Virus record (IMG/VR): IMGVR_UViG_3300047095_000752
Coordinates: 1 to 64,000 of that record
Length of the DNA stretch: 64,000 nucleotides
Reading direction: 5' to 3' (one strand)
The notes under the pieces were generated by a model. That model had not been told where the DNA came from and did not search any database. It saw nothing but the letters and a program-made list of their open reading frames with translations. The stretch's first letter is position 1; each line of letters opens with the position of its first letter. Shown here one piece after another: positions 1 to 64,000 of the stretch. The translations under genes and the position numbers were made by a program.

Positions 1-348
1 CATTGAGAATATTGGAATTCTATATCCGGCGGTCCTGATATAATATCGAGACCCATTGTTTATTCTATTAAACATATCGGATGAATCAAATATACCATAA
101 TGATACGCATCTTTTATTTCGAATGTCTTTACTTCACCATCGTATAGATCATATGCTGCTACCCGATAATCTTCCATTTTAATATTATGATCTTTTACTT
201 CAATGATATATTGGTCGAAATGGACATTTAATCCAAATGATATTAATATAACTAAATAACATGTCAACTTCCAATATTTAAAATCACCATCTTTATCAAT
301 CCAATTTCCAAATATAAACTGTATAATCCCACTTAGTACTTTTTTCAT
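1..348 (-). CDS. Membrane-anchored phage protein, runs off the window edge (DUF1523-like)
   Basis: Manual translation from ATG at 348: MKKVLSGIIQFIFGNWIDK...hydrophobic stretch...TAGYRIPIFSM, open to position 1. The GxRIPxFS motif resembles DUF1523-like phage proteins. Confidence 0.5.
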   Translation of the reverse strand, partial: MKKVLSGIIQFIFGNWIDKDGDFKYWKLTCYLVILISFGLNVHFDQYIIEVKDHNIKMEDYRVAAYDLYDGEVKTFEIKDAYHYGIFDSSDMFNRINNGSRYYIRTAGYRIPIFSM

Positions 349-544
349 TTAACATTTCCTTTTTCAGTCGTATTATTCGCCGCGATATAGTTTTATGTTA
401 GATACAAGCGCAATTCTTATAAATATCAATGTTATGCTTTTTGAATATATTGTTGTATTGTAGGTAATATAACCGAACTGGTTGAAGGTTATAACTAAAC
501 TCATTGTCGCGCCTTTCTTTACACTCTTGTTAAAATATATATAG

Positions 545-1084
545 TCAGTATCGTTTCAAGTATTCTGTGAATAAATCTGGCTCGGACATTAGAGTTTGTT
601 TATAATGAATTTCTTGAAATATTTTATCTAATCCTTTAATTGTATTTGGATGTAGTCTCCCCTTCATTTTCTTTATACCATGGGTTTTCAACCAACACCA
701 ATTATAAACTTGTGCCCAGTCTTTCTCTTTACCGTAGGTTCGACTAGCCGCCATCCAATCTGCAACCATTTCTCGTATATATTTTTCGGGCATTTCGATT
801 GGGGTTTCTCGTATGGATACACCTTCGTTACCGTGCCCGGTTCTTGATAGCCAATATTCCCAGTGATGGTGATTATGATTTTGATGATTTAACCACGCGG
901 TTTCCATATCAAGTATATCAAATGATAACATCTGATGTTTTTTACGGTAACAATTAAATTCAACAGGTGTGAATTTACTCCAGTCATGAATTATTAATTG
1001 GTACAATGGTGTTTTTGTATATATAAAACCTGCAAGAAACACATACCATTTATGTTTCAGTAAAAATAGGAAAAACTTTAACAC
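545..1084 (-). CDS. HD-like phosphohydrolase (DUF5662-like)
   Basis: Motifs HKW, HDWSKF, HQNHNHHHWEYW, EMP and EMVADW. Confidence 0.7.
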   Translation of the reverse strand: MLKFFLFLLKHKWYVFLAGFIYTKTPLYQLIIHDWSKFTPVEFNCYRKKHQMLSFDILDMETAWLNHQNHNHHHWEYWLSRTGHGNEGVSIRETPIEMPEKYIREMVADWMAASRTYGKEKDWAQVYNWCWLKTHGIKKMKGRLHPNTIKGLDKIFQEIHYKQTLMSEPDLFTEYLKRY

Positions 1085-1096
1085 TATGAACTCCTT

Positions 1097-1414
1097 TTAG
1101 AATATATATTTACGGAAAAGTCTAATATCATTACGTGCGTGAAACGATTCGCTGTATAAACTTAATGAATTCATCCAATCCACAAAGAATATATGAGTAT
1201 GAGACTTTTTGAAAAATCTACATGTACCTAAACTTGGTGAATCAAATAAAATAGTAGCAAATATTTTTATATTGAATGAAGTGGGGTATTTATATATTAT
1301 GATATCAAGCCCATATCTATTATTTACTACAACGCGGGACTTCATTAATATTTTTGTTATTAATTTTTTAAAACAATATGTTGTATGTACAAATTTTTCT
1401 GGTTGGTATTTCAT
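1097..1414 (-). CDS. Small hypothetical protein
   Basis: 105 aa ORF with an ATGA overlap to the upstream ORF. Confidence 0.5.
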   Translation of the reverse strand: MKYQPEKFVHTTYCFKKLITKILMKSRVVVNNRYGLDIIIYKYPTSFNIKIFATILFDSPSLGTCRFFKKSHTHIFFVDWMNSLSLYSESFHARNDIRLFRKYIF

Positions 1415-1659
1415 GCGGATTTCCGTTTAAGTCTATATAATTCAGTGTATTCACCGATATACCACTTACTCGCACTACACACACCTACCCGCCGTAGTTT
1501 ATCTATTAGATCTTCGGGTCGATCTGATGGGTTGCTGCCACGCCAATGTGACCAGTAAAATACATATAGAATATTAGGTGCCAACCTTTGTATAAAATAT
1601 TCAATTGAATTTAAAATATTGTATATAGTATCGTATATTAATTTTTTGAAACTAACCAT
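1411..1659 (-). CDS. Small hypothetical protein
   Basis: 82 aa ORF in an overlapping chain. Confidence 0.5.
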   Translation of the reverse strand: MVSFKKLIYDTIYNILNSIEYFIQRLAPNILYVFYWSHWRGSNPSDRPEDLIDKLRRVGVCSASKWYIGEYTELYRLKRKSA

Positions 1660-1936
1660 CGTTCACCTTTGTAAACCATATACATTTTACCGTATACTTT
1701 GATGACCGAAGTCGGTCGACTATAAATTCAATTTTACGCCCAACATTATTTCCAAGTTCATCAGAAATGTCCGTTGTATAAAATAAATAAAATAAAGTCT
1801 TCGCAAATTTTAGAATTAATTGTTCAAGACTACAACATAGTTCGTATATAATAACACTGAGTTTATAATTACACTGCGTCATAACTTGTTTTAAACCATA
1901 TACCATCAAAATTTTCGTTATAAGTAGGTATTTCAA
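1652..1936 (-). CDS. Small hypothetical protein (true start probably near 1882)
   Basis: ORF in an overlapping chain; the internal Met in MTQCNYK lies near the stop of the upstream gene. Confidence 0.45.
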   Translation of the reverse strand: MKYLLITKILMVYGLKQVMTQCNYKLSVIIYELCCSLEQLILKFAKTLFYLFYTTDISDELGNNVGRKIEFIVDRLRSSKYTVKCIWFTKVNDG

Positions 1937-3101
1937 TTCTTTTCATAATCTTGAATGTTTCTTCACCTACCGTGTGATCGGTTCGATTACGGTCGTTGAG
2001 TTTACACGTATCTTCATTTAAAATTATAAATGTACATCCTATAGTTACATCTCGATATCTATTCTTCAAATAATTTAAAATGACTCTTCTATTATCTTTT
2101 TTAAGGTTAGTATTACAAACTGCTATTTTATTCCTAAACCCATTTATACTTATTTCGTTATTTATATCTTCAATTAGTAATTGCTCTAATGGTGTATTTT
2201 TCGACAGGCAGTACTCAAATGCTTGTTTGGCGACCTCTTTAGGGTCGTTGAGTATAACTCTTGAGTTTAAATCTGATGATAAATTGTCTTTGAATACTCG
2301 CTCCCGAATTATATCGAATGAAAATATTTTACGGTCAGCCTGAGTTGCTCGGAAATCCTTACCAGATCCGGGTAGACCACAGTAGAACATGATATCTACA
2401 TCGTCCGACGTCAGATTACTTTTAGTATATTTACGTCCGGTGAAATTTATATTAACAACATGTTTAGATTTATGGGAATCGGAGTCTTTGGAAGCTACAC
2501 TTCCCAACTCATCAATTTCTTTGAATAATTTGAATTTATTGTATAGGGAACTCTCATACCTAACCATCTTAGCCAACTTATCGGGTATATTAATTAGATC
2601 GTAGAACACCATATGATTTGACACTAAATCACAAACGTCAACTATAATAGAAGATTGTTTATCGGTATCAACACAGAATTCAGCCAACACATCATACACA
2701 ACATTTGAGGCGTGTTTTGTACTCATAAATGCATGGTTATAGAATGTAACTTTATTATCATCTTTTATTTTTCTGGTAAATACTTTTCCGTAATCGTGAG
2801 TTAAAATTGCAACAGTCATTGTCATCAAATCTTCAACGGATTCAATCTTGATTGTGTTATAACTAAGGTATGCTTTATACGCCCCTAGCATGGCGGTGAC
2901 ATGTGCCCATACATCACCCTCACCGTGCCATGGGTTGTGGTTCACTATAGTTTGACCATCGTATAAATGATGTGAAGTGACTCTCATTTCTTGAACTTCG
3001 GATTCATATTTTTTGCAATAAAAAGAAATTATTTTATTCATATATTTTATGTTTTGTGCGTTTGATGTTGCCACGAAAAACTCCTTAAAGGTTGGATACA
3101 C
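1869..3101 (-). CDS. HD-Pnk-like RNA end-healing enzyme (HD phosphoesterase plus P-loop kinase)
   Basis: HGEGDVWAH...HDYGK...H...HM HD motifs, followed by Walker A GLPGSGKD, a SFDIIR motif and an NTN..K..R kinase-type motif. Confidence 0.8.
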   Translation of the reverse strand: MYPTFKEFFVATSNAQNIKYMNKIISFYCKKYESEVQEMRVTSHHLYDGQTIVNHNPWHGEGDVWAHVTAMLGAYKAYLSYNTIKIESVEDLMTMTVAILTHDYGKVFTRKIKDDNKVTFYNHAFMSTKHASNVVYDVLAEFCVDTDKQSSIIVDVCDLVSNHMVFYDLINIPDKLAKMVRYESSLYNKFKLFKEIDELGSVASKDSDSHKSKHVVNINFTGRKYTKSNLTSDDVDIMFYCGLPGSGKDFRATQADRKIFSFDIIRERVFKDNLSSDLNSRVILNDPKEVAKQAFEYCLSKNTPLEQLLIEDINNEISINGFRNKIAVCNTNLKKDNRRVILNYLKNRYRDVTIGCTFIILNEDTCKLNDRNRTDHTVGEETFKIMKRIEIPTYNENFDGIWFKTSYDAV

Positions 3102-3119
3102 TATTCAATATATATAATG

Positions 3120-4433
3120 CTAATGAGATTCCGTTTGTTCACCAGATCGAATTATGTAAAATACTGATATCAATTTAAATATTTTTCGCATCAAATGTGT
3201 CTTATTGGTTACTGGATCTATATGTTCATATAAGTCATTTTCCAAAGAGCGAACCACAATTCCTTCCCGACCTTTGAATTGATTCTTGTTCAACATACTA
3301 TGGTGCACTAAGGTGGTCGGACCATCTACATATTCTTCAAGGACACCTTCGTAGTACGGACCTTTATATAGACACTTCACACATGGTAAATTAAATGCTT
3401 TTGTATACGATTCTAATATATCGATGTGTTGATATTTACCATTAATTGTAATATCGAAGAATTTATATTCTTTAGCTGTACAACCATAATTCATATCTTG
3501 AACGCCGTTACCATATATTTCACCATATAGAACAATGTCATCACCCCCAGATCCGCCATGTCCCTGTGATATAGATTCTGCGAATCCCCTATTATTATTC
3601 CTAAGATTATACAATAGATCTTTAACTCGTGAATCTAATATCGGTAGTAAATATAGATCGACGTATGGTGTTTCGGCTATGTTAAAAATAGTATTGAAAT
3701 AGGGCACATTATTATATAGAGAATTTATAATTTTACTTTTCCAGCAGTTATTAAATATATTGGTATGGTATTTGAATAAGGTTTTCTTTTTAAATTTTAC
3801 ACTGAATTCTCTAACAATCTTTAACTGAGTGGTATGACTTCCTGCAACAAATTCAAATTTACCTTTAGGGTTCTTAACATACCCCGCCCGGAAGTTTGTA
3901 CCGTGTATTTTCTCAGTTATATAAATCGTTTCACCTCCACTAAAAGCTCCGGGATAATTTCTATAATTTTCAATACCAGTGTAATTCGTGAACGTACCAT
4001 ATTGATTTACGATATACACATTAGAGTCGTACCCAGCAGTTTCATAATTATATGCGTTATAATATTTAGTTTTATCATCACCTACCTTGTCACCGGCTTC
4101 AATGTGTATGGCAAATCCAAAACTGGGTTCCGCCCTTATATTCGCCGCCATTATTCTAACGTGTGTATCAGCCATAACATGCCCCGAAGGGAGTGTCCCA
4201 CAATATTTGGTTATCTCCCATTTATCCGTCCATTCTCTTGGGACTAGACTGTTCGGTGGGAAATATATAATTGGATCATTTACTTTATACTTACCTTTTG
4301 GTACAATTACCCACCACCCATTGATTCGGATCTTCTCTAATAAATCCGCATTTGGGTGTTTTTGTACATCTGATATAGTTTCTACTTTTACAGCAAAAGT
4401 TGACATGAAGTTCCTTTCTTTACCGATATCCAT
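3120..4433 (-). CDS. RNA ligase, DRB0094/Rnl5 family (start probably near 4406)
   Basis: N-terminal HPNADLLE OB-type module, motif I TEKIHGTN, YGEIYG, FFDI, EGIVVR and the C-terminal KIFK. Confidence 0.88.
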   Translation of the reverse strand: MDIGKERNFMSTFAVKVETISDVQKHPNADLLEKIRINGWWVIVPKGKYKVNDPIIYFPPNSLVPREWTDKWEITKYCGTLPSGHVMADTHVRIMAANIRAEPSFGFAIHIEAGDKVGDDKTKYYNAYNYETAGYDSNVYIVNQYGTFTNYTGIENYRNYPGAFSGGETIYITEKIHGTNFRAGYVKNPKGKFEFVAGSHTTQLKIVREFSVKFKKKTLFKYHTNIFNNCWKSKIINSLYNNVPYFNTIFNIAETPYVDLYLLPILDSRVKDLLYNLRNNNRGFAESISQGHGGSGGDDIVLYGEIYGNGVQDMNYGCTAKEYKFFDITINGKYQHIDILESYTKAFNLPCVKCLYKGPYYEGVLEEYVDGPTTLVHHSMLNKNQFKGREGIVVRSLENDLYEHIDPVTNKTHLMRKIFKLISVFYIIRSGEQTESH

Positions 4434-4731
4434 GATTTTGAGTATAAATTTGAGCTACACTTTTCCGGCGAGTATATAACACTTGTGCAATCGGACCTGC
4501 TATATTAGCACTATATGTAACCCCGAGTATTATACTACGAGTGAAATAATTTAATTTTAAAAAACTTAATGTAAATATACGATTTTTATATTTTCGGCGA
4601 CTATTACATCTTGATGTTATACACATATCATTTTTAGATTTTGTTATAACTTTAGACATGAGAAATATTAATTTACGAATTGAACTCAAACATAAGTTTT
4701 TGTCAACCTGCGATAAAATGGATTTATTCAT
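4420..4731 (-). CDS. Small hypothetical protein
   Basis: 103 aa ORF with a GGAG-type RBS upstream. Confidence 0.45.
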   Translation of the reverse strand: MNKSILSQVDKNLCLSSIRKLIFLMSKVITKSKNDMCITSRCNSRRKYKNRIFTLSFLKLNYFTRSIILGVTYSANIAGPIAQVLYTRRKSVAQIYTQNHGYR

Positions 4732-4742
4732 GAGTTCTCCTA

Positions 4743-4774
4743 TGGGCGCGGATCTAATATTGATCCGCGCCCAT
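4743..4774. terminator. GC-rich hairpin after the Hen1-ligase gene
   Basis: Inverted repeat atgggcgcggatc-taatatt-gatccgcgcccat. Confidence 0.5.
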
Positions 4775-4783
4775 CTATTTATA

Positions 4784-6988
4784 TTACAACGTTTTATCGA
4801 CTACACCAACAGAACTCATTCCGAGAAATGCAGCCACATACTTGAGTCTAGTCTCATGCCGATTATTCAAGAATGCATCTAATATTATTTTAGAGCATTC
4901 AAATTCTTGAATAGCAAGTCCACGCTTTTTAGCGACTTGGCGATGTGTTATATTTTTGAAATATTCTTCATTTTCATATAGAGGGAGTCCGTAAGTCAAA
5001 TTTAAATACTTATGTCCCCGGACTTTAAGAGCGGGTTGGATATAATATCCGGATGGTAATACACTTGAAAAATTATTCAATGGTTTATATACAAACCCTT
5101 CGAGTAAAGGTAGATCTGGATATGTATTGAAGGTAAGAGTTTCAGAAGGAGAACTACCGCAACGAGAGAGCCAGTCCAGTGTATTGTTTGCCATATCGTG
5201 TTCATCCGTTATAACGGTATATTTGCATGGCTTTAGTATTTTACAATCATCTGATATGATATCTATGTATTTCATCATATCCAAATTAGACATTGTATAA
5301 CCGTGTATAAGAGATCTTTTATGCTTGGTACCGATAGCAAGTACATGAAATGGTCGAATTTCAATATCAGTTTCTTTAGTAAATTCGTTGAGTGTATTCA
5401 ACACGGTCTCAACATACGCCGTATCCTTACCAGAATGTATATTGGATAGATATTGGGATTCGATTGCTGCGTAGAATTGCTCGTTAAGCATTGTTTTTGC
5501 AGCGTACGACCAAGGTAGAAGCTCAGCATCCAGAATAATAAAGGACACTTCCATCCCGATTTTTTCTTCAAGGGCGCTTATATTTTTTGATATTTCTGAA
5601 TGTAGGACGAGCTTTATATTTTGTTCATCTTCATTCTTGAAAAATTCAAATCCACCACGAGAATTTATTATAAGGGTTTTATCGTACCCTTTTTCTTGAG
5701 CAGCTTCAAAATTCTTAAACCACAATATTTGAGTTCGAGAACCCATATACTTAGTCTGTTGAATTAATTTAGTTACGCCACGCTCTCTGTAGTATTTAAA
5801 CGCACCCAGAGGATGTTCAATATAAGAGTCGAATTGTCCGTATAAAGTTCTATAATAGTCGAGTTTATTTTCTGGAAGTAGATGCTCCTTAAGAGTCTCA
5901 ACCGGAGACACTGTAGGTGCCATGTAAAATATATTCTTCGAGTTACTTATGAATGCACGTGACGTATACCCACGCCCAATTTCCTTCTGAGATACAGAGT
6001 AATCAGACACAGGGAGGTATATGTTACCTTGCATTTTATTCAAATTTTTAAGAGATTTAAAGTCGATCTGTCGTTCAATTTTATTTTTTCGAGGTTTTCT
6101 ATAATCGGTTGTGTCAAGAGTCCATTCGAGAATTCGCTCAGGACTCCATTCGGTTGGATCAACTTGTATTGAAAATATCCTATCTTCAACTTCACCTTCT
6201 TTTGGCGGATATGGTTTTGATATTGTTATCTTGTTATCTATAAGAGATTTATGTGTAGCGAATATACAGAAGGAGGGCTGCATATTCTCAAATTCTTCAG
6301 TCGGTTCTATTATATCAATATATTCAATATTGTATAAGTCGGATAGATAACTAACCACTTCGCGGCTAAATTGGTCTTTTGTGTATTCGACGCAATGGTC
6401 TCGCCGACGGAGGCTACCCGGCTCTATCGAATAGAATTTATTGAATTCAATATTAGGGGTAGTTAGATATAAATACTTCGGTACAAATATGTTTTTAATT
6501 AAATCTAAAATTTTAATACGATCACCATATTCAAAGTGCTCAATAGCTTCCACACAAGTCAATAGATCGGGGAGACAATCGCTTATAGTTATATTTGGGT
6601 ATAGTATATTACTTTCAATTACACGAACTTTATCAGTTGTTTTTATCTTTTTTATTTTATAAAAATCCTTTTCAATTCCAAGGATTCTAAGTTTCGGATG
6701 TTCTTTTACCAACATCTCCAACAGTTTACCTTCGGAAGTACACAGGTCCACCATGTACTCAATTTCAGGCATATCATTGAGTTTATTACATATCAATTCA
6801 TGTCTTTTCTGATGTAACGATATCTTCTTATCAACCAGTTCAGCTACAGATACTGGTGGGGTATATCCAAATTCTTGCTTAAATTTTTGCTTTAATGTTT
6901 TGTTATCTTGACAGAATTTGTTCATAATCATAGAGAAGTTTTTAGAATATCTTCTAACCGTAGTTGAATCGTTATCCGACATCTTCAT
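4784..6988 (-). CDS. Fusion of Hen1 RNA 2'-O-methyltransferase domain and Pnkp adenylyltransferase (RNA ligase) domain
   Basis: Hen1 MTase motifs DLCTSEG, VEAIEH, TTPNIEFN and RRDHCVEYT. Pnkp-ligase motifs YMAPTVSP, IEHP..AF.YY, KYMGSR, LDAELLPW, EGFVYKP, QPALKVRG..YL..TYG, KR.LA..EF and terminal DKTL. Confidence 0.85.
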   Translation of the reverse strand: MKMSDNDSTTVRRYSKNFSMIMNKFCQDNKTLKQKFKQEFGYTPPVSVAELVDKKISLHQKRHELICNKLNDMPEIEYMVDLCTSEGKLLEMLVKEHPKLRILGIEKDFYKIKKIKTTDKVRVIESNILYPNITISDCLPDLLTCVEAIEHFEYGDRIKILDLIKNIFVPKYLYLTTPNIEFNKFYSIEPGSLRRRDHCVEYTKDQFSREVVSYLSDLYNIEYIDIIEPTEEFENMQPSFCIFATHKSLIDNKITISKPYPPKEGEVEDRIFSIQVDPTEWSPERILEWTLDTTDYRKPRKNKIERQIDFKSLKNLNKMQGNIYLPVSDYSVSQKEIGRGYTSRAFISNSKNIFYMAPTVSPVETLKEHLLPENKLDYYRTLYGQFDSYIEHPLGAFKYYRERGVTKLIQQTKYMGSRTQILWFKNFEAAQEKGYDKTLIINSRGGFEFFKNEDEQNIKLVLHSEISKNISALEEKIGMEVSFIILDAELLPWSYAAKTMLNEQFYAAIESQYLSNIHSGKDTAYVETVLNTLNEFTKETDIEIRPFHVLAIGTKHKRSLIHGYTMSNLDMMKYIDIISDDCKILKPCKYTVITDEHDMANNTLDWLSRCGSSPSETLTFNTYPDLPLLEGFVYKPLNNFSSVLPSGYYIQPALKVRGHKYLNLTYGLPLYENEEYFKNITHRQVAKKRGLAIQEFECSKIILDAFLNNRHETRLKYVAAFLGMSSVGVVDKTL

Positions 6989-7610
6989 TTCCTTCGTCGA
7001 GCCAAGTTTTAGAGATTGTAATTAATTTATCAACAAATGCTTCATGTGCTGTATATATTCCACCGCGCCGGATAGTCAAAAATAACGATAATACATATGC
7101 CTTCTGTATGAATTCCGATGTCGTCATAGCTTCTTTTGGATTTAATTTCAACATAAAGCACGAACGCATTTCAATCGTCGATTCAACACTTGATGCATTA
7201 ATGTTGTAATCATCAAATAGCTTTACCGAGAATTCTAAGTCGTTCACAATCGGACCAATTATTATTTCTTGATTTTGCGTTTTTTGAAAAAATTGTTCGT
7301 CGGTTATATCACCTTTCGGTGGTCGTCCCGCGATGCAAGACCGTAGGGTTTCCCATAGTGCTTTTAGATGATACGGACATGCTGCAGCAACTTCTGAATT
7401 CAAATAGAAATCTAAATTCAATTGTCGTGCAACTTTTAAGAATTGCATATCATCTAATTCGGTTTTAATTTCATATTGCGTATCTACCCCGTTGACGAAT
7501 TGACCCGTGAATTTAAGTCCACGCAGGTCCTGTTCAAATGGGGGAGAATTTGGATTCTTAACTAATATATAAGATAAATGTGGTATATCACTTTTTATTG
7601 AAAAATACAT
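6972..7610 (-). CDS. Hen1 N-terminal (ligase-activating, Hen1_L-like) domain
   Basis: LSYILVKNP resembles DLGYLLHKHP; AYVL...VDKL....WL matches the end of the Hen1 N-domain; it lies directly upstream of the Hen1 MTase. Confidence 0.72.
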   Translation of the reverse strand: MYFSIKSDIPHLSYILVKNPNSPPFEQDLRGLKFTGQFVNGVDTQYEIKTELDDMQFLKVARQLNLDFYLNSEVAAACPYHLKALWETLRSCIAGRPPKGDITDEQFFQKTQNQEIIIGPIVNDLEFSVKLFDDYNINASSVESTIEMRSCFMLKLNPKEAMTTSEFIQKAYVLSLFLTIRRGGIYTAHEAFVDKLITISKTWLDEGNEDVG

Positions 7611-7611
7611 A

Positions 7612-9603
7612 TCAACCCTTTCCTATTCGTTCCAAAAATTCATCTTCAGATATAATTGTAATACCCTTAGATGCGGCTTTGGCTAACTTTGCCCCGGCAT
7701 TCTCACCGACTACAAGAAGAGTAGTCTTTGACGTTACCGATTTATCAACTTTACCACCGTTCTCCAAAATGAGTTCGTGGATACGGGGGCGGGGAGTGAA
7801 CAAGACCCCTGTCACACAAACCAGTTCACCAGCGAAGGCGTCCGATTTTGCTACAGTATTCATAGTCTCATTTTCATCAACTTTCATGTTAAATCCATAA
7901 GATACAAGATCTAATATAAGCTTTTCATTTTTATATTCTCTAAACCAATTATAAATACTATTTGCAACAACATCACCAATTCCATCTATAGACTTTAAAT
8001 CTTCTACTTTCTGAGATCTTAATGTTTGAATATCCTTGAATGTATTTGCAAGAAGAGAAGATGTTGTTTTACCAGTATTGGGAATTTGTAACCCAGCTAA
8101 TACTTTTTCAAATGGCATATTTTTTGATTTTTGAATGCTATTATATATATTTTTAGAAGACTTTTCAGCCATACCGTCGAGTTGGCAAATATCATCCGGT
8201 GTCATATCATATAGATCTATTATGTTATGAATCATATTTGCATCATACATTTTATCAACTATAGCGTCACCAAGACCATCAATGTCCATCACATCTTTGG
8301 ATGCCCAGTATAACACTTTACCTACGATTTTTCCAAGACAATCTGGATTCTGACATATAAGAGCTACATTATCATTATCATTAGCAACATCAAAACAACA
8401 TACCGGACATAATTCTGGTCGTTCAAATTTTTCCAAATTTTTCCCAATACGATTTTCCATGTTAACATATAATATCTGAGGGATAATTTCACCGGCTTTT
8501 TTAATACCGACAATATCTCCGATTCTTATATCCAGTTTCTCTACTTGATCAAAATTGTGGAGAGAAGCCTTAGCTACAACGGATCCACATATCTCAACAG
8601 GTTCAAGTATAGCTACCGGAGTCAGTGCGCCGGACTTACCAACCTGAACATCTATGTTCAATACTTTAGTTTCTTCAATTTCTTCTGCATATTTATAAGC
8701 GACTAACCATTTCGGGTGACTTGATGTATCTTTGAATTTAGAGCGACTTGCTATATCATTTATCTTAACGACAACACCATCAACCGGGTACGGAAGTGTA
8801 GTTTTATTTGCACCAAATTTATCAATAACAGATTTTAAGTTATCACCACCATTTACAATTTCATACTCGGGAGTCTTAAACCCAAGATCTTTTATTGTGC
8901 TTAATACTTGAAATTGATTTGTTAAGCCATGTTGTAACGGATCAACGATATCATATGCTATCATTGATAATTTACTTTGTTTCGATATTTTTGAATCTTT
9001 TCTTTTCAATGCTCCGGCGGCTGCATTTCTTGGATTTGCTAATAATTGTTCACCATTCAATTTTTTGTTACGATTTAATCCTTCAAATACTTTAAATGAC
9101 ATATATACTTCACCACGAATTTCAACGATATTATTCATACTATTAGGAATACTTAATGGAACTCCATTAATAACTTTTACATTTTCAATAACATTTTCAC
9201 CGATAGTTCCATTACCCCGAGTGAGAGCTTTAGTCAAAATTGAATTTTCATATATCAATGATATAGCCAACCCATCGATTTTATACTCAACCGAATATTC
9301 ATCTGATACTAATTTTGATTTTTTAGTAAATGAGTCCAATTCTTTAACCGAATATACCTTTTCTATACTCATCATCTTTTTAGAATGTTTTATTTTTTCG
9401 AATTCACTTACAGGGTCAGAGCCAATTCGTTGGGATGGAGAATCTGATATATAAGCACTGGGGTTATTTCTCTCATATTCAAGTAATTGATTGAACTTTT
9501 TATCATATTCTTCATCTGATATAATTGGATTAGAATCGTTATAGTATAAACAACTGTGTTTGTTCAACTCACTCTTAAGACTGCAGTACTCTTGGTTTGT
9601 CAT
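7612..9603 (-). CDS. ligA: NAD-dependent DNA ligase
   Basis: YY..SNP.ISDEEYD, KIDG adenylation motif, TRGNG, EIRGE, NPRNAAAG, C4 zinc finger, HhH repeats and BRCT domain. Start moved to MTNQEY at 9603. Confidence 0.96.
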   Translation of the reverse strand: MTNQEYCSLKSELNKHSCLYYNDSNPIISDEEYDKKFNQLLEYERNNPSAYISDSPSQRIGSDPVSEFEKIKHSKKMMSIEKVYSVKELDSFTKKSKLVSDEYSVEYKIDGLAISLIYENSILTKALTRGNGTIGENVIENVKVINGVPLSIPNSMNNIVEIRGEVYMSFKVFEGLNRNKKLNGEQLLANPRNAAAGALKRKDSKISKQSKLSMIAYDIVDPLQHGLTNQFQVLSTIKDLGFKTPEYEIVNGGDNLKSVIDKFGANKTTLPYPVDGVVVKINDIASRSKFKDTSSHPKWLVAYKYAEEIEETKVLNIDVQVGKSGALTPVAILEPVEICGSVVAKASLHNFDQVEKLDIRIGDIVGIKKAGEIIPQILYVNMENRIGKNLEKFERPELCPVCCFDVANDNDNVALICQNPDCLGKIVGKVLYWASKDVMDIDGLGDAIVDKMYDANMIHNIIDLYDMTPDDICQLDGMAEKSSKNIYNSIQKSKNMPFEKVLAGLQIPNTGKTTSSLLANTFKDIQTLRSQKVEDLKSIDGIGDVVANSIYNWFREYKNEKLILDLVSYGFNMKVDENETMNTVAKSDAFAGELVCVTGVLFTPRPRIHELILENGGKVDKSVTSKTTLLVVGENAGAKLAKAASKGITIISEDEFLERIGKG

Positions 9604-9626
9604 ACATTTTTTCCTTAAAAAAATAA

Positions 9627-9660
9627 GGAGGGAGTAATAGCAAAATGCTATCACTCCCTC
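9627..9660 (-). terminator. Hairpin terminator downstream of the GC-rich gene
   Basis: gagggagtaatagca-aaa-tgctatcactccctc with an A-run on its left (U-tract on the minus strand). Confidence 0.55.
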
Positions 9661-9738
9661 TATATCACAGGGGATGCTGCTGATGTTTATATTTTGTTTT
9701 TATTTTTGGGATATATGTATCAAAGACTGTATGGGATG

Positions 9739-10773
9739 TCAGTCTTCGGCATTCAACTTTTTATGTTGCCCGATCTTGGGGACGTTGAAACCCAAGTCGG
9801 TCAGGAGGGCACCCATCGCGGAGTGTCCCTCGTAGCGAGATGCACCCTTCGCGACCGCGCCCTCATCCATGCGGGTCGCAATCATGCGACGCCACACGGC
9901 GAACATCGCAGCCAGTTGCTGCGACTGGGCGGTGACAAATACCCCGGTGTCCACCACAATGCTGGTGGTGTGGTGGTAATTGCCCTCCAGCCATGGACGC
10001 GAACGCCATGCGTTGGGATCGAGATCCCAGCCGCAGTTACTGTACATGGCGGGCACGTACCCTGCCGCCTTCATGAACGCATCCGAGCCGTGCTGCTCGT
10101 ATGCCTTCAAGACCCAACCCGCGTGACCGGAGATGACAGACATCTCCTCAACATGGTGAGCCATGTTGCGGTGGTCATTGAACGACTTCATGATGTTGAG
10201 GCGTTCCTTCCAGTTCGCCTTGATGGCGACTTGGTACGTGCAGTGCGCTGCACAGCGCACTCGGAAGGACATGACCTGCCCATCCGCGCTGAACTCTCCC
10301 CGCATGATGGGGGAAGACAACGTCCGCTGGGCGTTGTCCGGTTTCGTGTAGACCACACGCATCTGCTGCTGCAGATGCCCCGCACCGGCGGGGATGGACT
10401 CGGGAAAGCGAGACCGGTGCGGATCAAGCTGCCACCCGTTCGCTTCCACGAACTCGTGGAGCTTCCTGTCGTATTGACACGACAGCAACTCCGCCGGGAT
10501 GATGGGGTAGTTCTTCAGAACCACCTCTTCCGCCACAGCGTTGAACTCTTTCTTGGTCAGCTTGTACTGACCATCACTGTTGTGCGCCACCTTTCGAATG
10601 GCATGGCTGGACACCGGGTCCAACGCCACGTTGTCGAAGGCGAGCACCGTATCCGACAACGGGCTGAACGTCAGTCCGTGGTGGGCGATGTCTGCTTCGG
10701 GCGTGTTGTTGATTGCGTCCATCAGATTGTTGAATTGCATGCTTAACATCTCCTGTAAAGATTTTACCGACAC
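9739..10773 (-). CDS. GC-rich hypothetical protein, probable early gene
   Basis: 344 aa ORF; a sampled 60-nt line is 62% GC against about 25% in flanking genes; motif A promoter directly upstream. Confidence 0.75.
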   Translation of the reverse strand: MSVKSLQEMLSMQFNNLMDAINNTPEADIAHHGLTFSPLSDTVLAFDNVALDPVSSHAIRKVAHNSDGQYKLTKKEFNAVAEEVVLKNYPIIPAELLSCQYDRKLHEFVEANGWQLDPHRSRFPESIPAGAGHLQQQMRVVYTKPDNAQRTLSSPIMRGEFSADGQVMSFRVRCAAHCTYQVAIKANWKERLNIMKSFNDHRNMAHHVEEMSVISGHAGWVLKAYEQHGSDAFMKAAGYVPAMYSNCGWDLDPNAWRSRPWLEGNYHHTTSIVVDTGVFVTAQSQQLAAMFAVWRRMIATRMDEGAVAKGASRYEGHSAMGALLTDLGFNVPKIGQHKKLNAED

Positions 10774-10801
10774 ATAGAATCTATCCCATAAGATTCTTTT
10801 A

Positions 10802-10821
10802 CAATAATTTATATATATAAT
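10802..10821 (-). promoter_or_regulatory. Phage promoter motif A (minus strand A(T/C)TATATATAT(A/T)AA(T/A)TATTG)
   Basis: caataatttatatatataat; about ten near-identical copies, almost all intergenic. Confidence 0.7.
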
Positions 10822-10845
10822 AGAATCAAAAATACTATATATATT

Positions 10846-11229
10846 TTAAAAAGATAATTTCAAAATCTCATCCAAACTTAACTTCGAGAAGTCATCCAGT
10901 GTTGGAATTTTAATCTTAGTTTCACTTTTCGAATTATATTCATTTGCAATTTGACTCAATTCATTATGTTTTAATCCAATCTGTGCTATATATTGTTGCT
11001 GTATTTTTATATTAGTTTCGGACTTATACGATTCCATAAGACTTTTTAATTCGGAGCATGATTGTGTATACGTATTTATAATACCATTTAATTCTAAAGA
11101 CACATGACCTTTATCAGTTGGAGTTGGAGTGTCTGAATGATATACGTAATAAAATACACCCAATCCAATTATAAGTATAACCAATACAATATTTACACGG
11201 ACAGATCTACTTTGCAAGAACTTACGCAT
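10846..11229 (-). CDS. Membrane-anchored hypothetical protein
   Basis: N-terminal TM helix VNIVLVILIIGLGVFYYVY followed by coiled coil. Confidence 0.65.
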   Translation of the reverse strand: MRKFLQSRSVRVNIVLVILIIGLGVFYYVYHSDTPTPTDKGHVSLELNGIINTYTQSCSELKSLMESYKSETNIKIQQQYIAQIGLKHNELSQIANEYNSKSETKIKIPTLDDFSKLSLDEILKLSF

Positions 11230-11579
11230 GGGGGTTCTCCTACTGTGGTTTTTGGATTTTGTTTTACGTCAAATGTGAGAATGCCATCAACATATGTATG
11301 TGTTATGATGGGTTTATAATGGAATATTGGAGATAATGGTAAATAGACTTTTTCGATTGTATGTTGGTACGAATATATAGTAGTAATGTCTTCATTATCA
11401 ACAACTTTATACAATACAATGCTACCATCAAAGTACTCATATAAAATCTTGCTCACACCGGGGTATATGTATTTCACTGTACAACTGTATGTACCGTCGC
11501 CACCACATTTACTATATACCCTTGCCCCATATGGTATCGGGTATTGTCCGAATAAAAACTTAAAAATTTTATTTAACAT
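11193..11579 (-). CDS. Hypothetical protein
   Basis: 128 aa ORF with an AAGGAA RBS. Confidence 0.55.
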   Translation of the reverse strand: MLNKIFKFLFGQYPIPYGARVYSKCGGDGTYSCTVKYIYPGVSKILYEYFDGSIVLYKVVDNEDITTIYSYQHTIEKVYLPLSPIFHYKPIITHTYVDGILTFDVKQNPKTTVGEPPCVSSCKVDLSV

Positions 11580-11619
11580 AGAATTCCTTTCATGTTGAAG
11601 TTGTTGATAATTTTTTACT

Positions 11620-11650
11620 AAAAAATGGGGGACCGAAATCCCCCATAAAA
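11620..11650 (-). terminator. Rho-independent terminator
   Basis: aaaaaa-tggggga-ccgaaa-tcccca type hairpin just after the stop of the 11652 ORF. Confidence 0.65.
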
Positions 11651-11651
11651 C

Positions 11652-11837
11652 TTACTTCTTGGCGCTGTGTTTGGGGCAGTAGTACAACTTACCCTCATTC
11701 GTCCACCCAGCCGGTGCCGCCTTCAGGAACGCCGCCTGTTCCGACGCCGCCCTCCCCGACTTTTGTCCGCATTTCTTATTGGACTTTGGATCTCGGTGGG
11801 AACAGTTGATTGCTACTTTCTTTGCGGTTACTGCCAT
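11652..11837 (-). CDS. Small basic zinc-finger protein
   Basis: C..(10)..C ... GW ... CPKH; AGGAG RBS; followed by a terminator. Confidence 0.7.
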   Translation of the reverse strand: MAVTAKKVAINCSHRDPKSNKKCGQKSGRAASEQAAFLKAAPAGWTNEGKLYYCPKHSAKK

Positions 11838-11883
11838 TTTTATTCTCCTTGTTAATGTAAATCCACATAATGTGGGTGCAGGG

Positions 11884-12408
11884 TCAATGTTCCTTGTACA
11901 GTATTTTCAACTTATTTATATTCTTCAGCGGGACATCCACCCCACGCGAAGTCTTCGTAGACCCAATCTGCTCGTCCTCTACACTCATGATCAAGTCCTT
12001 CAAGGTCTTCGAAGAAATTTGACCATGATACAGGGATATTTTCTTGGGTTTGGATTTGCTGATGAATTTCTTCATTTTGGTTGCTGTGTTCAATATATAT
12101 TTGTAGAGATACAAGCAGGGTAGCCTTTCCGATTGTATCATCCGGTAGTGGTTCGAGAAGATGCTAGACTTCGATACCGAATCGACTATATTCCCAAGGG
12201 AATCGCCTCTTGGTATAATGTTGTTTATAATCTTTAGTTGATTGTCAACATATTCGACGAGACTTTTATTCGAAGTCTTATCCCGGTTATTCACAATGAG
12301 ATTAACCGTTAGCTTCGGGTCGTTATGAAGGAGTTGATTTAGTATGAAGAATTTCGGATTCCCAGCAAACTTGATAAATAACACATCCAACTTAGCAACT
12401 GTGTTCAA
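11884..12408 (-). CDS. Hypothetical protein
   Basis: 174 aa ORF with a GAGGAG RBS. Confidence 0.6.
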   Translation of the reverse strand: MNTVAKLDVLFIKFAGNPKFFILNQLLHNDPKLTVNLIVNNRDKTSNKSLVEYVDNQLKIINNIIPRGDSLGNIVDSVSKSSIFSNHYRMIQSERLPCLYLYKYILNTATKMKKFISKSKPKKISLYHGQISSKTLKDLIMSVEDEQIGSTKTSRGVDVPLKNINKLKILYKEH

Positions 12409-12424
12409 TCTATGATTCTCCTCG

Positions 12425-12454
12425 AAAAAAAGCGCCCTCGGAATTGAGGGCGCT
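12425..12454 (-). terminator. Rho-independent terminator
   Basis: aaaaaa-agcgccctc-ggaatt-gagggcgct. Confidence 0.75.
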
Positions 12455-12465
12455 ACGGCTGGTGG

Positions 12466-12579
12466 TTAGATTAAGGCATTCTCGCCGTCATCGCGAGCAC
12501 GAGACCGGAACTTGTTATAGTTACGATCCATTTTCCGCCCATATATTAGATTATACAACCAATAACTTACGTACCGCAT
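12466..12579 (-). CDS. 37-aa peptide MRYVSYWLYNLIYGRKMDRNYNKFRSRARDDGENALI (absent from the ORF track)
   Basis: AGGAG RBS 8 nt before the ATG; terminator directly after the stop. Confidence 0.55.
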   Translation of the reverse strand: MRYVSYWLYNLIYGRKMDRNYNKFRSRARDDGENALI

Positions 12580-12603
12580 TTTCAATCTCCTACGAGTTTG
12601 AAT

Positions 12604-12746
12604 TGGTCCCCGGTGAGAAACTCAGGTACTTGCGAAACCTGTTTCTTCTTTTCCCATGAATTCGTGTACTTGTACACACCGAAGCCCAAGCTTACCACCC
12701 GCCCTAGAAGGACTCACGAAGTGGAATGTGTCATACAAGCGGGACC
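12604..12746 (-). ncRNA. Candidate structured RNA or 5' leader, about 140 nt
   Basis: The ends pair (GGUCCC/GGGACC); internal hairpin GAAA-CAGGU...ACCUG-AG-UUUC; lies below a motif A promoter with no long minus-strand ORF. Confidence 0.4.
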
Positions 12747-12805
12747 TCAAATTCATGCTCTGGTGGATTATCCAGTTGGACCGGAGTTAGTACATAGTCC
12801 AGATT

Positions 12806-12825
12806 CAATAATTAATATATATAGT
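12806..12825 (-). promoter_or_regulatory. Phage promoter motif A
   Basis: caataattaatatatatagt. Confidence 0.7.
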
Positions 12826-12855
12826 TTAAAATGTTATTTTGAAAGGGTTATTAAG

Positions 12856-13494
12856 TTAAAGTCCACGGCTCATAATATCACTTAAACGTTTGTAGCAAGT
12901 GATTGTAGTCTTAACATCATCCAACGCACTGTGTGCATTTTCATTCACTACACCACAAAATTGAGCTATTGTTCCTAATTGATTATTTTCCAGAGTTTTA
13001 TAATGCCTCTGTTCGGTTTGGAATTTTAATTCATTTATCGGTCGAATCCAGTTTGTAAAGTCCATAGCTTTCCAACGTAAATCTATAGTCTGTCGCAATA
13101 AATGTCGATTAAACAAAGACTTCTCCGGAGTTCGATCAAAGTCTAGAAATGGCTCCATAAACTTTGTATCAAACCCATAGTAGTTTTGACCGAATGGATC
13201 TATAATTTGACAGACCGGAGAAATCTTTTTAATCCAATCTACAAACAAATCTCGAACTACACTTTGGGGTGGATATTGAGTTAACATCTCAGGTGTAATT
13301 TTTGTTACGTTTTGAGCTTCTTGGGTGAATCTATCTGGATACTGGATAGAAATGTAATGTTGAAATATATCTTCAGTTGCGTTGAAATTTTCATCTACTC
13401 TTATAGCTGCAATTTGAAATATTTCGTTATATCCAGCTTTTAATCCTGTTGTTTCGAAATCAATACATACAAGAGGTATATTTAAATCTGACAT
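12856..13494 (-). CDS. DEDDh 3'-5' exonuclease (DnaQ/epsilon-like)
   Basis: DFETTG, QNYYGFD and HSALDD motifs. Confidence 0.88.
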   Translation of the reverse strand: MSDLNIPLVCIDFETTGLKAGYNEIFQIAAIRVDENFNATEDIFQHYISIQYPDRFTQEAQNVTKITPEMLTQYPPQSVVRDLFVDWIKKISPVCQIIDPFGQNYYGFDTKFMEPFLDFDRTPEKSLFNRHLLRQTIDLRWKAMDFTNWIRPINELKFQTEQRHYKTLENNQLGTIAQFCGVVNENAHSALDDVKTTITCYKRLSDIMSRGL

Positions 13495-13571
13495 TTACGG
13501 TGGTCCTTTTGGTTGTAATATTTATATATAAAAAAATAACCTAATCTTTTGGATTTGGTTATTGAATTTGT

Positions 13572-13647
13572 TGGTACGAACGGTGTGAATCGAACACACG
13601 ACTCAGAGTATATAAGACTCCGCTTCTCACCACTGAATTACGTTCGC
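13572..13647 (-). tRNA. tRNA-Ile(UAU)
   Basis: Cloverleaf GCGAACG...GGAGT-CT TAT AT-ACTCT...GTGTG TTCGATT CACAC CGTTCGT ACCA. Confidence 0.88.
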
Positions 13648-13690
13648 ATAAAAATAGGTGGGGAGGCTATCCTTTATGACAGACTCCCCA

Positions 13691-13767
13691 TGGTGATCGC
13701 GGTGGAATTCGAATCCACACTGTAAGATTTTTAAGATCTTTGCCTCGACCAGTTGGGCTACGCGACC
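13691..13767 (-). tRNA. tRNA-Leu(UAA) with a short variable loop
   Basis: GGTCGCG...AAGAT-CT TAA AA-ATCTT ACAGT GTGGA TTCGAAT TCCAC CGCGATC ACCA. Confidence 0.85.
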
Positions 13768-13786
13768 ATTATTAAACTTTCTAAAA

Positions 13787-13860
13787 TAACCCGACAGGAC
13801 TTTCACCTGCAGTTCGTAACCATTTAGTAGGAGTGTGTTTAATATTTTCACCACGGGTTA
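13787..13860 (-). ncRNA. tRNA-like element with an unpaired anticodon arm (pseudo-tRNA)
   Basis: Acceptor stem TAACCCG/CGGGTTA and T arm GCAGG-TGAAAGT-CCTGT are intact; no anticodon stem; no CCA. Confidence 0.5.
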
Positions 13861-13864
13861 TTCT

Positions 13865-13937
13865 TGAGAATGACTGGATTTGAACCAGCGACACGACGAT
13901 GACTTTCGTCTGCTCTACCAGACTGAGCTACAATCTC
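13865..13937 (-). ncRNA. tRNA-like element with an aberrant 6-nt anticodon loop
   Basis: GAGATTG TA GCTC..GAGC A GACGA-AAGTCA-TCGTC GTGTC GCTGG TTCAAAT CCAGT CATTCTC. Confidence 0.65.
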
Positions 13938-13973
13938 AATAGTTTTAATAGAGAATTAACTCTATGTTTTTGA

Positions 13974-14048
13974 TGGCTCTAGGGATTCGAGTCGAACGAA
14001 TAACGGGGAATTTAACAGATTCCTGCTCTCCCATTGAGCTACCCTAGA
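13974..14048 (-). tRNA. tRNA-Asn(GUU)
   Basis: TCTAGGG...GGAAT-CT GTT AA-ATTCC...CCCTAGA GCCA. Confidence 0.9.
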
Positions 14049-14058
14049 AAAGTTTTAT

Positions 14059-14760
14059 TCAAATATGAGACCACGTTTTTCTTTGAATTATTTTTTTAAT
14101 GTTATTATCGCTAACATTAAACATTTCACCTAATTTAACATAATTCTTTATTTCTGGGTATAACTTACGTATTTCTAATACTTGTTGTTTGGTGAGTTTG
14201 TTTGATATATAATTTGGATTGCCTTTTCTAGAGATTTTTTCTTTCGGCGGTATAGGTTCCCAGTGTAAATGTTTCCATCTTCTATTGTTAACAACTTCAC
14301 ATATAGTGCGTTGACCGACACCAAATAATTTACTTAATTTTTTCTGTGATATGTTATTGTTATTGTATATTTTTCTTATTTCTAATACTTGGTTATCGGT
14401 TAATCTAGAGCTTTTGCTATCTATACCTACGGCGTGGGTAATTAAATTATTTTTATGCGCATGTGTATTATTTTCTTTGACCGTACACCATTCTAGATTT
14501 TTGAGATCATTATTTGATTTATTACAATCCATATGATTTACAACGGCATCTTCGAACCAAGAGTCTGGATTAAAAGCGAACATTAGTAACCGATGGACCC
14601 GTAATTTTCTTCTTTTTGGTTTTAATGCTAAATGAACTGTATAATATCCACTATCTAAACTTGCTTTAACAAATTTACCACTATCATTATTCCGAACTCG
14701 ACCTAAATTACTAATAGAATATTTATCGGTTAAATGACAATCTCTCCAAATTTCTTCCAT
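14059..14760 (-). mobile_element. Free-standing NUMOD4-HNH homing endonuclease within the tRNA cluster
   Basis: EIWR...YSISNLGRVR, VHRL, VNHMDCNKSNN...NLEW...EN..HA, and two SxLTxxQVLEIRKxY HTH-like repeats. Confidence 0.88.
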
Positions 14761-14789
14761 ATATGATCCAATGCTACAATAAAAAATAA

Positions 14790-14866
14790 TGGTGCCAACA
14801 ACTGGATTTAAACCAGTAACTTACGATTTAGAAGATCGTTTCTCTATTCAATTGAGATATGCTGGC
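14790..14866 (-). tRNA. tRNA-Arg(UCU)
   Basis: GCCAGCA...ACGAT-CT TCT AA-ATCGT...TGTTGGC ACCA. Confidence 0.88.
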
Positions 14867-14881
14867 ATAGAAAACTTAAAA

Positions 14882-14958
14882 AGATATGGTGGTATGAATT
14901 ACACATACCGTCACACGGACCCGATGTCCGGTGTTTTATCCTTAAACTAACCATATCT
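14882..14958 (-). ncRNA. tRNA-like element with extended acceptor stem, 6-bp T stem and non-canonical anticodon loop
   Basis: AGATATGGT/ACCATATCT; D arm GTTT..AAAC; CGGAC-ATCGG-GTCCG; GGTATG-TGTAATT-CATACC. Confidence 0.55.
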
Positions 14959-14964
14959 AAAATT

Positions 14965-15042
14965 TGGAGCAGCGCCACTGACTTGCACAATGGATCATCC
15001 AACTGGAGTGCTGGATGGTTTTACTATTAAACTACGATCTGC
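14965..15042 (-). ncRNA. tRNA-like element ending in CCA, with long anticodon stem and 6-bp T stem
   Basis: GCAG..CG/CGCTGC TCCA; D arm GTTT..AAAC; ATCCAGC-ACTCCA-GTTGGAT; CCATTG-TGCAAGT-CAGTGG. Confidence 0.55.
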
Positions 15043-15059
15043 ATTGTAGATTCAATTGT

Positions 15060-15470
15060 TTCGGTCCCTGAAGACTTCTGGACCGACTTCACCATATGAC
15101 CGGGTAACTACGATGTCGGTATGTTAGCGACTCCGTCTACGCGACCGTCTTCGTGTGTATAAATAGTAGCATACCTCAAAAGCCCAAGTCAAGAGGTTTC
15201 TAAAATTTCACTTACACTGGTGAATCCGAACTGAGTTATAAATGGGAAAAAGCATCCGAAACCCGTTTACACACACTCAGCCATAATTTATAAGAGTACC
15301 GGTAAACGCAAGGCATTTACATCCCCGGTACTCCAAACCAAGCCACGTAGCTCAGTAAAGTCAAATAAAACATCGGGTATACCATAAAGTATACCCGATG
15401 GCTTCGCACCGATAGGGTACGAAAAATCCCACCAAGCCCACATGCGCTCCATGATGTTTATGATGGGATC
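15060..15470. ncRNA. Hairpin-dense non-coding tract, candidate ncRNA(s)
   Basis: Stems tcggtcc/ggaccga, ctgagt/actcag, gagtaccgg/ccggtactc and catcgggtatac/gtatacccgatg; no ORF in the track. Confidence 0.45.
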
Positions 15471-15475
15471 AAAAA

Positions 15476-15640
15476 GGTACCCGGATATCGGATTTGAACC
15501 GACGATCCACCTCTATCTATAGTTCGAGGTGACCCCTAGCTTCTATCAACACCTCATGTGACTAGCAAGGGTGTCTTCAAGATTCTTGTCTGACGTTCGG
15601 GAAGTCACTCCTTATATCAGACTCCTTTAGGACCGGGATA
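15476..15640 (-). ncRNA. Expanded tRNA-like RNA of about 165 nt
   Basis: Canonical T arm GTCGG-TTCAAAT-CCGAT; acceptor CCCGG/CCGGG; extra hairpins GTCTGA/TCAGAC and CACCTC/GAGGTG; directly below a motif A promoter. Confidence 0.55.
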
Positions 15641-15660
15641 GTTTAAACTTAAACTGTATA

Positions 15661-15680
15661 CAATATTTAATATATATAAT
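15661..15680 (-). promoter_or_regulatory. Phage promoter motif A driving the tRNA cluster
   Basis: caatatttaatatatataat. Confidence 0.7.
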
Positions 15681-15681
15681 A

Positions 15682-16263
15682 CTAAGCTCGTAAAGAAGCT
15701 ACACTAGCACTCATACTAGCGTATGCCGAGCGGGTTCCAACAGATGTAGGATCGTACTGTACAGTGTTATGAGTTTTGATCCCAAGACCACTACCAACGG
15801 CAAATGCGTCGATATTTGCGCCGGAGAAAATAAATTGCCAGTTGTATACTTCTTCTTGATGTGTGATTTTATTTTTAATATCATTCAATGTGAAATGACG
15901 ACTTGCATTTTCGTCACCATCTGTAATAATACAAATGATAACTTTTTCAGGTCTCTCTGGTTCCGGTAGTTTATTCAAATATACACCAATGTGATCTACA
16001 GTCTTTCCAATAGCATCGAATAAAGCTGTATACCCATTAGGTTGATAATTTTCTTTACTTAATAGTTCACAACTATTTAGATTTTCTACTTCACCGATAT
16101 CAACTTGAGTATCAAATATAGTTTTAATAATTTGAGCGGTTCCGGGTATTTTTCTTTGATCTTCAATAAGTGAATTATACCCGCCAATCGCATCATCTGT
16201 TAAAGAATGCATTGATCCGGACTTATCAACAATCATTCCAATTAGAGTATGGTCTTTCTTCAT
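15682..16263 (-). CDS. VWA-domain protein
   Basis: MIDAS motif DKSGSM, TALFDAIG, ITDGDENAS and WQFIFSGAN. Confidence 0.88.
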   Translation of the reverse strand: MKKDHTLIGMIVDKSGSMHSLTDDAIGGYNSLIEDQRKIPGTAQIIKTIFDTQVDIGEVENLNSCELLSKENYQPNGYTALFDAIGKTVDHIGVYLNKLPEPERPEKVIICIITDGDENASRHFTLNDIKNKITHQEEVYNWQFIFSGANIDAFAVGSGLGIKTHNTVQYDPTSVGTRSAYASMSASVASLRA

Positions 16264-16448
16264 TGTGTTGTTCCTTGTGTGTTTTGTTGTTAGTTGCTTA
16301 TATGGATTGTATCACATGATTTGTAGATTTGCAAGTGGATTAAAATAACTTTACTATAATTTTCATTATTATTTACTACAAAAAAGAATGGCTTTGCTAG
16401 AGCCATTCTTCCAACCATTCTTTCTAACCTAACTATACAACCGGCGAA

Positions 16449-16610
16449 CTACAACCGGCGACCCTTCTCCAGCGCCTTCTCCAGTTCTTTTTCGCGATTA
16501 GACCCCCATTTTTCCTCCCTCAAATTCCTGCAAAAGGCGTCGCGCTGCGCCTTTTCTTCGTCCCGCCGCTGTTCGTTCCGCGCCTTTTCTTCATCTGCAC
16601 GCTCTGACAT
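16449..16610 (-). CDS. 53-aa highly charged GC-rich peptide (absent from the ORF track)
   Basis: MSERADEEKARNEQRRDEEKAQRDAFCRNLREEKWGSNREKELEKALEKGRRL; sits between a motif A promoter and a terminator-like hairpin. Confidence 0.55.
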   Translation of the reverse strand: MSERADEEKARNEQRRDEEKAQRDAFCRNLREEKWGSNREKELEKALEKGRRL

Positions 16611-16685
16611 TTTTATACCCTTTCATCGTTTGTTTATAATATCTCAGTTCACATGAGCCGAGGATATCGAATAACTTCATGATAG

Positions 16686-16705
16686 CACTAATTAATATAT
16701 ATAAT
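16686..16705 (-). promoter_or_regulatory. Phage promoter motif A (variant)
   Basis: cactaattaatatatataat. Confidence 0.6.
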
Positions 16706-16744
16706 TAAATACTATATAATATAAACTAAAAATAGATCAAAAAA

Positions 16745-16779
16745 TAAACCATTATAACTTGTTAGGTTATAATGGTTTA
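16745..16779 (-). terminator. Terminator after the second tRNA-Ile
   Basis: taaaccattataac-ttgttag-gttataatggttta with an A-run to the left. Confidence 0.65.
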
Positions 16780-16786
16780 CGAGTAT

Positions 16787-16862
16787 TGGTAGACCGTGTA
16801 AGAATTGAACTTACGACTCCGTGTATATAAGACGCGGCTTCTAACCACTGAATTAACGGTCC
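16787..16862 (-). tRNA. tRNA-Ile(UAU), second diverged copy
   Basis: GGACCGT...CGCGT-CT TAT AT-ACACG...GTAAG TTCAATT CTTAC ACGGTCT ACCA. Confidence 0.85.
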
Positions 16863-16874
16863 ATCGAATGGTTG

Positions 16875-17460
16875 TAAAACCCTGAGTGCTATCCGGCGAA
16901 GGCTAGCACTCAGGGGGTCTGACTACACATTCCTATGCACTGGGAGTCGCACATAGGTCTTTCGTAGGAGCCCTCGCCAAAGAGCCTACTAGTGTAGAAA
17001 TATCATAGCCCGGTGAGTAGGCGGGGATAGACGCTACTCACCGGGTGGTGCTCTTGGACTTAGTCTGTGTGGACTTAGTCACTGAGCAAGATTTTAAAGA
17101 CTTTCGTCTTGAGTTGAAATTTACGACTTCTTGAAATCTTAGAGAAGTCGTAGTATCGTATACCATCTCGTGCACCGTCGAATCCAAAGGGCTGCATTCC
17201 CCTTTGCGGAAGGATTCGATGGTATGGTGATTTCCGGAACACTGTTCCGCGATACCGTTGTGTGGATTCGCGTGGAGTCAGTCACGCTGGTAGTGCGGCT
17301 GGGGGACAGCCGATGAGGGGAAAAGAAAGTCCAGCCAAGGAGTTATGTGCAGGGCTTTGGCAAACCCTTTGGGAGACTCCTTGGCTGGATAATTAAAAAG
17401 CTTCAACCCAGACAATGACTCTGAACCCAAGTGGAAGGAAATGGGTTATGCGACCAGAAT
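16875..17460. ncRNA. Large, highly structured non-coding element of about 600 nt
   Basis: GC-rich, no ORF in the track, many long stems: cctgagtgcta/tagcactcagg, cccggtgagtag/ctactcaccggg, tacgacttct/agaagtcgta, tcgaatcc/ggattcga, tccagccaaggagt/actccttggctgga. Confidence 0.6.
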
Positions 17461-17481
17461 CTTTAATCTAAGTTTTGCTTT

Positions 17482-17501
17482 CAATAATTTATATATATAG
17501 T
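17482..17501 (-). promoter_or_regulatory. Phage promoter motif A
   Basis: caataatttatatatatagt. Confidence 0.7.
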
Positions 17502-17505
17502 GGAT

Positions 17506-17772
17506 TTAATTATCTTTACAATTATTAGTTTCCATACACATATAAGATAACCACATGTTAAATTCATTACAAGCCCTGAGACTATTTATTAATACTTTCT
17601 TTTTTATACTAGATATCTCAACCGTAAAGTCCGGATGATCTTTTAACCTGACTTTATATGCTGGTATTAAATTTCGTGTTATAGGAAGTATGTCTATGTG
17701 ATCATAAATATTATCTAAAATGTTATTATATCGAGTTAAGTATGCTGAGTGTAAATTAGATGAGAGATTCAA
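17506..17772 (-). CDS. Hypothetical protein
   Basis: 88 aa ORF overlapping the upstream stop. Confidence 0.5.
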   Translation of the reverse strand: MNLSSNLHSAYLTRYNNILDNIYDHIDILPITRNLIPAYKVRLKDHPDFTVEISSIKKKVLINSLRACNEFNMWLSYMCMETNNCKDN

Positions 17773-18517
17773 GTTCTTGTTTAAACTCCTTTAATAGTAA
17801 TTGTTTATTTACATTTTTTTGTCTTATTTTTTTAAGAGTTGGTCGGTTTAGACAATCATCGGACGGGAACTCGTACTGAGTTCTTATACCGGGTGTATTT
17901 GAATTTATATATAATGTAATCAACCCATCGTTATAATTACTGTGTTTATTACGAACTGTAAATAAAAACTTTACTGTATATATACTTTCTATAAACTTTA
18001 ACAATTTGCTATAAGAACTACCATAAGCATACACAAATAACTTCATGTGGGTTTTTATATAATTTTTACTTATTTCAACCTTATTTGAATTTCTATACAA
18101 TATTATATTAATTAGACTGTACCCAATAGGTGTTATACTTGCTAATGTTAAATTTCGGGTGGTCCATCGAGTTCCCATATATGGATTTAGTACAGCATAC
18201 ATACCATTATGTTCATCGTTTTTTATAAAATAATTTTCGAAAAACCCATATGATATGGATATTATATTCCTAGATCTTTCTTTTAAAAAATCAATAGGTT
18301 TAGTCCAGAGCCAAGAATTATCTAAATCAACCTTTGTGAATAACGTGTGATTAATTGTATCTACATATAATAACTGTTTTATAAAAGATATAGTGAGAAC
18401 TTTTTGTTCATAATTTTTACTATATGTGGAAACCTGAGCTAGATTCGAAAGAGTTTTTATGCAGGTATGTATCAAGCTCATGTATTTCTGAGGCGAAGTT
18501 ACTATTATATGTTTCAA
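17756..18517 (-). CDS. Hypothetical protein
   Basis: 253 aa ORF. Confidence 0.6.
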   Translation of the reverse strand: MKHIIVTSPQKYMSLIHTCIKTLSNLAQVSTYSKNYEQKVLTISFIKQLLYVDTINHTLFTKVDLDNSWLWTKPIDFLKERSRNIISISYGFFENYFIKNDEHNGMYAVLNPYMGTRWTTRNLTLASITPIGYSLINIILYRNSNKVEISKNYIKTHMKLFVYAYGSSYSKLLKFIESIYTVKFLFTVRNKHSNYNDGLITLYINSNTPGIRTQYEFPSDDCLNRPTLKKIRQKNVNKQLLLKEFKQELESLI

Positions 18518-18525
18518 TGTAAATA

Positions 18526-18891
18526 TTATTTCATAGTTTTAATGTGGTCTTCATAATAAGCCAATGCTTCATCGAACTCAGTAAATACTTGTATTTCCAG
18601 TTGAGTGTGGGTCAACGATAATTTAACGGTACTATCAACCATAATTTCAACGTATGATGTTTTTTCTTTTTCATTGTGTCGAAAGCTCATGCTACGAATC
18701 GTATACGGACCTGAAAGGGAATAAACCTTTTTACCTTCAATCATGCTGTTTGATATTTTATAGCAATTGTACATGGGAAAAGATTCTATAGTAAGTTCTT
18801 TTACACACTTGTTAATATGCATTTGGAGGTCCTTGTCTTTTGTTGGTTTTGTGGAAGTTGTGGGTATAACGCATTGCAGTGTCATAACCAA
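18526..18891 (-). CDS. Hypothetical protein (start probably near 18822)
   Basis: ORF; internal MHINK start lies near the upstream stop. Confidence 0.55.
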   Translation of the reverse strand: MVMTLQCVIPTTSTKPTKDKDLQMHINKCVKELTIESFPMYNCYKISNSMIEGKKVYSLSGPYTIRSMSFRHNEKEKTSYVEIMVDSTVKLSLTHTQLEIQVFTEFDEALAYYEDHIKTMK

Positions 18892-19102
18892 CGACTAAAG
18901 GAAATAAACTTATGCGAAGTACCATTTCTAGTACGGGTGTTTGAATTATTAATCTTCTATAGTAATTATAAGGTGAGCCGGTTCCGGGGCGTAGAGATAC
19001 ATACACAACAGCCCCTGATAACCCAATTACGGATATTAGATACGTGATAAATAAAAATAGGCTTACATAATAGAAGCCCATAAATAAAATGTTAAATATC
19101 AT
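18812..19102 (-). CDS. Small membrane protein
   Basis: Long hydrophobic N-terminus. Confidence 0.55.
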   Translation of the reverse strand: MIFNILFMGFYYVSLFLFITYLISVIGLSGAVVYVSLRPGTGSPYNYYRRLIIQTPVLEMVLRISLFPLVVGYDTAMRYTHNFHKTNKRQGPPNAY

Positions 19103-19103
19103 A

Positions 19104-19496
19104 CTAATCTTCGTCTAAACCGAACTCCTCACCCAATGTAATACTTTCTTCTAGATTATCGCTTTCATCGTATGGTTCGGAGTCTGCAATATCAGCTTCA
19201 ATGTCTTGGTCTAGATTCTGAATAAATTTGGTCATATATTCAATATATTTTTCTTTGATGATACATACCGAACATAGCTTATCAGATAGTTCAAAAATAT
19301 TAGTTTGTTCGTTTATACTCTTAACAACATCATTATCTTTAAATTCATCCATAGTTTTTGCAATGTCGATAACATATTGTAGTGGCATTAGAGTGTCAAG
19401 AATAATTCGGATTTCATCTACCTTTTCAATCAGTAGGTCGGAATTATTTTCATATAGTGCTAAGATTTGTTCAATGTTTTGATTTGTTGCGGGCAT
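19104..19496 (-). CDS. Acidic hypothetical protein
   Basis: 130 aa, D/E-rich C-terminus, AAGGAA RBS. Confidence 0.7.
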   Translation of the reverse strand: MPATNQNIEQILALYENNSDLLIEKVDEIRIILDTLMPLQYVIDIAKTMDEFKDNDVVKSINEQTNIFELSDKLCSVCIIKEKYIEYMTKFIQNLDQDIEADIADSEPYDESDNLEESITLGEEFGLDED

Positions 19497-19578
19497 TCGT
19501 ATATTCCTTTCAAATAGATGGTGTTATTTGTAATTTGGAAATAGACACTACTATTCCAATTCAAATAATTTTATCAAC

Positions 19579-19594
19579 GGACAAATAATAGTAC
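19579..19594 (+). promoter_or_regulatory. Phage promoter motif B (variant) upstream of the putative tail tube gene
   Basis: ggacaaataatagtac shares the GGACAAAT core. Confidence 0.4.
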
Positions 19595-19725
19595 ATTTCA
19601 TATTTATCCTTGTGTGCTAATGAAAATTTAAATCACGCTTTGATGTGTGATCTTCTTTACTCTCACTAACAATCCAATTTTACCATATACGTTTTATAAA
19701 TGCAAATATAGGAGATAGAATTACT

Positions 19726-20484
19726 ATGGCAAAAAACTCTTTCGCCGCCATGGCAAATGGTAGCAATAAATTCACTAGAAAGTTCGGCACTGAAGCCGGT
19801 GAGGTCATGCCTTATATTTCAGGTAGAGGCTTCGTACACTTTTCAACAATTCCCGCAAATTTATATCAAGTTGTAAACTATCACAAGGGTGATGTTCTTA
19901 TTTCAAACAATGATGAAATTAAGAATATTCTTGAATCCGCTGTTATTTCAACCAACGTTCCCGGTAAGCAGGTAAACACCGCCGAGTTCACTGGTTTAGG
20001 TGGTATTACATGGTCCGTACCTACAAGTGTAACCAGCGACAACACCCTCAACATGAGATTCATTGAAACCAGTGGACTTCCCATTCTTTCAATTTTCCAT
20101 GCATGGGTTCGTATGATTCAAGATAACCGTGCTGGTGTGTCTCTCTTAGTTGGTGATAACTATTCTAAGAGCAACTACGCATCAAACGTTTACTACTGGA
20201 CCACAAAGCCCGATGGTGTAACCGTCGAATATGCCGCGTGTTATACCGGCGTTTTCCCAACCAAAGACCCCGCAGATCTATACGGCTACGACTTAGCTTC
20301 ACTTGATAAGGTCGAAGTTGATATGGACTTCCGTTGTGACTGGGTATGGGAAGAAGATTGGGTTTATACCCGTTGTCGCGATCTTGCCCAAGTACGTAAA
20401 GCCAATGCATTCCCTGTGGCTATGGGTCAGCTTAGTTCTACTGCTGGTGAAATCAATACCGCCTACAGACCTAGTGACGCATAA
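19726..20484 (+). CDS. Putative tail tube or major structural protein
   Basis: Strong RBS, codon usage typical of high expression, tube-like W...I.D...G and Y.GVFP....L.Y pattern; terminator follows. Confidence 0.55.
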   Translation: MAKNSFAAMANGSNKFTRKFGTEAGEVMPYISGRGFVHFSTIPANLYQVVNYHKGDVLISNNDEIKNILESAVISTNVPGKQVNTAEFTGLGGITWSVPTSVTSDNTLNMRFIETSGLPILSIFHAWVRMIQDNRAGVSLLVGDNYSKSNYASNVYYWTTKPDGVTVEYAACYTGVFPTKDPADLYGYDLASLDKVEVDMDFRCDWVWEEDWVYTRCRDLAQVRKANAFPVAMGQLSSTAGEINTAYRPSDA

Positions 20485-20507
20485 TTAATAAATACAATAT
20501 ATAATGG

Positions 20508-20542
20508 AAATCTCCCACCAACTAAATGGTGGGAGATTTTTT
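20508..20542. terminator. Terminator between convergent genes
   Basis: aaatctcccacca-actaaa-tggtgggagattttt. Confidence 0.8.
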
Positions 20543-20991
20543 TATTTGTTATAAATTTCGTCGGGATTCTTGACTTCGTGAGCCTTGAATAGATCGTATA
20601 ACAACTTTATACCATGCTTTAATTGTCGAATCCGGAATTCTTTACATCGCTCACCGAATGTATCAATAATTTGATCCCTTAAATTTTCATCATAGTAATA
20701 CTCTCGCAACTCCGCTTGTAGTACAACGAGTTCTTCTTTGAGTTCCTCATTTGTTTCCTTGTCGGATTCATCCATAGTGCTGAAGTCATCGTTAGTCTCT
20801 TTGTCAAAGACATCCTGAATGGTGTTGGGGGCTACGAATACCTGCTTTACATGTTCCTCCAGTGGGATCAAGTCCATCTTAGCAAGCTGTTCGGATTGAA
20901 TGCTTTCTAAAGTTTTATTCGGCATATCGAAAAAAATAGACAATCGTTCTAATACAATATCTTTAACATTTGGGTTTTTTTCTACATCCAT
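20542..20991 (-). CDS. Acidic hypothetical protein
   Basis: 149 aa ORF with an AAGGAA RBS. Confidence 0.7.
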   Translation of the reverse strand: MDVEKNPNVKDIVLERLSIFFDMPNKTLESIQSEQLAKMDLIPLEEHVKQVFVAPNTIQDVFDKETNDDFSTMDESDKETNEELKEELVVLQAELREYYYDENLRDQIIDTFGERCKEFRIRQLKHGIKLLYDLFKAHEVKNPDEIYNK

Positions 20992-20992
20992 T

Positions 20993-23753
20993 TTAAATTC
21001 CTTGTAGGTAGTAATATTTGTAGTTAAGGTCGTCTATCATAAAATACTTAGGTCCGTGTAAAATACATAATATAAATGCCACGGCGCGATTAAATATGAT
21101 AGAGAATATTCTTTTATTATCAGAGATATATGATTTTGTAGTATATTTAGACCAATAATTAGCTTCAATGAAATCATACAATATTGTACTGTATATAAAT
21201 CTATTTCGAAATAAATATGGGTATGATATCTGTTCACTCGACCATAATGATATATTCATAACTTTATTTAAATACTTGACTCGACCGTCTGATTTATTTC
21301 GAAGTGTAAACATAATACTCCTTAGACATAGGCGCTCGGATCTCGGTTTAAATACCGTATAATATCATAAAATAAATAAGAGGTCTTTGTCCACACATCC
21401 AGAAATATCTTCACATGAGATCTAAGTTCAAAATAATTTCTAAGTACAATTCCACTCAAAACAGTTCGTAACATTAAATCGTTTTTAATATTCAATTTGT
21501 ATTGGATATATTTTATAACGAAAAAATCATTATTTGATAAGCATTTGTTTTTTACTAAAATTAAATAGCAATCTCTCATAGGTAATCCTCATTTAAACAT
21601 CACCATTATATATGAAATCGTATTGTATCTGCAATATTAAGATTCTTAAATCTGACAGAGCACATAAGTATAATCGAAAGAATTTTCCTATATTTGATAA
21701 ATTTTGGTTTTCAACAAAATAACGCCAAGTTAAATACTTTGTTCGTATATGAAAATCTTTTGTACTTAACTTTATTTTAAATCTTGGGGCATCGATTATA
21801 ATATAATGTGATTGTAACGAATAAATATCAAATACACCGGGAACCCAGCAACTTATATGATGTGATATTATTTCTTCTAGACGTTGTACGGATTGGAAAT
21901 AATTATTATACATATAATAATTTCTCATTTTATTTATTGGTGCCATGGGTAACCTCCGTTAGGTTTAAACATGTAGTTTTCATATGCGTCTGTCATTATA
22001 CATCTAACAAACAATCGGAATATATAATGTAGAGTATACATATAACCAGTCATGCTAATACCCATGGAGTATGGGCTTGATGGTATTCGTGGTAATATAA
22101 TTTTAGAACCAAATCTATATATGGTTACCATAGTATATTCCATTAAATCATGCCTGTAATTATATGGTAGAAATGTATATTTTCTAAAGTCACATCGAGT
22201 TTTTACTTCTACATACATTTTACGATCCTACGATTTTCAAGCATAAGTTTCCTCTTTTTTGTTATCTGAATATTTGTTTTATATTGAAAACCATTAATAA
22301 TATTAAAAAACTATATTTTATACAAATATTAATATAGTGATAAATCCATGGTACATGGCTTGGTATAATAGATACTAATGCAGCCCTGATAGTCCAAAGA
22401 CTTCCTTTGGTGAGTCGAGGTAATGCAAATAGGCTATATGTTAGATTTAAATAATTGTAACCATATATATTTCTGTACAAAATTTCTCTGGAGTATATAG
22501 TCACGTTATATCTTATCTCGCTTAATTGCTCTATTCTCACCTGAAAACTCCAATTATGTTACCAATGAAACTAGATTTAGGATATTTCCTAACATAGAAA
22601 AGTACACTTTGTATCAACCGTACTAGGAAATGTCCAATCCGCCGCAAGATGTGATTATAATTTAAAAGAGCATTAAATACTCTATAACACACAACCCTCG
22701 ATGCTTGTACGTGTAGTGTGTTTATGTTATATATTATTTCTTTGTTAAATACAATGGGTGCAATCAATTGAAACTTAATTCCTTGGGCGATCATCTGTTG
22801 TATATCAAGAGCATGGCGATGTTTCTAATGAATGATATTAGAATTAATGATGCTACATCGGCGGTTGTGTCTGTAAATTTACCCCCCGAATATATTATTA
22901 ATTTTATACCCATCACACCGTAATATAAAACATTAAAATCTCGTACATATAGTTTTTCACAAATTTCAACGGGTAATAGGTATAAATTTTGAGTTAAAAA
23001 TCCAGATTCGTATATCCCGTGCCCACTCACATTACGTCTTATAATTTTTATCATGGAATCTTTGTCTCCACAAGTCTCGTATAAGGGACCGCAGTTTGTT
23101 CACGGACAGTCTAATATAAGTATCAGAAATAGATAGAATAAATGATGTAAATCTAGCTGACATTATATAATCGATAAAAGTAATATACAAATTAAAGGTA
23201 TAACTTTTAGTATAAACGGTGTATGAATCGAATCTCAATTGTAGTTTATGAATCCACATTTAAATTACCCCATATAAGTATATCGTCGGCGCACCCGGTT
23301 ATATAACATATCAGCATAATTATAGGAGCCAATATATATGATTGTCGAACCGGACCCAAGCGGATCATTTTGAAGTATGTTTTCAAATAATGTTCTCTGC
23401 TATTGAATGTTGATGTCGGTTCATATCTACCCATTACTTTTCGGATTTTATTACGTTTATACATTTTAGATAGAATTCTAATCGGATAAGTATATATAAC
23501 AAAATTTTCAACGAACATAAGTAAGTTCCTTTTTAGGATTTTGTTTATAATGCCTCCAAACCCAGAATATACATGATATGATGTGGCGAATACAGCTTGT
23601 GGATGTCCTAAATAGTTTTGTTGTAGACCCATATAAGTTTATATGAGTTATGCTCGCCCACATGTAATATTTAGGAGATGTTCGACCGAATATAAAAGAT
23701 ATCTCTTTTTTATATAATAATTGACTTACGTAGTCTGATGAGAATTCTTCCAC
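20993..23753 (-). other. Array of about ten short overlapping hypothetical ORFs (20993-21313, 21322-21579, 21593-21946, 21934-22218, 22262-22540, 22537-22794, 22791-23054, 23032-23259, 23246-~23517, 23508-23753)
   Basis: 75-128 aa, Y/I/F/L/R-rich ORFs with stop/start overlaps and RBS sequences at the end of the preceding gene; headed by a motif A promoter. Confidence 0.55.
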
Positions 23754-23810
23754 GCTACAACCTCCAATTTCAATATTCTAAACTAAAAAATCATGTTCAT
23801 GATTTATATA

Positions 23811-23830
23811 CAATATTTAATATATATAAT
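23811..23830 (-). promoter_or_regulatory. Phage promoter motif A
   Basis: caatatttaatatatataat. Confidence 0.7.
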
Positions 23831-23864
23831 ACTTGCGTTCCATGGTATAAGCCGTGTAAAATAA

Positions 23865-23880
23865 GGACAAATTTATATAA
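23865..23880 (+). promoter_or_regulatory. Phage promoter motif B (GGACAAATTTATATAA), probably late
   Basis: An identical copy lies upstream of the 44654 gene and a 1-mismatch copy upstream of the 37736 gene. Confidence 0.65.
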
Positions 23881-23921
23881 ATTAATTTCATTAGCTAAAC
23901 ACACAATTAGGAGGATATCCA

Positions 23922-25073
23922 ATGGCTAACAAGCGTTTTTCCGGTTTTAAGACTTATAAGGCACCTGTTTTTACAGTGACTTGCCCCCAATCTGGGAATC
24001 AATATGAAGTACGGAGCCTTAACGTAGGTGAAGTAACTCGTATTAAAGAAAGTCTAATCACCCAGAATAGAATTTCAGAAACTATCAATGACATTTTATG
24101 GGATGCCGTCCAGAAGGAAACCCTACCCAATTACATTCGGGATAAGGAAGATTTCGAGAACTATACAACCCTAAATGACCGTACGGCACTGGTTTACGGA
24201 CTTTACACAATCACATTCGGATCATCTAAAGAGTATGAGTTGATGTGTGGTCATTGTTCACAGAAGTCACTCAATAAAATTGATTATTCGAATTTCATCT
24301 CCATCCTACAATATCCAAAGTCTTCAAATGTAGTTGATTCATATATCGCATCTACTGTAAATAATGAAGCTAATGTTAACCCCGAGATGGAAGAAATTGT
24401 TGATACCATAAGTATCGATTCTATTCTGAGTGAGTACTCCGGACCAATCCCATCATCGGGTCAACCCGAAGGTATAGCTAGATCTGAGCAGGAATTTAAT
24501 AATTTCTTCGAATTTATTGATTCTAAGAAGGATGAAATTAAGCTTCCATATGTAGATGTAGTTCAACTTATTTCAAATCTTGAGAAAAATAAGAAAAATC
24601 TTAAGAAAAGTAAGAAAGCCGCAATTCCAAAGGATGTTACGGTACTATCAAATCCCAATGACATCCTTAATAAGAGAGTTGAAGTTACCTTACCTGAAAC
24701 TAAGATTCTTGTCATCATGAAGGCTCCTGTTATGATTGAGGAAATTAAGCTCAATAACAGACTTATCATGAACGACGCTGAGCAGCTTTCTATTGCCACT
24801 GACATCATTTTCATTGATCGTATTGAAGAGTATGAAGCTGGTAGTAAAAGCCCCGTACAGGTCATCTCAGACCCCGTAGACATCCTTAGCGCCTACTATT
24901 CCCTTCCAATCGAAGACCGTAAGTACCTTGTTGCTCAATATGAAGAAGAGTTCGGTAAGTATGGTATTACTATTAATATTAACTGGAAATGTCCTGACGC
25001 TCACTGTGGACAAAACAATGAGTTGGAGGTGGACATTCTCCATCAGTTTTTTCGCACCGTTACATCAACATAA
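23922..25073 (+). CDS. Baseplate hub / tail assembly chaperone-like protein (T4 gp26-like)
   Basis: P.F.VT.PQSG....VR.L.V.E N-terminus, CGHC and CPDAHC zinc motifs, FF near the C-terminus; first gene of the baseplate operon. Confidence 0.6.
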   Translation: MANKRFSGFKTYKAPVFTVTCPQSGNQYEVRSLNVGEVTRIKESLITQNRISETINDILWDAVQKETLPNYIRDKEDFENYTTLNDRTALVYGLYTITFGSSKEYELMCGHCSQKSLNKIDYSNFISILQYPKSSNVVDSYIASTVNNEANVNPEMEEIVDTISIDSILSEYSGPIPSSGQPEGIARSEQEFNNFFEFIDSKKDEIKLPYVDVVQLISNLEKNKKNLKKSKKAAIPKDVTVLSNPNDILNKRVEVTLPETKILVIMKAPVMIEEIKLNNRLIMNDAEQLSIATDIIFIDRIEEYEAGSKSPVQVISDPVDILSAYYSLPIEDRKYLVAQYEEEFGKYGITININWKCPDAHCGQNNELEVDILHQFFRTVTST

Positions 25074-25122
25074 CTTAGTTGACTCTTTTTACGAAGACCG
25101 TAAGGCTAGAATATTCACTCTT

Positions 25123-25356
25123 ATGGAATTGACAGGGCAGTCGTACGACACTTTCATGGAAATGCCTTGGCTATTTTTTGAAGACTTTTATAAATGGAAA
25201 GTCGACATGGAAAAAGAAAAAAATAAGAGAAATAAAGCCGAACTTGAAAATCAACAAAGTTTACAGCGAAAAATTAAAGCAGAACAATCACAAAGAAATA
25301 CAAGGCAGCGATTACACGCGGAGGCTGCATCCAAAAATAGTCCACGCAGGAGATAA
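25123..25356 (+). CDS. Small baseplate/tail assembly protein (gp51-like or frameshift extension of the upstream gene)
   Basis: MELTGQSYDTFMEMPW resembles the SLTEIENMxPW pattern that follows gp26-like genes. Confidence 0.5.
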   Translation: MELTGQSYDTFMEMPWLFFEDFYKWKVDMEKEKNKRNKAELENQQSLQRKIKAEQSQRNTRQRLHAEAASKNSPRRR

Positions 25357-25358
25357 TT

Positions 25359-25781
25359 ATGTCATACAACAAAACATCCGAGTTTTATGCTAGCGTCCCC
25401 GGATCGAACTATCAATTAAAAGATATTGATAGTTCTATTAACGGATACGGCGATCTAACTGAACTATTCGATGTCGATGTTATTGTTAATAGTATTAATA
25501 AAATCCTACGTATTAATCGCGGTACCTATTTAGACGATCCACAATTTGGGTTAGGTCTTGAAAAGTATTTATTCGAACCATCAGATCGAATAACACAAGA
25601 AGCCATAACTCAAGATGTCCGACATGCAATAGCCAGCTACGAAAAAAGAGCTAGAATTGCTGTTGAGGTTGCTTTTTATAGCGATATGAAAGGATTTGAA
25701 ATAAAAATATTTATTGAAAAAGATGGTGTAAAAAAAGAAACTCGGGTTAAAGTTACCGAAAATTTAATAAAAAATTTATAA
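25359..25781 (+). CDS. Baseplate wedge protein, gp25-like
   Basis: NSI..IL....GT...DPQFG..L..YLFEP....YEKR. Confidence 0.82.
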   Translation: MSYNKTSEFYASVPGSNYQLKDIDSSINGYGDLTELFDVDVIVNSINKILRINRGTYLDDPQFGLGLEKYLFEPSDRITQEAITQDVRHAIASYEKRARIAVEVAFYSDMKGFEIKIFIEKDGVKKETRVKVTENLIKNL

Positions 25782-25791
25782 GGTATTTAAC

Positions 25792-26475
25792 ATGTCAGAT
25801 TCGTATTTTCAAAGTTATGTAAGAAAATATAACTATATACAGGATTATTTTCATACCGTTTACGAACGGTACATAACAACATATCCTGCCTACCCAGTCA
25901 ACTATTATGCGGTTGATAGAGATAATACGATATGGCACGACACTGAGTTTCGAGGGGGTACATATGATAAAAATGGAGTGGGTGAATTATCGGGTAAGAA
26001 GTTTAAAAAAATATTAGAACTTCCGGTATTTCAATTAACATCAATTCAACCTACTACAGATTCTGCTGAGTTTGGTATAACAACTAAAGCGTCTTTACAA
26101 GGATCATTATGTATCCCGCAAGCGTATAACCTAAAGCCAACCATGGAGGATGTGATCGATATAAACTCCGGTCTCAAAAATACAGGAAATCCGAGTAAGG
26201 TATTATATATAATATCAAATATCGATTATGCTCACTATGGGGATGAATTTAATATTTATAAGTGTACAATACAAGTTGCATCATTTGATAAAGTAGATAT
26301 TGAAACTCAGTTGTCTAGTATATGGAGATTCTACGGACCATCCAAAACTATAATACCAGCGAGTAACGCAGCAACTCTATATAAAATGATAGGGCGGGCT
26401 GAGAAAATATCAACTGATGTTAAAGCTATGTATCACTGCAACTCAAGTTTATATTTAGATAAATTATACATATAA
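25792..26475 (+). CDS. Putative virion structural protein
   Basis: 227 aa ORF within the baseplate operon. Confidence 0.55.
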   Translation: MSDSYFQSYVRKYNYIQDYFHTVYERYITTYPAYPVNYYAVDRDNTIWHDTEFRGGTYDKNGVGELSGKKFKKILELPVFQLTSIQPTTDSAEFGITTKASLQGSLCIPQAYNLKPTMEDVIDINSGLKNTGNPSKVLYIISNIDYAHYGDEFNIYKCTIQVASFDKVDIETQLSSIWRFYGPSKTIIPASNAATLYKMIGRAEKISTDVKAMYHCNSSLYLDKLYI

Positions 26476-26487
26476 GGAAAATACATT

Positions 26488-26946
26488 GTGTTAGATGAAA
26501 AATCAATTGAAATTTACTCATCCAGAGATAAGATAAGAGAACAATTAATTTCTCTAAGTAAAGACTATTTACAATTAGACAACTTTGATTTTAGTAAATC
26601 TTCATATTTATCATACATCGTAAATATGCTGGCTTCCTTAGATTCTAATTTATTGTATTATATAAGTTCGGTGTATAGAGAACAGTTTTTAACCAAAGCT
26701 GTGCAGCGCGAGTCTGTTCTAAACTTGGCTAATATCATCGGGTATAAACCATTACTTGCCATCCCCGCCCGTTGTAAGATTTTGATCGAATTCCCTCTAG
26801 CATCCACAGCTACCCGTACAGATCGCCTATTGGAGCTAATAGGTCGAAATAATGATAACTCAAATGATGAAGAAGGTGTTGAAAAAACTGTTTTAAAGTT
26901 TATTCATCTGATAACGTATTATTTTCCCTTGAGAATTCTGTTGTAA
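26488..26946 (+). CDS. Baseplate wedge protein gp6-like, N-terminal part
   Basis: REQFLTKAVQRESVLNLANIIGYKP gp6/J-like motif; the reading frame shifts near 26895. Confidence 0.7.
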   Translation: MLDEKSIEIYSSRDKIREQLISLSKDYLQLDNFDFSKSSYLSYIVNMLASLDSNLLYYISSVYREQFLTKAVQRESVLNLANIIGYKPLLAIPARCKILIEFPLASTATRTDRLLELIGRNNDNSNDEEGVEKTVLKFIHLITYYFPLRILL

Positions 26947-26951
26947 TCACA

Positions 26952-29240
26952 GTGAGTCCCCAAGATATAGTACAAGTTAAACAACAAGTTTACGTGTCAA
27001 ATGGAGGATCTACAAGTGTCGGTTGGAAAACTATCGAACACAGAGTTAGTAATGGAAACGTACAATTCTTTGCAGATTTTATTCAATTAGTCGATATTTC
27101 AGAAACCTTTACAGTCCCGGAACTCCTACCGAATGAATTCCATTCGATCAATTATAATTTTAATAAAACTGGTAGTATCGCCGATGTTGATTTATTTACA
27201 ATCACAACTACTACCAATGGAGTTCTTGATAAGTGGCTTCGTAAGGAGTCTATTTTCGGAATCGGTCCGGATGAAAAAGCCTTTACATATCGCGAGACCG
27301 AAAAAGGAATTACAATATCTTTTGGTAACGGAGTAATAGGTAAACAACCACGTAAGGGGACGAATGTCATCGTTACCGTTGGGTTAACCAGAGGTGACAA
27401 AGGAAATGTGATATCAGGTAACATCAAACGGTCGGATGCTGCTAGAATGTTAGTTACTTTCGCCAACGGTCAGACCGGTGTTAAGTTTGTTAATTTAAAA
27501 GTAATTAATAAAGAGCCATCACAGTTTGGTGTAAATCCACCCACAATCGACGAAGTTAGATCCAATGCTATAAACAGTGTGTCTGCAAACTCACGGCTAG
27601 TAAGTCAACGAGATTTTCAAAATGCTGATATTATTGTACAAGGACTTCCGATTAAAAATGTATTTCAAGTATTAAAAAGAAGTGATCTTAAAAGAAATGA
27701 AATAACATTATTCACTGAACTGGTTTATAATAATGTTGTCGTTCCAACCCGCAATGCCACCTTGACGATAGAAGCCAGTGATATTGAAAATTCATCATCA
27801 TATCAAATTAAATCTGAAGAGACGGTAGTTACAATCGATAACGAACAATACATAACTATATTCGACTTGTTCTTGAATCAATATACAAATGAAGTTGGGT
27901 ATTATTATTTTATATCCGAAACCGAATTACCAGTGACTCTACTCACCCAAGAACCTTCGCTCGACCCTACGAAGATTTTTCCTGTATTCTCATATTACTC
28001 AAGTGATAGGACTTCAGATCCGGAACAACTTAAAGTTGAACTTCACTGTAATATATTAGATACCACATCCAATTTTTCATGCAAGGTATCCGTTGACTGG
28101 CCGAGTATAAACGGTGTATCAGAATATATGTTATTCGATACAACTTCACAATTAAGTTCGGAATTCTCATCAGTCAAGATATTTTCCACCCATCCAGATC
28201 CCGGTGAAACACAGATTGATACCATGGATTTGACTTATGTCCCCGATGGTAAGCCAGTTGAATTCACATATACTATCTATAAGAACCCCGCAAATTCCGC
28301 CCCAATTGAAATATGTACTTGTAGGAATTCAATTATACTCAAGCGGGATCTTTCCGATTTCATGTACAGTCAAGTTACACCAAACTCCAGCGGGGATGAT
28401 ATAACAACATATACGCTATATGATGTACCTGTTATTAAAAAGGATTATTTTGATAATTTATTAAATAAGAGTTTATTCACATCAAGTGTACTTCAAAAAA
28501 TAATTGAATTTGATGTATATGATTATAAAATGGTTACGGATTATGTAAATCTAAAATTTGCAAATACTACTGGATTTTCAACTAATATGAAATATAGAGA
28601 TATTAGTCGGACCCCGGTGATTGATTTAAACCCGTCCATATCCAATATAAATGCGGTTACGGTCGCCGTACATGGCACTCGCTATGTAATAACAGATGCC
28701 AACAACCCGTGGAACGAAGAGACCGGATATCCGGGCACTGGGTGTATAGCCTATTTCTCAGATGGTAATAATAAATGGAACTTTGAAAAATTAAAAGTTA
28801 ACGATATTATTGAAGTCACAAACCTTAATAATATAAACTCTGGGGTTGCTCTCCAAAATCGTGTAACTACGAAAATGATTTACACTGGTATTGAACTTAT
28901 AGAGCCAAGATTTTCAATTCCACTTCAAATTCGTATGACTATTATACCGAGCGATTCAATAACAATTACAAACCAAGTATTAATAAGAAATATCAAAGAT
29001 ACGCTTATAAATAAGTTAGCGCCATCATTTGGATATAATAAGAGTTTGTTAAGATCCGTTATTGTTAAAGTCGTTCAAGATATACCCGGTGTTGAACATT
29101 GTGAATTGCTGGAGCCGTCGTTCAATATTAAATTTGAATTCGATCCTTATAAAAATATGACTCAAGATCAACTACTTAGATATACCCCGGAACTTATATT
29201 CTTTTCCTCCGAAAACATTATTATTGATGTGAAAGATTAA
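26952..29240 (+). CDS. Baseplate wedge protein gp6-like, C-terminal part
   Basis: ISFGNGVIGKQP, TRG.KGN and RLVSQRDF motifs; the -1 frame is open from about 26883. Confidence 0.75.
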   Translation: MSPQDIVQVKQQVYVSNGGSTSVGWKTIEHRVSNGNVQFFADFIQLVDISETFTVPELLPNEFHSINYNFNKTGSIADVDLFTITTTTNGVLDKWLRKESIFGIGPDEKAFTYRETEKGITISFGNGVIGKQPRKGTNVIVTVGLTRGDKGNVISGNIKRSDAARMLVTFANGQTGVKFVNLKVINKEPSQFGVNPPTIDEVRSNAINSVSANSRLVSQRDFQNADIIVQGLPIKNVFQVLKRSDLKRNEITLFTELVYNNVVVPTRNATLTIEASDIENSSSYQIKSEETVVTIDNEQYITIFDLFLNQYTNEVGYYYFISETELPVTLLTQEPSLDPTKIFPVFSYYSSDRTSDPEQLKVELHCNILDTTSNFSCKVSVDWPSINGVSEYMLFDTTSQLSSEFSSVKIFSTHPDPGETQIDTMDLTYVPDGKPVEFTYTIYKNPANSAPIEICTCRNSIILKRDLSDFMYSQVTPNSSGDDITTYTLYDVPVIKKDYFDNLLNKSLFTSSVLQKIIEFDVYDYKMVTDYVNLKFANTTGFSTNMKYRDISRTPVIDLNPSISNINAVTVAVHGTRYVITDANNPWNEETGYPGTGCIAYFSDGNNKWNFEKLKVNDIIEVTNLNNINSGVALQNRVTTKMIYTGIELIEPRFSIPLQIRMTIIPSDSITITNQVLIRNIKDTLINKLAPSFGYNKSLLRSVIVKVVQDIPGVEHCELLEPSFNIKFEFDPYKNMTQDQLLRYTPELIFFSSENIIIDVKD

Positions 29241-29242
29241 CT

Positions 29243-30316
29243 ATGATTGTAATTCCCAATAAACTCAAAGATAGCCCTCCTGAACTGAAGGAACTTAATA
29301 ACTTCTTGGTTCGCACCAATGGTAAAGAGTTAACTTCAATTCATACCCCGTGTTATCAACCGACCATGATCAAATACCATGTCGATTTAAAGCGGCTTAC
29401 TGGGGTTGAAAAATATGAGATGGATTCGTTTTTTAAGAATTTAACAGCACAGTATATGTCTAGCTTTAAAATCCTTCAAAATGACATCACATCAATTCTT
29501 GTTATTGGTATTATATATTATTCTCGTCATAAAAGATATGATATTGCCGAGTCACTTTATATATTATTGGCTATTCGATTTTACACTAACCGAGCGAGCT
29601 TACACTGGAAAAAGTATTGTAAAAATGACGTATGGGATTTAGCATTAAGAAATTTATCGCAAAAACATTTATTCAAAGTCAAGAATGGTATATCTAATTC
29701 AATTTATTATTTAGCTATAACGGAATACAATAAACATAAACTTAAGTTAGGGTCAAATCGAATTACCGATAAGGAAGTGTTAGATCTGGTATATGCGTTA
29801 CGACACAGAATTGCACAATCTGTACGTTCATTTGCGAATAGATATTTTGACATCGAGCAAGGTGGTAATACATCAGTTGAAGATTCTAAAGAACAAACCG
29901 GTGAAGTTGAGAATGTCAATCAATTAGCGAATGTAATATCAGAACGTATATGCACATATTCACAGGTCGATAAAGAATCTCTGGATGAATCAATACTTAA
30001 ATCTAGAATTAAGCGAGATATAGCAACATCCATTATAGCGGAACTTTCAACAATACAATATAAAGATAATATAAGATTTATGATTGTATTATTATTTAAA
30101 GTTAATAATTTAAAAGACATATGTACTAAACAAAGTTACATGTTAAGAAAAATAATAACCAACACAATGAAGGTTGGTGGTTACTCAATTAAAGGTGAAT
30201 TATTAAAAATTGCAGATGAGATGAAAAATCCATTAATTAAAAATATGAATAAAGATCAAATTGTTCTTTTACTTGCCGCCTACATCACAACCTACATACG
30301 TCGTAAAGTTTGTTAA
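29243..30316 (+). CDS. Hypothetical protein, probably virion-associated
   Basis: 357 aa ORF at the end of the baseplate operon. Confidence 0.6.
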   Translation: MIVIPNKLKDSPPELKELNNFLVRTNGKELTSIHTPCYQPTMIKYHVDLKRLTGVEKYEMDSFFKNLTAQYMSSFKILQNDITSILVIGIIYYSRHKRYDIAESLYILLAIRFYTNRASLHWKKYCKNDVWDLALRNLSQKHLFKVKNGISNSIYYLAITEYNKHKLKLGSNRITDKEVLDLVYALRHRIAQSVRSFANRYFDIEQGGNTSVEDSKEQTGEVENVNQLANVISERICTYSQVDKESLDESILKSRIKRDIATSIIAELSTIQYKDNIRFMIVLLFKVNNLKDICTKQSYMLRKIITNTMKVGGYSIKGELLKIADEMKNPLIKNMNKDQIVLLLAAYITTYIRRKVC

Positions 30317-30333
30317 ATCAATAGCTTACACTT

Positions 30334-30377
30334 AAAAATTGTCCCGAAAGTATATAGCTTTTCGGGACAATTTTTTT
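30334..30377. terminator. Bidirectional terminator between convergent operons
   Basis: aaaaattgtcccgaaag-tatatag-cttttcgggacaattttttt. Confidence 0.8.
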
Positions 30378-30386
30378 CGTTTATTT

Positions 30387-32198
30387 TTAGAATGTAGATG
30401 TTTGTATTGCGGGTACTTTACTCGATAATGTGTAATTACTTTGAAATAACCCCATATCAAAATTATTACCTGCTGTTTTGGGTTCAATTCCGGGTTCTTC
30501 TAATTCTTTAACCAGACCTTTAGTTAATGTATCAAAGGTATCGATATTATTCCAGAACCAGTTTGACAATTCTCTTGGGACTGGAAGTCCGGTTTTAAGT
30601 TTTAGTGCTACACGGTCTTGTATAGACACACCTATTTCAGACAGTTCTCTTTCCAGCTTTAAAGATTCGTACTCATTTTTATATTTACCCATAATATCAA
30701 TATTAAAGTCGGTTAGTAATTCATTTGCGCCCATTATTGATGTTATAAGTGGATCTGAAAATGCATCTAATGTGTCGAGACCCGTTCGCACAGTATTAAG
30801 CCCCGTATCAATTAGATCTAGTGAACTTGTAAATATAGAGTCTCTAGAGAATCCGGGGGATTTGATATTATTTCTAATAAGGCTAATATCCCCTAGATTT
30901 ACGATTGGATTATTCCCCGATGAGTTGCCGCCGCTAGGACCTTCACTTATTGTAGATGGTATTTCTGTAGTTCCTCTTAAATCACGGATGTAGGTATCCA
31001 GTGCTGGGCGCTCTTCCGTCACATCTTCGTTACCACGAGCTACCATCGAATTGTATAGAGATGTTATTGTGAATCGAACATCGATCGTTCCGGGTCTCTG
31101 CGTATACGATATATCGGAACTTTCACCGGAACCACCTTTAATAACATCAATTTGTTGAACGTAGGCAGCGTCCAGCCCAGCAATACCCGGACATTTCATA
31201 CGACATAACAATGGGAATCCGAATGTAAAGTTAGAGTCAGAAGCAGGGCAAACAAACAGTAGCAAGTGAGCAAGTGGCGTTAAAACGTAAGTCTCATATG
31301 CTTTATTATCATTGGGATATGGGTTGTATAATCTAAGTGTGAATTGATACGATGGTGAAAACTCACAGCCTTGCCATATTTGTGGAAAGTCAATCTTACT
31401 ACCGGCGGCAGCTTTAATTAAACCTTTACCTAAAGGTGAACTTCCTTCTATTCCATTTTCAAGCCTCTTACCTGTCTCTGCCATTTGTGTGGCACCAGAG
31501 TTCATGACATTGGCTGCAGTCTCCCCAAATAACATCCCACCAACTTCACCTAAGTCTTTCATTATTTCACCGAGACCTTCGGAAATTGAATTTTTACCGC
31601 TTATAAATCTAATTTCTTGACCCAAAGAAGATCCAACGTTTGCTACAGATTCTGACTTAGATTCGCCGAACTGGTTTGACCAAGATTCCGTGAAGTTCGA
31701 TTCGTTTTGTACTGCTAACTTTAGAGGCATAGTCAGTGGTTTAATACCTGTACCTTCAAGTAAATTTGATAAGCTACCTTGCCCTGACGTTGGAATATCT
31801 TGAAGCTTATATAGGTCAAGTCCAACGTCACCATCAATACCCTGATATGCTGGAATACAAGGTTCTAGGGTTACAACTAACATTGTTTGTAGTATTTTAT
31901 TAACGGTATACTTTAACGATTCATCATCTTGACCTTCCAAATATACGAAAGGAGGTAACCCCCATATATTTGTAATTTCAGTTTTACTTCCTTGGGGTGC
32001 TTGTTTTACTTTTGTCTTTGTTCCGGGTGCCGTAATATTACCACCCCCGTTACCCTTAGTGAATATACTAAAAGACGACTTAGCTTCATCTATGAAATCT
32101 GAGACCATAGATTTACCATCTTGAGCCATCTTATTGATGTCCCCTAAACTACTTTTAGCAGTTTCAACATAATTTTTTATATCTCCAGGAATTGGCAT
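30387..32198 (-). CDS. Putative tail/baseplate structural protein
   Basis: 603 aa, directly downstream of the tape-measure-like gene; PQIW....FSPSYQFTLRLYNP segment. Confidence 0.55.
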   Translation of the reverse strand: MPIPGDIKNYVETAKSSLGDINKMAQDGKSMVSDFIDEAKSSFSIFTKGNGGGNITAPGTKTKVKQAPQGSKTEITNIWGLPPFVYLEGQDDESLKYTVNKILQTMLVVTLEPCIPAYQGIDGDVGLDLYKLQDIPTSGQGSLSNLLEGTGIKPLTMPLKLAVQNESNFTESWSNQFGESKSESVANVGSSLGQEIRFISGKNSISEGLGEIMKDLGEVGGMLFGETAANVMNSGATQMAETGKRLENGIEGSSPLGKGLIKAAAGSKIDFPQIWQGCEFSPSYQFTLRLYNPYPNDNKAYETYVLTPLAHLLLFVCPASDSNFTFGFPLLCRMKCPGIAGLDAAYVQQIDVIKGGSGESSDISYTQRPGTIDVRFTITSLYNSMVARGNEDVTEERPALDTYIRDLRGTTEIPSTISEGPSGGNSSGNNPIVNLGDISLIRNNIKSPGFSRDSIFTSSLDLIDTGLNTVRTGLDTLDAFSDPLITSIMGANELLTDFNIDIMGKYKNEYESLKLERELSEIGVSIQDRVALKLKTGLPVPRELSNWFWNNIDTFDTLTKGLVKELEEPGIEPKTAGNNFDMGLFQSNYTLSSKVPAIQTSTF

Positions 32199-32210
32199 AT
32201 TTTAAATCCT

Positions 32211-35200
32211 TTAGTCAAACTGACCAAAAAGTAAGTCTTGTAGTGATGCTGGTAAATCTCCAAGTCCAGCGTCCTTGGCGTCCGCAGCATTAGCTGTATT
32301 AGCAGCAATTGAAGAAGCAGACTTGGATACACTGGTGCTCATTTGTGCTACGTTAGATACAATTGAACCGATTTGATTTCCTAAGTTATCCATACCATCG
32401 CCCATTTTACCAGCCATACCAGCAACGGAATTAGATACTCCATTTGAAGTCATTAATGAACCTAATTTGGATGTTACTTCTTGAGAACTTATTAAATCAT
32501 CTATACTCATCCCGGATGCTTTTTCCATTTTCTCTTGGAGTCCGGGAACTGCTAATATCTTTTCTTTTAATTCACTTTTCAATGTATCCATTGATGTTAT
32601 ACCACTAGTGGCACTTTTAATTGAAGTTCCTATGGTTTCCATCCCACCCATGGCGGTCTCAGTGGCTGCTGCAACGTCAATTCCCTTTACAGCGTCCGAT
32701 ACCATACCTGCAGCATTTGATGCCTTTACAGCCGTCTCAGCACCTATTTGTTTTGCTGTTGTTACTGCGTTATGTGCTGAGATACCAGCGGAACGAGCAG
32801 TTGAAGTGGAACCGCCCAACCAACCCATAATCTTTGCGACGTATTTTTCAGTTTCGCCATTTTGGGGAATTTGACCAGCTTGGATTGTTTTATTGTATGG
32901 TCCTGCGTTATACGAAGCTAAAGCAAGCGGAAGATTTCCGTTTCTCATTGCAAGCACTTTAGCAAAATACGCGGTACCACCCATGATTGCCTTTTCAGGA
33001 TCTGTCCGCTCATGAGGTTGTACATTAACGTCCTTACCGGTACCCGGCATCAATTGCATAAGACCAACTGCCCCGGCTGGTGATTTTGCATTTGGATTGA
33101 AATTACTTTCAGCCTTAATAATAGCAGCAACTACGTTTGGATCTAATCCATTTAGTTTAGAATATTTTTCAATTAATGGTTTTAAGTTATCGGGAGCTTG
33201 ATCGAATATCGCGCCGCCACCGGCACCAGTATAACCACCAGCCGCTTGATTGTACATTTCCGCCCCGCTTGCTGCAGCACCGGTAGCCCAATCATACGCC
33301 TTTGTACCATACGAACCAACCGTACCCATAAAGCCAGTAGCAGGAGGCGGTGCTGGGGCTGATTCTATGGTTGCTTCTGTGGCTTTTTCCTTAAAACCGT
33401 CTTTGGTGTAATCCATTTCACGCATTTCGCCAAGGGCGGTTCTTTGGTCTTCATAATATTTTACATTATCTTCTTTCTTTTTGGACCATGCTCCGCGAGC
33501 CTTAGAATCTTCTGCAACTCTACTGTATGCACGATCTGAGGCGGCCGCCGTAAAACTTTGGGCGGGGGCACCGGCTCCACCGGCTAGAGCCTCGACGATA
33601 GACCTGAAGTCTGTTAGTCCCGGTATATAATCCCTTACCAACTCCGGCGTTTTATCTATCATCATAAGAATACCCGATGCAATCATAGGGATAACACCAA
33701 TAATACAATCGAACAACCCAGCGAACATGAAATCCATTTTATTTACACCGGCTGTTATACCTTCCCATACAGACAACCAAATACCTTCAATTCCCGTCAT
33801 CATCCCGGTGAAATTTTCTCGAATTGCAAGTCCCATTTCATCTACATAAAATGCAATAGTACTTGTTAGTTGTTTACCATAAAATGAATCTAATAATACA
33901 CTACCAAGAGCACCGACCACACTACCAATTATACCACCTATAGCAGTACCAACAATTGGAAATACAGAACCGAGGGCAGCACCAATTGCACCACCTGATG
34001 CACCACCGGCTAAAGCGAGTCCGGCGGTAGTCGCGGATTCACCCATGTCTTTACCACTATAAATGTCATACGCAAGACCACCGGCAGACATAAGGGCACC
34101 GGTTGCCCCACCGACAACTTTGGTCGCGCCACTCATTGCGGCACCACCCATTTTACCGACTACACCGGGAGTAGCCTTAGCCATACCACTAGCAAGTCCG
34201 CCCGCCTTAGACATAAATCCTTTACCAAGCCCTTTTGCAAATTGACCCCAAGATTGATCTGGTATAGCACCGGTAACATCGTCACCAATAGATGATAGAA
34301 TTCCATGGGCGCTAGTACCCGGATGGGCAGCAGCCCGTTGTGCTATAGATTTACCCTCTGCCGCCATCACTTCATCACCCATCAGCCCGAATGCATTGGC
34401 TGCTTTTGGGTAGAATGTTGTGCGCCCCATAGTTTGTCTATTACCGACGTTACCCGCCATATCTCTCAATCCACCAAACATACCTTTAGCAGAACTACCA
34501 ATACGACTCCCAAATCCCTTCATAGCATCTAAGCCGCCTTTAAAGGATCTTTGCTTTCTCATAAATCCCATGAAGCCGCCACTTTGTACTATATTCTTAG
34601 CGGCACCTTTGGTTAACATTTTAAGACCTAATAAGGCACCCAGCCCACCTAAAGTTTTACCCATTAGTCCGGTTATTGCCGTAACTCCAGTCTGGACCGT
34701 GTCACTTATAACTTGAATACCAGTTTGTAAAGCAGGAATAGCAACACCAGCGAGTCCGCCCATGGCATCAGTGAAATAATCCCACTTTCTCCACCATGAA
34801 GCTTCTTTAGCTTCTTTCTTCTGAATCATTAACGCTTCTTTATCCATATCGTAAGTTAATCGTTCAGTCTTGCGAGATTTTACTGTAATATCAATAATTT
34901 CATTTTGATGCTTTTTATCTCTGGTATTAGATATAATTAATTCTTGTACCATTTTTTCCATTAATGATACTTTACGATCTTGATATTTATCATCTCGACC
35001 GGTATTCATTTTAAGCTGATTTAATATTTCAGTTAATTTTTCTACAGTGGGTTCACAACAATCCCCCATCGTAGTTTTTCTAGAGCCACCACCCCCACCA
35101 GTAGATCCATCATCGTCATCAGTCATCATATATTTTTTTCTAAATCCACTTAAACTATTATGGATGGATCCTAATTTCGATTGTTGATACCATTTACCAG

Positions 35201-36752
35201 CTTTGGTGTCTTTTAATTTACCTTCTCTTAAACTACGGGCAAGCATTGAACCACCCTTGAGAGCACCCGCACCCATTACCAAACCACCAAGTGGTCCGGG
35301 TCCCATAGTCATAGCTTTCAGACCAAGTTTACCAGCGCCCATCATCATACTAAGTGGGCTAACGCCCATCATTGCACCCAATGGACCACCAGACAGTAAA
35401 CTACCGGCAGCGCCCGCCGCCATCTTACCCGCACCTAAAATAGTCATCGGGTCAACACCAAGAGCTAATGCGGCAAGGAGTCCGATTCCACCCATCTTAG
35501 CACCTTTACCAACGGCGGATTTAATTGGTGAAAAAAGTTCACCAGTTGTCTTCATTCTACGACCGGGTGGCTGTTTAGATTTACCACCTCCCCCGCCACG
35601 GCCATTTCTTTTTAGTAAATCTAAAATACCAGCATTTCTAACATCATCCTCAGACGAAAATCCAATAATATTTGAAAGTAAAGCCTTCGCCCCCGTATAT
35701 GGGGATTTGGCTATCGTTTTAAGCTTACCCGCAATAAATTCGGAAGCGGCCGTAACGTCAGTCGGTGGTTTTATTTTAAGTTTAGTCCCCAGTCCGGTTT
35801 GCGTTACTCTGATAAGATCGTACATCAATCTATTTGTTTCACTAGACGTAGCACGACCTGCTGTATAAATCATACCAAGGGTAGTATTCATAGCGGCAAA
35901 TACACCAACCTTTTTAGGATTAGGTAGCTGAGATGAATAACGACCTGCGTTAAATACACGCATTGCTGGGATGATAAGGTTTACTGCAGTTTCCCCAAAG
36001 AATCTTAGCGTACTATTTGTAAATCGCGTTGAAAATTTCTTTTCTTCATTATGTTCTAACTTAGCGGCAATACTTTTAGATAAGTGAGTTATAAATGAAA
36101 GATCTTTTTTACTCAATTGATCCTTAGACCCACCATAACGAGCACTATCATTTAAACTGTTCTTATTAACCGAACTTGCAAATTCAGTATTTCCAGAATA
36201 ACCACCACTACGGATAAGTGAATTACTGGAGGACGATCTACGACCATTACCTTTATGGCTTATAGTCTTCTCTGTATATTCAATAGTTTGCTTTTTACCA
36301 GAACGTCTTACTCTTGCTCTACGCTTTACAGTACCCGCATCATCGGATTTAAATATTTCTTCAATCTCTTCAATCCCATCACCAATTCCGCGCATCCCCT
36401 TACCGTCAGATTGAGCATTTGATACATCATAACCACCACCCATTGAATAAGGACTCATACCACCCTTAATACCACTGAGTTTATTACCAACAGCCCCTGC
36501 CGCCTTACCCAACAGAGGTTTTAAGAACATTGAACCTAAAGGACCGCCTAAAAGTAACGAGGCGGCATCTCTGTGGGACTTTACTAATTCCGGGGAATCC
36601 TCACCAAGCGCAAAGTTATAAGCACCTCGCCCAGCACCCATAGCAGCACGACCCGCCATAGCAGGTGCCGCTTGCATTCTATTAATAATCGAATTTCGTC
36701 TGGATGAAGTTGAAGAAATCTCTCCACTACCGTACATTGCCTTGGGATCCAT
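32211..36752 (-). CDS. Tape-measure-like tail protein with a lytic transglycosylase (SLT) domain
   Basis: 1513 aa, G/A-rich with hydrophobic segments; AIIKAESNFNPNAKSPAGAVGLMQLMP...ALASYNAG...ETEKYV. Confidence 0.85.
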   Translation of the reverse strand: MDPKAMYGSGEISSTSSRRNSIINRMQAAPAMAGRAAMGAGRGAYNFALGEDSPELVKSHRDAASLLLGGPLGSMFLKPLLGKAAGAVGNKLSGIKGGMSPYSMGGGYDVSNAQSDGKGMRGIGDGIEEIEEIFKSDDAGTVKRRARVRRSGKKQTIEYTEKTISHKGNGRRSSSSNSLIRSGGYSGNTEFASSVNKNSLNDSARYGGSKDQLSKKDLSFITHLSKSIAAKLEHNEEKKFSTRFTNSTLRFFGETAVNLIIPAMRVFNAGRYSSQLPNPKKVGVFAAMNTTLGMIYTAGRATSSETNRLMYDLIRVTQTGLGTKLKIKPPTDVTAASEFIAGKLKTIAKSPYTGAKALLSNIIGFSSEDDVRNAGILDLLKRNGRGGGGGKSKQPPGRRMKTTGELFSPIKSAVGKGAKMGGIGLLAALALGVDPMTILGAGKMAAGAAGSLLSGGPLGAMMGVSPLSMMMGAGKLGLKAMTMGPGPLGGLVMGAGALKGGSMLARSLREGKLKDTKAGKWYQQSKLGSIHNSLSGFRKKYMMTDDDDGSTGGGGGSRKTTMGDCCEPTVEKLTEILNQLKMNTGRDDKYQDRKVSLMEKMVQELIISNTRDKKHQNEIIDITVKSRKTERLTYDMDKEALMIQKKEAKEASWWRKWDYFTDAMGGLAGVAIPALQTGIQVISDTVQTGVTAITGLMGKTLGGLGALLGLKMLTKGAAKNIVQSGGFMGFMRKQRSFKGGLDAMKGFGSRIGSSAKGMFGGLRDMAGNVGNRQTMGRTTFYPKAANAFGLMGDEVMAAEGKSIAQRAAAHPGTSAHGILSSIGDDVTGAIPDQSWGQFAKGLGKGFMSKAGGLASGMAKATPGVVGKMGGAAMSGATKVVGGATGALMSAGGLAYDIYSGKDMGESATTAGLALAGGASGGAIGAALGSVFPIVGTAIGGIIGSVVGALGSVLLDSFYGKQLTSTIAFYVDEMGLAIRENFTGMMTGIEGIWLSVWEGITAGVNKMDFMFAGLFDCIIGVIPMIASGILMMIDKTPELVRDYIPGLTDFRSIVEALAGGAGAPAQSFTAAASDRAYSRVAEDSKARGAWSKKKEDNVKYYEDQRTALGEMREMDYTKDGFKEKATEATIESAPAPPPATGFMGTVGSYGTKAYDWATGAAASGAEMYNQAAGGYTGAGGGAIFDQAPDNLKPLIEKYSKLNGLDPNVVAAIIKAESNFNPNAKSPAGAVGLMQLMPGTGKDVNVQPHERTDPEKAIMGGTAYFAKVLAMRNGNLPLALASYNAGPYNKTIQAGQIPQNGETEKYVAKIMGWLGGSTSTARSAGISAHNAVTTAKQIGAETAVKASNAAGMVSDAVKGIDVAAATETAMGGMETIGTSIKSATSGITSMDTLKSELKEKILAVPGLQEKMEKASGMSIDDLISSQEVTSKLGSLMTSNGVSNSVAGMAGKMGDGMDNLGNQIGSIVSNVAQMSTSVSKSASSIAANTANAADAKDAGLGDLPASLQDLLFGQFD

Positions 36753-36758
36753 ACTTTA

Positions 36759-37736
36759 TTACCTCGTCATCTTTAATTTATTAATACTAGATACAATATT
36801 CGAATGCAATCCGTTTTGATTAGTTATACATACAATTTCACTTGGATATATAACTTCTTGTCCGGGCAATGTAGTTACATTTTTAAATCCAATTTTTTCA
36901 TACGCTTTTATTATTGAATTTCCAATCATATTAACATTTAATCTAACTGGATTTCCAAGAAAGTTTTTATCATATACCCCAGTTACATGCTCCGTTAAAT
37001 TCATAACCGATTCTAAAGGTAGATCTTCAAATAATTTTCTAAAAAATGCACCCCATACCACTTTGGCTGTTTTTACCTTCATATGGTTATAATGTAACTC
37101 TTTATTAATATCAAATTTTACAGTCATATCTTGAAATAATTCAGTTAGGGTATTTACATTATTTTTTAATATATTATTAACTTTTTCTTTGGGGTATAAC
37201 TTTAAACCATCTTCAGATACAATATGTGATATAAAGTTACTATAAAATGGTAAATAATATTCTGATATAGCAGGTCTTATAAATCCTGTTGTTTTAGTAT
37301 GTCTTGCTGCCATATGGCAAATTTCATGTGCAACAACACTGGATATATCATATCTGGAGTTACCAAGAATACCTATATTATCGTCTAAGATTATGTAGAC
37401 AGTATCGTCTAAATGGTCGTAAAACCCAAGTGCCCATTCTTTCTTTATTCCGAATGAATGTTTAATCTTAGTATATAAAAATTGAAATTTAGATGGATTT
37501 ACATAACCTATGATTATTTTCTTATTATCTATACCTTTGTAAACAGTGGATTTGATTGGCTTTAGTACAGACGATTCATCGATTTGTTTTTTAAACTTAT
37601 TTTCAATATTTTCGCTTGAGTATATTTCAAATGGAGCGATGTCAAAACTGTCCATTTTCGTATATGGTATAAGACCAACTGGAGAAAATCGAAATTCATT
37701 TATATTATATTTATCAGCGGCTATCTCAAAATCCAT
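36759..37736 (-). CDS. Putative zincin metalloprotease-like virion protein
   Basis: VVAHEICH (HExxH) preceded by a GFY...VYI strand. Confidence 0.55.
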   Translation of the reverse strand: MDFEIAADKYNINEFRFSPVGLIPYTKMDSFDIAPFEIYSSENIENKFKKQIDESSVLKPIKSTVYKGIDNKKIIIGYVNPSKFQFLYTKIKHSFGIKKEWALGFYDHLDDTVYIILDDNIGILGNSRYDISSVVAHEICHMAARHTKTTGFIRPAISEYYLPFYSNFISHIVSEDGLKLYPKEKVNNILKNNVNTLTELFQDMTVKFDINKELHYNHMKVKTAKVVWGAFFRKLFEDLPLESVMNLTEHVTGVYDKNFLGNPVRLNVNMIGNSIIKAYEKIGFKNVTTLPGQEVIYPSEIVCITNQNGLHSNIVSSINKLKMTR

Positions 37737-37751
37737 CTATAAATCCTTATT

Positions 37752-37767
37752 TTATATACATTTGTCC
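37752..37767 (-). promoter_or_regulatory. Phage promoter motif B
   Basis: Minus strand GGACAAATGTATATAA, heading the 37736-30387 operon. Confidence 0.6.
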
Positions 37768-37772
37768 TCAGT

Positions 37773-39593
37773 TTAAAGGTCTGCCATCATGTCTATGAAG
37801 TCCATTATATCTTCTTCTTTATCATTATCATAGTCATTTCCAATAATTATATCAAATGCGTCATCTGTAAAATCTTTTTCTGCATTTTTTGGTTTTAATG
37901 CGTATTGCATTTGATTATATTCTTGAGTCGTTATTCCGTATTTATAATGATCTGGATATGTATTTGTAACGTCCATACTCATGGCTGCAGCAAATTCATC
38001 AGCGTCTTCGTTGCCGGGGCTTCGTAGATAATCTACCATACTTTGCCCCTTCTTTAAGTTACCTAAAATATCTTGATATGATTCCGGTGAATATTTTCGA
38101 ACATAAAAACAAAATGCGAAGGCCATGACTAAGTCGTCTGTGTTACCAACGGACGCCTGAACTTTACCATTCTTGTTAGTTAGGGCTAACAATTCAGATG
38201 CCAGTCTAGGCGATTTAATTAGATCTAAGTTACTTTTAACATGATCATACATAGATTCAATTATAAGTGGGCGTGTCTTTGAAGAAGTTGTTATCCCGGC
38301 TACAAACTTCATTCTCTTTTTAGTGCCTACCCCAGTCATGCGAGTTTCACCATAAATATTAAAATTGGAGTCATCATTATTTAATATATTCAGAATCGCC
38401 AATCCAAACCCACCTGTATTTTCAATTATAAGAAGGTTATTGGGAAACATTATGGCGATGTCTTTTACAATTTGTGTGAATTTTAATATTTCTAATTTAC
38501 CTACATATTCTGCGATTTGTTCACAAGTTTCAAAATCAATTACCTGAATAACGCTATTATCGGATCCGTTTTCACTTGCGATATCAACTCCGATTAAATA
38601 AAACTTAGTAACATCGAAATTGAATTTAAATAGGGTTAGTCGCCCACCATCCATATAATCGATTACTTTTGTGGCTGGGTCCGGCTCTGAGTTCATAAGA
38701 TTATTTAAAGCGATCTGAACTTCATCCGACCAGAAAGATCCATCACTAGAAATAAATGCCATCTCCATTTCTTGCTGAATTCGTTTTGGATCATTATCCA
38801 TAGCATCACATTGGATCTTGTACCACGCATCGTCAAGCCCCGGTATATCGCGCCAGTGGATCTTGCATGCTTTATATGCAGATTTCTCGGTTTTAGCTTT
38901 TGACCATTGTTTATAGTACCATTCGCCGCGACCGCGCATTCCGTTGGGTGTTGAAATTATGAAATTACCATATGGGATATTATTATCGGCTGCATATTTC
39001 TGTGCTATCGATGTGGCGGGCGTTAAGGCTGTAAAGGCAGTATCGATATGGTCAATGAAAGCCGTTTCATCGATGATTAAACAGACTATACTGTTACCCC
39101 GCAAGATCCCTTCCGGCTTTTGTTGGGAGACGGCTTGACTGATCAATTTAGATCCGGTAGTTTTTAATGTAAATGATTGTTGATTTCTTTCAGCATAATC
39201 CCAACCTGCAGGTCTTAAGAAATCCTGTGGGATCACGTCAAGAATGTCTAAAACTTTTTTGTTATAGGAGCTTGATTCCGGTCCGGATCTACTAACTACA
39301 CCGATTACATAGTTATCTTGAAATAATACAAGCCAGGCGCATAGTGCTTGTGTTGTGAACGATGCACCTGTTTGTCTTGACTTATTCAGTATCAAAAAAT
39401 GATGATCCATGAAAGTTTGGACAATATGTTTTTGTGGCTCATATAAAGTTACATGCGCATAGCCCCCAACAGTCGGTGCTAAAACGCAGTTCTCTATGAA
39501 GAAATTTGGATCTTCTTTGCACCGGATGTAGAAGTATGCTTTTTCTTCATTGCTCATCGCGTTATATTCTTCGTTTGAATTTTTATATCTCAT
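37773..39593 (-). CDS. Terminase large subunit
   Basis: LYEPQ, KSRQTGAS, IIDETAF, ISTPNG, GVDIA..G.D.S and DDLVMA (T4 gp17-like). Confidence 0.93.
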   Translation of the reverse strand: MRYKNSNEEYNAMSNEEKAYFYIRCKEDPNFFIENCVLAPTVGGYAHVTLYEPQKHIVQTFMDHHFLILNKSRQTGASFTTQALCAWLVLFQDNYVIGVVSRSGPESSSYNKKVLDILDVIPQDFLRPAGWDYAERNQQSFTLKTTGSKLISQAVSQQKPEGILRGNSIVCLIIDETAFIDHIDTAFTALTPATSIAQKYAADNNIPYGNFIISTPNGMRGRGEWYYKQWSKAKTEKSAYKACKIHWRDIPGLDDAWYKIQCDAMDNDPKRIQQEMEMAFISSDGSFWSDEVQIALNNLMNSEPDPATKVIDYMDGGRLTLFKFNFDVTKFYLIGVDIASENGSDNSVIQVIDFETCEQIAEYVGKLEILKFTQIVKDIAIMFPNNLLIIENTGGFGLAILNILNNDDSNFNIYGETRMTGVGTKKRMKFVAGITTSSKTRPLIIESMYDHVKSNLDLIKSPRLASELLALTNKNGKVQASVGNTDDLVMAFAFCFYVRKYSPESYQDILGNLKKGQSMVDYLRSPGNEDADEFAAAMSMDVTNTYPDHYKYGITTQEYNQMQYALKPKNAEKDFTDDAFDIIIGNDYDNDKEEDIMDFIDMMADL

Positions 39594-40584
39594 TTTTAAG
39601 TCTCTCTATTTCATCTAAGTATCCATTTTCTTTCATGTATAGATTGAATTTATTTTTGTTATATTTATGCCACTTATTTCGATTACGAGATCGATCCATT
39701 AGTTGTAGATTTGATATTTGGTTTACAACATTTTCTCGCAGATACATGTGTACATTTTCATTTTCTATTAGATTATTTTCTTCTAAAAATGTAACAAAGG
39801 CGGCCACTGGGTATATATGATCGACCCCGTATCGACTCGGATCTGAAATCCAGTTATTATAATTCTTATCTATATTTAAATGTTTATTGATAAAATTATG
39901 TGTACCTGTAGATTTCCGTAACATTAAAAATAAATGTTTATTTGAATTCCAACGTGGGTGTTCAGGTCCCCTGTTCCTAGATAACCAACATTCTCTGCAT
40001 CGTTTATTTTTGTTTACAAAATTATCATAATTGGACCACAATATGTGATCATCTTTACATTTAATTTTCAAAGGGGATCTAACATTTAGATTGGCGTTTT
40101 TATATTCGACCTCAGATGTCAATAATGTGAACCCATCGACTTCGATTTTTAATTTTATATCCGAGTACATTTTCTTAAAATTCAAACTACATTCATAACA
40201 GCCTCGTCGCCTGAGTTGGTTATATGATTTTACCACTTTATGACCTATTGGGCAGAACATGGATATCTTTTTCATAGTATTTAGATTTTTTTCATCCCAT
40301 TCGATTTCAGATGTGTTTAGTTTATATCCCATATTTTCTATATCATTGCGTATGGTTTCATACGATTTAGTTTTATTTTTAGCACACTCACCACATCGCC
40401 TACCATGATTTTTAAAATTATGAAAATTCATTTTTATATTATGATCTTTAGGACAGATCATAGGAAATTTATCTATGACTTTAATGTTTTGTTTTACAAA
40501 TTCTTCCTCGGTTATATCTAAAATATACCCAGAACCTTCAACATAATTTTTAATGTCTTCATAACTAGTTCTTTTCATATCCAA
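39583..40584 (-). mobile_element. Zn-repeat HNH endonuclease (putative homing endonuclease)
   Basis: Three C.x2.H...RC.xC repeats; C-terminal YGVDHIYP...NLQ...N..K. Confidence 0.7.
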
Positions 40585-40615
40585 AATCTCTTTTTAAAAT
40601 ATATATAGTCAACTT

Positions 40616-40777
40616 TCAATAATCATCCGAATCGCCATAAGATTGTACTTCAAGTCTATCTGTAGTGCTTTTCAATTCCTTCAACTCCGACTCCAATGTA
40701 TTTATTTTTGTAGTTAATTTGGCTACTTCATTTTGAAGTTCTGTGAATGCGATTGACGCCGAAAGGGTGTATTGCAT
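40616..40777 (-). CDS. 53-aa coiled-coil peptide (absent from the ORF track)
   Basis: MQYTLSASIAFTELQNEVAKLTTKINTLESELKELKSTTDRLEVQSYGDSDDY. Confidence 0.5.
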   Translation of the reverse strand: MQYTLSASIAFTELQNEVAKLTTKINTLESELKELKSTTDRLEVQSYGDSDDY

Positions 40778-40848
40778 GATCTAAATCCAGTTTAAAGTTA
40801 AAGTTGAACAAAAAAAGAAAGGGAGTGTATAAACTCCCAGTTAAAATA

Positions 40849-42738
40849 TCACGTTATATAACTTACACACGATTTATATTTAAAGTTTACTCCGAATGTG
40901 TATATATCAGTTCCGTTATTTATATTATACGATCCCACATCCATATATTCTATTACAAATAATTTTCGAGAATAGTAATCAAACGGTTGTGAAAAGTTTC
41001 TTCTAATGTGATTGGGTGGATTGTATAATATACGAATAAATACTTTAGTTAATGTAAGTGAAATTCGTCTAAACGTATTTGAAAGTTTTTTATAAACTGG
41101 ATCTGAATTACTATAAATAATTGTAAATGCTAATGATGTAGGTGAGTATTCCATCAGCAGCATCGCTCCAAGTATTCTATTCTTTTTAGATTTACACCGA
41201 CGACCAATCGCTTTTGCTGGGGTCTAAATGTAGTATATAGAGTATATATTTCAGAGTCGTGCCGTTGGTACTCACCAGTATATGCTGGAATTCCGAATCT
41301 ATATAAAATAGAATTTAGTATTGCACTTAAATTTTGAATTTCTTTTAATATAAGACTGTAAAGTTTATTACTCGAATAAAAGTTTATTAATATATAGTGT
41401 AATTGTATCATGGTCGATAATACCTAAATGTATATGTGCTGGATGGATTTAGGTGACCACTATAATATGATATATAATTATTCAATACAAATTGTTGGAA
41501 GTGCTTTATTACATTATCAGTATAAAGTATAAATGTTAAGTTCATTGGTTGGTTATTTCTTCCCCAATGGTGAACTATTTGCGGAGTTTTAGTTATACAA
41601 TTAATCAAATATACAATAGAATTTGCTACGTTATATAAAGATGAGTCTACGTCATATGCGCCCCTGACTGCTTGTAATTTAAAACTCAATTTAAAACACC
41701 TTTGAAGTTGAAGTTTTATGTATTGAATTATTTCTTTGAGCGATTATTGCGGCGTGCTTTCTTTTGCATCTTTGCATTTTGTTTATACTTCTTGGAACGC
41801 TTGATGATGTCAGACCGTGTATGGCAGTTATACTTAAACGAATTATCAGGTTTATCTTCGGTTGGCGCTGGAGATGATGTAATACGTTCTTCTGTTGCTA
41901 ATTGTTTCGCGTATGGGACGAGAGAATTCGTTGCGTTTTTTGTTGTTTCTACCATTGTGTTTTAAACTCCGTTGTAGTAAAGTAATGCAATTTTCTTATT
42001 ATTGGTGTATTGTCCATCGTAATTTAAGATAATAGTATATCTAAAGTATGTGGTCATTAGTCTAAAATAAGTTGTGTAACCACCAACCATTCGTTTTCTA
42101 GCTTTTATTTGATATAACCTAACATGTATACCATAATGTACTCTGGACAGTATTCTTTCTATTATATTATACACGGTTATGACTAGATTCTGCAAATGTT
42201 CTTTGGAGTCCATTATACCATATCGACTATAATTGGTATAGCTAAATGCATTGGGCTATTAAAGCTTGAATCATTATACCACCCTTCAGTTATATACCAA
42301 CGTTGCTTTTTAAATTGTATGATATTGTAGTGGGTAGGGTGTTCGAACATAAATTTTTTTAATTCCGATGATATATTTTCAAATCTGGCGCGAATAAATA
42401 ATATTGTAATTGGATTGGAGTATAGTTTGAATATATTTTCTAATATGTATTTTATATTTCGTATTGCTTCCTTAAACTTAAAATCAATTTTTTGTTGAAA
42501 CTCTGACCACTTAGACATACGATCTTTTCGTCCTTCTTATTTCGAATAATGGTACGAATTTCCAATTGTCATAATATGATAAAGTATAACTATTATTACT
42601 CGGGTAGTTTGTATATGTTAGTGAACCAAATTCGAAATGATATCCCCATTTGTTATTTAAGTTGTATAACAAATTTAATATATCCTTCATTATGCTATAT
42701 ACTATCCTAATTTCAACTAAGGTTTGAGTAGCACTCAT
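40849..42738 (-). other. Second array of short hypothetical ORFs (40849-41163, 41154-41411, 41408-41689, 41728-41955, 41962-42213, 42213-42518, 42511-42738)
   Basis: 75-104 aa ORFs, mostly overlapping and Y/I/F-rich; 41728-41955 has a very basic C-terminus. Confidence 0.55.
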
Positions 42739-44654
42739 TAAGACTCCAAGCTTTCCCTAAAGCAAGTTACTTCGACGGAACATGAATAGTGACCAGTTTC
42801 TTCTCTGGATAATTTAAGGGCGGATGATCCTACTATATACTTCCCGCTATATTTTAGGTATTCAGTGATATGAGGGATCAATTCAACACATGCTCCAACT
42901 TTACATAATTTCTTTATAGGTAATTTATTACCATTTAATTTGAATGTGAAAGTAGAACATGAAGCAATATATGATGCTAACTTTGAAGTCATGTATGCAT
43001 CATCCGAATCGTCTTCACTTGAGTAGCCGGTTGTATTTGAAATAATCTTATTCTTTTTAGCTACCTCATTACATATAAGTGCGGGATTTTGTATGATCTT
43101 AAACCCTTTCGCTACATCATCGAGAGTTTTCTTAACCGTCTCTGTAAATTTATTTCTTGGTTTTTTAATTAATATATGTTCAAACCCAGCTTTCATCATA
43201 CTGGCATTTGTATTATTCTTAACCTTCAATGGGTTGTATGTGTAAAACTTATTATCACCTTCGATAGTCTTTTTCATGATTTCAGATGCATCTGCACCTA
43301 TCGCCAAGAAATCTACCGTATATAAAACTTCTTGTTCACTCGCTTTTGTTATATCCCAAATGTTAACACTATTTTCAAGATCACAAAATACCATCATGGG
43401 ACCTTTGAATAGACCGTACTTGTCATTAATGTGCCGAACACAACCAATGAATGAGCGTGGAGGTATAACAGCTTGTTTAATTTCAATTGGGTTACAATTA
43501 TTAAAATCTATGTTCTTTTTAATTTCGCCTGATGTTACATATTTATCGAACAGTGTGGATACCATATTAATCGGGGTATTTTTTCCACCAGATCCACCAT
43601 CGGCACCCTGTCCTGCGGGTTTGTTGTTTTTATTATTTAACTTTTTGGTTTGACCTGATATTTCATTAAAAGATCCATTACCGATTGTCCCTAATCCAAA
43701 CCCACTACCGGTGTCTATAGTCGTTTCCATTCCACCTATATCAGTCGGAGAACTCACTTGACTTCCATCGGCGTTATATGACGTTTTATACGGAGAATCT
43801 GTAACGGGGCCGCCGCCCGGATAACCAAATGTTGGATTGTCTTTTATAAATTGTTCCTGTCCCGGACTATAGCCGGTAGGTGCTGCGACTACGGGATCGG
43901 CTGTCGGCACACTGAATGTTGGGTTGTCTATTAAAAATTGTTCTTGCCCCGGACTATAGCCAGTAGACTTCGCCCCTGCTGTTGCTTTTTTAGGAGCGGT
44001 ACCGGGATATCCAAATGATGGATTATCTCTTATAAATTGTTCTTGACCCGGACTAAAACCGACCGGCGCGGGAGCGGGGGGAGGATCTGGGGTCGCCACT
44101 CTAAATGTCGGATTATCTATCAGAAATTGATCGTAGCCCGGTGGGTTCGGTGGTGCTATTGTAGTACCGACCGGTTTAAATCCACCGTTGACAGTTTCTG
44201 TTATTTTTTTCTGCTCTCCGGAATTGGATTTACTTTCTGTGAATAAAAAATTAACAGTTTTGGAAAATGCCAGATAAGGTTCTTTCATGAGTGCGATTAC
44301 ATTCACTGTATCTTCAAGTTGGTTCGTTTCATTGTTGGTGTCTGAATTCTTTTGAGATGACACTTTATTATCCATATGGACAACAATTAAATCGACTTCC
44401 GTAGTTTCTGTCGCTTGAGAATCTTCATTGGTTACAACGATTTGTATGCGAGCATCTTCTTGCCCATATAACTGTTCCAAAAAATAATCCTTAGATGATA
44501 ATAAAATCTTAATTAAAAATACAGGATATATCGTTTTAATCGAATTTATTATAATAATATTCTGGACACGCATGGTTAAGTCAATCTTTCCTATGAAAAA
44601 TTGAATAGTGTACTGTGGTCTAATTACACGAGTCGATGGTTTTGCCATATTCAT
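42738..44654 (-). CDS. Putative baseplate hub-like virion protein with an internal Pro/Gly repeat insertion
   Basis: Motif B promoter upstream; C-terminal YSGKYIV..S.L.L.R pattern resembles hub (gp27/gpD-like) proteins. Confidence 0.5.
   Translation of the reverse strand: MNMAKPSTRVIRPQYTIQFFIGKIDLTMRVQNIIIINSIKTIYPVFLIKILLSSKDYFLEQLYGQEDARIQIVVTNEDSQATETTEVDLIVVHMDNKVSSQKNSDTNNETNQLEDTVNVIALMKEPYLAFSKTVNFLFTESKSNSGEQKKITETVNGGFKPVGTTIAPPNPPGYDQFLIDNPTFRVATPDPPPAPAPVGFSPGQEQFIRDNPSFGYPGTAPKKATAGAKSTGYSPGQEQFLIDNPTFSVPTADPVVAAPTGYSPGQEQFIKDNPTFGYPGGGPVTDSPYKTSYNADGSQVSSPTDIGGMETTIDTGSGFGLGTIGNGSFNEISGQTKKLNNKNNKPAGQGADGGSGGKNTPINMVSTLFDKYVTSGEIKKNIDFNNCNPIEIKQAVIPPRSFIGCVRHINDKYGLFKGPMMVFCDLENSVNIWDITKASEQEVLYTVDFLAIGADASEIMKKTIEGDNKFYTYNPLKVKNNTNASMMKAGFEHILIKKPRNKFTETVKKTLDDVAKGFKIIQNPALICNEVAKKNKIISNTTGYSSEDDSDDAYMTSKLASYIASCSTFTFKLNGNKLPIKKLCKVGACVELIPHITEYLKYSGKYIVGSSALKLSREETGHYSCSVEVTCFRESLES
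43818..44145 (-). repeat. Four coding repeats PG(Q/Y)(E/D)QFxxDNP(T/S)F in an ABAB arrangement
   Basis: Visible in both protein and DNA (for example cccggactatagcc twice). Confidence 0.85.
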
Positions 44655-44662
44655 ATCCTTTT

Positions 44663-44678
44663 TTATATAAATTTGTCC
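44663..44678 (-). promoter_or_regulatory. Phage promoter motif B
   Basis: Minus strand GGACAAATTTATATAA. Confidence 0.65.
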
Positions 44679-44741
44679 TAAAAAATAGGGTTGGTGTATA
44701 ATCCAAACCCTTGCAAATGCTTATTTTATCTTAAATTTGTG

Positions 44742-45173
44742 TTATTTTAGGACTGATAAAACAATGGATCCTAAAGTACACGCAAGTGCTAGGATTGCAA
44801 AGAATGTTAATATAATCACGAACAATACACCCCATGTGATGGCATACACTATATCCCCTGTTAATCCGATAAAGTTAGCTGCTATTTTATCGGACAACTC
44901 GGATATAAACTCAATGGCTGACTCAAACGAATTTAATAATTTTGAGATCCAGCTAAATGTAAACCCTTCTGTGTGCGCCTTCTCTTCTTTGGTTGGTTCT
45001 TCCATTGGTTCATCTTCAATGAAAGTATACAGTGCTTCGTTTAGTTTTACAATATTTTCGTTTTCATCTATACACTTGGATATACCTTCCTTAATGGCTT
45101 CCCTCTCATCGGACGTGTATAAAGTACTTCCATCTTCACTATGGTATTCGAGGGGTTCTTCGGTTCCAAACAT
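44742..45173 (-). CDS. Membrane protein with a C-terminal hydrophobic region
   Basis: AGGAG RBS and a motif A copy upstream of MFGTEE; C-terminal TM segment. Confidence 0.6.
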   Translation of the reverse strand: MFGTEEPLEYHSEDGSTLYTSDEREAIKEGISKCIDENENIVKLNEALYTFIEDEPMEEPTKEEKAHTEGFTFSWISKLLNSFESAIEFISELSDKIAANFIGLTGDIVYAITWGVLFVIILTFFAILALACTLGSIVLSVLK

Positions 45174-45191
45174 GTATACATAGTCTCCTTT

Positions 45192-45211
45192 CAATATTAA
45201 ATATATATAGT
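45192..45211 (-). promoter_or_regulatory. Phage promoter motif A (variant)
   Basis: caatattaaatatatatagt. Confidence 0.6.
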
Positions 45212-45265
45212 ATTTACAAAAAAATAACTCACCGATAATCACGGTGAGTTACAAATATATTTTAA

Positions 45266-47140
45266 TTATGCTTTCGTTTTACTTATGTTTACCGTAAAGG
45301 TCGGGTACGGAATATCAACTTGGAACTTATCGCTCCGCCCATTGATGCACCATATTGTTTCCATATGTTTAAAGAACTCGTAGTTACCGCAGAGTTCTTC
45401 AACATCGGATTCATAGTCGGTAAAGAACATCACAGTGCTGAGAATATTGTTTTCAAACAAATCTTGAATTTGCTCAAACACTTCTCGGTGTGATGTGCCG
45501 CCGCGCCCTTTTATATTTTTTATCTTTTGAAAGATTTCGTCTTTTGACGTTGCTTCTTCAATTATGATAGTGTCCACAACTACATAGTCATGAACAAATA
45601 CATATATTTTATCGTACTTACCATGAGAATCACATATGATAGAAACTGCAGTATTCAAATCTTCGTCGGGCATTGAACCCGATGAGTCAATGGCTACACA
45701 TAACAATTCGGGGACCAATCGAGTTGGTGTACCCGGAATTGCTATATTCATTTCTTGCATTAAGTGACCCATGTATTTATTGTATGTCGCGAATGATTTT
45801 TCTTCTGATTTTTGAGTCTTGGTGGCAATGGCATTCTTCAGAAGATAATCCCAAGGATACTTCACTTCGAAGAACTTATCGAATAACGTTCCACCCTCAC
45901 CACCGCCAGTGCCTTTACTCAATACCGAAGATAAAGCTTGAGAGTAATTCTGATAGACGAAGGGTGCTTGCTCGCCTATCCCTTTACCACCGGATGAATT
46001 ATTACCCAAGTCATAAATCGATTCATAACTTTTATGTGATACTTTATCGTATACTTGAATGATGATTACCGTCAAAGTCGGCAGCGCATCCTCTGGGATT
46101 TCCTGAAGGTTTTGTTTGGTATCATCATATTCTTCTTCATCTTCGTCGGATTCGGTGTGAGCATCCGGATCTTCGGGTATATGTATCTTAGCATTTATGT
46201 CGGCTACTTTTGAATTTGTGATAAGTGAATCGATCATCGGATTTACATCATCGACATAATCCGGATCATTCTTATCGAAATCCGCAGCTTTATTAGATTT
46301 TGTGAATTTAGGATTTGAGGATTTTATATAATCATCATCAGTGATAGTAGCATCGTTTACGGCGGACTCAATGGCGTCAGACCCATCGAGTAGGAACTCC
46401 ATGTCGCCAGTTTCGATTGCCTTTTTCACTGCGTTCATTTCAATCGCTAATTTTTGACTAAAATCTTTTTGGGTCAGTATATCTTCAACCGTTATTGGTG
46501 GGGGTTGAAGTCCATTTTGTATGAACATTTGTGGTGGTAATAGTGGTATTTTAATTTTCTTTGCTGATATATCAAACTCATTATTAGTTTCAATTCTATA
46601 TGCTAGCGACTCTACAGATTCGAGAGTGTCTTTATCGTGATATCGGTCGATAAAGATTGACTCTTTTGGAAAATGCATTATGTTTGTCGATTTACTATTT
46701 TTATGAAGATCGTGTAATATACTGTTGACTGTATGATCCGCCGCTACGTTAAACACGAGTGCGGATTTCAAGTCTTCCGGTATTCTATCATTATGTCTGA
46801 ATATGTGGTGGATGATTTCATGTATGATTTTGAATAACAGTTTAAAGGCAAAGAACTCGTCGTTCAAGGCTTTTGGGTCTGCTATTATATTTAGGGTGTT
46901 ATCTTCTATGTATACCATACCCGAGACAAGTTCTTGGAGTTTGGTGGATATTTGTTTCATGTACGAGTTATCTACGAATACCAATTTTCGTTCGAGACCC
47001 ATATAGAAGTGTCCGAAGAACTTCAATTTGGATGCAGGATTTATCAATACAGCTTGGATTATCTCTAAATCTTCTTCATACTTTTTTACTAAATTCGAAG
47101 TAAGATCTAGACGTTCGAATTTCTCTAAATCGAATTTCAT
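45266..47140 (-). CDS. Metallopeptidase-like plus VWA domain protein (DUF2201-like)
   Basis: HEIIH..F.H..R, N.AAD..VN, DSSGSM, GRGGT and FFTD motifs. Confidence 0.85.
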   Translation of the reverse strand: MKFDLEKFERLDLTSNLVKKYEEDLEIIQAVLINPASKLKFFGHFYMGLERKLVFVDNSYMKQISTKLQELVSGMVYIEDNTLNIIADPKALNDEFFAFKLLFKIIHEIIHHIFRHNDRIPEDLKSALVFNVAADHTVNSILHDLHKNSKSTNIMHFPKESIFIDRYHDKDTLESVESLAYRIETNNEFDISAKKIKIPLLPPQMFIQNGLQPPPITVEDILTQKDFSQKLAIEMNAVKKAIETGDMEFLLDGSDAIESAVNDATITDDDYIKSSNPKFTKSNKAADFDKNDPDYVDDVNPMIDSLITNSKVADINAKIHIPEDPDAHTESDEDEEEYDDTKQNLQEIPEDALPTLTVIIIQVYDKVSHKSYESIYDLGNNSSGGKGIGEQAPFVYQNYSQALSSVLSKGTGGGEGGTLFDKFFEVKYPWDYLLKNAIATKTQKSEEKSFATYNKYMGHLMQEMNIAIPGTPTRLVPELLCVAIDSSGSMPDEDLNTAVSIICDSHGKYDKIYVFVHDYVVVDTIIIEEATSKDEIFQKIKNIKGRGGTSHREVFEQIQDLFENNILSTVMFFTDYESDVEELCGNYEFFKHMETIWCINGRSDKFQVDIPYPTFTVNISKTKA

Positions 47141-47147
47141 GTTATAT

Positions 47148-48497
47148 CTATTTGTTGTTGACTTTGTTGTATCGTTCGGAGAGATTGGAGACGGTGCGAG
47201 TCTTACCCGTCATATCTTGCGTGATGTAGTGAAGAATGCTGTTCGGGATGAGATTGTTGTTTGCCCACTGGCTGATGACATCGAACATGGTAACAGAATC
47301 CGCGCCAATTTGGACCCGGTTGTGTTTGGATGCCAGAGTCATGATTGCGAGTGACGCCAATTCCGTGAGACCGGATTCTTTATAATCCATAACAATCTTG
47401 GTGTAAATGTCGATGATGCGCTTGATTTCTTTGAGTTGCTTAATGTTATCTTGTTCCGAAGGCTTGGATACCTGTCGGGGATCATTATTCTTCTCGATGA
47501 AATCCATGATCTTGGACTTCACATATTCCGTGCAAGCGATGATAACGGGATAACGGTCAGCATTCGAACTGGAGCGAGGCATTTTCCCGCTCTTCTCGAA
47601 AATCTCAACGACCGGAACTTTGGAATATACAAGATAGAAATTGGTCAACTGGGCTGCTGCTTGGTGGGATACTGCACCTTCGGCGAGCGCGGTGAATATG
47701 TCGGTATTCTTGGACAGATCAATATAGTCCGAAATTGCAGTGAATGTGTTTGCAAGTCCTGCCCATGACCGGGGAGTACCATGGGGTGTGCTCGCTTCAG
47801 CTTCGAGAAAGAAGCCATCATTCGCGGAATTGCGGAGAAATGAAAGAACGATGGGATTCAGCCGGTTTGGCTCAGCATATTGGTTGATCCACTCATGGCG
47901 ATTCGGGCGGACATTGATAATCTGCATGCGATTCATGATTGCCGACATGGACTGCTTCGCGCCCGCAAGAGTGGATGCGTTACCAGCAGCACAGAAGCGA
48001 ACATTATTCGGCATCTTATATCCGTGAATCTTGTGATCTGTGAACAATTCGAAACCATAGGACTGAACACTGGCGGGTGCGAGGTGCCAATCGTCAAACA
48101 ATACGATGCTGAATTCATGGTCCTTGGAAAGCTGCTGAATCTGATAGAAAAGTTCAGGAGCAAGCCAATGTGTGTATTTATTCTTCACCTCCTCCCACGT
48201 ACCGTCTTCACGTTCGACCGATGTGAGTGAATCGCTGATGGTCGGGAGACCGGAAAGCTGCTCAATGGGAAGCAGACCAATCGTAACCGAAAATCCGCCG
48301 AATCCGTATTTCTTGAGTACATCCTTGAAGATAGAAGATTTACCGGTACCGGGCTGAGACACGATATACGGAATCAAATAGTCGTTGGTATTTTCCGTAA
48401 AGCGGCGGTGGGCAAGCTTAACCGCCATTTCAAATCCCATGTCGATGTAGATGGGGCTTTTCGGACGGGACAGTTCTTCAGTGGTTTTGGAAGCCAT
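47148..48497 (-). CDS. MoxR-like AAA+ ATPase
   Basis: QPGTGKS, LSGLP, LFDD, AAGN, MNR and TPRSW motifs; paired with the DUF2201-like gene. Confidence 0.85.
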   Translation of the reverse strand: MASKTTEELSRPKSPIYIDMGFEMAVKLAHRRFTENTNDYLIPYIVSQPGTGKSSIFKDVLKKYGFGGFSVTIGLLPIEQLSGLPTISDSLTSVEREDGTWEEVKNKYTHWLAPELFYQIQQLSKDHEFSIVLFDDWHLAPASVQSYGFELFTDHKIHGYKMPNNVRFCAAGNASTLAGAKQSMSAIMNRMQIINVRPNRHEWINQYAEPNRLNPIVLSFLRNSANDGFFLEAEASTPHGTPRSWAGLANTFTAISDYIDLSKNTDIFTALAEGAVSHQAAAQLTNFYLVYSKVPVVEIFEKSGKMPRSSSNADRYPVIIACTEYVKSKIMDFIEKNNDPRQVSKPSEQDNIKQLKEIKRIIDIYTKIVMDYKESGLTELASLAIMTLASKHNRVQIGADSVTMFDVISQWANNNLIPNSILHYITQDMTGKTRTVSNLSERYNKVNNK

Positions 48498-49228
48498 TAA
48501 TAGCGTCTTTCTCTTTCGTTGTACTGAATAAGTAAAGTTTGTACAAAAGGGTAAATATAATTACTATATATCACAAACTTGTCAACATCAGATGAATCTA
48601 TATTAGATAGCATTGATTTACTTATCTTTAATAATGTATCTCCTTTCATTGGGATTGTTATGACCCCATCTTTAGACTCTCTTGCAAACCAGTTCATATT
48701 GTTAGATGCTAAAAAGGTTTTACGTAAATACTCACACCCTTCTAGAATCTTTTTTCGATTAGAAAAATCAATATTGAACATTAGTTTGTAAAAGGATGTA
48801 TCAAGAGGTTTATGGATCATACCTTTAATTGCTACGGTATTATCCATGTATAGTATCAACAACTTTTTATTATCCATTGATTTTATAAGTTTAGTTATAT
48901 TTTTTCTAAATAACAATTTAAATGATATATCCGTTGACTCTAATACCTTATCAACTATGAATCCATCTTTTTGTCTCCATACGAGGTTTTCCTCTTTTAA
49001 ATTATTTTCTTTTACATATAGTCGAATTAATCTTTTCATCCCATCGGACAAAACGTGTTTTAATACTGGATTTTCTTTTTGCATTTGCCCGATTTGTATA
49101 TTTCTTAATTCCTTATTATCATAGTCGATATGAGATAAATCACACTGAATATTATTGAGGAGGTTATATACGCAAGCCTCAAAGTCATACTCGTATAAAT
49201 TATCAAATACTTTTCTATTATCTTTCAC
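48497..49228 (-). CDS. Putative divergent DNA-polymerase palm-like protein
   Basis: YEYDF (motif A-like), RNIQIG, QKDGFI (motif C-like) and IKG. Confidence 0.45.
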   Translation of the reverse strand: MKDNRKVFDNLYEYDFEACVYNLLNNIQCDLSHIDYDNKELRNIQIGQMQKENPVLKHVLSDGMKRLIRLYVKENNLKEENLVWRQKDGFIVDKVLESTDISFKLLFRKNITKLIKSMDNKKLLILYMDNTVAIKGMIHKPLDTSFYKLMFNIDFSNRKKILEGCEYLRKTFLASNNMNWFARESKDGVITIPMKGDTLLKISKSMLSNIDSSDVDKFVIYSNYIYPFVQTLLIQYNERERRY

Positions 49229-49251
49229 TGTATCCTCCAGTTGACTCCACG

Positions 49252-49656
49252 TTATTTTTTATATTTCATAATTTTCTTTCGTCCAAAAGAATAATTGGGT
49301 AAAAAGTCTATTATCCGAGCATTATATGATTTATTGTGTAAAACGCCAAATATCAATTGAGCGCAGTATTGAATTAATTCGTAAAATGTTTTAACTCTTT
49401 CTTCATGCATGGGGTAATTCATACGTTCATAGAATTCCCATTTAAATTTCGAACACCATCCTTTTGTAAATTCCATCCTTGAATTATATTTTTTATAATT
49501 ATATCTTACGACTTCCCCGTTTAATCGCATAACAGAGTCTGTCCACGCACAGTCTGGCCATCGCCGCGATGACCCACCAACTCTTCTATAAAGATACCCC
49601 CTGAACGGGTAAAATAAAATCTTATATTTTCTATCTATTTTAGGTAGTTTTTTCAT
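49252..49656 (-). CDS. Basic hypothetical protein
   Basis: 134 aa ORF. Confidence 0.5.
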   Translation of the reverse strand: MKKLPKIDRKYKILFYPFRGYLYRRVGGSSRRWPDCAWTDSVMRLNGEVVRYNYKKYNSRMEFTKGWCSKFKWEFYERMNYPMHEERVKTFYELIQYCAQLIFGVLHNKSYNARIIDFLPNYSFGRKKIMKYKK

Positions 49657-49782
49657 CGTGATACCTTACATATATAATCAAAAAGTTTAGTTTTCATATA
49701 GGTCAATTCCTTTACCGGAAATTCATTCCATTACTTCACACTCCCATTTTAGACGAATAAAAAATAAGTGAAACTATAATTT

Positions 49783-49802
49783 CAATAATTTATATATATA
49801 AT
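49783..49802 (-). promoter_or_regulatory. Phage promoter motif A
   Basis: caataatttatatatataat. Confidence 0.7.
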
Positions 49803-49821
49803 AAACCTTTATACTGACAAT

Positions 49822-50268
49822 TTAATACGAACTGTAGACGTACGGATCTAATGGTTTAATTAATAGATCTTTTTTCCCAAATATTGATCCTAAAAGTTTA
49901 ACTATTTTAAATACAAAATCAAATCTTAGCTTAGGTAACACTAAAGCCCGTTCATAACTGCTATCGTCTAAATGTGATAAAAATATTTCATGGTGTATAG
50001 ACTTTGGTATAAATTTTATAAAATTCTCAAATATATCTTTATGTATATGGGATGTTCTTATAGCTCGCCCAAACCCTCTTGATGCACTTATACTTAGATC
50101 AATACAATCTATTATAAAGTCAAAATATGATATGCTATGAAGATATACATCATAAGTGATTGTGCGGGGATTATATGTATTTGGTTTATGTGTTTTGGAT
50201 GTATTATAGAATTTATTGAAATTATACTCAAATGATTTTATGGCTGACTTTTTGTTTATTATGAACAC
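49822..50268 (-). CDS. Hypothetical protein
   Basis: 148 aa ORF with a GGGAG RBS. Confidence 0.55.
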   Translation of the reverse strand: MFIINKKSAIKSFEYNFNKFYNTSKTHKPNTYNPRTITYDVYLHSISYFDFIIDCIDLSISASRGFGRAIRTSHIHKDIFENFIKFIPKSIHHEIFLSHLDDSSYERALVLPKLRFDFVFKIVKLLGSIFGKKDLLIKPLDPYVYSSY

Positions 50269-50286
50269 ATAAACTCCCTTAAAGTA

Positions 50287-50319
50287 AAAATCCCGATCCT
50301 ATAATTAAGATCGGGATTT
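50287..50319 (-). terminator. Terminator of the RNAP operon
   Basis: aaatcccgatc-ctataattaa-gatcgggattt. Confidence 0.7.
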
Positions 50320-50335
50320 GAAATGGGTTTGGTGG

Positions 50336-51244
50336 TTAGTCCTCTAATTGTATGCCGTGTTCTAATAAGAATTGTTTGGCTTCTTTCAGGGAACCTTTTG
50401 AACCTTTGGCTGAGTTATCTTTCCAAGTTAATAATTGTATATTTTTTCTTTTGTTGATGGCTGATTTAACTTCAACTTCATTTAGATTGTATTTTACAGT
50501 TAACTTTGAAAATAATTTAACCGGAATTATATGATCTACTACATAAGAATCGGGATCTTTTATAAAGTTATTGTAGTTTGGATCTGATTTCATATGGTTT
50601 TGGATCCATTTTTTAGAATGTGGATTTCTCAATCTTAAATTTAAAGGAATTTCTTCTCGATTTGGGTTCCACCTTGAGTGGGTTTCACCAAAATTTTTTT
50701 CTAACCAGCATTGTTTACATCGATATCCTTGTTGAAAATTATTAAATGAACTAATAGATTCACAACCACATTTACATCTATATTTCATTTTAGTGTAATT
50801 ATTAATATACTCGGTTTCTAATAGTTCATACCCTTCACCTTTGAAGTGATTACAAACTTGTTCATATGTTAATTTTTCGTTACCACCACATTTTGCGCAT
50901 CTTCTATCTCTTTGAAAATTACTAAATGATGTTAAACTTTTGTTACCGCAATTGCATTTATATCGCATTGGAGTTATATTGTTAATATATTCAGTTTCTA
51001 ACAATTCACAGCCTTGTTCTTTGAAAGAATTGTAGACATACTCGAAATTATGTTTCTCATTACCACCACATTTTGCGCATCGGTGACCTCTTTTAAAAGT
51101 ATCGAGTCGTATTTCACTTTTATTACCACAACTACAACGATATTTCATCGAGGTTTTATTATTAATATATTTGGACTCTAACAGTTCACACCCTTCATCA
51201 AAAAAGATCTTTTCAACTTCTTGTTGTGTTAATTTTGTAGACAT
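50336..51244 (-). mobile_element. Zn-repeat HNH endonuclease
   Basis: Three GCELLETEYINN..MKYRCxCG...RCAKC repeats plus YVVDHIIP...NIQ...N..K. Confidence 0.75.
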
Positions 51245-51247
51245 ATA

Positions 51248-54200
51248 TCAGTCCTCTAATTCAAGTCCAATTGTTTTAAACATCGCATTCAGGAGGCTCA
51301 ATGTGCGGGGTTTATCCGGCGCATCGTTCTCAAGAAGGATCTCTTCGTTTTGAAGGATATCTGATAATACTCGGAGCTTCTTTCCGGGCGAATCCGAATG
51401 CGTCGTCAGAAATTCCTCAATTGTGATCTCAGCGCCCTGTGCGCACAATGCCCAGATTTCCATTTCGCCAAGTTTGTGCCCACCAGATAATTTCTTACCA
51501 CCAACCGGTTGGAGTGTTGTATTGACGTATGGTCCAACGGATCGACTGATAATTTTATCTTCACTGCGGTGGATCAGCTTCTGAAAATATATTGATCCAA
51601 CAGCAATTGGATTCTTAAAGCATTTTTTATCGTCTATATACAAGGACTGTTTATATTCAGATCCGGTTAACTTCATGATCTGATCCAATTGTTGTGGAGT
51701 TATGCTGTTAAATGGAGGCTGCACAATCTGTATATCATCCAGAGCTTCGCAGATATCCTTCTCATAGAGAATGTTTTGAAAACGTTTGTAGGTTGTAGCT
51801 GCATAAATCTTATCGTCTGAGTTATCAAACAATTCTAAAAACTTTTGTAACTTCTTGTTCGCTTTATCGGAAAGTTTTCCATTCTTGTGATGATCAGACA
51901 TAAGATAAGTTTTCATATTATACAAGGCTTCGGTGGAATGTAGCTCGTATAACTGCCCACAGTTCATGCGGCTGATAATACCAAGGGGATTCACAATGAT
52001 CTCAACGTGACGACCGTCCGCCAGTTGAGGCATCTGATCCTTTGGGATGATCTTGGATATAATTCCTTTTGCCCCATGCCTGTTCGATACTTTATCCCCA
52101 ACAGAGATCTTAGATTTATGGATCCCTTTTAGGATGATCTTGATCCCTTCGATGTTCTTGCCCTTCTCGCTGTATTTAGCCGATTTCTTTGGGGGCGGTG
52201 CGTCGCTTACATGTAACTTGGACAATTCATAAAAATCAAGAATATTATCAATCTTTTCATTACTCATATATTCGGACAGTTGCTTACGAATTTCATTTAA
52301 CCGACCATTCTGATTTTTGATCAAAGTTTTAATGAAATTATGGAACTGAGGAATTTGTTTGTTCCAAGTATTAGGGTAAAGTTCAATACTAGTTATTTCA
52401 CAATCAATCGGAATTACCATATTATTTGGTTCGGTATTTATACTTTCAATACCGTCATGTCCGATATGCTTTAATTTAGCGTAAATCTCACCCTTTTTTA
52501 GCTTATCTCCAACCGAAGGTAAAGGCTTATAAGAATCATCGAGTAAACTTAGAAGGATCTGACCACCTTCAATTTCAAATGATAATTCTACAGTGTGTAA
52601 CGATGTGTAACGATCCACCACATCTTCTGAAATGACGATACCATCCTCGTAATTATAACCTTCCCAGATCGCGACCGCTGTCGTCAGATTATGCCCCAAT
52701 GTCAAATCGCCATCTTTGAAAAATTTGGAAATAGCAATAACATCATCTTTCTCGAATTTATCACCAACTTGCAAATCAGAATACATATAATCAGCACTAT
52801 TCAAATACATTGGACGATATGACAGCTTAAAAATATCAATATTACCAGACTCGTATTTAATAACAATGAATTCGTGAGATTTATAGGCGACCTCACCATC
52901 TTCCTTGGCAATTTGCTTGAAAGATGTATATTCAAAATATTTATCTTCCCAACCAGTTTTGATGAATGGCTTCGTTGCATTTTCAAGTAAAATTGACTGT
53001 TTCATCTGACCTGATGCCATTTGAAGTCTGGTTTGATCGTTGTTACTTAAAAATGGAACTAAGGTTATAGGATGACTACAGACCATATCCAAATCAGACT
53101 CCGTCATGCGCCCAGTCTCATCAATTTTAGCGCCGGGACAGAAATTTAAAATAACACCACAACCATCTCGATCTGGGGTGTCAGCAGGGCAGAAGATCCC
53201 ATAATGTGATGGATCCAAGTTCTTTAGGTGGCTTGGAGTTTTGCTCTTAGTGAAACTTCCGGGTCCAATAATTGTACTCTGTGTTAATGCTGAGATTTCG
53301 CCAAGTGGATTATAAGGGAAATTATGGTGAATGATTGAACTTACATTACAAGAGTCGAGAAGTATAGTAGTCGGAATTTTGAACTTAACACGCTTATTAT
53401 CATTGAGGATACAGATCATATCAAATACAGATCGGATTAAATTATATAAGACATACTCGGAAAACCGAATTCTTTTATTTTCTAAGGATGTATCAGACTT
53501 TGTACCCTCACTCAGAGAATATAGTAACTCCAGAACTGGAGAATTGGTTTTCATGTATGATTTGGAGAATGTATCAATCTCAACTGAATTTGAGATCGCA
53601 AAAAGAATTGATCTTCCCTTCTTGAGATTATCTGTGATCGCCACATTACTAGTACGGTAAGCTCCGAGTAATTCGATCAGTTTGGATTCTTTATTACCCT
53701 TCCAGAGTGTATTACACCGAGCTACTAACTGCTCGATAGCGGGGTTCTCGTTTGGAAGAGAATCTACGAAGGTTTGAAATTCTTCTCGCTTATACATCGC
53801 ACAAATGATATTTTCAATAGGAATATCTTTATAAAATTTCATATGGTTGAGAAAGATCTTGACAAGAAACGAATCGTCTTTATCAATTCCAGCACGCATG
53901 GAGATTACATTATTCTTGAAATTAAGAATCGTTTTATTCCGAACCACACGGTGAATGACAGGTTCGTCGATTAGCTGGAATACAGGGACTTTTAGTAGAC
54001 CGCCAATATAAAAGAATTGATCTTGGAGGAGTTCTGGTACTTGGATCGTATATACATGTTCTTTTTTAATAGTTTTCTTTTGAGTCAATTCATTTACATG
54101 GATCTTTAAAGTACGATAAATGCTCTTTTTAATTTCTTCCTTGCGCTTGCGCTTATTCTTCGCCCATGTGATTTTTACGAATTTCCAATTTTCTAAGAGA

Positions 54201-54286
54201 TCAATGTTTTGGAATAATCCTCCGATTGCGCCCTTGACTCGATCATAGTCCCATTCGTAACTTCTCTGCTCAAATGTAGTTTTCAT
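51248..54286 (-). CDS. rpoB: Phage DNA-directed RNA polymerase beta subunit
   Basis: CPADTPD, GQMKQS, GYNYEDGI, GDKVSNRHGAKG, SRMNCGQ, KLIH and GGHKLGEME. Confidence 0.93.
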   Translation of the reverse strand: MKTTFEQRSYEWDYDRVKGAIGGLFQNIDLLENWKFVKITWAKNKRKRKEEIKKSIYRTLKIHVNELTQKKTIKKEHVYTIQVPELLQDQFFYIGGLLKVPVFQLIDEPVIHRVVRNKTILNFKNNVISMRAGIDKDDSFLVKIFLNHMKFYKDIPIENIICAMYKREEFQTFVDSLPNENPAIEQLVARCNTLWKGNKESKLIELLGAYRTSNVAITDNLKKGRSILFAISNSVEIDTFSKSYMKTNSPVLELLYSLSEGTKSDTSLENKRIRFSEYVLYNLIRSVFDMICILNDNKRVKFKIPTTILLDSCNVSSIIHHNFPYNPLGEISALTQSTIIGPGSFTKSKTPSHLKNLDPSHYGIFCPADTPDRDGCGVILNFCPGAKIDETGRMTESDLDMVCSHPITLVPFLSNNDQTRLQMASGQMKQSILLENATKPFIKTGWEDKYFEYTSFKQIAKEDGEVAYKSHEFIVIKYESGNIDIFKLSYRPMYLNSADYMYSDLQVGDKFEKDDVIAISKFFKDGDLTLGHNLTTAVAIWEGYNYEDGIVISEDVVDRYTSLHTVELSFEIEGGQILLSLLDDSYKPLPSVGDKLKKGEIYAKLKHIGHDGIESINTEPNNMVIPIDCEITSIELYPNTWNKQIPQFHNFIKTLIKNQNGRLNEIRKQLSEYMSNEKIDNILDFYELSKLHVSDAPPPKKSAKYSEKGKNIEGIKIILKGIHKSKISVGDKVSNRHGAKGIISKIIPKDQMPQLADGRHVEIIVNPLGIISRMNCGQLYELHSTEALYNMKTYLMSDHHKNGKLSDKANKKLQKFLELFDNSDDKIYAATTYKRFQNILYEKDICEALDDIQIVQPPFNSITPQQLDQIMKLTGSEYKQSLYIDDKKCFKNPIAVGSIYFQKLIHRSEDKIISRSVGPYVNTTLQPVGGKKLSGGHKLGEMEIWALCAQGAEITIEEFLTTHSDSPGKKLRVLSDILQNEEILLENDAPDKPRTLSLLNAMFKTIGLELED

Positions 54287-54325
54287 ATTGATATATTTCC
54301 TCGTGTGCTAAGATGAGTGATTATA

Positions 54326-55270
54326 TCAAATAGTATGGTAAACTGTCAATTTTTCGTTGAACCAAGCCATGAATTCTTCTTGGATGTATTTTCCGCCTTT
54401 AGATCCATTTTCTTTTTGAGGTATTATTCTTAAGTTTTCCCGGAGGTTACATATTTCTTTAACAATTGTTTGCCCGTAGATATTATCAAGATCATTATCG
54501 ATAAAAGCTATTCTCGGATAAATATGATCTACCGTATAATCAGATTTATTCCATCGATTTCCCGTTGCCTTGGCTGTTTTTTGTGATTGGGTATAATCCG
54601 TGTATTTTGGATCATCCGATAAAATGTAAAGTTTTTTAAGATCAAACCTTAAATATCCAGCCCTAGCCAGACGTGTTCTATCTTGTTGGAATCTAAAATG
54701 GTTTTTACCGGTATTTTTTTTATATCCACATTCTCTACATCGTTGATCATTTTGAAAATTATTATATGTTATTAAACTTTCCTCCCCACACTCACATCTA
54801 TATTTCATTTTAGTATGATTATTAATGTACTTAGTTTCTAAAAGTTCACAACCTTCATTTTTAAAGATCTTATATACAGTTTCATATGTTAACTTTTCTT
54901 TACCCGAACATTTTCTACACCGTTGTTCCAAATGTTTAAAATTACTATATTCTATCACGCTTATGTTATCACATGAACATCTATACCTCATTTTAGTATG
55001 GGCATTTATATACTCTGTTTCTAGTAGTTCGCAGCCTTTGTCTTTAAAAGAATTGTAAACATCTTCAAATTTAAGTTTTTCAGATCCGCCACATTTAGCG
55101 CATCTTCGATTGTGACTTTTAAAATTATTAAATATTATTTCACTTTTATTACCACATGAACACTGATACCTCATTTTAGTTGCATTATTAATATATTCAG
55201 TTTCTAATAATTCGCAGCCTTGTTCTTTGAAATAATTATAAACAACATCATATGTTAATTTAACCGGCAT
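54326..55270 (-). mobile_element. Zn-repeat HNH endonuclease
   Basis: Paralogue of 50336-51244; three repeats plus YTVDHIYP...NLR...N..K. Confidence 0.75.
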
Positions 55271-55284
55271 ATCTACAGTCCTAA

Positions 55285-57993
55285 TTAAAGTCTAAACAAT
55301 TTTGAAATAGCGCTCGGGGTGTCTGCACTGGAGCTTGTAACACCATCGAGTAATCGATTCTTTAGTCGGGCGAATGAAATACCCAATAACCATGATGAGA
55401 TCGATGGGATCTTCAAGATACTCTCAAATTTGTATGGAAAGTTATTTCGATTCGGGATCGTGCGCCACATCTTCTTGTCGGACCACATCATCGCGCTTGC
55501 AATCGTCTCGTAATGTACAAGCATTATATTTCCGTACTGACTAAAAATACTATTTAGAGCCAATACGAGATCAATTGGTTCATTCACTTCCTTCAAATCG
55601 GTCGGCTTGTGAAATAACTTATTTACAAGACTCATTCCAGAAATAATATCTTGGTTCTGGTTATTTTCACCAGATCCTTGCGCAACTCCAGAGGTGTGAA
55701 ATGAGCGCAATACTAACTGCGTGATACGTTCACCGATACACTGGGTAGCAACAATGCCAATCTGAGTGCTGTGTAGGATGTTCGACACATTCCCATAACA
55801 CTTCTTGCAAATGTGTTTACTCTTACAATAAATGGGGCTGCGAAGTTGAATTTTACGTCCAATCAGAGCTTTATAATTATCACGAGTTATTAAGAATAAA
55901 GACCCATCCTTACCGACGATATAGCGCCAAATTAAAGTTCTGGCCAAAGCTTCGCTTTTACTATCGTCAATTCGACCAGTCTTATCACGAACAATGACCT
56001 CCAAATTCATGTATTCCGTAGTTTTGCAGTCGTCCACATCTCCCAGTTCCATATTTACGGTACTGTAGATCAATTGGCGGGTGATATAGCCACTGCTTGA
56101 AGTTGAGAGTGCCGTGTCGAGCAGACCCTTACGAGTACCCCAAGCACTGTTGAAATAATCTTTCTGCTTCATACCACGTACAAGACTTGCACGAATGAGA
56201 TCTGGACGAAGCTTGTTAGTCACGTCCGCTACGTACCCACGAGCCACTGTAAGCTGTAGAAGCTGGTCCATCGACCCACGAGCACCAGACTCAGTGAAAA
56301 TGTAATATGGCTTCTTCTTGATCTTAGCGTGAATCTTTTTATTGGTGGATATTTTTAACATATCTTTTTGGATATCACCAGTAAGTGAGTCTGAAAATGC
56401 ATCGAACTCTGGATCATGAAGATCATCAATCGAAAGAGTGTAACCGTATTTTGTCGAAAGTCGAAACCCGAGTTCTTTAACTGCATCTAAAACTTTCATG
56501 CTGACCAATGGACTATACTTAAGAACAATATCATTCAAAATAGTTTTTAGAAGTTTATTGTCAACTGTCTCATTAATAACATGATAATCTTCGGGTAAAC
56601 ATTGATTGAAAAGGAGTCTTTCCTTTGACATGACGACGTTCTTATATTCATATCTTTTATTGGTGTTATTTTTTGTAGCAGTGTAGATCACTAAAATAAG
56701 GTCCTGATTTGGCTTTGGAACGATCTCGCCATCGGCAGGAGATAAAAGATTATTCCAAATTCCGATCTTTTCATTAATATCTTTGGCGCATCGGTCGGTT
56801 ACAGCTATATAAATAGCCATCTGATCGCCGTCAAAATCTGCGTTATAAGCTCCGCAAATAAGGGGGTGAATCATGATAGTATTGCCGGGGTTAATCTTAA
56901 TATGAAATGCCAGTACAGACATTCGGTGGAGTGTCGGTTGGCGATTTAATATGCATACTCGATTCTTAACGAAGTCTTCTAAATAAGTCATTAATTGTGT
57001 GTCATTTTCAACAATACATTTATCAATTAATTCTGAAGCCTTATTATGTCTATTCACAACCTTCCGGTTTACAAGATAAGTAATAAGTTTTGGTTTAAAC
57101 ATTTCAAGCAAGATTAAATATGGGATCCGACATTCATCCAAATGTAATGTCGGATCCGGGCTAATTACCGCGCGACCGGAGAAGTCCACGCGCTTACCAA
57201 GGATATTTCCTCGAATGAGTCCATTCTTCTTGCTTAGCTTATCCATAATATATTCATAAATTTCAATAGCATGGGTTTGAATAGCTCTAAAATATATAAT
57301 ATGAATATCACTATTTTCTTTTATTTCAAAGTTCATATCCCGAATTCGAGATGTTCTCATTAATAACTCTCTATAATTTCGGTTTAAAGCATCGGTTGTA
57401 TAACTACCATTATTATTTTTATTTATATTTCTAAATGCTGGAGGCATAACAATAACATTATTGCAAATCATTATGTCTTCATTATCAGTTATGAATTTAA
57501 GTTCTGGCTTTTCAGAATCTTTACATAGATAAAGTATGTATGATTTTGTACCTTCGACCCCGACCAACTTTTTGGCTGGATCGTCAACATTAGGATCGAA
57601 TTCCACCAGTTCCGCTTCATCATTAAAAATATATTCAACTTTATAAAACAACATATTATAAAGGACTTTTTTAATTCCGGGCTTAGCCTTGAGGATAATC
57701 ATATAAATCAAAGGATTTAGGATAGGAAAAGGTAGTGCAATCTTAGCGTAACGCTTCGCTCGCTCTTCTGAGGACGTTATCTCGACGTTACATACTTTAC
57801 ATACATCCTCGTCACCATGAGGTCCACGGTATATGGATCTTGAACATCCACACTTATAGGATCGAAGTGGACCAAAAATCTGTTGGGAGAACAGACCTGC
57901 GGGTGTAAGCTTACAATTTTCATCGATCTTATCCGCTGTAATTTCTGGTAAATCTTGTGTAAATTCATCGATATTGAAGTGTTTTAGTTTCAC
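55285..57993 (-). CDS. rpoC: Phage DNA-directed RNA polymerase beta-prime subunit
   Basis: GLFSQQIFG, zinc finger, GKRVDFSGRAVI, NRQPTLH, catalytic NADFDGD, SGARG and TQLVLRSFH. Confidence 0.95.
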   Translation of the reverse strand: MKLKHFNIDEFTQDLPEITADKIDENCKLTPAGLFSQQIFGPLRSYKCGCSRSIYRGPHGDEDVCKVCNVEITSSEERAKRYAKIALPFPILNPLIYMIILKAKPGIKKVLYNMLFYKVEYIFNDEAELVEFDPNVDDPAKKLVGVEGTKSYILYLCKDSEKPELKFITDNEDIMICNNVIVMPPAFRNINKNNNGSYTTDALNRNYRELLMRTSRIRDMNFEIKENSDIHIIYFRAIQTHAIEIYEYIMDKLSKKNGLIRGNILGKRVDFSGRAVISPDPTLHLDECRIPYLILLEMFKPKLITYLVNRKVVNRHNKASELIDKCIVENDTQLMTYLEDFVKNRVCILNRQPTLHRMSVLAFHIKINPGNTIMIHPLICGAYNADFDGDQMAIYIAVTDRCAKDINEKIGIWNNLLSPADGEIVPKPNQDLILVIYTATKNNTNKRYEYKNVVMSKERLLFNQCLPEDYHVINETVDNKLLKTILNDIVLKYSPLVSMKVLDAVKELGFRLSTKYGYTLSIDDLHDPEFDAFSDSLTGDIQKDMLKISTNKKIHAKIKKKPYYIFTESGARGSMDQLLQLTVARGYVADVTNKLRPDLIRASLVRGMKQKDYFNSAWGTRKGLLDTALSTSSSGYITRQLIYSTVNMELGDVDDCKTTEYMNLEVIVRDKTGRIDDSKSEALARTLIWRYIVGKDGSLFLITRDNYKALIGRKIQLRSPIYCKSKHICKKCYGNVSNILHSTQIGIVATQCIGERITQLVLRSFHTSGVAQGSGENNQNQDIISGMSLVNKLFHKPTDLKEVNEPIDLVLALNSIFSQYGNIMLVHYETIASAMMWSDKKMWRTIPNRNNFPYKFESILKIPSISSWLLGISFARLKNRLLDGVTSSSADTPSAISKLFRL

Positions 57994-58053
57994 TAGAGAA
58001 TTCTCCTAAGAATATATATAAATTATACCACCTTCTACCGTTAGATTTCAATA

Positions 58054-58776
58054 CTATATCAAAACATACTTGTCATCGACTTTAAATGGTATCTTAGATG
58101 TACAATCTATAACTTCATGTTTATTAGCTTTTATTACGATATTATTGGTGTAACTAGAGATGCTATCCCATTTACCTAATGTTGGTGCTGGAATTTCATT
58201 TGAAATTATTGCTGTATACGAATCTGTTAATACAGGCTTTGCTTTAACATATACAAATTCTTTAAACAAATCATACATTTTACACATTTCATTCGAATCA
58301 TCATAAACTAAAATATATTCTCTAACATTGAAATGTGATTTATAAACTAATCTTACAGAGTAATCACTAAATATTAGATTATATCTTTCTTTCATATATA
58401 ATCTACTATTTATAAAATCGTGTATAATATTACTTGTGCCCCCTAATATGACATATGAACTAATTTTTTTAGGAGAATATTGTGTGGCACTTATATGAGC
58501 ATTGTGTTCTCTGTCCAAATCTATAAAACAATTGAAGAAATATTTTTTAGGGTATGACATATTGTGTCTTAGTTTATTAGAGGGATTGGTCTTTCTCCCC
58601 ACTGAAGTAAACATATAATGATTTTCAAAAAATATATAACTGGATATGTAAAGTTTAGGGTACACGTCTTTTATATGTTGGTTATTGTTATTTATAAATA
58701 TTGAGTACGATAACATTTGTATATTGTACATAGCCTTTGATATTAAACGACCATTCATAAAATCTGAGACTTGCAT
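58054..58776 (-). CDS. Hypothetical protein
   Basis: 240 aa ORF with a GAGGAGG RBS. Confidence 0.6.
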   Translation of the reverse strand: MQVSDFMNGRLISKAMYNIQMLSYSIFINNNNQHIKDVYPKLYISSYIFFENHYMFTSVGRKTNPSNKLRHNMSYPKKYFFNCFIDLDREHNAHISATQYSPKKISSYVILGGTSNIIHDFINSRLYMKERYNLIFSDYSVRLVYKSHFNVREYILVYDDSNEMCKMYDLFKEFVYVKAKPVLTDSYTAIISNEIPAPTLGKWDSISSYTNNIVIKANKHEVIDCTSKIPFKVDDKYVLI

Positions 58777-58781
58777 TATAG

Positions 58782-59417
58782 CTACGAGACCTCCTCACCG
58801 TTTATAAACATATTTGAATAACTAGACGAATCCCACCATTTCATATCAAATAACTTTATTTCTTTATATTTTTTAATATATTTTGTTGTACTTTTCATAT
58901 TTTTTGATGTAAATATATGTTCATGTATTCTATTTTTCGAAAAATGAATTCCATAATACAACGAACCTCCATTTGATTTTACTAATTTATTTTTTTGAGG
59001 CGGAGTATTATCATTCGAATGTGTTGTATATTCACAATTAAATTCAGCATATGTTTTAATTTTAACATTTTTAATATTAGACTTTCTAATATCTATTTTA
59101 CAAAAATGAGGACCTTTATAATTATTATCGTACATCATGGTCGAAAATAGGTAGTCACTCATATCGTAACTATGTAAACCACAGTATAAAGAATAAAATC
59201 TTAACTTTATATTCAAATCTCTAACAAATGAATGCGAAAGAATTCGGTTTAACACAATCGATTTACTTTTATGTTCACCCTTAACGTATATATGTTCAAT
59301 ATAATATTTAATTGAAGGTTTTACTATCCGATTGGATATCCTATCAAAAAATCTATATAAAGCAAGTATTGTATTATCTAATTCCCATATCGTATCTTCG
59401 TTAGTTGGAAGTTGCAT
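58782..59417 (-). CDS. Hypothetical protein
   Basis: 211 aa ORF overlapping the upstream stop. Confidence 0.55.
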   Translation of the reverse strand: MQLPTNEDTIWELDNTILALYRFFDRISNRIVKPSIKYYIEHIYVKGEHKSKSIVLNRILSHSFVRDLNIKLRFYSLYCGLHSYDMSDYLFSTMMYDNNYKGPHFCKIDIRKSNIKNVKIKTYAEFNCEYTTHSNDNTPPQKNKLVKSNGGSLYYGIHFSKNRIHEHIFTSKNMKSTTKYIKKYKEIKLFDMKWWDSSSYSNMFINGEEVS

Positions 59418-60189
59418 TTAAAAGCGCCTTCAGTGATGGGTCCAGTTTATAATAATTCGTTAAATTGTATATCTTCATAGTTTCTATGACATCTTCAATT
59501 ATTTGCGAATCTATTTTTTTATGTATAAAATTCCCTATACAGTATTTATTGTTTTCATAATTTATATTTGGGTGTATGTTTTTATTTGTAAATGCTTTTA
59601 CCTCAACTAATAGATTCGAGCTATTTGTAGTAAATCTTATCTCACCCACCATAGTCCTTAATTTGACGGGTAGCCGTTTTATCATTCCAGATTCTGACTT
59701 GTACAAGTCGCATTCTATCTTATTATGTATTGTTATATTATTCCTATCAAATATAACTAAATCGTACTTGTATGAAAGTTCTTCGTTAAATGTATTATTT
59801 ACCGTTATGTTTAAAACATAATATAGATGTGTTAATATATTTCTTTTTTCGGGAATACTTATATTAATCTTACTAAACATATCTTTATAATTGTAACAAA
59901 ACTCGTCCAGTGTAGTTATCTCATTTAAAAGACTTGGGGTTATTATGATATGTTTGTTTTCTGATTTGTAAAAGATATAAAAAAAATACAAGTTATTTAA
60001 AACAATAGGGGTGATACTATATTCTTTAATTTCGGATAATATTTGATTTAAGTGTATTGTTTTATATTCGTATATTTCAATATTATGTTCTTTTTTTACA
60101 CAAATTTTATTACAGTTAAATTTATTTAAAAACGCCTTTACATTCAAGTTATTTTGTTTTGGTCTAAATAAGTTCAATAAGTTAATCAT
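59401..60189 (-). CDS. Protein with a C-terminal prokaryotic E2/UBC-like motif
   Basis: IHPNINYENNKYCIG...YN resembles the UBC HPN(x7-8)C signature. Confidence 0.45.
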   Translation of the reverse strand: MINLLNLFRPKQNNLNVKAFLNKFNCNKICVKKEHNIEIYEYKTIHLNQILSEIKEYSITPIVLNNLYFFYIFYKSENKHIIITPSLLNEITTLDEFCYNYKDMFSKINISIPEKRNILTHLYYVLNITVNNTFNEELSYKYDLVIFDRNNITIHNKIECDLYKSESGMIKRLPVKLRTMVGEIRFTTNSSNLLVEVKAFTNKNIHPNINYENNKYCIGNFIHKKIDSQIIEDVIETMKIYNLTNYYKLDPSLKALLNATSN

Positions 60190-60293
60190 AAAATACCTCG
60201 CTGTTGATTAACTTGATTAGAGTCAGTTAACTTTTCCTTATAGATCAAATACTAATCAGATCCATCCTAAATTATATCAATTATCTCAATTAC

Positions 60294-60323
60294 TCCCCTA
60301 CCCCCATATAAGGGGGTAGGGGA
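60294..60323. other. Perfect 12-bp GC-rich hairpin without a U-tract
   Basis: tcccctaccccc-atataa-gggggtagggga. Confidence 0.6.
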
Positions 60324-60331
60324 TATAATAT

Positions 60332-60625
60332 TTAAGCTGAAATTACAATAGGAGTTATATAAATTTTAATTATAGATTCATCTTTACATACCTCATATAA
60401 TAAGGTATAGTCTAAATTATTAGTACAATATCTTTTCAATTTATTATAGAAATTTGACGGTTTAATTTTGATATAATCTTCACCACCAACTACGAATAAA
60501 TAAATTTCAAATGTTGGGTAAGTTGAAAAATACAATTCTGCTTCATTGGTGTTATGAATTTTAATGTTTGTAGTAGGATTCAATATAATATGCTCTTCCG
60601 TATTCAATACAGATTGCTTACTCAT
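60332..60625 (-). CDS. Small hypothetical protein coupled to the ThiF-like gene
   Basis: 97 aa, ATGA overlap. Confidence 0.55.
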   Translation of the reverse strand: MSKQSVLNTEEHIILNPTTNIKIHNTNEAELYFSTYPTFEIYLFVVGGEDYIKIKPSNFYNKLKRYCTNNLDYTLLYEVCKDESIIKIYITPIVISA

Positions 60626-61179
60626 AGGCTGGACATCAGATGATTTAACACAATCTGAGTTTCTTTTCCTTTAACTATAGGAAATTTTATACTAATAATA
60701 TCCTCTATTACATAGGATACGGTTAGTAATGAATAGTAATCTGAATTCTTAATGGAATAACTATGAGGTTCATTCAAGTCATTATTTTTAGGAAATTTTA
60801 TTATATGACCATATGGACCGTCTGACGATATCTTCATATAAAATATATCCGACTGATTTTTATTATCCCTACAATCTATATATACCGTGTTGTTAATTTC
60901 ATTATTGGAGTAATCTTTTAAAAATTCTGGGAATTTATTATTAACCGGTCGTAATCCAAGGAGAGGATTTATCTGATATAACTCATCCTCTAAATGATAT
61001 GATTTAGGATATCCAATTTTATTGTGACCGTCTTCCGTAATTACGTCAGGATCTATAAACTCTAATAATTCAAATTTACATTTGGTTTCTAAACTTCTAG
61101 ATGCAAATAGACGTAATAGAGCAGATCCCACAGTCCCACATCCAACTACACTAAGTTTTTTCATTTGCGCATCCAACAA
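60622..61179 (-). CDS. Minimal ThiF/E1-like adenylation-domain protein
   Basis: VVGCGTVGS, FIDPD.I, IGYPK...L...INP and IDCRDN. Confidence 0.7.
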   Translation of the reverse strand: MLDAQMKKLSVVGCGTVGSALLRLFASRSLETKCKFELLEFIDPDVITEDGHNKIGYPKSYHLEDELYQINPLLGLRPVNNKFPEFLKDYSNNEINNTVYIDCRDNKNQSDIFYMKISSDGPYGHIIKFPKNNDLNEPHSYSIKNSDYYSLLTVSYVIEDIISIKFPIVKGKETQIVLNHLMSSL

Positions 61180-61199
61180 CTTAGCTGGGGGATGTTATA

Positions 61200-62507
61200 T
61201 TAGACTGTTTGAAGTTTTTTGGAATTATAGGCGATAAGGGATTTCGCGATGATCTTACCCGTTACTTGGGTTAGACCACTATGTTCAGCCGCAGTATAAT
61301 TGTCGTTAAGAATTCCGGAGAGGCAGAGAAGATTGTAGTACAGGTTGTTGTATGATTCCGGGAAGTTTTCAAGGATATCATCAAACTTGTTACGATTTTC
61401 TTTGCACATTTTGGACTTGATCTTTTTGATATCACTTTCGGTCAGCTTATATTCTTTCATTGCATGTACAGACTTGATAACTTTTTCTTCTTCGATGCGA
61501 TGGATAGAGTCCTTGATGTCGGCGATTTGAAGACCCTTGTGGATATACTTTGTGGCGAATTGATTGATGGTAAAGAAGTCGCGAATAGACTTATCACCCT
61601 GTTTGAAATGGAAGTTAAAGCTGATATGGAAGGAATTCTTGCCGTCATATGAATTTGAGATACACATTTCAATTACGGTCTTATTTGCGCTGAATACTTC
61701 TTCGGATTTGAATCCGGATACAATGTAGAATAGATCTTTCTGGACTTGAGATTCAATTGTGCGGAGGGTCTTTTCAGTCTCAGCAATCCATTCGATAACG
61801 AAGGGTGATATTTTCAGGTCGATCTGGTCGATTGACATTTCAGACTGGATTTTCTTGATAAGATCGTCCATGTGAATGACAACATAATTGTGGGATAGGA
61901 GGGTATTTGAGGTATGGTAGGTGTCAGATCCCGGTACACGGCTATGGGTGGAATAATAATTACTGGGGTTACCGCTTGGGTCCAGAATCTGCTTATATGT
62001 GACTTCAAGCTTATCGAATTCGTTGAATGAATATTCGTTATTTGAATGTTCCACGTTGCGGAGCTTGCTGGCGAAGTCCGGGAGCGTGGCGAGATTACGC
62101 TGCACTTTCTCCCGTGGTGGAGCCTTGGGCTTGGCGGTTGTGTTTGCGTTTGTAGAACCCTTGGGACGACCGCGACCACGCTTCACCGTAACAACAGGGG
62201 CTTCATGTTGCACTGTTGGTGAAGTGATGGGTTGTGTGGGTTCGGGATCTGATGTGTCGGAATTAATATTGAAGATACCGAGAGCTTTGCTATATTCGAC
62301 ATCGTCGTCGTCTTCTTCTTCGATGTCTTCATCTTCATCTTCGTCAATATCTTCGTCGGGTTCGTATGATATAATCGTGCGGGGTTCAAGAAATGGGTTC
62401 GTATTGTCTTCGACACTATCAAAATTGAATGCGTCGTTGATGTTTGAAATAAGTGAATCGGTATCATTAACTTGGTCTACGTGTTCTGACATGAAAGTCA
62501 ACTCCAA
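61200..62507 (-). CDS. Acidic N-terminus, AT-hook and DUF932-like domain protein
   Basis: Poly-D/E tract, KRGRGRPKGS AT-hook and SNSYDG motif. Confidence 0.55.
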   Translation of the reverse strand: MELTFMSEHVDQVNDTDSLISNINDAFNFDSVEDNTNPFLEPRTIISYEPDEDIDEDEDEDIEEEDDDDVEYSKALGIFNINSDTSDPEPTQPITSPTVQHEAPVVTVKRGRGRPKGSTNANTTAKPKAPPREKVQRNLATLPDFASKLRNVEHSNNEYSFNEFDKLEVTYKQILDPSGNPSNYYSTHSRVPGSDTYHTSNTLLSHNYVVIHMDDLIKKIQSEMSIDQIDLKISPFVIEWIAETEKTLRTIESQVQKDLFYIVSGFKSEEVFSANKTVIEMCISNSYDGKNSFHISFNFHFKQGDKSIRDFFTINQFATKYIHKGLQIADIKDSIHRIEEEKVIKSVHAMKEYKLTESDIKKIKSKMCKENRNKFDDILENFPESYNNLYYNLLCLSGILNDNYTAAEHSGLTQVTGKIIAKSLIAYNSKKLQTV

Positions 62508-62513
62508 TAACCA

Positions 62514-62906
62514 TTACGAGAATGGCTTAATGTTTGGTGAGAAGTGTTTCTTGGCGTGTAGTTCAAACGATTCAAACTTCGCCTTTGCGATATTACTTAG
62601 ATCTCTTATGCTGTCTATGTCATTTAATTCATCACTTACAAATATAATAATTTCATCTGGAATTAATTTTTGTACTTTTAATACAGCTTTACGGTATGAG
62701 TATGGATTTGGTTTAAATACCTTCCCGCCCGTATATATTTTCACTGGATATATCCCGTGTTTAAAGCACCACCACATTATTTTAAACCGTGAGAATATAG
62801 TCCTATTGGTCACCAAATAATAGTCTATATCGTACTCGTACAATATATTATTTTTTGGATCGAAATTCTTTTGCAATGTTTCGAACGATAGTATTATATT
62901 CTTCAT
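62514..62906 (-). CDS. Hypothetical protein (possibly a degenerate HAD-like fold)
   Basis: 130 aa; KPNP...IIFVSD..NDI resembles the C-terminal half of HAD proteins. Confidence 0.45.
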   Translation of the reverse strand: MKNIILSFETLQKNFDPKNNILYEYDIDYYLVTNRTIFSRFKIMWWCFKHGIYPVKIYTGGKVFKPNPYSYRKAVLKVQKLIPDEIIIFVSDELNDIDSIRDLSNIAKAKFESFELHAKKHFSPNIKPFS

Positions 62907-63009
62907 AATAATTCCAACAATAAAAATATAGGTTTCATATTATAACAACTATAGACCTTTAAGTAAAGTTGACCCCATCTTTGTAAAAAAGATGAATGAG
63001 ACTTAAGGT

Positions 63010-63029
63010 CAATAATTAATATATATAAT
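63010..63029 (-). promoter_or_regulatory. Phage promoter motif A
   Basis: caataattaatatatataat. Confidence 0.7.
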
Positions 63030-63043
63030 AGCATTGGATTCGT

Positions 63044-64000
63044 TTACATCCGGAGTTCTTCGTCAGCTTGAATCCATTCCTTTTGAGTATGTGTTATTAA
63101 TAATACGAGGTAGTCTTTGGATAGCATTTCAAATATACTCACCACTATAGACGAATTCTCTTCATCGAGGGAATCTAATAATTCGTCAAGTAAAAGTATA
63201 TTAGTTTTATACCCAGACATATATTCTAACAGATATCGTATACACAGTAGAATAATAATATTAGCAAGTTTAGTCTCACCGGCAGATAGGTCGGCGTATT
63301 CGGATAGTTTTGTATTATGTACAACATTTATACTGAATTTATTGTTACTCTTACCAGACTTTAGTGTCTTCTGGCTTGAGAACGTGACACGTAAAACGCC
63401 TATGAACTCCGATAGTTCTCTGGCTTTTTTATTGAGAATTGGAATGGACTCATCCATGAGAACAGACTTTATGCCTACATCCCCGAAAGCCTTCTTCCAA
63501 AATTTAACGATTTCAAGCTCTTCGTTTACGGCTTCGACTGCGGTGTAAAGATTTGCTTTTTCCGCACCCAATATTTTTATATTATCTTTTGTAGTTTTAA
63601 TAAATTCTTTTGTATTTTTCTTTACCGCTAATGTTGTTGATGTGATCACTTCCATCTTTTTAGTTATATCCGACAATTCTTCATTTTTAGAATTTATTGT
63701 ATCTTGTCGCTCATTGAGGGATCTGAGGTCGATATTGATATTCGATTTATCGATTTCGCATTGGTGTATTTGTTGTTCATACGCCTGTATAGATGATATG
63801 TGTCCGCCCTTAAACTCCGCTACTTTAGCTTGAAAGTCTGTATTGAATTTAGTCTTAAGTTTGGTAATTTCATTCTTTATATGATCACCTTTAGTATCCA
63901 ATTGAATTTTTAACTGGTCTAGTTTATTCTTAAGTGTTTCAGTTGATAGTGTGAGTGTAGATTTGAATCCAGTTATATCACCATTAAGTTTAGCTATTTC
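63044..64000 (-). CDS. SbcC/Rad50/gp46-like recombination ATPase, C-terminal part (start lies beyond the window)
   Basis: Coiled coil, signature LSAGE, Walker B LLLDE, D-loop SLD and ITH. Confidence 0.88.
   Translation of the reverse strand, partial: EIAKLNGDITGFKSTLTLSTETLKNKLDQLKIQLDTKGDHIKNEITKLKTKFNTDFQAKVAEFKGGHISSIQAYEQQIHQCEIDKSNINIDLRSLNERQDTINSKNEELSDITKKMEVITSTTLAVKKNTKEFIKTTKDNIKILGAEKANLYTAVEAVNEELEIVKFWKKAFGDVGIKSVLMDESIPILNKKARELSEFIGVLRVTFSSQKTLKSGKSNNKFSINVVHNTKLSEYADLSAGETKLANIIILLCIRYLLEYMSGYKTNILLLDELLDSLDEENSSIVVSIFEMLSKDYLVLLITHTQKEWIQADEELRM

What the first reader, a model, noticed from the sequence alone, without database searches (positions are those of the whole stretch)
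1869..7610. Rewired phage RNA repair-and-immunise system: Hen1-MTase fused to Pnkp-ligase, separate Hen1-N, HD-Pnk and Rnl5
Established: in the bacterial Pnkp-Hen1 system, Pnkp is kinase-phosphatase-ligase and Hen1 is ligase activator plus 2'-O-methyltransferase. Seen: the methyltransferase is fused N-terminally to the Pnkp ligase module, no Pnkp kinase/metallophosphatase modules are present in the window, and the Hen1 N-domain is a separate ORF. An HD plus P-loop kinase protein and a DRB0094/Rnl5 ligase (families that co-occur in a Deinococcus radiodurans repair operon) lie just downstream. Inference: HD-Pnk supplies end healing for two alternative ligases, and one of them methylates the junction so repaired tRNA resists re-cleavage by host anticodon nucleases.
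Basis: partly seen in the sequence, partly recalled or inferred. Interest (0 to 1): 0.85.

Follow-up and report, generated by a model that had tools for sequence, protein, structure and literature searches.

The report
Phage RNA repair island, Hen1-ligase type
A giant phage carries a gene cluster predicted to mend cut RNA and methylate the mended spot against re-cutting; the parts are known but joined in a way not yet described, which many uncultured phages share.

Summary
On the minus strand lie a free-standing Hen1 N-terminal (ligase-activating) domain (6972-7610), a 734-aa Hen1 methyltransferase fused to a Pnkp-type ligase (4784-6988), an Rnl5/DRB0094-type ligase (3120-4406) and an HD phosphoesterase plus polynucleotide 5'-kinase (1869-3101).

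No Pnkp-type or T4-type kinase-phosphatase is in the window.

The arrangement is not a one-off. The 734-aa protein sits inside a large, unnamed, mostly metagenomic family of single-chain Hen1_N-methyltransferase-ligase proteins (830-950 aa). About 80 of the best 150 representative hits have that build. In the window's lineage the Hen1_N domain has split off secondarily. The split, with a 14-17 nt gene overlap, is kept in two relatives (92% and 73% identity).

An HD-kinase lies within 3.3 kb of the fusion in 7 of 15 independent lineages, so it is the likely end-healing partner. It belongs to the family of the characterised phage RM378 polynucleotide kinase. The Rnl5 ligase is linked in only 3 lineages.

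Best reading: a third wiring of the Hen1 repair-and-methylate system, after Pnkp-Hen1 and Pnkp1-Rnl-Hen1. No activity has been tested. Verdict: new variant of a known kind, moderate interest.

The parts
6972..7610 (-). Free-standing Hen1 N-terminal (ligase-activating) domain, 212 aa. Its last 17 nt overlap the start of the next gene.
   Evidence: Pfam Hen1_N E 8e-8. Profile hit to 4dqz/4drf/4e6n only. The AF2 model matches Hen1-N structures only, TM 0.74. It is homologous to residues 1-208 of full-length fusions, E 1e-44.
4784..6988 (-). 734-aa fusion of a Hen1 2'-O-methyltransferase domain and a Pnkp-type RNA ligase domain.
   Evidence: Close relatives P0001 (92% identity) and P0151 (73%) have the same build.
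6284..6853 (-). Hen1 methyltransferase domain (aa 46-235). The metal site E147, E150, H151, H198 is kept. Motif I reads DLCTSEGK.
   Evidence: TIGR04074 E 5e-18. 3jwh/3jwg E 5e-13 with the ExxEH and RRDH..EYT motifs aligned. Invariant columns in the 33-sequence alignment A1.
4787..5953 (-). Pnkp-type ligase domain (aa 346-734). Nucleotidyltransferase motifs: I K413-Y-M-G, Ia R444/G446, III D487/E489, IV E630-G-x-V-x-K635, V K655-x-R657.
   Evidence: PNKP_ligase E 8e-42. 3ty8/4drf E 2e-23. Invariant columns in A1.
4742..4774 (-). 13-bp G+C-rich hairpin just after the fusion's stop codon. No U tract follows it on the coding strand.
   Evidence: The stem is kept through compensatory changes in L023 and L024.
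4420..4731 (-). Small basic ORF (103 aa) with a hydrophobic stretch and a conserved Shine-Dalgarno site plus ATG. Function unknown.
   Evidence: Present in L023 and L024 at 38-40% aa identity. No family match.
3120..4406 (-). Rnl5/DRB0094-type RNA ligase (428 aa from the second ATG): N-terminal OB fold plus nucleotidyltransferase. It carries a clade-specific insert of about 70 aa between motifs I and III.
   Evidence: Motifs EKIHGTN, GEIYG, REGIVVR and K..K are kept.
1869..3101 (-). HD phosphoesterase plus polynucleotide 5'-kinase (HD-Pnk type), 410 aa. HD domain about 2502-2939; kinase about 1887-2396.
   Evidence: Motifs. Pfam HD and AAA_33 in homologues. Model matches C. thermocellum Pnk, mammalian PNKP and fungal Trl1 kinase. 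The family profile hits RM378 PNK at E 1e-38.
7612..9654 (-). NAD-dependent DNA ligase LigA, directly upstream and probably co-transcribed. Context; a role in the system is unproven.
   Evidence: Pfam and PHROG. The same position is kept in L023, L024 and L046. A terminator-like hairpin at 9660-9628 precedes it.

Best explanation
This is a phage-borne RNA break repair island of the Hen1 'repair and methylate' kind, wired in a third way.

Inferred pathway: a host or competitor ribonuclease cuts a tRNA or another RNA, leaving 2',3'-cyclic phosphate and 5'-OH ends. The HD domain of the 410-aa protein removes the cyclic phosphate and its kinase domain phosphorylates the 5' end. The Hen1 methyltransferase domain of the 734-aa protein methylates the 2'-OH of the 3'-terminal nucleoside. 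The attached Pnkp-type ligase domain, switched on by the separately made Hen1-N protein, then seals the break. The 2'-O-methyl junction can no longer be cut by a transesterifying nuclease.

Shown here: the identity and motif completeness of every domain; membership of a large single-chain Hen1_N-methyltransferase-ligase family; secondary fission of Hen1_N in this lineage; and recurrent genomic linkage of that family to HD-kinase genes.

Inferred from the characterised Pnkp-Hen1 and Pnkp1-Rnl-Hen1 systems, RM378 PNK and Runella HD-Pnk: every enzymatic step, the substrate and the protective effect.

The Rnl5 ligase probably gives a second, non-methylating sealing route, or serves duplex nicks. 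Its link to the rest is weaker.
For: - Domain identities.
- Catalytic residues are kept in all four enzymes.
- 80 of the best 150 representative-library hits with a long ligase match carry Hen1_N, methyltransferase and ligase in one chain.
- In a ligase-domain tree the window clade is nested among full fusions (sister to P0002, local support 99).
- The split, with an internal Shine-Dalgarno site and ATG, is kept at 73% and 92% identity.
- An HD-kinase lies within 0.3-3.3 kb of the fusion in 7 of 15 lineages defined at under 70% identity with usable flanks. None of these has a Pnkp-type kinase-phosphatase.
- HD-kinase is otherwise rare: 7 of 50,697 GenBank phage records.
- The whole array LigA - Hen1 parts - Rnl5 - HD-kinase is syntenic in L046, where the fusion is unsplit.
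- A separate fusion, Hen1 joined to a T4-type kinase-phosphatase beside a stand-alone Pnkp-type ligase in Vibrio phage RYC, shows that these three functions travel together in phages.
- Published biochemistry: Pnkp1-Rnl-Hen1 (PMC4411300) and the HD-domain 3'-phosphatase of RM378 PNK (cited in PMC1997131).
- tRNA-related neighbours: six tRNA genes at 13.5-16.9 kb and a Thg1-like gene inside the island of L046.
Against: - No activity was measured.
- In 8 of 15 lineages no HD-kinase lies within about 8 kb of the fusion, so the partnership is not obligatory.
- The methyltransferase motif I lacks two of the usual glycines (DLCTSEGK against DLGCGEGK). It is conserved in the clade, but SAM binding is unproven.
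- The kinase P-loop ends in Asp rather than Ser/Thr (GSGKD).
- A conserved hairpin and a small ORF separate the Hen1 genes from Rnl5 and the HD-kinase in the window, which suggests two expression units.
- Only 64 of the 245 kb of this genome could be read directly.
- Deinococcus Rnl and HD-Pnk are linked to DNA damage recovery, not tRNA repair.
Confidence: 0.62

Rival explanations
1. There are two independent cassettes. Rnl5 plus HD-kinase is a self-contained heal-and-seal pair, like T4 Pnkp plus Rnl or the Runella ligase-HD-Pnk pair. The Hen1-N and methyltransferase-ligase pair works with some other healing enzyme, from the host or elsewhere in the phage.
For: A conserved hairpin and a small ORF separate the two pairs. 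Rnl5 and the HD-kinase are 18 nt apart. A ligase gene immediately upstream of HD-Pnk is the known Runella arrangement (PMC6097658). Eight fusion lineages have no HD-kinase nearby.
Against: In L002/L048, L004, L028, L007 and L009 the HD-kinase sits next to the Hen1-ligase fusion with no Rnl5 present. The HD-kinase therefore tracks the Hen1-ligase more often than it tracks Rnl5.
Confidence: 0.2
2. The island serves nucleic-acid nick repair during replication or after damage, for example ribonucleotide-terminated nicks in phage DNA or RNA-DNA hybrids, rather than defence against tRNA-cutting nucleases.
For: An NAD-dependent DNA ligase is directly upstream in four related phages, and an ATP-dependent DNA ligase is upstream of the fusion in L012. 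Rnl5 enzymes seal duplex nicks with an RNA 3'-OH strand (established for DraRnl and NgrRnl; my own knowledge). Deinococcus Rnl and HD-Pnk mutants are radiation sensitive (PMC6300522).
Against: In every characterised case the Hen1 methyltransferase and the Hen1-N-dependent Pnkp-type ligase act on RNA ends (PMC4411300). The tRNA genes, the Thg1-like gene, and the RlaP and RtcB genes near related fusions point to RNA.
Confidence: 0.1
3. The methyltransferase domain is degenerate, so the protein is only a Hen1-N-dependent ligase and gives no protection from re-cutting.
For: Motif I is DLCTSEGK, with two of three glycines replaced. No Pfam methyltransferase model reaches E 0.01 on the window protein.
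Against: The variant motif is conserved across the clade down to 44% identity. The Hen1-specific metal ligands E147, E150, H151 and H198 are invariant in 33 sequences. The domain aligns over its full length with solved Hen1 methyltransferases.
Confidence: 0.08

Closest known systems
[quoted passage not shown]
   Same: It has the same ligase family. The window ligase is closer to CthPnkp ligase (E 2e-23) than to Capnocytophaga Rnl (E 0.007). It also has the same Hen1 N-domain fold and the same Hen1 methyltransferase with its metal site, and the genes are adjacent.
   Different: There is no kinase-metallophosphatase module. The ligase is joined to the methyltransferase rather than to the healing modules. 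Hen1-N is a separate protein. End healing is presumably done by an HD-kinase.
Pnkp1-Rnl-Hen1 heterohexamer (Capnocytophaga gingivalis; PMC4411300)
   Same: The ligase is detached from the healing enzyme, and the healing enzyme belongs to a different superfamily from that of Pnkp. The Hen1-N model also matches CgiHen1 (4xrp).
   Different: The healing enzyme is an HD-kinase, not a T4-like kinase-HAD phosphatase. The ligase is fused to the methyltransferase. The three-protein split falls in a different place.
HD-Pnk end-healing enzymes (phage RM378 PNK, Runella slithyformis HD-Pnk, Deinococcus DR_B0098)
   Same: N-terminal HD domain plus C-terminal P-loop polynucleotide kinase with the D-x-x-R signature. 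It is homologous to RM378 PNK (tblastn E 3e-5, profile E 1e-38). A ligase gene lies directly upstream, as in Runella.
   Different: The subfamily is longer (about 400 aa) with a poorly modelled linker of about 40 aa, and it has GSGKD in place of GSGK[ST]. Here it is linked to Hen1 components, which the papers I could read do not report for these enzymes.
Rnl5 ligases (Deinococcus DraRnl/DR_B0094, Naegleria NgrRnl)
   Same: N-terminal OB fold, then a nucleotidyltransferase with motifs I, III, IV and V and no C-terminal domain. NgrRnl is the best PDB match.
   Different: Below the NCBIfam trusted cutoff (82 against 151 bits). There is an insert of about 70 aa between motifs I and III that is absent from the L046 and L014 homologues.
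Vibrio phage RYC VCPH_00184/00185 (cultured phage, unannotated system)
   Same: A phage Hen1-type system in which two of the three functions are fused.
   Different: The fusion partner differs: Hen1 (N-domain plus methyltransferase) is fused to a T4-like kinase-HAD phosphatase, and the Pnkp-type ligase stands alone.

Membership tests
Bacterial Pnkp-Hen1 system | Pnkp polypeptide with kinase, metallophosphoesterase and ligase modules in one chain | tested here: not met
   The 734-aa protein has no kinase or phosphatase part. A profile of 13 Pnkp N-halves finds nothing in the window at E 10.
Bacterial Pnkp-Hen1 system | [quoted passage not shown] | tested here: not met
   Hen1_N is ORF 6972-7610. 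The methyltransferase is the N-terminus of ORF 4784-6988, in another frame. No conserved slippery site was found.
Bacterial Pnkp-Hen1 system | Pnkp-type adenylyltransferase/ligase domain with motif I lysine and motifs Ia, III, IV and V | tested here: met
   PNKP_ligase E 8e-42. K413, R444, E489, E630, K635, K655 and R657 are invariant in A1.
Bacterial Pnkp-Hen1 system | Hen1 methyltransferase with the ExxEH...H metal site and a SAM-binding motif I | tested here: inconclusive
   The metal site is intact (E147, E150, H151, H198). Motif I deviates (DLCTSEGK) but is conserved in the clade.
Bacterial Pnkp-Hen1 system | Ligase sealing activity depends on Hen1-N; 2'-O-methylation occurs before sealing | not testable with these tools
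   This needs purified proteins.
Pnkp1-Rnl-Hen1 system | T4-like Pnkp1 (kinase plus HAD phosphatase) as the healing enzyme | tested here: not met
   T4 PseT finds nothing in the window at E 10. The rest of the genome was not readable.
Pnkp1-Rnl-Hen1 system | Stand-alone Rnl and intact two-domain Hen1 | tested here: not met
   The ligase is fused to the methyltransferase and Hen1-N is separate.
HD-Pnk | N-terminal HD phosphohydrolase motifs H...HD...H...H...D | tested here: met
   H59/H67, H102-D103, H123, H163 and D197 are invariant in 9 sequences. Pfam HD is above cutoff in the L002, RM378 and CP21 homologues.
HD-Pnk | C-terminal P-loop polynucleotide 5'-kinase with a catalytic Asp and Arg (D-x-x-R) | tested here: met
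   G242-x4-GK248 and D263-x-x-R266 are invariant. The best fold matches are CthPnk, mammalian PNKP and the Trl1 kinase. Deviation: Asp follows the P-loop lysine.
HD-Pnk | Homology to an experimentally characterised member | tested here: met
   RM378p110: tblastn E 3e-5 over 81% of the query; family profile E 1.4e-38. Its HD phosphatase activity is cited in PMC1997131.
Rnl5 (DRB0094/NgrRnl) | N-terminal OB domain followed by a nucleotidyltransferase domain, with no C-terminal OB | tested here: met
   PHA02142 OB fold at aa 15-79 and RNA_ligase at aa 169-400. NgrRnl is the best PDB hit.
Rnl5 (DRB0094/NgrRnl) | Score above the NCBIfam equivalog cutoff for RNA_lig_DRB0094 | tested here: not met
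   81.7 bits against a cutoff of 151. It is a divergent relative, not an equivalog.
Single-chain Hen1_N-methyltransferase-ligase fusions (unnamed family found here) | All three domains in one polypeptide of 830-950 aa | tested here: not met
   The window, P0001 and P0151 lack Hen1_N in the same chain. Their closest relatives (P0002 and P0152, 52-53% identity) have it. The window is a fission derivative of this family.

The most novel reading that the evidence does not exclude
Single-chain Hen1-ligase proteins plus an HD-kinase form a third, essentially phage-borne class of 'repair and immunise' RNA repair machines, widespread in uncultured large phages and absent from cultured-phage records. 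In the window's lineage the ligase-activating domain has become a separately translated subunit. This could allow ligase activity to be dosed or gated independently of methylation. A second Rnl5 ligase gives a parallel sealing route.
Probability: 0.45. Interest if true: 0.65.

Novelty: new variant of a known kind. Interest (0 to 1): 0.55.

Why it matters
Hen1-dependent repair is the only known RNA repair that leaves the mended site resistant to the same nuclease. Only two wirings have been characterised, both in bacteria.

A large phage-borne family with a different healing enzyme and a covalent methyltransferase-ligase link suggests that phages commonly use this chemistry against RNA-cutting host defences. 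It also offers a simpler two- or three-protein system for biochemistry and structure work.

The natural split of Hen1-N gives a ready-made test of how that domain activates the ligase.

The work also corrects annotations. HD-kinases in RM378 and Campylobacter phages are labelled poly A polymerase, and the RYC Hen1-Pnkp1 fusion is labelled only polynucleotide kinase.

Tried and rejected
- **Programmed frameshift.** The two frames differ by +1, so a frameshift could join Hen1_N to the methyltransferase-ligase. The overlap sequences of the window, L023 and L024 share no slippery motif. Each has a Shine-Dalgarno site and an ATG inside the end of the Hen1_N ORF. I rejected this in favour of coupled translation of two proteins.
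- **Assembly error as the cause of the split.** Rejected, because the split is kept in independent assemblies at 92% and 73% identity.
- **Canonical Pnkp or T4 PseT in the window.** None was found. A motif scan of IMG/VR for Pnkp-type phosphatases returned 24 contigs, and this contig was not among them. That is weak evidence for the unread 181 kb.
- **RM378p111 as a hidden fusion.** This 890-aa protein lies next to RM378 PNK. It shows no similarity to the fusion family.
- **DNA-level search.** Megablast and tblastn of the fusion against GenBank phages gave no match. With the ligase part alone only RYC and XacN1 matched.
- **Genome scan.** It gave one hit, a Falkowbacteria MAG, but it used a single restrictive pattern, so absence from cellular genomes is not established.
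- **RNA families.** Rfam found only tRNAs, so the 350-nt gap between the fusion and Rnl5 holds no known RNA family.
- **Independent second fission.** In L044 the Hen1_N pieces upstream of the gene look like errors in a 2x-coverage contig, so it was not counted.
- **Literature not held in the library.** Burroughs and Aravind 2016 (NAR 44:8525) and Munir and Shuman 2017 could not be read. I could not check whether the first already lists this architecture.

Full report
**Source.** The window is the first 64 kb of a 245-kb IMG/VR contig, IMGVR_UViG_3300047095_000752. It is AT-rich, carries six tRNA genes and has phage-type neighbours. Close relatives carry tail-sheath genes. It is a large tailed phage with no cultured relative at the DNA level.

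**Observation.** Five consecutive genes lie on the minus strand between 9654 and 1869.
- LigA, an NAD-dependent DNA ligase (7612-9654).
- A 212-aa Hen1 N-terminal domain (6972-7610).
- A 734-aa protein (4784-6988). Residues 46-235 are a Hen1 methyltransferase and residues 346-734 a Pnkp-type ligase.
- After a hairpin and a small ORF, an Rnl5/DRB0094-type ligase (3120-4433, probably starting at 4406).
- A 410-aa HD-plus-kinase protein (1869-3101).

**Evidence for each domain.**
- Hen1_N: Pfam E 8e-8. A 15-sequence profile hits only CthHen1-N in the PDB. A confident model (pLDDT 83) matches only Hen1-N structures, the best being 4e6n_B at TM 0.74.
- Methyltransferase: TIGR04074 E 5e-18. It aligns over its full length to 3jwh/3jwg at E 5e-13.
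- Ligase: PNKP_ligase E 8e-42 and CthPnkp ligase structures at E 2e-23. This is much better than Capnocytophaga Rnl at E 0.007.
- Rnl5: PHA02142 OB fold plus RNA_ligase, TIGR02306 E 4e-23 but below its cutoff, and NgrRnl as best PDB hit.
- HD-kinase: HD motifs and a P-loop followed by D-x-x-R are invariant in nine homologues. The model (pLDDT 73) best matches C. thermocellum Pnk, mammalian PNKP and fungal Trl1 kinase.

No Pnkp-type kinase-phosphatase and no T4 PseT-like protein is in the window.

**The fusion belongs to a large family.** An exhaustive HMMER search of 1.84 billion representatives with the 734-aa protein found 748 proteins at E up to 0.001 and 101 at E up to 1e-30.
- Domain mapping of the best 150 shows that 80 carry Hen1_N, methyltransferase and ligase in one chain of about 830-950 aa.
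- Canonical Pnkp, recognised by its GDxHG phosphatase motif, appears only from rank 111.
- None of the close relatives has a name or an NCBI/UniRef source.
- GenBank phages hold no match to the whole protein. Only two records have any Pnkp-type ligase.
- A restrictive pattern scan of 185,579 species genomes found one Falkowbacteria MAG.

The window protein is therefore one member of a large, unnamed, mainly metagenomic family of Hen1-ligase proteins.

**The split of Hen1_N is secondary and real.**
- In a ligase-domain tree, the window and P0001 are sister to the full-length P0002 (local support 99). They sit inside a clade of full-length fusions.
- The split form recurs in two independent assemblies at 92% and 73% identity. 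The same 14-17 nt overlap is kept, with a Shine-Dalgarno site and an ATG inside the end of the Hen1_N ORF.
- No slippery sequence is shared, so I read this as gene fission with coupled translation, not frameshifting.
- L046 carries the unsplit 906-aa fusion in the same syntenic block: LigA, fusion, Rnl5, HD-kinase, DUF5662, NMNAT-like, NAMPT. It looks like the ancestral state.

**The healing partner.** I grouped the fusion-bearing loci at under 70% identity and kept those with usable flanks. An HD-kinase lies 0.3-3.3 kb from the fusion in 7 of 15 lineages.
- Long subfamily: the window clade, L046, L002/L048, L004, L028.
- Shorter form of about 320 aa: L007 and L009.

None of the 15 has a Pnkp-type kinase-phosphatase nearby. 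HD-kinases are otherwise rare, matching 7 of 50,697 GenBank phage records.

One of those records is Rhodothermus phage RM378 p110. It is annotated as a poly A polymerase, but it is the characterised RM378 polynucleotide kinase with an HD 3'-phosphatase.

This recurrent linkage is the main support for the claim that the HD-kinase heals ends for the Hen1-ligase. The other eight lineages show varied neighbours or nothing relevant: RtcB in L022, RlaP plus an HD-only protein in L047, Thg1 in L045. The link is therefore frequent but not obligatory.

**Rnl5.** An Rnl5-type ligase is next to the fusion only in the window clade, L046 and L014. In the window it is 18 nt upstream of the HD-kinase. A 13-bp hairpin and a small ORF separate it from the fusion. 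The hairpin is kept by compensatory changes in relatives, and the ORF is conserved but fast-evolving. A ligase gene directly upstream of HD-Pnk is also the Runella arrangement. Rnl5 may be a parallel sealing route or may serve duplex nicks. I cannot decide between these.

**Catalytic completeness.**
- Ligase motifs I, Ia, III, IV and V, and the Hen1 metal ligands (E147, E150, H151, H198), are invariant across 33 family members.
- Two deviations are conserved within clades and so probably tolerated. Methyltransferase motif I reads DLCTSEGK instead of DLGCGEGK. The kinase P-loop reads GSGKD.
- Rnl5 keeps motifs I, III, IV and V and has a clade-specific insert.

**Comparison with known systems.** The chemistry expected is that of Pnkp-Hen1 and Pnkp1-Rnl-Hen1 (PMC4411300). 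Membership of either fails on architecture.
- There is no kinase-phosphatase-ligase chain.
- There is no two-domain Hen1.
- There is no T4-like Pnkp1 in the window.

The healing enzyme belongs to a third phosphatase superfamily (HD). Phage Hen1 systems are already known: XacN1 has Pnkp plus Hen1. The loci fetched here show several other wirings.
- Canonical pairs (L015, L020).
- Hen1 plus a kinase-phosphatase plus a separate ligase (L017).
- In the cultured Vibrio phage RYC, Hen1 fused to a T4-type kinase-phosphatase, with a stand-alone ligase.

The window is thus one more permutation in a shuffled module set. That lowers the surprise, but it strengthens the inference that these parts work together.

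**Literature.** I found no paper in the searchable library that describes a Hen1-ligase fusion or its link to HD-Pnk. The 2016 survey by Burroughs and Aravind, the paper most likely to mention it, could not be read.

**Verdict.** This is a new variant of a known kind. It is of moderate interest because it reveals a sizeable, uncharacterised, phage-borne class of Hen1-type repair systems and a natural split of the ligase activator. All enzymatic steps remain inferred.

Noticed in passing
window 13864-13938 (-): A tRNA-Asp(GUC)-like gene. Its anticodon stem GACGA/TCGTC leaves a 6-nt loop, AAGUCA, instead of 7 nt (ARAGORN reports a two-base anticodon). It sits beside tRNA-Asn(GTT). It could be an altered anticodon loop or a pseudo-tRNA.
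   Followed up: partly
window 4742-4774: A 13-bp G+C-rich hairpin right after the methyltransferase-ligase stop codon. Compensatory base changes keep the stem in L023 and L024. No U tract follows on the coding strand.
   Followed up: partly
window 4420-4731 (-): A small basic ORF with a hydrophobic stretch and a conserved Shine-Dalgarno site plus ATG. It is only 38-40% identical to its counterparts, while the flanking genes are 73-92% identical. No family match.
   Followed up: partly
window 1869-3101 (-), aa 242-249: The kinase P-loop ends in Asp (GLPGSGKD), not Ser/Thr, in all six members of this HD-kinase subfamily. The shorter HD-kinases of L007 and L009 have the usual GSGKS/GSGKT.
   Followed up: partly
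L074 (Vibrio phage RYC, AP014858) 5965-9182: A cultured phage encodes a stand-alone Pnkp-type ligase (VCPH_00185). Next to it is a 717-aa protein with Hen1_N, methyltransferase, kinase and HAD phosphatase domains (VCPH_00184), annotated only as polynucleotide kinase. This Hen1-Pnkp1 fusion is undescribed in the papers I could search.
   Followed up: partly
L046 13159-13962; L045 16440-18037; L047 4391-5473; L022 5684-7126: Other RNA-repair-type genes sit near related fusions: a Thg1-like gene between Rnl5 and the HD-kinase (L046), Thg1 plus R2K (L045), RlaP (L047) and RtcB (L022).
   Followed up: no
L023 17808-20348; L024 17399-19484; L046 16354-18514: An NMNAT-like gene (CTP_transf_like) and a NAMPT gene, an NAD+ salvage pair, follow the island in relatives. 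In the window this position falls off the contig end. The adjacent DNA ligase is NAD-dependent.
   Followed up: no
L042 5917-7002 (RM378p110); L043 5923-6945 (CP21_070): The HD-kinases of Rhodothermus phage RM378 and of Campylobacter phages are annotated as poly A polymerase. PHROG 6931, which they resemble, is labelled unknown function.
   Followed up: yes
L010 6132-10106; L033 1510-5160; L006 7923-9182: Further variants of the fusion. L010 has a 1324-aa protein with an unexplained 360-aa N-terminal extension. L033 has a 1216-aa protein with an insert inside Hen1_N. L006 has a stand-alone ligase at least 70% identical to the ligase part of the L026 full fusion.
   Followed up: no
window 9628-9660: A terminator-like hairpin with a T run overlaps the predicted GTG start of LigA at 9654, so the true start is probably further downstream.
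   Followed up: no

What the first reader, a model, noticed from the sequence alone, without database searches (positions are those of the whole stretch)
3099..63029. Conserved 20-bp TATATATA-containing promoter motif A
Seen: plus-strand CA(A/C)TA(A/T)T(T/A/C)(A)(A/T)ATATATA(A/G)T-type copies at 3099, 10802, 12806, 15661, 16686, 17482, 23811, 45192, 49783 and 63010, with weaker ones near 530, 13515, 40595 and 58010. All have the same orientation and lie upstream of minus-strand non-structural genes or RNAs, with no sigma70 -35 box apparent. Inference: the recognition site for a phage-encoded RNA polymerase (early/middle class).
Basis: partly seen in the sequence, partly recalled or inferred. 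Interest (0 to 1): 0.6.

Follow-up and report, generated by a model that had tools for sequence, protein, structure and literature searches.

The report
Jumbo phage early promoter motif
The repeated 20-base TATATATA-rich motif is a real promoter of an uncultivated lake-water jumbo phage that carries two RNA polymerases of its own. It looks very like the early promoters that the virion-packaged polymerase of Bacillus phage AR9 reads, so it is an expected kind of element found in a phage lineage where no promoter had been described.

Summary
The whole 245-kb virus record has about 31 copies, forming a class clearly separated by score. Read on the transcribed (minus) strand, the motif is AyTATATATATTaAtTATTG with sharp edges and no -35 box. 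It lies in intergenic DNA, co-oriented with the next gene, often just after a terminator.

Metatranscriptome contigs cover only the four stretches that run from a motif copy to the next intrinsic terminator, and none crosses a motif (permutation p about 5e-6). Relatives with only 33-45% identical polymerase proteins carry the same motif at syntenic positions.

The genome encodes two multisubunit RNA polymerases and no sigma70 region 2 was found. AR9's mapped early promoters have nearly the same architecture (AAATATATATTAT-N6-G, where G is the start site). A second motif, GGACAAAT-N3-T(A/G), precedes baseplate genes and the genes of the virion-polymerase-like set. Motif A heads the operon of the other polymerase set.

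Best reading: early promoters read by a phage polymerase, probably the virion-type enzyme. Promoter function is well supported. The identity of the polymerase and the timing are inferred. This is a new member of a known kind.

The parts
3099..3118 (-). Motif A copy. The candidate start site is the G at 3099 on the minus strand. It lies 25 nt before the 401-aa gene 1869-3074 and 2 nt after the stop of the RNA ligase gene 3120-4433.
   Evidence: 25.5 bits
10802..10821 (-). Motif A copy heading the leftward block: ORF 9739-10773, NAD-dependent DNA ligase 7612-9654, 6972-7610, PNKP-like 4784-6988, RNA ligase 3120-4433.
   Evidence: 26.8 bits
12806..12825 (-). Motif A copy heading a roughly 380-nt unit that ends at the intrinsic terminator 12431-12454. 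RNA-run contigs lie at 12461-12777.
   Evidence: 28.4 bits
15661..15680 (-). Motif A copy. An RNA-run contig lies at 15312-15581 and a terminator-like hairpin at 15371-15400. Further downstream are an RNA contig at 14862-15099 and tRNA-Arg at 14790-14866.
   Evidence: 28.9 bits
16686..16705 (-). Motif A copy heading a small unit: a 53-codon ORF at 16449-16610, then a terminator hairpin at 16386-16408 followed by a T run. RNA-run contigs lie at 16417-16631.
   Evidence: 28.0 bits
17482..17501 (-). Motif A copy heading a roughly 740-nt unit with a long leader, tRNA-Ile 16787-16862 and terminator 16744-16780. RNA-run contigs tile 16793-17461.
   Evidence: 26.1 bits
23811..23830 (-). Motif A copy heading ten small leftward genes (23753 down to 20542). 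It points away from the second-class motif at 23865-23877, which faces the baseplate operon.
   Evidence: 28.9 bits
45192..45211 (-). Motif A copy directly after the terminator hairpin 45224-45252 and 19 nt before gene 44742-45173.
   Evidence: 26.4 bits
49783..49802 (-). Motif A copy after the beta gene block. It heads 49252-49656, 48497-49228, the ATPase 47148-48497 and the DUF2201-like gene 45266-47140. A copy sits at the same syntenic place in relatives L015 and L075, and just after the beta gene in L038.
   Evidence: 26.8 bits
63010..63029 (-). Motif A copy with a perfect match to the consensus. It heads the leftward operon 62906 to 49822, which contains the unsplit beta' and beta genes. 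A weaker related site (12.8 bits, first base T) sits at the same syntenic place in relative L015.
   Evidence: 29.0 bits
55285..57993 (-). Unsplit RNAP beta' (902 aa, contains NADFDGD), set 1. Its best AR9 matches are the non-virion RNAP subunits. It lies inside the operon headed by motif A.
51248..54286 (-). Unsplit RNAP beta (1012 aa), set 1, in the same operon. An HNH endonuclease gene (54326-55270) separates it from beta'.
526..545 (-). Variant copy (ACTATATATATTTTAAnAAG type). It shares positions 1-12 and the final G with motif A but scores only 2.5 bits against it.
40590..40609 (-). Variant copy of the same type, about 12 nt before the HNH endonuclease gene 39583-40584 (start as called by my ORF finder at 40578), which precedes the large terminase gene.
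   Evidence: 7.6 bits

Best explanation
Motif A is the main early-type promoter of a freshwater jumbo phage of the mReC kind. It works on the minus strand of the window. An AT-rich block (AyTATATATATT, about -19 to -8) followed at fixed spacing by TTG is recognised by a phage-encoded multisubunit RNA polymerase. Transcription starts at or next to the final G and runs leftward into small unknown genes, tRNA and short RNA units, an RNA-repair and ligase block, and the operon that encodes the non-virion-like polymerase (set 1).

The most likely reader is the second, virion-RNAP-like polymerase (set 2), encoded outside the window at about 77.8-80.3 kb and 121.3-124.5 kb. It would be delivered with the DNA, as in AR9 and phiKZ. 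Set 1 would then read the second motif, GGACAAAT-N3-T(A/G), in front of structural genes and the set 2 genes.

Shown: the motif is real, is placed like a promoter, is conserved at syntenic positions, and RNA starts just downstream of it. Inferred: the exact start site, the early timing, and which polymerase reads it.
For: 1. Statistics and discreteness of the class. Sharp 20-nt boundaries with no -35 box.
2. 28 of 32 sites touch no called gene and nearly all point the same way as the next gene. In most copies a GGAG-type ribosome-binding site and ATG follow roughly 20-130 nt downstream. Several copies sit right after a hairpin plus T run.
3. Contigs from two metatranscriptome runs, at least 99% identical, lie only at 12461-12777, 14862-15099, 15312-15581, 16417-16631 and 16793-17461. 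Four of these five blocks have their upper edge 21-80 nt downstream of a motif copy (14862-15099 lies further down the 15661 unit), none crosses a copy, and they stop at or near terminators. Flanking genes in the same 5.9 kb are silent. All four copies fit this pattern in 1 of 200,000 random placements.
4. The complete 312-kb relative G001 (beta' 37% identical) has 11 copies of AyTATATATATTAAT-N3-TG, all on one strand, most about 50-80 nt before GGAG and ATG. L015, L075, L038 and L086 carry copies in the neighbourhood of the RNAP genes, at clearly orthologous places in L015 and L075.
5. The genome has two RNAP sets and no sigma70 region 2.
6. Mapped AR9 early promoters read AAATATATATTAT-N6-G, where G is the start site. 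They do not need new protein synthesis and are assigned to the virion RNAP (PMC5312081). Many AR9 copies also end in TG. The review PMC7598289 states that every RNAP-encoding jumbo phage has such an AT-rich motif before its early operons.
7. Set 2 best matches AR9 virion subunits (2.9e-27 and 1.2e-19). Set 1 best matches non-virion subunits (4.5e-18 and 1.6e-20). The best tree groups them the same way, with support of 79/85 and 65/59.
8. GGACAAAT-N3-TR sits directly before the set 2 beta and beta'N genes and the baseplate operon. It is absent between 44671 and 80359, so set 1 depends on motif A at 63010. This matches AR9 and phiKZ, where non-virion RNAP genes are early.
Against: - No 5' end is mapped. 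The RNA data are assembled contigs without strand or true ends, at low depth, from only 5.9 kb.
- The orthology of set 2 with virion RNAPs is not significant. The alternative groupings are not rejected (p-AU 0.135 and 0.278) and the backbone of the tree is unresolved.
- Packaging of set 2 in the virion is untested.
- The TT step of the AT block sits 1 nt closer to the G than in AR9.
- Near-consensus sigma70-type promoters lie directly before the beta' gene (11/12 plus TG) and the beta gene (12/12 plus TG), so the host polymerase might express set 1.
- No homolog of AR9 gp226 or of chimallin was found.
- Many relatives lack this exact motif.
Confidence: 0.6

Rival explanations
1. Motif A is a promoter read by the set 1 (non-virion-like, unsplit) phage polymerase, making it a middle class. 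The first transcription after infection would be done by the host polymerase from sigma70-type promoters.
For: - Near-perfect sigma70-type promoters with a TG extension lie 29-34 nt before the start codons of the set 1 beta' and beta genes.
- 8 of 26 strong sigma70-like sites in the genome are intergenic and point the same way as the next gene, where about 2 would be expected.
- Polymerase orthology is not statistically settled.
Against: - The total count of sigma70-like sites is not above shuffles (26 versus 15-25; 87 versus 93).
- They are not conserved before beta' in 80 relatives, whereas motif A copies are syntenic.
- Motif A matches the AR9 virion-RNAP promoter, not the non-virion one. 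The second motif has the architecture of AR9 non-virion promoters.
Confidence: 0.2
2. Motif A is a strong -10-only promoter for the host sigma70/sigmaA holoenzyme, as with the early promoters of T4-like phages.
For: - The block contains TATATT, about 7 nt before the final G, which is a canonical -10 to start-site distance.
- The phage has T4-like terminase and baseplate genes.
Against: - There is no -35 box and no TG at -15/-14.
- Conservation across the discriminator and the start site is rigid, which is unusual for sigma70 promoters.
- The same 20-nt frame is kept in relatives from different samples that differ widely in G+C content.
- The phage carries two polymerases of its own.
- The motif closely matches AR9 promoters, which function without new protein synthesis and are attributed to the injected virion RNAP rather than the host polymerase.
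Confidence: 0.12
3. Motif A is not a promoter. It could instead be an RNA processing or termination signal, a binding site for a regulator, or a target or relic of a mobile element.
For: - The genome is full of homing endonuclease genes (14 HNH paralogs).
- The TATATATA core is self-complementary.
Against: - Orientation is strictly tied to the downstream gene.
- The site lies after terminators and before a ribosome-binding site and start codon.
- RNA is present only on the downstream side.
- HNH genes do not generally have the motif next to them.
Confidence: 0.04

Closest known systems
Early promoters of Bacillus phage AR9 (PBS1 group), read by its virion RNA polymerase
   Same: - A roughly 13-nt AT-rich block starting at -19 with the core TATATATTA.
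- A fixed spacer, then (T)G, with G as the mapped start site in AR9.
- No -35 box.
- Some 30-40 copies per genome of about 250 kb.
- Placed before small early genes and before non-virion RNAP genes.
- The genome also has a second class of the form xACA-N6-T(A/G).

   Different: - The TT step is 1 nt closer to the G.
- The spacer is itself highly conserved here (aAtTATT).
- The polymerases are only about 26-32% identical over the matched regions.
- The set 1 subunits are unsplit.
- There is no evidence for uracil-containing DNA.
- No gp226 homolog was found.
- The start site here is not mapped.
Early promoters of phiKZ-like nucleus-forming phages (Chimalliviridae)
   Same: - A two-polymerase strategy.
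- An AT-rich motif centred near -10 before early operons, including the non-virion RNAP genes.
- The virion-type subunit gp180 is the best phiKZ match of set 2 beta'N.
   Different: - No chimallin homolog was detected.
- The terminase and baseplate genes are T4-like.
- Similarity to the phiKZ subunits is weak.
mReC, the multimeric-RNAP-encoding Caudovirales known only from metagenomes (Weinheimer and Aylward 2020)
   Same: - Unsplit beta and beta' close enough to cellular forms to hit Pfam models.
- Terminase of family PF03237.
- A full-length beta' homolog (39% identity) lies in a contig that the paper lists as mReC.

   Different: - That paper describes no promoters and no second polymerase set.
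- A Gp23-type capsid gene was not found in this 78%-complete record.
Bacterial sigma70 promoters with an extended -10 element
   Same: A TATAAT-like hexamer about 7 nt before the presumed start site.
   Different: - No -35 box and no TG extension.
- Positions from -19 to +1 are almost invariant.

Membership tests
[quoted passage not shown] | The genome encodes two multisubunit RNA polymerase sets | tested here: met
   Set 1 is in the window (beta 1012 aa, beta' 902 aa). Set 2 comprises beta 827 aa, beta'N 306 aa and beta'C 496 aa, the last carrying ADFDGD. G001 also has both sets.
[quoted passage not shown] | An over-represented AT-rich motif of about 10-13 nt upstream of operons, without a -35 box | tested here: met
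   About 31 copies, a two-group score distribution, sharp edges and no upstream conservation.
[quoted passage not shown] | Transcription starts at a fixed distance from the motif (at the conserved G in AR9) | tested here: inconclusive
   RNA contigs begin 21-80 nt downstream of four copies and never cross them. Contigs cannot show true 5' ends.
[quoted passage not shown] | Drives early genes, including non-virion RNAP genes, while virion RNAP and structural genes use another promoter class | tested here: met
   This was met by gene arrangement only. Motif A heads the set 1 operon, and GGACAAAT-N3-TR precedes set 2 beta, set 2 beta'N and the baseplate operon. Timing was not measured.
[quoted passage not shown] | The cognate enzyme is orthologous to virion RNAPs and is packaged in the virion | tested here: inconclusive
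   Best-hit pattern and the best tree (79/85) agree with this, but the alternatives are not rejected. Packaging cannot be tested here.
[quoted passage not shown] | Activity is independent of the host RNA polymerase and of new protein synthesis | not testable with these tools
   This needs infection experiments with rifampicin and chloramphenicol, and no cultured host or phage exists.
Bacterial sigma70-type promoter | A -35 hexamer 16-18 nt upstream of the -10 element, or a TG extension | tested here: not met
   There is no information content upstream of position 1. Positions 4-5 are AT, not TG. None of the top listed sigma70-like hits on the transcribed strand coincides with a motif copy.
mReC clade | Beta and beta' related to those of listed mReC contigs, and a PF03237 terminase | tested here: met
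   L022 is the same contig as WOR52_10000459, which is listed as mReC. Its beta' is 39% identical over residues 6-885. The terminase matches PF03237 at 23.8 bits against a cut-off of 22.
mReC clade | Major capsid protein of family PF07068 (Gp23) | tested here: inconclusive
   No match in this 78%-complete record. The search rang in none of its control genomes either, so the negative carries no weight.
Chimalliviridae | Nuclear shell protein (chimallin) | tested here: not met
   phiKZ gp54 gives no hit better than E = 2 by blastp, phmmer or tblastn. The caveats are that these were pairwise searches only and that the genome is incomplete.

The most novel reading that the evidence does not exclude
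The AR9-type two-polymerase cascade may extend to the uncultivated mReC lineage, which has T4-like morphogenesis genes, unsplit beta and beta', and no detectable phage-nucleus shell. The extension would include both promoter grammars:
- early: an AT-rich block from -19 to -7, a fixed spacer, then TG;
- late: xACA-N6-T(A/G).

That would mean the virion and non-virion polymerase pair, and their promoter specificities, are older than the split between these phage groups and have been kept while the enzymes diverged to about 25-30% identity.
Probability: 0.4. Interest if true: 0.65.

Novelty: new member of a known kind. Interest (0 to 1): 0.42.

Why it matters
Phages of the mReC kind are known only from metagenomes, and nothing has been reported about how they are transcribed. 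This work adds three things.
- It defines their main promoter class, supported by RNA evidence and by synteny.
- It shows that such a genome carries a second polymerase set that resembles virion polymerases.
- It finds a second promoter class in front of structural genes.

Together these give a testable gene-expression programme for an uncultivated lineage.

The work also provides natural sequence variants of an AR9-like early promoter. How virion RNA polymerases of jumbo phages recognise promoters is still unknown, so these variants could guide biochemical work. On the practical side, the motif allows transcription units and early genes to be annotated in related metagenomic contigs.

Tried and rejected
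- Megablast of 12 kb against deposited phages found no match.
- Rfam found only the six tRNAs and no family for the RNA-covered units.
- Aligning the four RNA-covered units showed no common family.
- PHROG scans of the first genes after motif copies, and of genes after the second motif, mostly returned nothing. Functional class therefore rests on a few annotated genes.
- Searches for sigma70 region 2, Gp23, chimallin and AR9 gp226 were all negative. These are weak negatives, because the record is 78% complete and some were pairwise searches only.
- The full position-weight matrix found the motif in only a subset of 80 relatives' loci. The motif is therefore a sub-clade feature, as is known for early motifs of other jumbo phages.
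- GGACAAAT is not a promoter-like element in relatives. There it falls in coding sequence.
- A k-mer search of the regions after the beta gene in relatives was dominated by coding conservation.
- I tested whether the TATATATATTTTAA variant marks homing endonuclease genes. It does not.
- I tested whether the sigma70-like site before beta' is conserved in relatives. It is not.
- The beta' N-terminal tree left the deep branches unresolved.
- Full-text search for the motif string found no phage paper.
Full report
**What is in the sequence**

The window has 35.5% G+C and most of its genes lie on the minus strand. All are on the + strand with no mismatch, against 0.23 expected from shuffles.

The window is the first 64 kb of a 245,225-bp IMG/VR virus record, estimated 78% complete. 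That record has 28 copies at up to one mismatch (26 in one orientation), and the reversed control pattern has none. At up to two mismatches there are 32 copies.

Read on the strand of the downstream genes, the motif is AyTATATATATTaAtTATTG. Information content rises abruptly at position 1 and falls after the G at position 20. Nothing is conserved further upstream. Scores fall into two groups: 30 sites at 23.8 bits or more, two near 20, and the rest at 15.2 or less.

Two of them (526-545 and 40590-40609) belong to a five-copy variant that keeps positions 1-12 and the final G but has a different spacer. The one near 58010 overlaps a sigma70-like extended -10 site.

**Why it is a promoter**

*Position.* A simple ORF-based gene map covers 91% of the record. 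28 of the 32 sites touch no called gene; three of the other four only touch a doubtful small ORF or the last base of a neighbouring gene, and one (183429) lies inside a gene. Nearly all sites point the same way as the next gene. In most copies a GGAG-type ribosome-binding site and a start codon follow roughly 20-130 nt downstream. Several copies sit immediately after a hairpin plus T run.

*RNA.* Public runs that hold this DNA come from lake water, and two freshwater metatranscriptome runs hold parts of it. I laid these on 12400-18300, which contains four copies. Their contigs, at least 99% identical, lie only at 12461-12777, 14862-15099, 15312-15581, 16417-16631 and 16793-17461. Four of these five blocks begin 21-80 nt downstream of a copy (12806, 15661, 16686, 17482), while 14862-15099 lies further down the 15661 unit, just upstream of tRNA-Arg. 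None crosses a copy. The genes between the units are silent, whereas the DNA run covers everything evenly. The lower ends of the RNA blocks lie at or near minus-strand terminators at 12431-12454, 15371-15400, 16386-16408 and 16744-16780. In 200,000 random placements of the five blocks, all four copies fitted this pattern once. Contigs give no strand and no true ends, so the start site itself is not mapped.

*Conservation.* The beta' protein has 301 relatives in IMG/VR at 36-45% identity. One complete 312-kb relative has 11 copies of AyTATATATATTAAT-N3-TG, all on one strand, most about 50-80 nt before a ribosome-binding site and ATG. In L015 and L075 a copy lies at the same syntenic place as window copy 49783, after the beta gene and before the homolog of 48497-49228. 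L038 has a copy just after its beta gene, and L086 has copies flanking the RNAP genes. L015 also has a weaker related site (12.8 bits) at the place of copy 63010. Other relatives lack this exact motif.

**Which polymerase**

The window encodes an unsplit beta (1012 aa) and beta' (902 aa). The record also encodes a second set: beta of 827 aa, and beta' in two pieces of 306 and 496 aa, the latter carrying ADFDGD. No sigma70 region 2 was found. The complete relative also has both sets.

Compared with AR9, set 2 matches the annotated virion subunits best (2.9e-27 and 1.2e-19). Set 1 matches the non-virion subunits best (4.5e-18 and 1.6e-20). In phiKZ, set 2 beta'N matches gp180, a head protein. 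A tree of the beta' N-terminal region puts set 2 with the virion enzymes (79/85) and set 1 with the non-virion enzymes (65/59), and disfavours a recent duplication (p-AU 0.027). The swapped groupings are not rejected.

**Comparison with what is known**

In AR9, 41 mapped early start sites follow AAATATATATTAT-N6-G, with G as the start. These transcripts appear without new protein synthesis and are assigned to the injected virion polymerase. AR9's late promoters read AACA-N6-T(A/G) (PMC5312081). A review states that every RNAP-encoding jumbo phage has a conserved AT-rich motif centred near -10 before its early operons (PMC7598289). In phiKZ the early promoters drive the non-virion polymerase genes (PMC13282480).

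The motif here shares the 5' boundary at -19, the core TATATATTA and the terminal TG. The TT step is one nucleotide closer to the G.

A k-mer search of the remaining upstream regions found a second motif, GGACAAAT-N3-T(A/G). It has 19 intergenic, co-oriented copies, mostly 17-76 nt before start codons (one, 19580, at 140 nt). These precede the baseplate operon (copy 23866), genes in the structural block (37760, 44671), and the set 2 beta and beta'N genes (80359, 124516). None lies between 44671 and 80359, so set 1 sits in the unit headed by motif A at 63010. This arrangement mirrors AR9 and phiKZ. The second motif is not found as a promoter-like element in relatives.

**Lineage**

The terminase is T4-like (PF03237) and its nearest deposited relatives are distant. 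One beta' relative (L022) is a contig listed as mReC by Weinheimer and Aylward (PMC7481178). That paper reports no promoters and no second polymerase set. I found no paper on promoters of this group. No chimallin homolog was detected.

**What weakens the preferred model**

- Near-consensus sigma70-type promoters with a TG extension lie right before the beta' gene (58022-58051) and the beta gene (54320-54349). Eight of 26 strong sigma70-like sites in the genome are intergenic and co-oriented. The host polymerase may therefore contribute. These sites are not conserved in relatives.
- Timing, the start site and packaging of set 2 remain inferred.

**Verdict**

The motif is a promoter with high confidence. 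It is probably read by a phage polymerase, most likely the virion-type one, as an early class. It is a new member of a known kind, found in a lineage where transcription signals had not been described.

Noticed in passing
window 19579-19591(+), 23865-23877(+), 37755-37767(-), 44666-44678(-); outside the window at about 80359 and 124516 of the record: A second promoter-like motif, GGACAAAT-N3-T(A/G). It has 19 intergenic, co-oriented copies, mostly 17-76 nt before start codons. These include the baseplate operon and both genes of the virion-RNAP-like set. Its architecture resembles the AR9 late promoter AACA-N6-T(A/G). At four strand-switch regions it points away from a motif A copy, and once (about 152.3 kb) it sits in tandem with one.
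   Followed up: partly
window 54320-54349(-) and 58022-58051(-): Sigma70-type promoters with a TG extension (12/12 and 11/12 consensus matches) lie 34 and 29 nt before the start codons of the beta and beta' genes. They are not conserved before beta' in 80 relatives. The host polymerase might express the phage polymerase from them.
   Followed up: partly
window 526-545(-), 10834-10853(+), 40590-40609(-); record at about 116474 and 211184: A five-copy variant, ACTATATATATTTTAAnAAGAG, conserved over about 22 nt. It shares the AT block and the G with motif A but has a different spacer. One copy precedes an HNH endonuclease gene plus the large terminase gene. One copy points into an oppositely oriented gene.
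   Followed up: partly
record at about 85472, 207095 and 219846 (outside the window): Three motif A copies share a different 3' half (AGAAGTG followed by TAAA), which suggests a sub-class. The copy at 219846 points against the neighbouring + strand genes.
   Followed up: no
window 39583-40584, 50336-51244, 54326-55270; 11 more in the record: There are fourteen paralogous HNH homing endonuclease genes. One is inserted between beta' and beta, one after beta, and one before the terminase gene. Closest relative L015 has beta' and beta adjacent with no insert.
   Followed up: partly
record 121344-124499 (L198:1344-4499): The virion-like beta' is in two pieces (306 and 496 aa) with two small ORFs (108 and 120 aa) between them. 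The complete relative G001 has it in one 782-aa frame. The split here looks recent and may be caused by an insertion.
   Followed up: no
window 12431-12806(-): A transcribed unit of about 380 nt between motif A and a strong terminator, with no convincing ORF and no Rfam match. Its folding z-score is -2.1. It is a possible phage non-coding RNA.
   Followed up: partly
window 16449-16610(-): A 53-codon ORF for a highly charged small protein forms its own unit of promoter, ORF and terminator, and is covered by RNA contigs.
   Followed up: no
window 13572-16862(-): Six tRNA genes, including two tRNA-Ile(UAU) and one (13864-13938) to which ARAGORN assigns no amino acid because of an odd anticodon loop. 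The tRNA-Ile at 16787-16862 has a leader about 620 nt long, from the motif A copy at 17482.
   Followed up: no
window 9694-10773: Two ORFs of about 344-350 aa overlap almost completely on opposite strands (9694-10746 on + and 9739-10773 on -). The motif copy at 10802 favours the minus-strand one. Neither has a family match.
   Followed up: no
window 3120-9654(-): An early-type block encodes an RNA ligase, a PNKP-like ligase-domain protein and an NAD-dependent DNA ligase. It is a likely RNA/tRNA repair and nick-sealing module.
   Followed up: no
window 60294-60323: A strong 12-bp G+C-rich hairpin with no T run lies inside the set 1 operon, between genes 60332-60625 and 59401-60189. Its role is unknown.
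   Followed up: no

Follow-up and report, generated by a model that had tools for sequence, protein, structure and literature searches.

An inherited GC-rich gene at the head of an RNA repair cassette in an AT-rich freshwater jumbo phage

The GC-rich locus

The virus record IMGVR_UViG_3300047095_000752 is 245 kb long and has an overall GC content of 34.8%. The phage comes from lake water and is a jumbo phage with AT-rich DNA. The window is the stretch of 64,000 nucleotides at positions 1 to 64,000 of the record. Measured per 200-bp window, the GC fraction is 0.51-0.635 over positions 9700-10800 and 0.23-0.37 on either side, and this is the sharpest long GC island in the 64,000 nt. The compositional jump coincides with the coding sequence 9739-10740, and the bias ends exactly at the start and stop codons. 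The features of the region are listed below; designations beginning with L refer to lineages in which relatives of the gene or its neighbours were found.

3120..4406, minus strand, RNA ligase of 428 aa (PHA02142 / RNA_ligase; coordinates converted from L003)
4784..6982, minus strand, Pnkp-type RNA repair protein of 732 aa (PNKP_ligase domain PF16542; coordinates converted)
6972..7610, minus strand, Hen1 N-terminal-domain protein of 212 aa (PF22032; coordinates converted from L002; no methyltransferase domain reported)
7612..9567, minus strand, NAD-dependent DNA ligase (Pfam; adjacency kept in L007, L009, L010 and L014)
9618..9660, minus strand, intrinsic terminator with a 15-bp stem, 7 G-C pairs and a T-run, closing a monocistronic unit
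9694..10746, plus strand, 350-aa antisense open frame, a shadow ORF and not a gene
9739..10740, minus strand, coding sequence of the 333-aa protein P0002 (GC 0.59, GC3 0.78; hairpin-dense)
10750..10754, minus strand, Shine-Dalgarno sequence AGGAG, nine bases 5' of the start codon (ATG, 10740)
10776..10797, minus strand, 5' stem-loop, a 7-bp inverted repeat (AGAATCT / AGATTCT) with an 8-nt loop, just 3' of the promoter motif
10799..10821, minus strand, promoter motif ATTATATATATAAATTATTGTAA, AT-rich and conserved, with 22 strict copies record-wide including this one
11652..11837, minus strand, 61-aa GC-rich ORF with Cys/His pairs (GC3 0.66), a second, smaller recoded gene
13572..16862, minus strand, cluster of phage tRNAs (two Ile-TAT, one each of Leu-TAA, Asn-GTT and Arg-TCT, and a sixth whose anticodon loop is odd)
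16449..16610, minus strand, 53-aa GC-rich ORF (GC3 0.65), first gene behind a motif copy at 16703

An initial annotation, made from the letters alone, had placed a gene of about 60% GC in AT-rich surroundings at 9739-10773, and the measured 59% agrees with it. The minus-strand gene is real, while the GTG start implied by those limits gives way to the likelier ATG at 10740, which has AGGAG nine bases 5' of it; gene callers run on other assemblies likewise give 333 aa. The promoter motif and terminator that the annotation had assigned to the gene are both present on the minus strand. The strict motif, TATATATATWAA, occurs 22 times in the 245 kb, of which 21 are on the minus strand and co-oriented with the genes, and its copies share an extended consensus. 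The motif also stands 5' of the homologues in seven lineages (L007, L009, L010, L011, L020, L022 and L038), comparable inverted repeats follow it in L010 and L020, and equivalent terminators lie after the homologues in L007, L009, L010, L014, L020 and L022.

The repair cassette lies directly 3' of the gene in all five lineages with visible downstream DNA (the window clade, L010, L014, L020 and L022). The immediate downstream neighbours across lineages are NAD-ligase, Pnkp/Hen1, HD-kinase or RNA-ligase genes. The smaller GC-rich ORFs pointed out in the annotation also stand up to measurement, with GC3 of 0.56 for 47148-48497 in addition to the two listed above; the ORF at 11652-11837 has 93-97% amino acid identity in L007, L008 and L009. 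Genes led by one of the remaining motif copies, and the rest of the GC-rich genes, yielded only two annotations, an ATPase PHROG (47148-48497) and a borderline pentapeptide match.

The encoded protein and its family

The GC-rich gene is a real, protein-coding gene under purifying selection. Comparison of the window gene with its L007 and L009 orthologues gave dN/dS of 0.06-0.07 at dS of 1.26-1.29. Protein motifs are kept down to 20% identity, the invariant residues of the family being E149, G227-Y228, W250/N254/H257 and W283-R284-R285. The AlphaFold2 model of the 333-aa protein has a pLDDT of 78 and a pTM of 0.81.

The protein, of about 320 aa, represents a new family without recognisable fold, in line with the original description of its family as unknown: it has no match in Pfam, PHROGs, NCBIfam or PADLOC. 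An exhaustive search of 1.84 billion protein representatives returned seven other clusters at E < 1e-3. Of these, six are genuine relatives, and every one of them lies on an AT-rich contig of phage-like character. The remaining one, P0012 (E 4.7e-4), was taken as spurious and left out of the comparisons, since its 109-kb contig looks eukaryotic: it carries PDCD9 and piggyBac-type genes, and one gene call is spliced. A word-index search with the family alignment added one member, P0013, and no further members came from metagenome contigs of IMG/VR and JGI scanned with the same alignment. No cellular homologue was found among the 1.84 billion representatives or among 5.8 billion clusters, 50,697 phage records searched with megablast and tblastn contained no match to the gene, and the homology and metagenome contig searches yielded no GC-rich viral relative.

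A sequence profile search of the PDB with the 333-aa protein gave noise only. The Foldseek search of the predicted structure proposed in the initial annotation, run against PDB and BFVD, produced no match at E <= 0.001; together with VIA-align wide and an ESM Atlas shape search, the full model had no match at this threshold and a best Z of 4.9. A separate model of residues 120-333 reached a best Z of 3.7 in fold searches.

Two resemblances were examined. A protein-language-model feature search ranks clusters of DUF932 (PF06067) first (0.95; 185/256 features; 27/30 matches), the proteins are of similar length, and both families occur in phages or jumbo phages, DUF932 being found in phages, plasmids and prophages. 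However, P0001 had no Pfam match at E <= 1, none of ten family members matched Pfam PF06067 at E <= 10, nor did a six-frame search of the genome; the invariant residues differ (N..DG, R..C.N and H in DUF932), and there was no BFVD structural match. Membership in DUF932 was rejected at an hhalign probability of 0.4% against an alignment of eight DUF932 proteins, seven from phages plus E. coli YfjQ. Over residues 87-185 the model aligns with many double-stranded RNA-binding domains (dsRBD), among them those of Dicer-like proteins, TRBP, Staufen, PKR and ADAR1, with Z of 3.4-4.9, a score range that is common by chance. The best of these alignments (Z 4.9, rmsd 3.4 A over 75 residues) is below the tool's meaningful level, the model has only two clear strands, and a sequence signal is absent. 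The dsRBD resemblance of the predicted structure is taken as a lead only.

Composition, hairpins and their origin

GC richness of this gene is a family trait, vertically inherited and maintained at synonymous sites. GC1, GC2 and GC3 of the 9739-10740 gene are 0.58, 0.41 and 0.78, and the bias is strongest at third positions. The per-gene GC3 comparison suggested in the initial annotation sets this 0.78 against a genome mean of 0.31 (sd 0.10). Related genomes carry the gene at the same site, and GC3 is steady at 0.73-0.78 across a dS of 1.3 (window 0.78, L007 0.75, L009 0.73). In seven of eight lineages, down to 24% amino acid identity, gene GC3 is 0.50-0.78 and that of the flanks 0.06-0.22: 0.75 against 0.06-0.16 in L010, 0.62 against 0.12-0.22 in L011, 0.65 against 0.07-0.18 in L020, 0.55 against 0.15 in L038, and 0.50 against 0.16-0.21 in L022. 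The L014 homologue is scarcely GC-enriched, with only 0.27 against 0.15-0.20. Synonymous differences from W to S and from S to W are balanced (40 and 44), and GC3 is at equilibrium despite dS > 1.

The codons read by the phage tRNAs are ATA, TTA, AGA and AAY. ATA, TTA and AGA together account for none of the 332 codons of the GC-rich gene, as compared with 88.5 per 1000 in bulk genes, and they are also absent from the L010, L020 and L038 homologues. CTA, TCA and ACA are likewise absent from the gene, all ten Tyr codons are TAC, and AAA, GAA and CAA persist at 19-33%.

The fold of the sequence exceeds what its codon content requires. The minimum free energy (MFE) of the window gene has a z of -9.5 against synonymous-codon shuffles and -9.4 against dinucleotide shuffles, and 12 random AT-rich control genes had a mean z of -0.13 (sd 0.91). 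Excess structure is common to most of the family, the z against synonymous shuffles being -8.7 in L020, -5.05 in L022, -4.5 in L011, -4.3 in L009, -4.2 in L014, -3.75 in L007, -2.5 in L038 and -1.0 in L010. Since L014 lacks clear GC enrichment and L010 lacks excess structure, neither trait is universal. The gene contains 24 perfect hairpins, against 3.8 in shuffles, and its hairpin density is the highest in the genome. The hairpins consist of Watson-Crick repeats that are symmetric between the strands, with similar z-scores for sense and antisense, and the base pairs are neither conserved nor compensated between orthologues; a DNA-level or mutational origin is thus compatible with them. A conserved RNA fold was ruled out, as the pairs are not retained across orthologues. 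Folding of the sense strand was also compared with that of the antisense strand, which did not distinguish selection on the RNA from selection on the DNA.

Several other accounts of the island were weighed. A chimeric assembly or contamination, which the initial annotation had named as an outcome that would overturn its reading, has nothing but the compositional jump in its favour and a probability close to nil: the GC-rich sequence was assembled at 100% identity with identical junctions in at least five samples (JGI and Logan assemblies), contigs from further runs cross both island borders, diverged relatives show the same architecture, and at least 20 lake-water studies contain the gene sequence. 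It is scarcely more probable that the plus-strand ORF 9694-10746 (350 aa) is the true gene, or that both strands code. The codon-aligned antisense frame is indeed stop-free in the window gene, L007, L010 and L011, where about five stops would be expected (P of about 0.002-0.005 each under a simple model), and it is open because the sense strand lacks TTA, CTA and TCA. An antisense gene was ruled out by a dN/dS of 1.44-1.50, against 0.06 for the sense frame, and by stops in four relatives (one in L009, three in L020, 11 in L022 and 13 in L014); in addition, GC1 exceeds GC3 in the plus frame, as in non-coding sequence, and the neighbouring genes and signals are all on the minus strand. Compositional islands in phage genomes are routinely taken for recent gene transfer, and the initial annotation had offered recent horizontal acquisition as its alternative. 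An island that keeps the composition of a GC-rich host or other donor would explain the sharp jump exactly at the gene borders, and the divergence between L007 and L009 is mosaic (dS 0.017 in the ligase and 0.36 in the GC-rich gene), so recombination is active around the gene. Acquisition is nevertheless very improbable, given that the searches above yielded no donor, that position, promoter and terminator are alike in phages whose ligases are 52-59% identical, that GC3 stays near 0.75 across orthologues at dS 1.3 and at 0.50-0.75 in homologues of 24-33% identity, that W-to-S and S-to-W changes balance, and that no mobility gene adjoins the gene.

The same mosaic divergence, read as recombination breakpoints near the gene, bears on a neutral or mechanistic bias, either GC-biased gene conversion at a recombination hot spot or template-switch 'perfection' of quasi-palindromes. 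This account would fit hairpins that are perfect, strand-symmetric and of fast turnover with no compensatory changes, and other GC-rich genes with excess structure too, e.g., 194754-196049 (z = -5.2). We consider it unlikely, though less so than any other alternative discussed here, because the bias stops at the start and stop codons and is strongest at third positions, is codon-specific (ATA, TTA, AGA and Tyr codons as above), and recurs in seven lineages with very different flanks; moreover, the AT-rich L014 homologue retains excess structure, and the neighbours that share the recombination history are AT-rich. Selection, rather than biased conversion, is the probable cause of the GC richness. 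A primary function of the nucleic acid itself, whether as a structured RNA of large size or as a DNA element (an origin or a packaging signal), with the reading frame secondary, is less probable again. It could draw on the MFE z-scores, on the hairpin density and on a 41-nt stretch (10493-10533) in which 13 third positions are invariant. Against it stand the dN/dS of 0.06, the protein motifs conserved to 20% identity, the confident fold prediction and the lack of pair conservation between orthologues. Rfam covariance models at gathering score returned six tRNAs only in 9000-17500, and a GC-skew switch is absent at the site.

Expression, counter-defence and known systems

GC-rich genes are over-represented as the first gene behind the motif (8/19 versus 13/341; Fisher p = 1.6e-6). 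Early, virion-RNAP transcription in RNAP-encoding jumbo phages goes with two sets of multisubunit RNAP subunits, with an AT-rich motif of about 10 nt or more that recurs before many operons, and with transcripts that arise in the first minutes whether or not protein is made. The record contains two multisubunit-RNAP beta-like genes (RNA_pol_Rpb2_6 matches in the separate ORFs 51491-52723 and 78061-79203), and no Sigma70_r2 match was found in it. In RNAP-encoding jumbo phages of the phiKZ/AR9 type, the virion RNA polymerase that is injected with the DNA uses a conserved AT-rich motif as its early promoter (PMC7598289). By this rule, the two beta-like genes and the lack of sigma70 suggest that the AT-rich motif is an early virion-RNAP promoter, and by the same analogy the gene is probably transcribed early in infection. 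Metatranscriptome contigs cover 9669-10790 and none lie on the adjacent ligase or upstream genes; these contigs are few, of low depth and from one sample, with the gene used as bait, and they speak for the presence of the transcript but not for its timing.

The initial annotation had argued that genes needed before the phage tRNAs accumulate use host-like codons. Avoidance of the phage-tRNA codons is strong, both in the gene and in three distant homologues, and a message built in this way could be translated on host tRNAs alone. Early timing by itself is insufficient as an explanation: 11 of the 19 first genes behind the motif are AT-rich, as are the repair enzymes, so that neither early expression nor a repair role alone accounts for the recoding. 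The host is probably GC-richer than the phage.

The reading that we favour, at a probability of about one half, is that of a genuine, inherited phage gene in its own unit, which encodes an early counter-defence factor and whose hardened message is translatable on host tRNAs alone. The gene would be transcribed as its own unit from the conserved AT-rich promoter by the injected virion RNAP. With G/C-ending codons and no ATA, TTA or AGA, its message could be translated at the very start of infection, and, because of the many 6-8-bp hairpins, endoribonucleases or guide RNAs would find little A/U-rich RNA in single-stranded form. Since the gene stands directly before end-repair genes, its product may be an accessory or first responder of the adjacent end-repair counter-defence module, possibly one that binds RNA; this putative role is read from gene order.

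Anticodon nucleases, mRNA interferases and the collateral RNases of Cas13 and type III systems favour single-stranded A/U-rich RNA or U34 tRNAs. A more doubtful extension of the favoured reading is that evolution at synonymous sites, through G/C-ending codons and dense hairpins, keeps an early counter-defence mRNA intact and translatable under RNA-targeting immunity that would cripple ordinary AT-rich phage messages instead, and that the protein directs or protects the RNA repair machinery encoded next to it (Pnkp/Hen1, RNA ligase). We know of no earlier description of a nucleotide-level anti-defence strategy of this kind in phages. Should it prove true, defence evasion encoded in mRNA composition would be a new layer of the arms race between phages and bacteria, and would help in designing messages, for phages or synthetic, that withstand RNA-targeting systems.

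Apart from this extension, the gene, at 60% GC within a phage of 35% GC, is old and inherited, its composition held gene by gene across very distant relatives, which is direct evidence of strong selection, or strong bias, on the synonymous sites of one phage gene. Within a clade of uncultured freshwater jumbo phages, the new protein family is a marker of where the repair cassette starts. Three topics are joined at the locus: phage tRNA sets, early expression in RNAP-encoding jumbo phages, and RNA repair and counter-defence genes.

The phage resembles those of the phiKZ/AR9 type in its two RNAP beta-like genes, its lack of sigma70, and a long conserved AT-rich motif before many short ORFan operons and the tRNA region. 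It differs in the sequence of the motif, which is peculiar to this clade. The promoter class is assigned here by analogy; phiKZ chimallin had no match in the 245-kb record.

Known bacterial and phage RNA repair systems include Pnkp/Hen1, and T4 Pnk with Rnl, which acts against anticodon nucleases. The gene is like these in context, as it adjoins genes for Hen1_N, PNKP_ligase, an HD plus P-loop kinase, RNA ligase and NAD-ligase. Unlike them, the protein has no similarity in sequence or fold to any known component, and the GC-rich gene forms a transcription unit apart, closed by a terminator of its own.

In the T4-type model, phage tRNAs serve the AT-rich codons of late genes, with a codon split between early and late genes (PMC5683454). 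Here, too, the tRNAs for ATA, TTA and AGA match codons that are abundant in bulk genes and avoided by a subset behind a presumed early promoter. The contrast is extreme in this phage, with GC3 of 0.78 versus 0.31 and zero use of three codons; it is limited to single genes, is kept as the trait of one family down to 24% identity, and comes with an excess of secondary structure that the codon model does not predict.

Extent and relatives of the GC-rich gene

The virus record, from IMG/VR (245,225 bp, classed linear, estimated completeness 78%), has a G+C content of 34.8%, and the window comprises its first 64 kb. In 200-bp windows the GC fraction reaches 0.54-0.635 at approximately 9700-10800, against 0.32-0.37 before and 0.23-0.29 after. 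The island has the extent of one minus-strand open reading frame, running from a GTG at 10773 to the stop at 9739-9741. The initial annotation, which placed the gene at 9739-10773, began at that GTG, but translation more probably starts from the ATG at 10740, which has AGGAG nine bases upstream; gene callers on other assemblies also returned 333 aa. Its description as a GC-rich gene with its own promoter motif and terminator was correct according to the GC profile and the signals listed here with the downstream genes.

Features of the gene and its 3' neighbourhood
10799-10821, minus strand: AT-rich motif of 23 nt, upstream of the gene
directly after this motif, 5' of the gene: 7-bp stem-loop
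9739-10740, minus strand: GC-rich gene, 333 aa
9618-9660: strong intrinsic terminator, downstream of the gene
7612-9567, minus strand: NAD-dependent DNA ligase, directly after the gene
6972-7610, minus strand: stand-alone Hen1 N-domain protein (Hen1_N), without reported methyltransferase domain
4784-6982, minus strand: PNKP_ligase protein (Pnkp)
between the PNKP_ligase and RNA ligase genes, minus strand: 103-aa ORF
3120-4406, minus strand: RNA ligase

A chimeric assembly was ruled out, since the same protein is present on JGI and Logan contigs from at least five samples that are 100% identical across both island borders. A run search placed the stretch in lake-water metagenomes from over 20 studies. 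On two contigs of relatives, L007 and L009 (regional nucleotide identity about 82%), the gene occupies the corresponding position; its protein is 89% identical and its GC content is 59%. It is a real, conserved gene with private transcription signals and under purifying selection (dN/dS 0.06-0.07; the neighbouring ligase and Pnkp are similar, 0.04-0.05). A plus-strand frame of 350 aa (9694-10746) was rejected: its antisense dN/dS of 1.44-1.50 and its interruption in other lineages identify a shadow ORF, open only because the sense strand is free of TTA, CTA and TCA codons. The window phage, L007 and L009 share without change a stretch of 41 nt inside the gene (10493-10533), which includes the purine-rich segment GAAGAGGTGG and takes in 13 third codon positions (uncorrected P ~1e-4).

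When 1.84 billion cluster representatives were scanned exhaustively with HMMER, seven other clusters fell below E 1e-3, six of which are convincing relatives (identity about 22-33%), and no bacterial or archaeal homologue appeared; a word search added a further cluster, P0013. The weakest match of the scan, P0012, was taken as spurious; its contig, L037 (109 kb), has a eukaryotic appearance, carrying PDCD9 and piggyBac-type transposase genes as well as a spliced gene call. Phage records, IMG/VR contigs and JGI contigs yielded no additional members. The protein had no family match in the databases searched and no sequence match in PDB. Its AlphaFold2 model (10-sequence alignment; pLDDT 78, pTM 0.81) had no fold match in PDB, BFVD or ESM Atlas, either whole or as residues 120-333 (best Z 4.9). 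Two weak leads were obtained: many dsRBDs aligned to residues 87-185 of the model at Z 3.4-4.9, and a language-model feature search indicated DUF932. Membership of DUF932 was rejected with a purpose-built alignment (hhalign probability 0.4%; invariant residues differ). The family is therefore treated as new, in agreement with its first description as unknown. Residues I145, E149, F222, G227, Y228, W250, N254, H257, W283, R284 and R285 are invariant in the family alignment. The family diverges faster than its neighbours: between the window and contig L010 the family protein is 32-33% identical and the ligase 59%, and between the window and L014 the figures are 22-24% and 52%.

Composition, codon usage and structure of the message

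GC1, GC2 and GC3 of the window gene are 0.58, 0.41 and 0.78. Homologues were compared with their neighbours wherever DNA could be fetched.

GC3, frequency of ATA+TTA+AGA per 1000 codons ("codons") and folding z-score against synonymous shuffles (z); identity is to the window protein, L-numbers are contigs of relatives and P-numbers their homologous proteins or clusters
Window gene: GC3 0.78 (genome-wide 0.31 +/- 0.10); codons 0 (0/332); z -9.5
L010, P0006, 32-33% identity: GC3 0.754, flanks 0.06-0.16; codons 0; z -1.0
L020, P0008, 24% identity: GC3 0.65, flanks 0.07-0.18; codons 0; z -8.7
L011, P0007, 25% identity: GC3 0.62, flanks 0.12-0.22; codons 6; z -4.5
L038, P0013: GC3 0.55, flank 0.15; codons 0; z -2.5
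L022, P0011, 25% identity: GC3 0.50, flanks 0.16-0.21; codons 14; z -5.05
L014, P0009, 22-24% identity: GC3 0.27, flanks 0.15-0.20; codons 38; z -4.2
L009: z -4.3
L007: z -3.75
Ligase: z -0.6
Hen1_N: z -1.8
12 random AT-rich genes: z mean -0.13, sd 0.91, range -1.6 to +1.1
Five other GC-rich genes: z +0.3 to -5.2

Only in L014 is GC3 near that of the flanks; at ~1380-1500 of this contig the promoter motif is absent and a tRNA-like sequence immediately precedes the family gene. Synonymous divergence of the window gene from L007/L009 is close to saturation (dS 1.26-1.29; 43% of third positions differ), yet GC3 has been kept at 0.73-0.78, and synonymous A/T-to-G/C and G/C-to-A/T differences are balanced (40 vs 44 and 41 vs 51). 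The window gene thus has a compositional equilibrium of its own, the reverse of that of the genome around it, and the GC3 excess is family-wide. The equilibrium excludes a recent acquisition still drifting to the composition of its recipient. This alternative, raised by the initial annotation, was rejected also because a cellular homologue is lacking in the scan and the island is common across the family. The finding is more interesting than a simple foreign island, being an old composition kept by a family and not an import signature.

The message avoids the codons read by the phage tRNAs. The six tRNAs of the record, all in the window and clustered 3-6 kb upstream of the gene, are Ile-TAT (twice), Leu-TAA, Arg-TCT, Asn-GTT and one with an aberrant anticodon loop. 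For Ile, Leu and Arg, the codons used most in 250 bulk genes are ATA, TTA and AGA (43%, 42% and 40%), and the three add up to 88.5 per 1000 codons there; in most genes flanking the homologues they make up 62-163 (23 in one L011 flank), and in the other GC-rich genes of the phage 19. CTA, TCA and ACA are likewise absent from the window gene, which favours CTG, CGC, ATC, AAG, GAG, AAC and TAC (10/10 Tyr codons). These codon data are the strongest support for the earlier proposal of a host-tRNA-compatible message, readable without phage tRNAs. The host is probably GC-richer than the phage; phiKZ has ~37% GC and Pseudomonas aeruginosa ~66%.

Two genes in the tRNA cluster:
13864-13938, minus strand: tRNA-like gene with the abnormal anticodon loop, ARAGORN 'tRNA-???', anticodon 'gt'; Rfam tRNA score 48.7 bits; may be a non-canonical or decoy tRNA
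14059-14760, minus strand: HNH/NUMOD4 homing-endonuclease gene, present in the window phage and L009, not called in L007, hence a variable mobile insertion

The coding sequence folds at -464 kcal/mol, against -383 +/- 8.6 for dinucleotide shuffles (z = -9.4), and the tabulated z-scores refer to a stricter null in which synonymous codons were permuted, preserving protein and codon usage. The signal consists of many short perfect hairpins (stem at least 6 bp, loop 3-8 nt): 24 against 3.8 (maximum 7) in shuffles for the window gene, 12 against 2.2 for L020 and 11 against 3.1 for L022. In hairpins of at least 7 bp the gene is the densest in the record (7 per kb, mean 0.64), and 7 of the 55 GC-stem hairpins in the genome lie within it. 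The hairpin excess is family-wide, with a z of only -1.0 in L010. The hairpin sequences are unrelated to each other and their positions are not conserved; among window base pairs changed in L007, 83 of 107 are broken, no better than shifted controls. The recurring trait is being structured, not one particular fold. Sense and antisense strands gave similar z-scores, which do not separate RNA-level from DNA-level causes here.

The equilibrium requires a gene-specific fixation bias, and the main rival to selection is that biased gene conversion or palindrome-perfecting template switching produced both GC and hairpins. Recombination mosaics around the gene lend this rival some support. In the region orthologous to window 1775-12858, L007 and L009 are ~99.5% identical in ligase and Hen1_N (dS 0.015-0.017), whereas dS is 0.33-0.74 in Pnkp and in the family gene with its upstream neighbours, which points to recent recombination whose breakpoints lie around the GC-rich gene. 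Against a non-selective bias speaks the codon-specific pattern, which ends exactly at the gene boundaries. Selection would instead have favoured a message that host tRNAs can translate and that is compact and nuclease-resistant.

Promoter class and other GC-rich genes

The strict core of the promoter motif, TATATATATWAA, has 22 copies in the record, of which 21 lie on the minus strand, where the genes are; in extended form the consensus reads aTTATATATATTAAnTATTGnA. In L007, L009, L010, L011, L020, L022 and L038 the family gene likewise has this motif upstream. Two separate multisubunit-RNAP beta-like genes (window 51491-52723; whole-record coordinates, G000, 78061-79203), together with the lack of a sigma70 region 2 match in the record, place the phage among the RNAP-encoding jumbo phages. 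According to a review of such phages, a conserved AT-rich motif with its centre near -10 can be recognised ahead of presumed early operons, and in every case with profiled transcripts it turned out to be the early promoter read by the virion RNAP (PMC7598289). By this rule the window gene would be transcribed early by the virion RNAP. Small metatranscriptome contigs covered 9669-10790 and 11971-12777 (two runs of one freshwater sample) and none covered the ligase or 10812-11915, a pattern that fits a separate transcription unit. This support is weak, coming from low-depth contigs only and from a run found with the window gene as bait. At seven motif copies (G000 130091, 116941, 152270 and 167722; window 23828, 49800 and 63027) a short inverted repeat and T-run follow within ~10-35 nt, a terminator-like hairpin almost at the transcript start that may mark attenuators or very short RNAs.

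GC-rich genes (GC3 >= 0.55) make up 8 of the 19 first genes behind the motif and 13 of 341 other ORFs (Fisher p = 1.6e-6); the remaining 11 first genes are AT-rich.
11652-11837, minus strand: 61-aa ORF, GC3 0.66, with Cys/His pairs that suggest a zinc ribbon
G000 205448-207021, 212180-212464, 219013-219824, 194754-196049 and 124962-125846: GC-rich genes, GC3 0.56-0.78
The 61-aa ORF is 93-97% identical in L007-L009, better conserved than the neighbouring AT-rich genes, for which these comparisons give 72-80%. Several of the five G000 genes are hydrophobic and membrane-like, and several stand behind the same motif; none had a family match. Excess RNA structure was found also in 194754-196049 (z = -5.2).

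End-repair neighbourhood and possible role

The minus strand of 3120-9567 carries a complete nucleic-acid end-repair cassette. The family constantly adjoins end-healing and end-sealing enzymes: repair genes follow it in 5/5 lineages with visible downstream DNA, and in each the family gene has its own terminator.
L010: family gene, then NAD-ligase
L014: family gene, NAD-ligase, methyltransferase-PNKP_ligase fusion, RNA ligase
L020: family gene, HD + P-loop-kinase protein, Hen1_N/Hen1_L
L022: family gene, then HD + kinase protein

A gene for a glutamate-receptor-like ion channel (SBP_bac_3 + Ion_trans_2) stands two genes upstream of the family gene in L011 (2527-3576) and L014 (3-986), and a PspA/IM30 homologue is present in L011 as well; both are unusual phage cargo.

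Like Pnkp/Hen1 and T4 Pnk/Rnl1, the repair enzymes of the cassette would act on the 2',3'-cyclic-phosphate and 5'-OH ends left by metal-independent ribotoxins. The window protein may serve such a repair and counter-defence module; an anti-defence role is a reasoned guess. The nucleus-forming jumbo phages that have been studied to date are known to be vulnerable to Cas13 and type III CRISPR through their mRNA (bioRxiv 10.1101/370791, 10.1101/2022.06.20.496707). For the window phage, in whose record a single-sequence search did not detect phiKZ chimallin, a hardened message is plausible on the same grounds.
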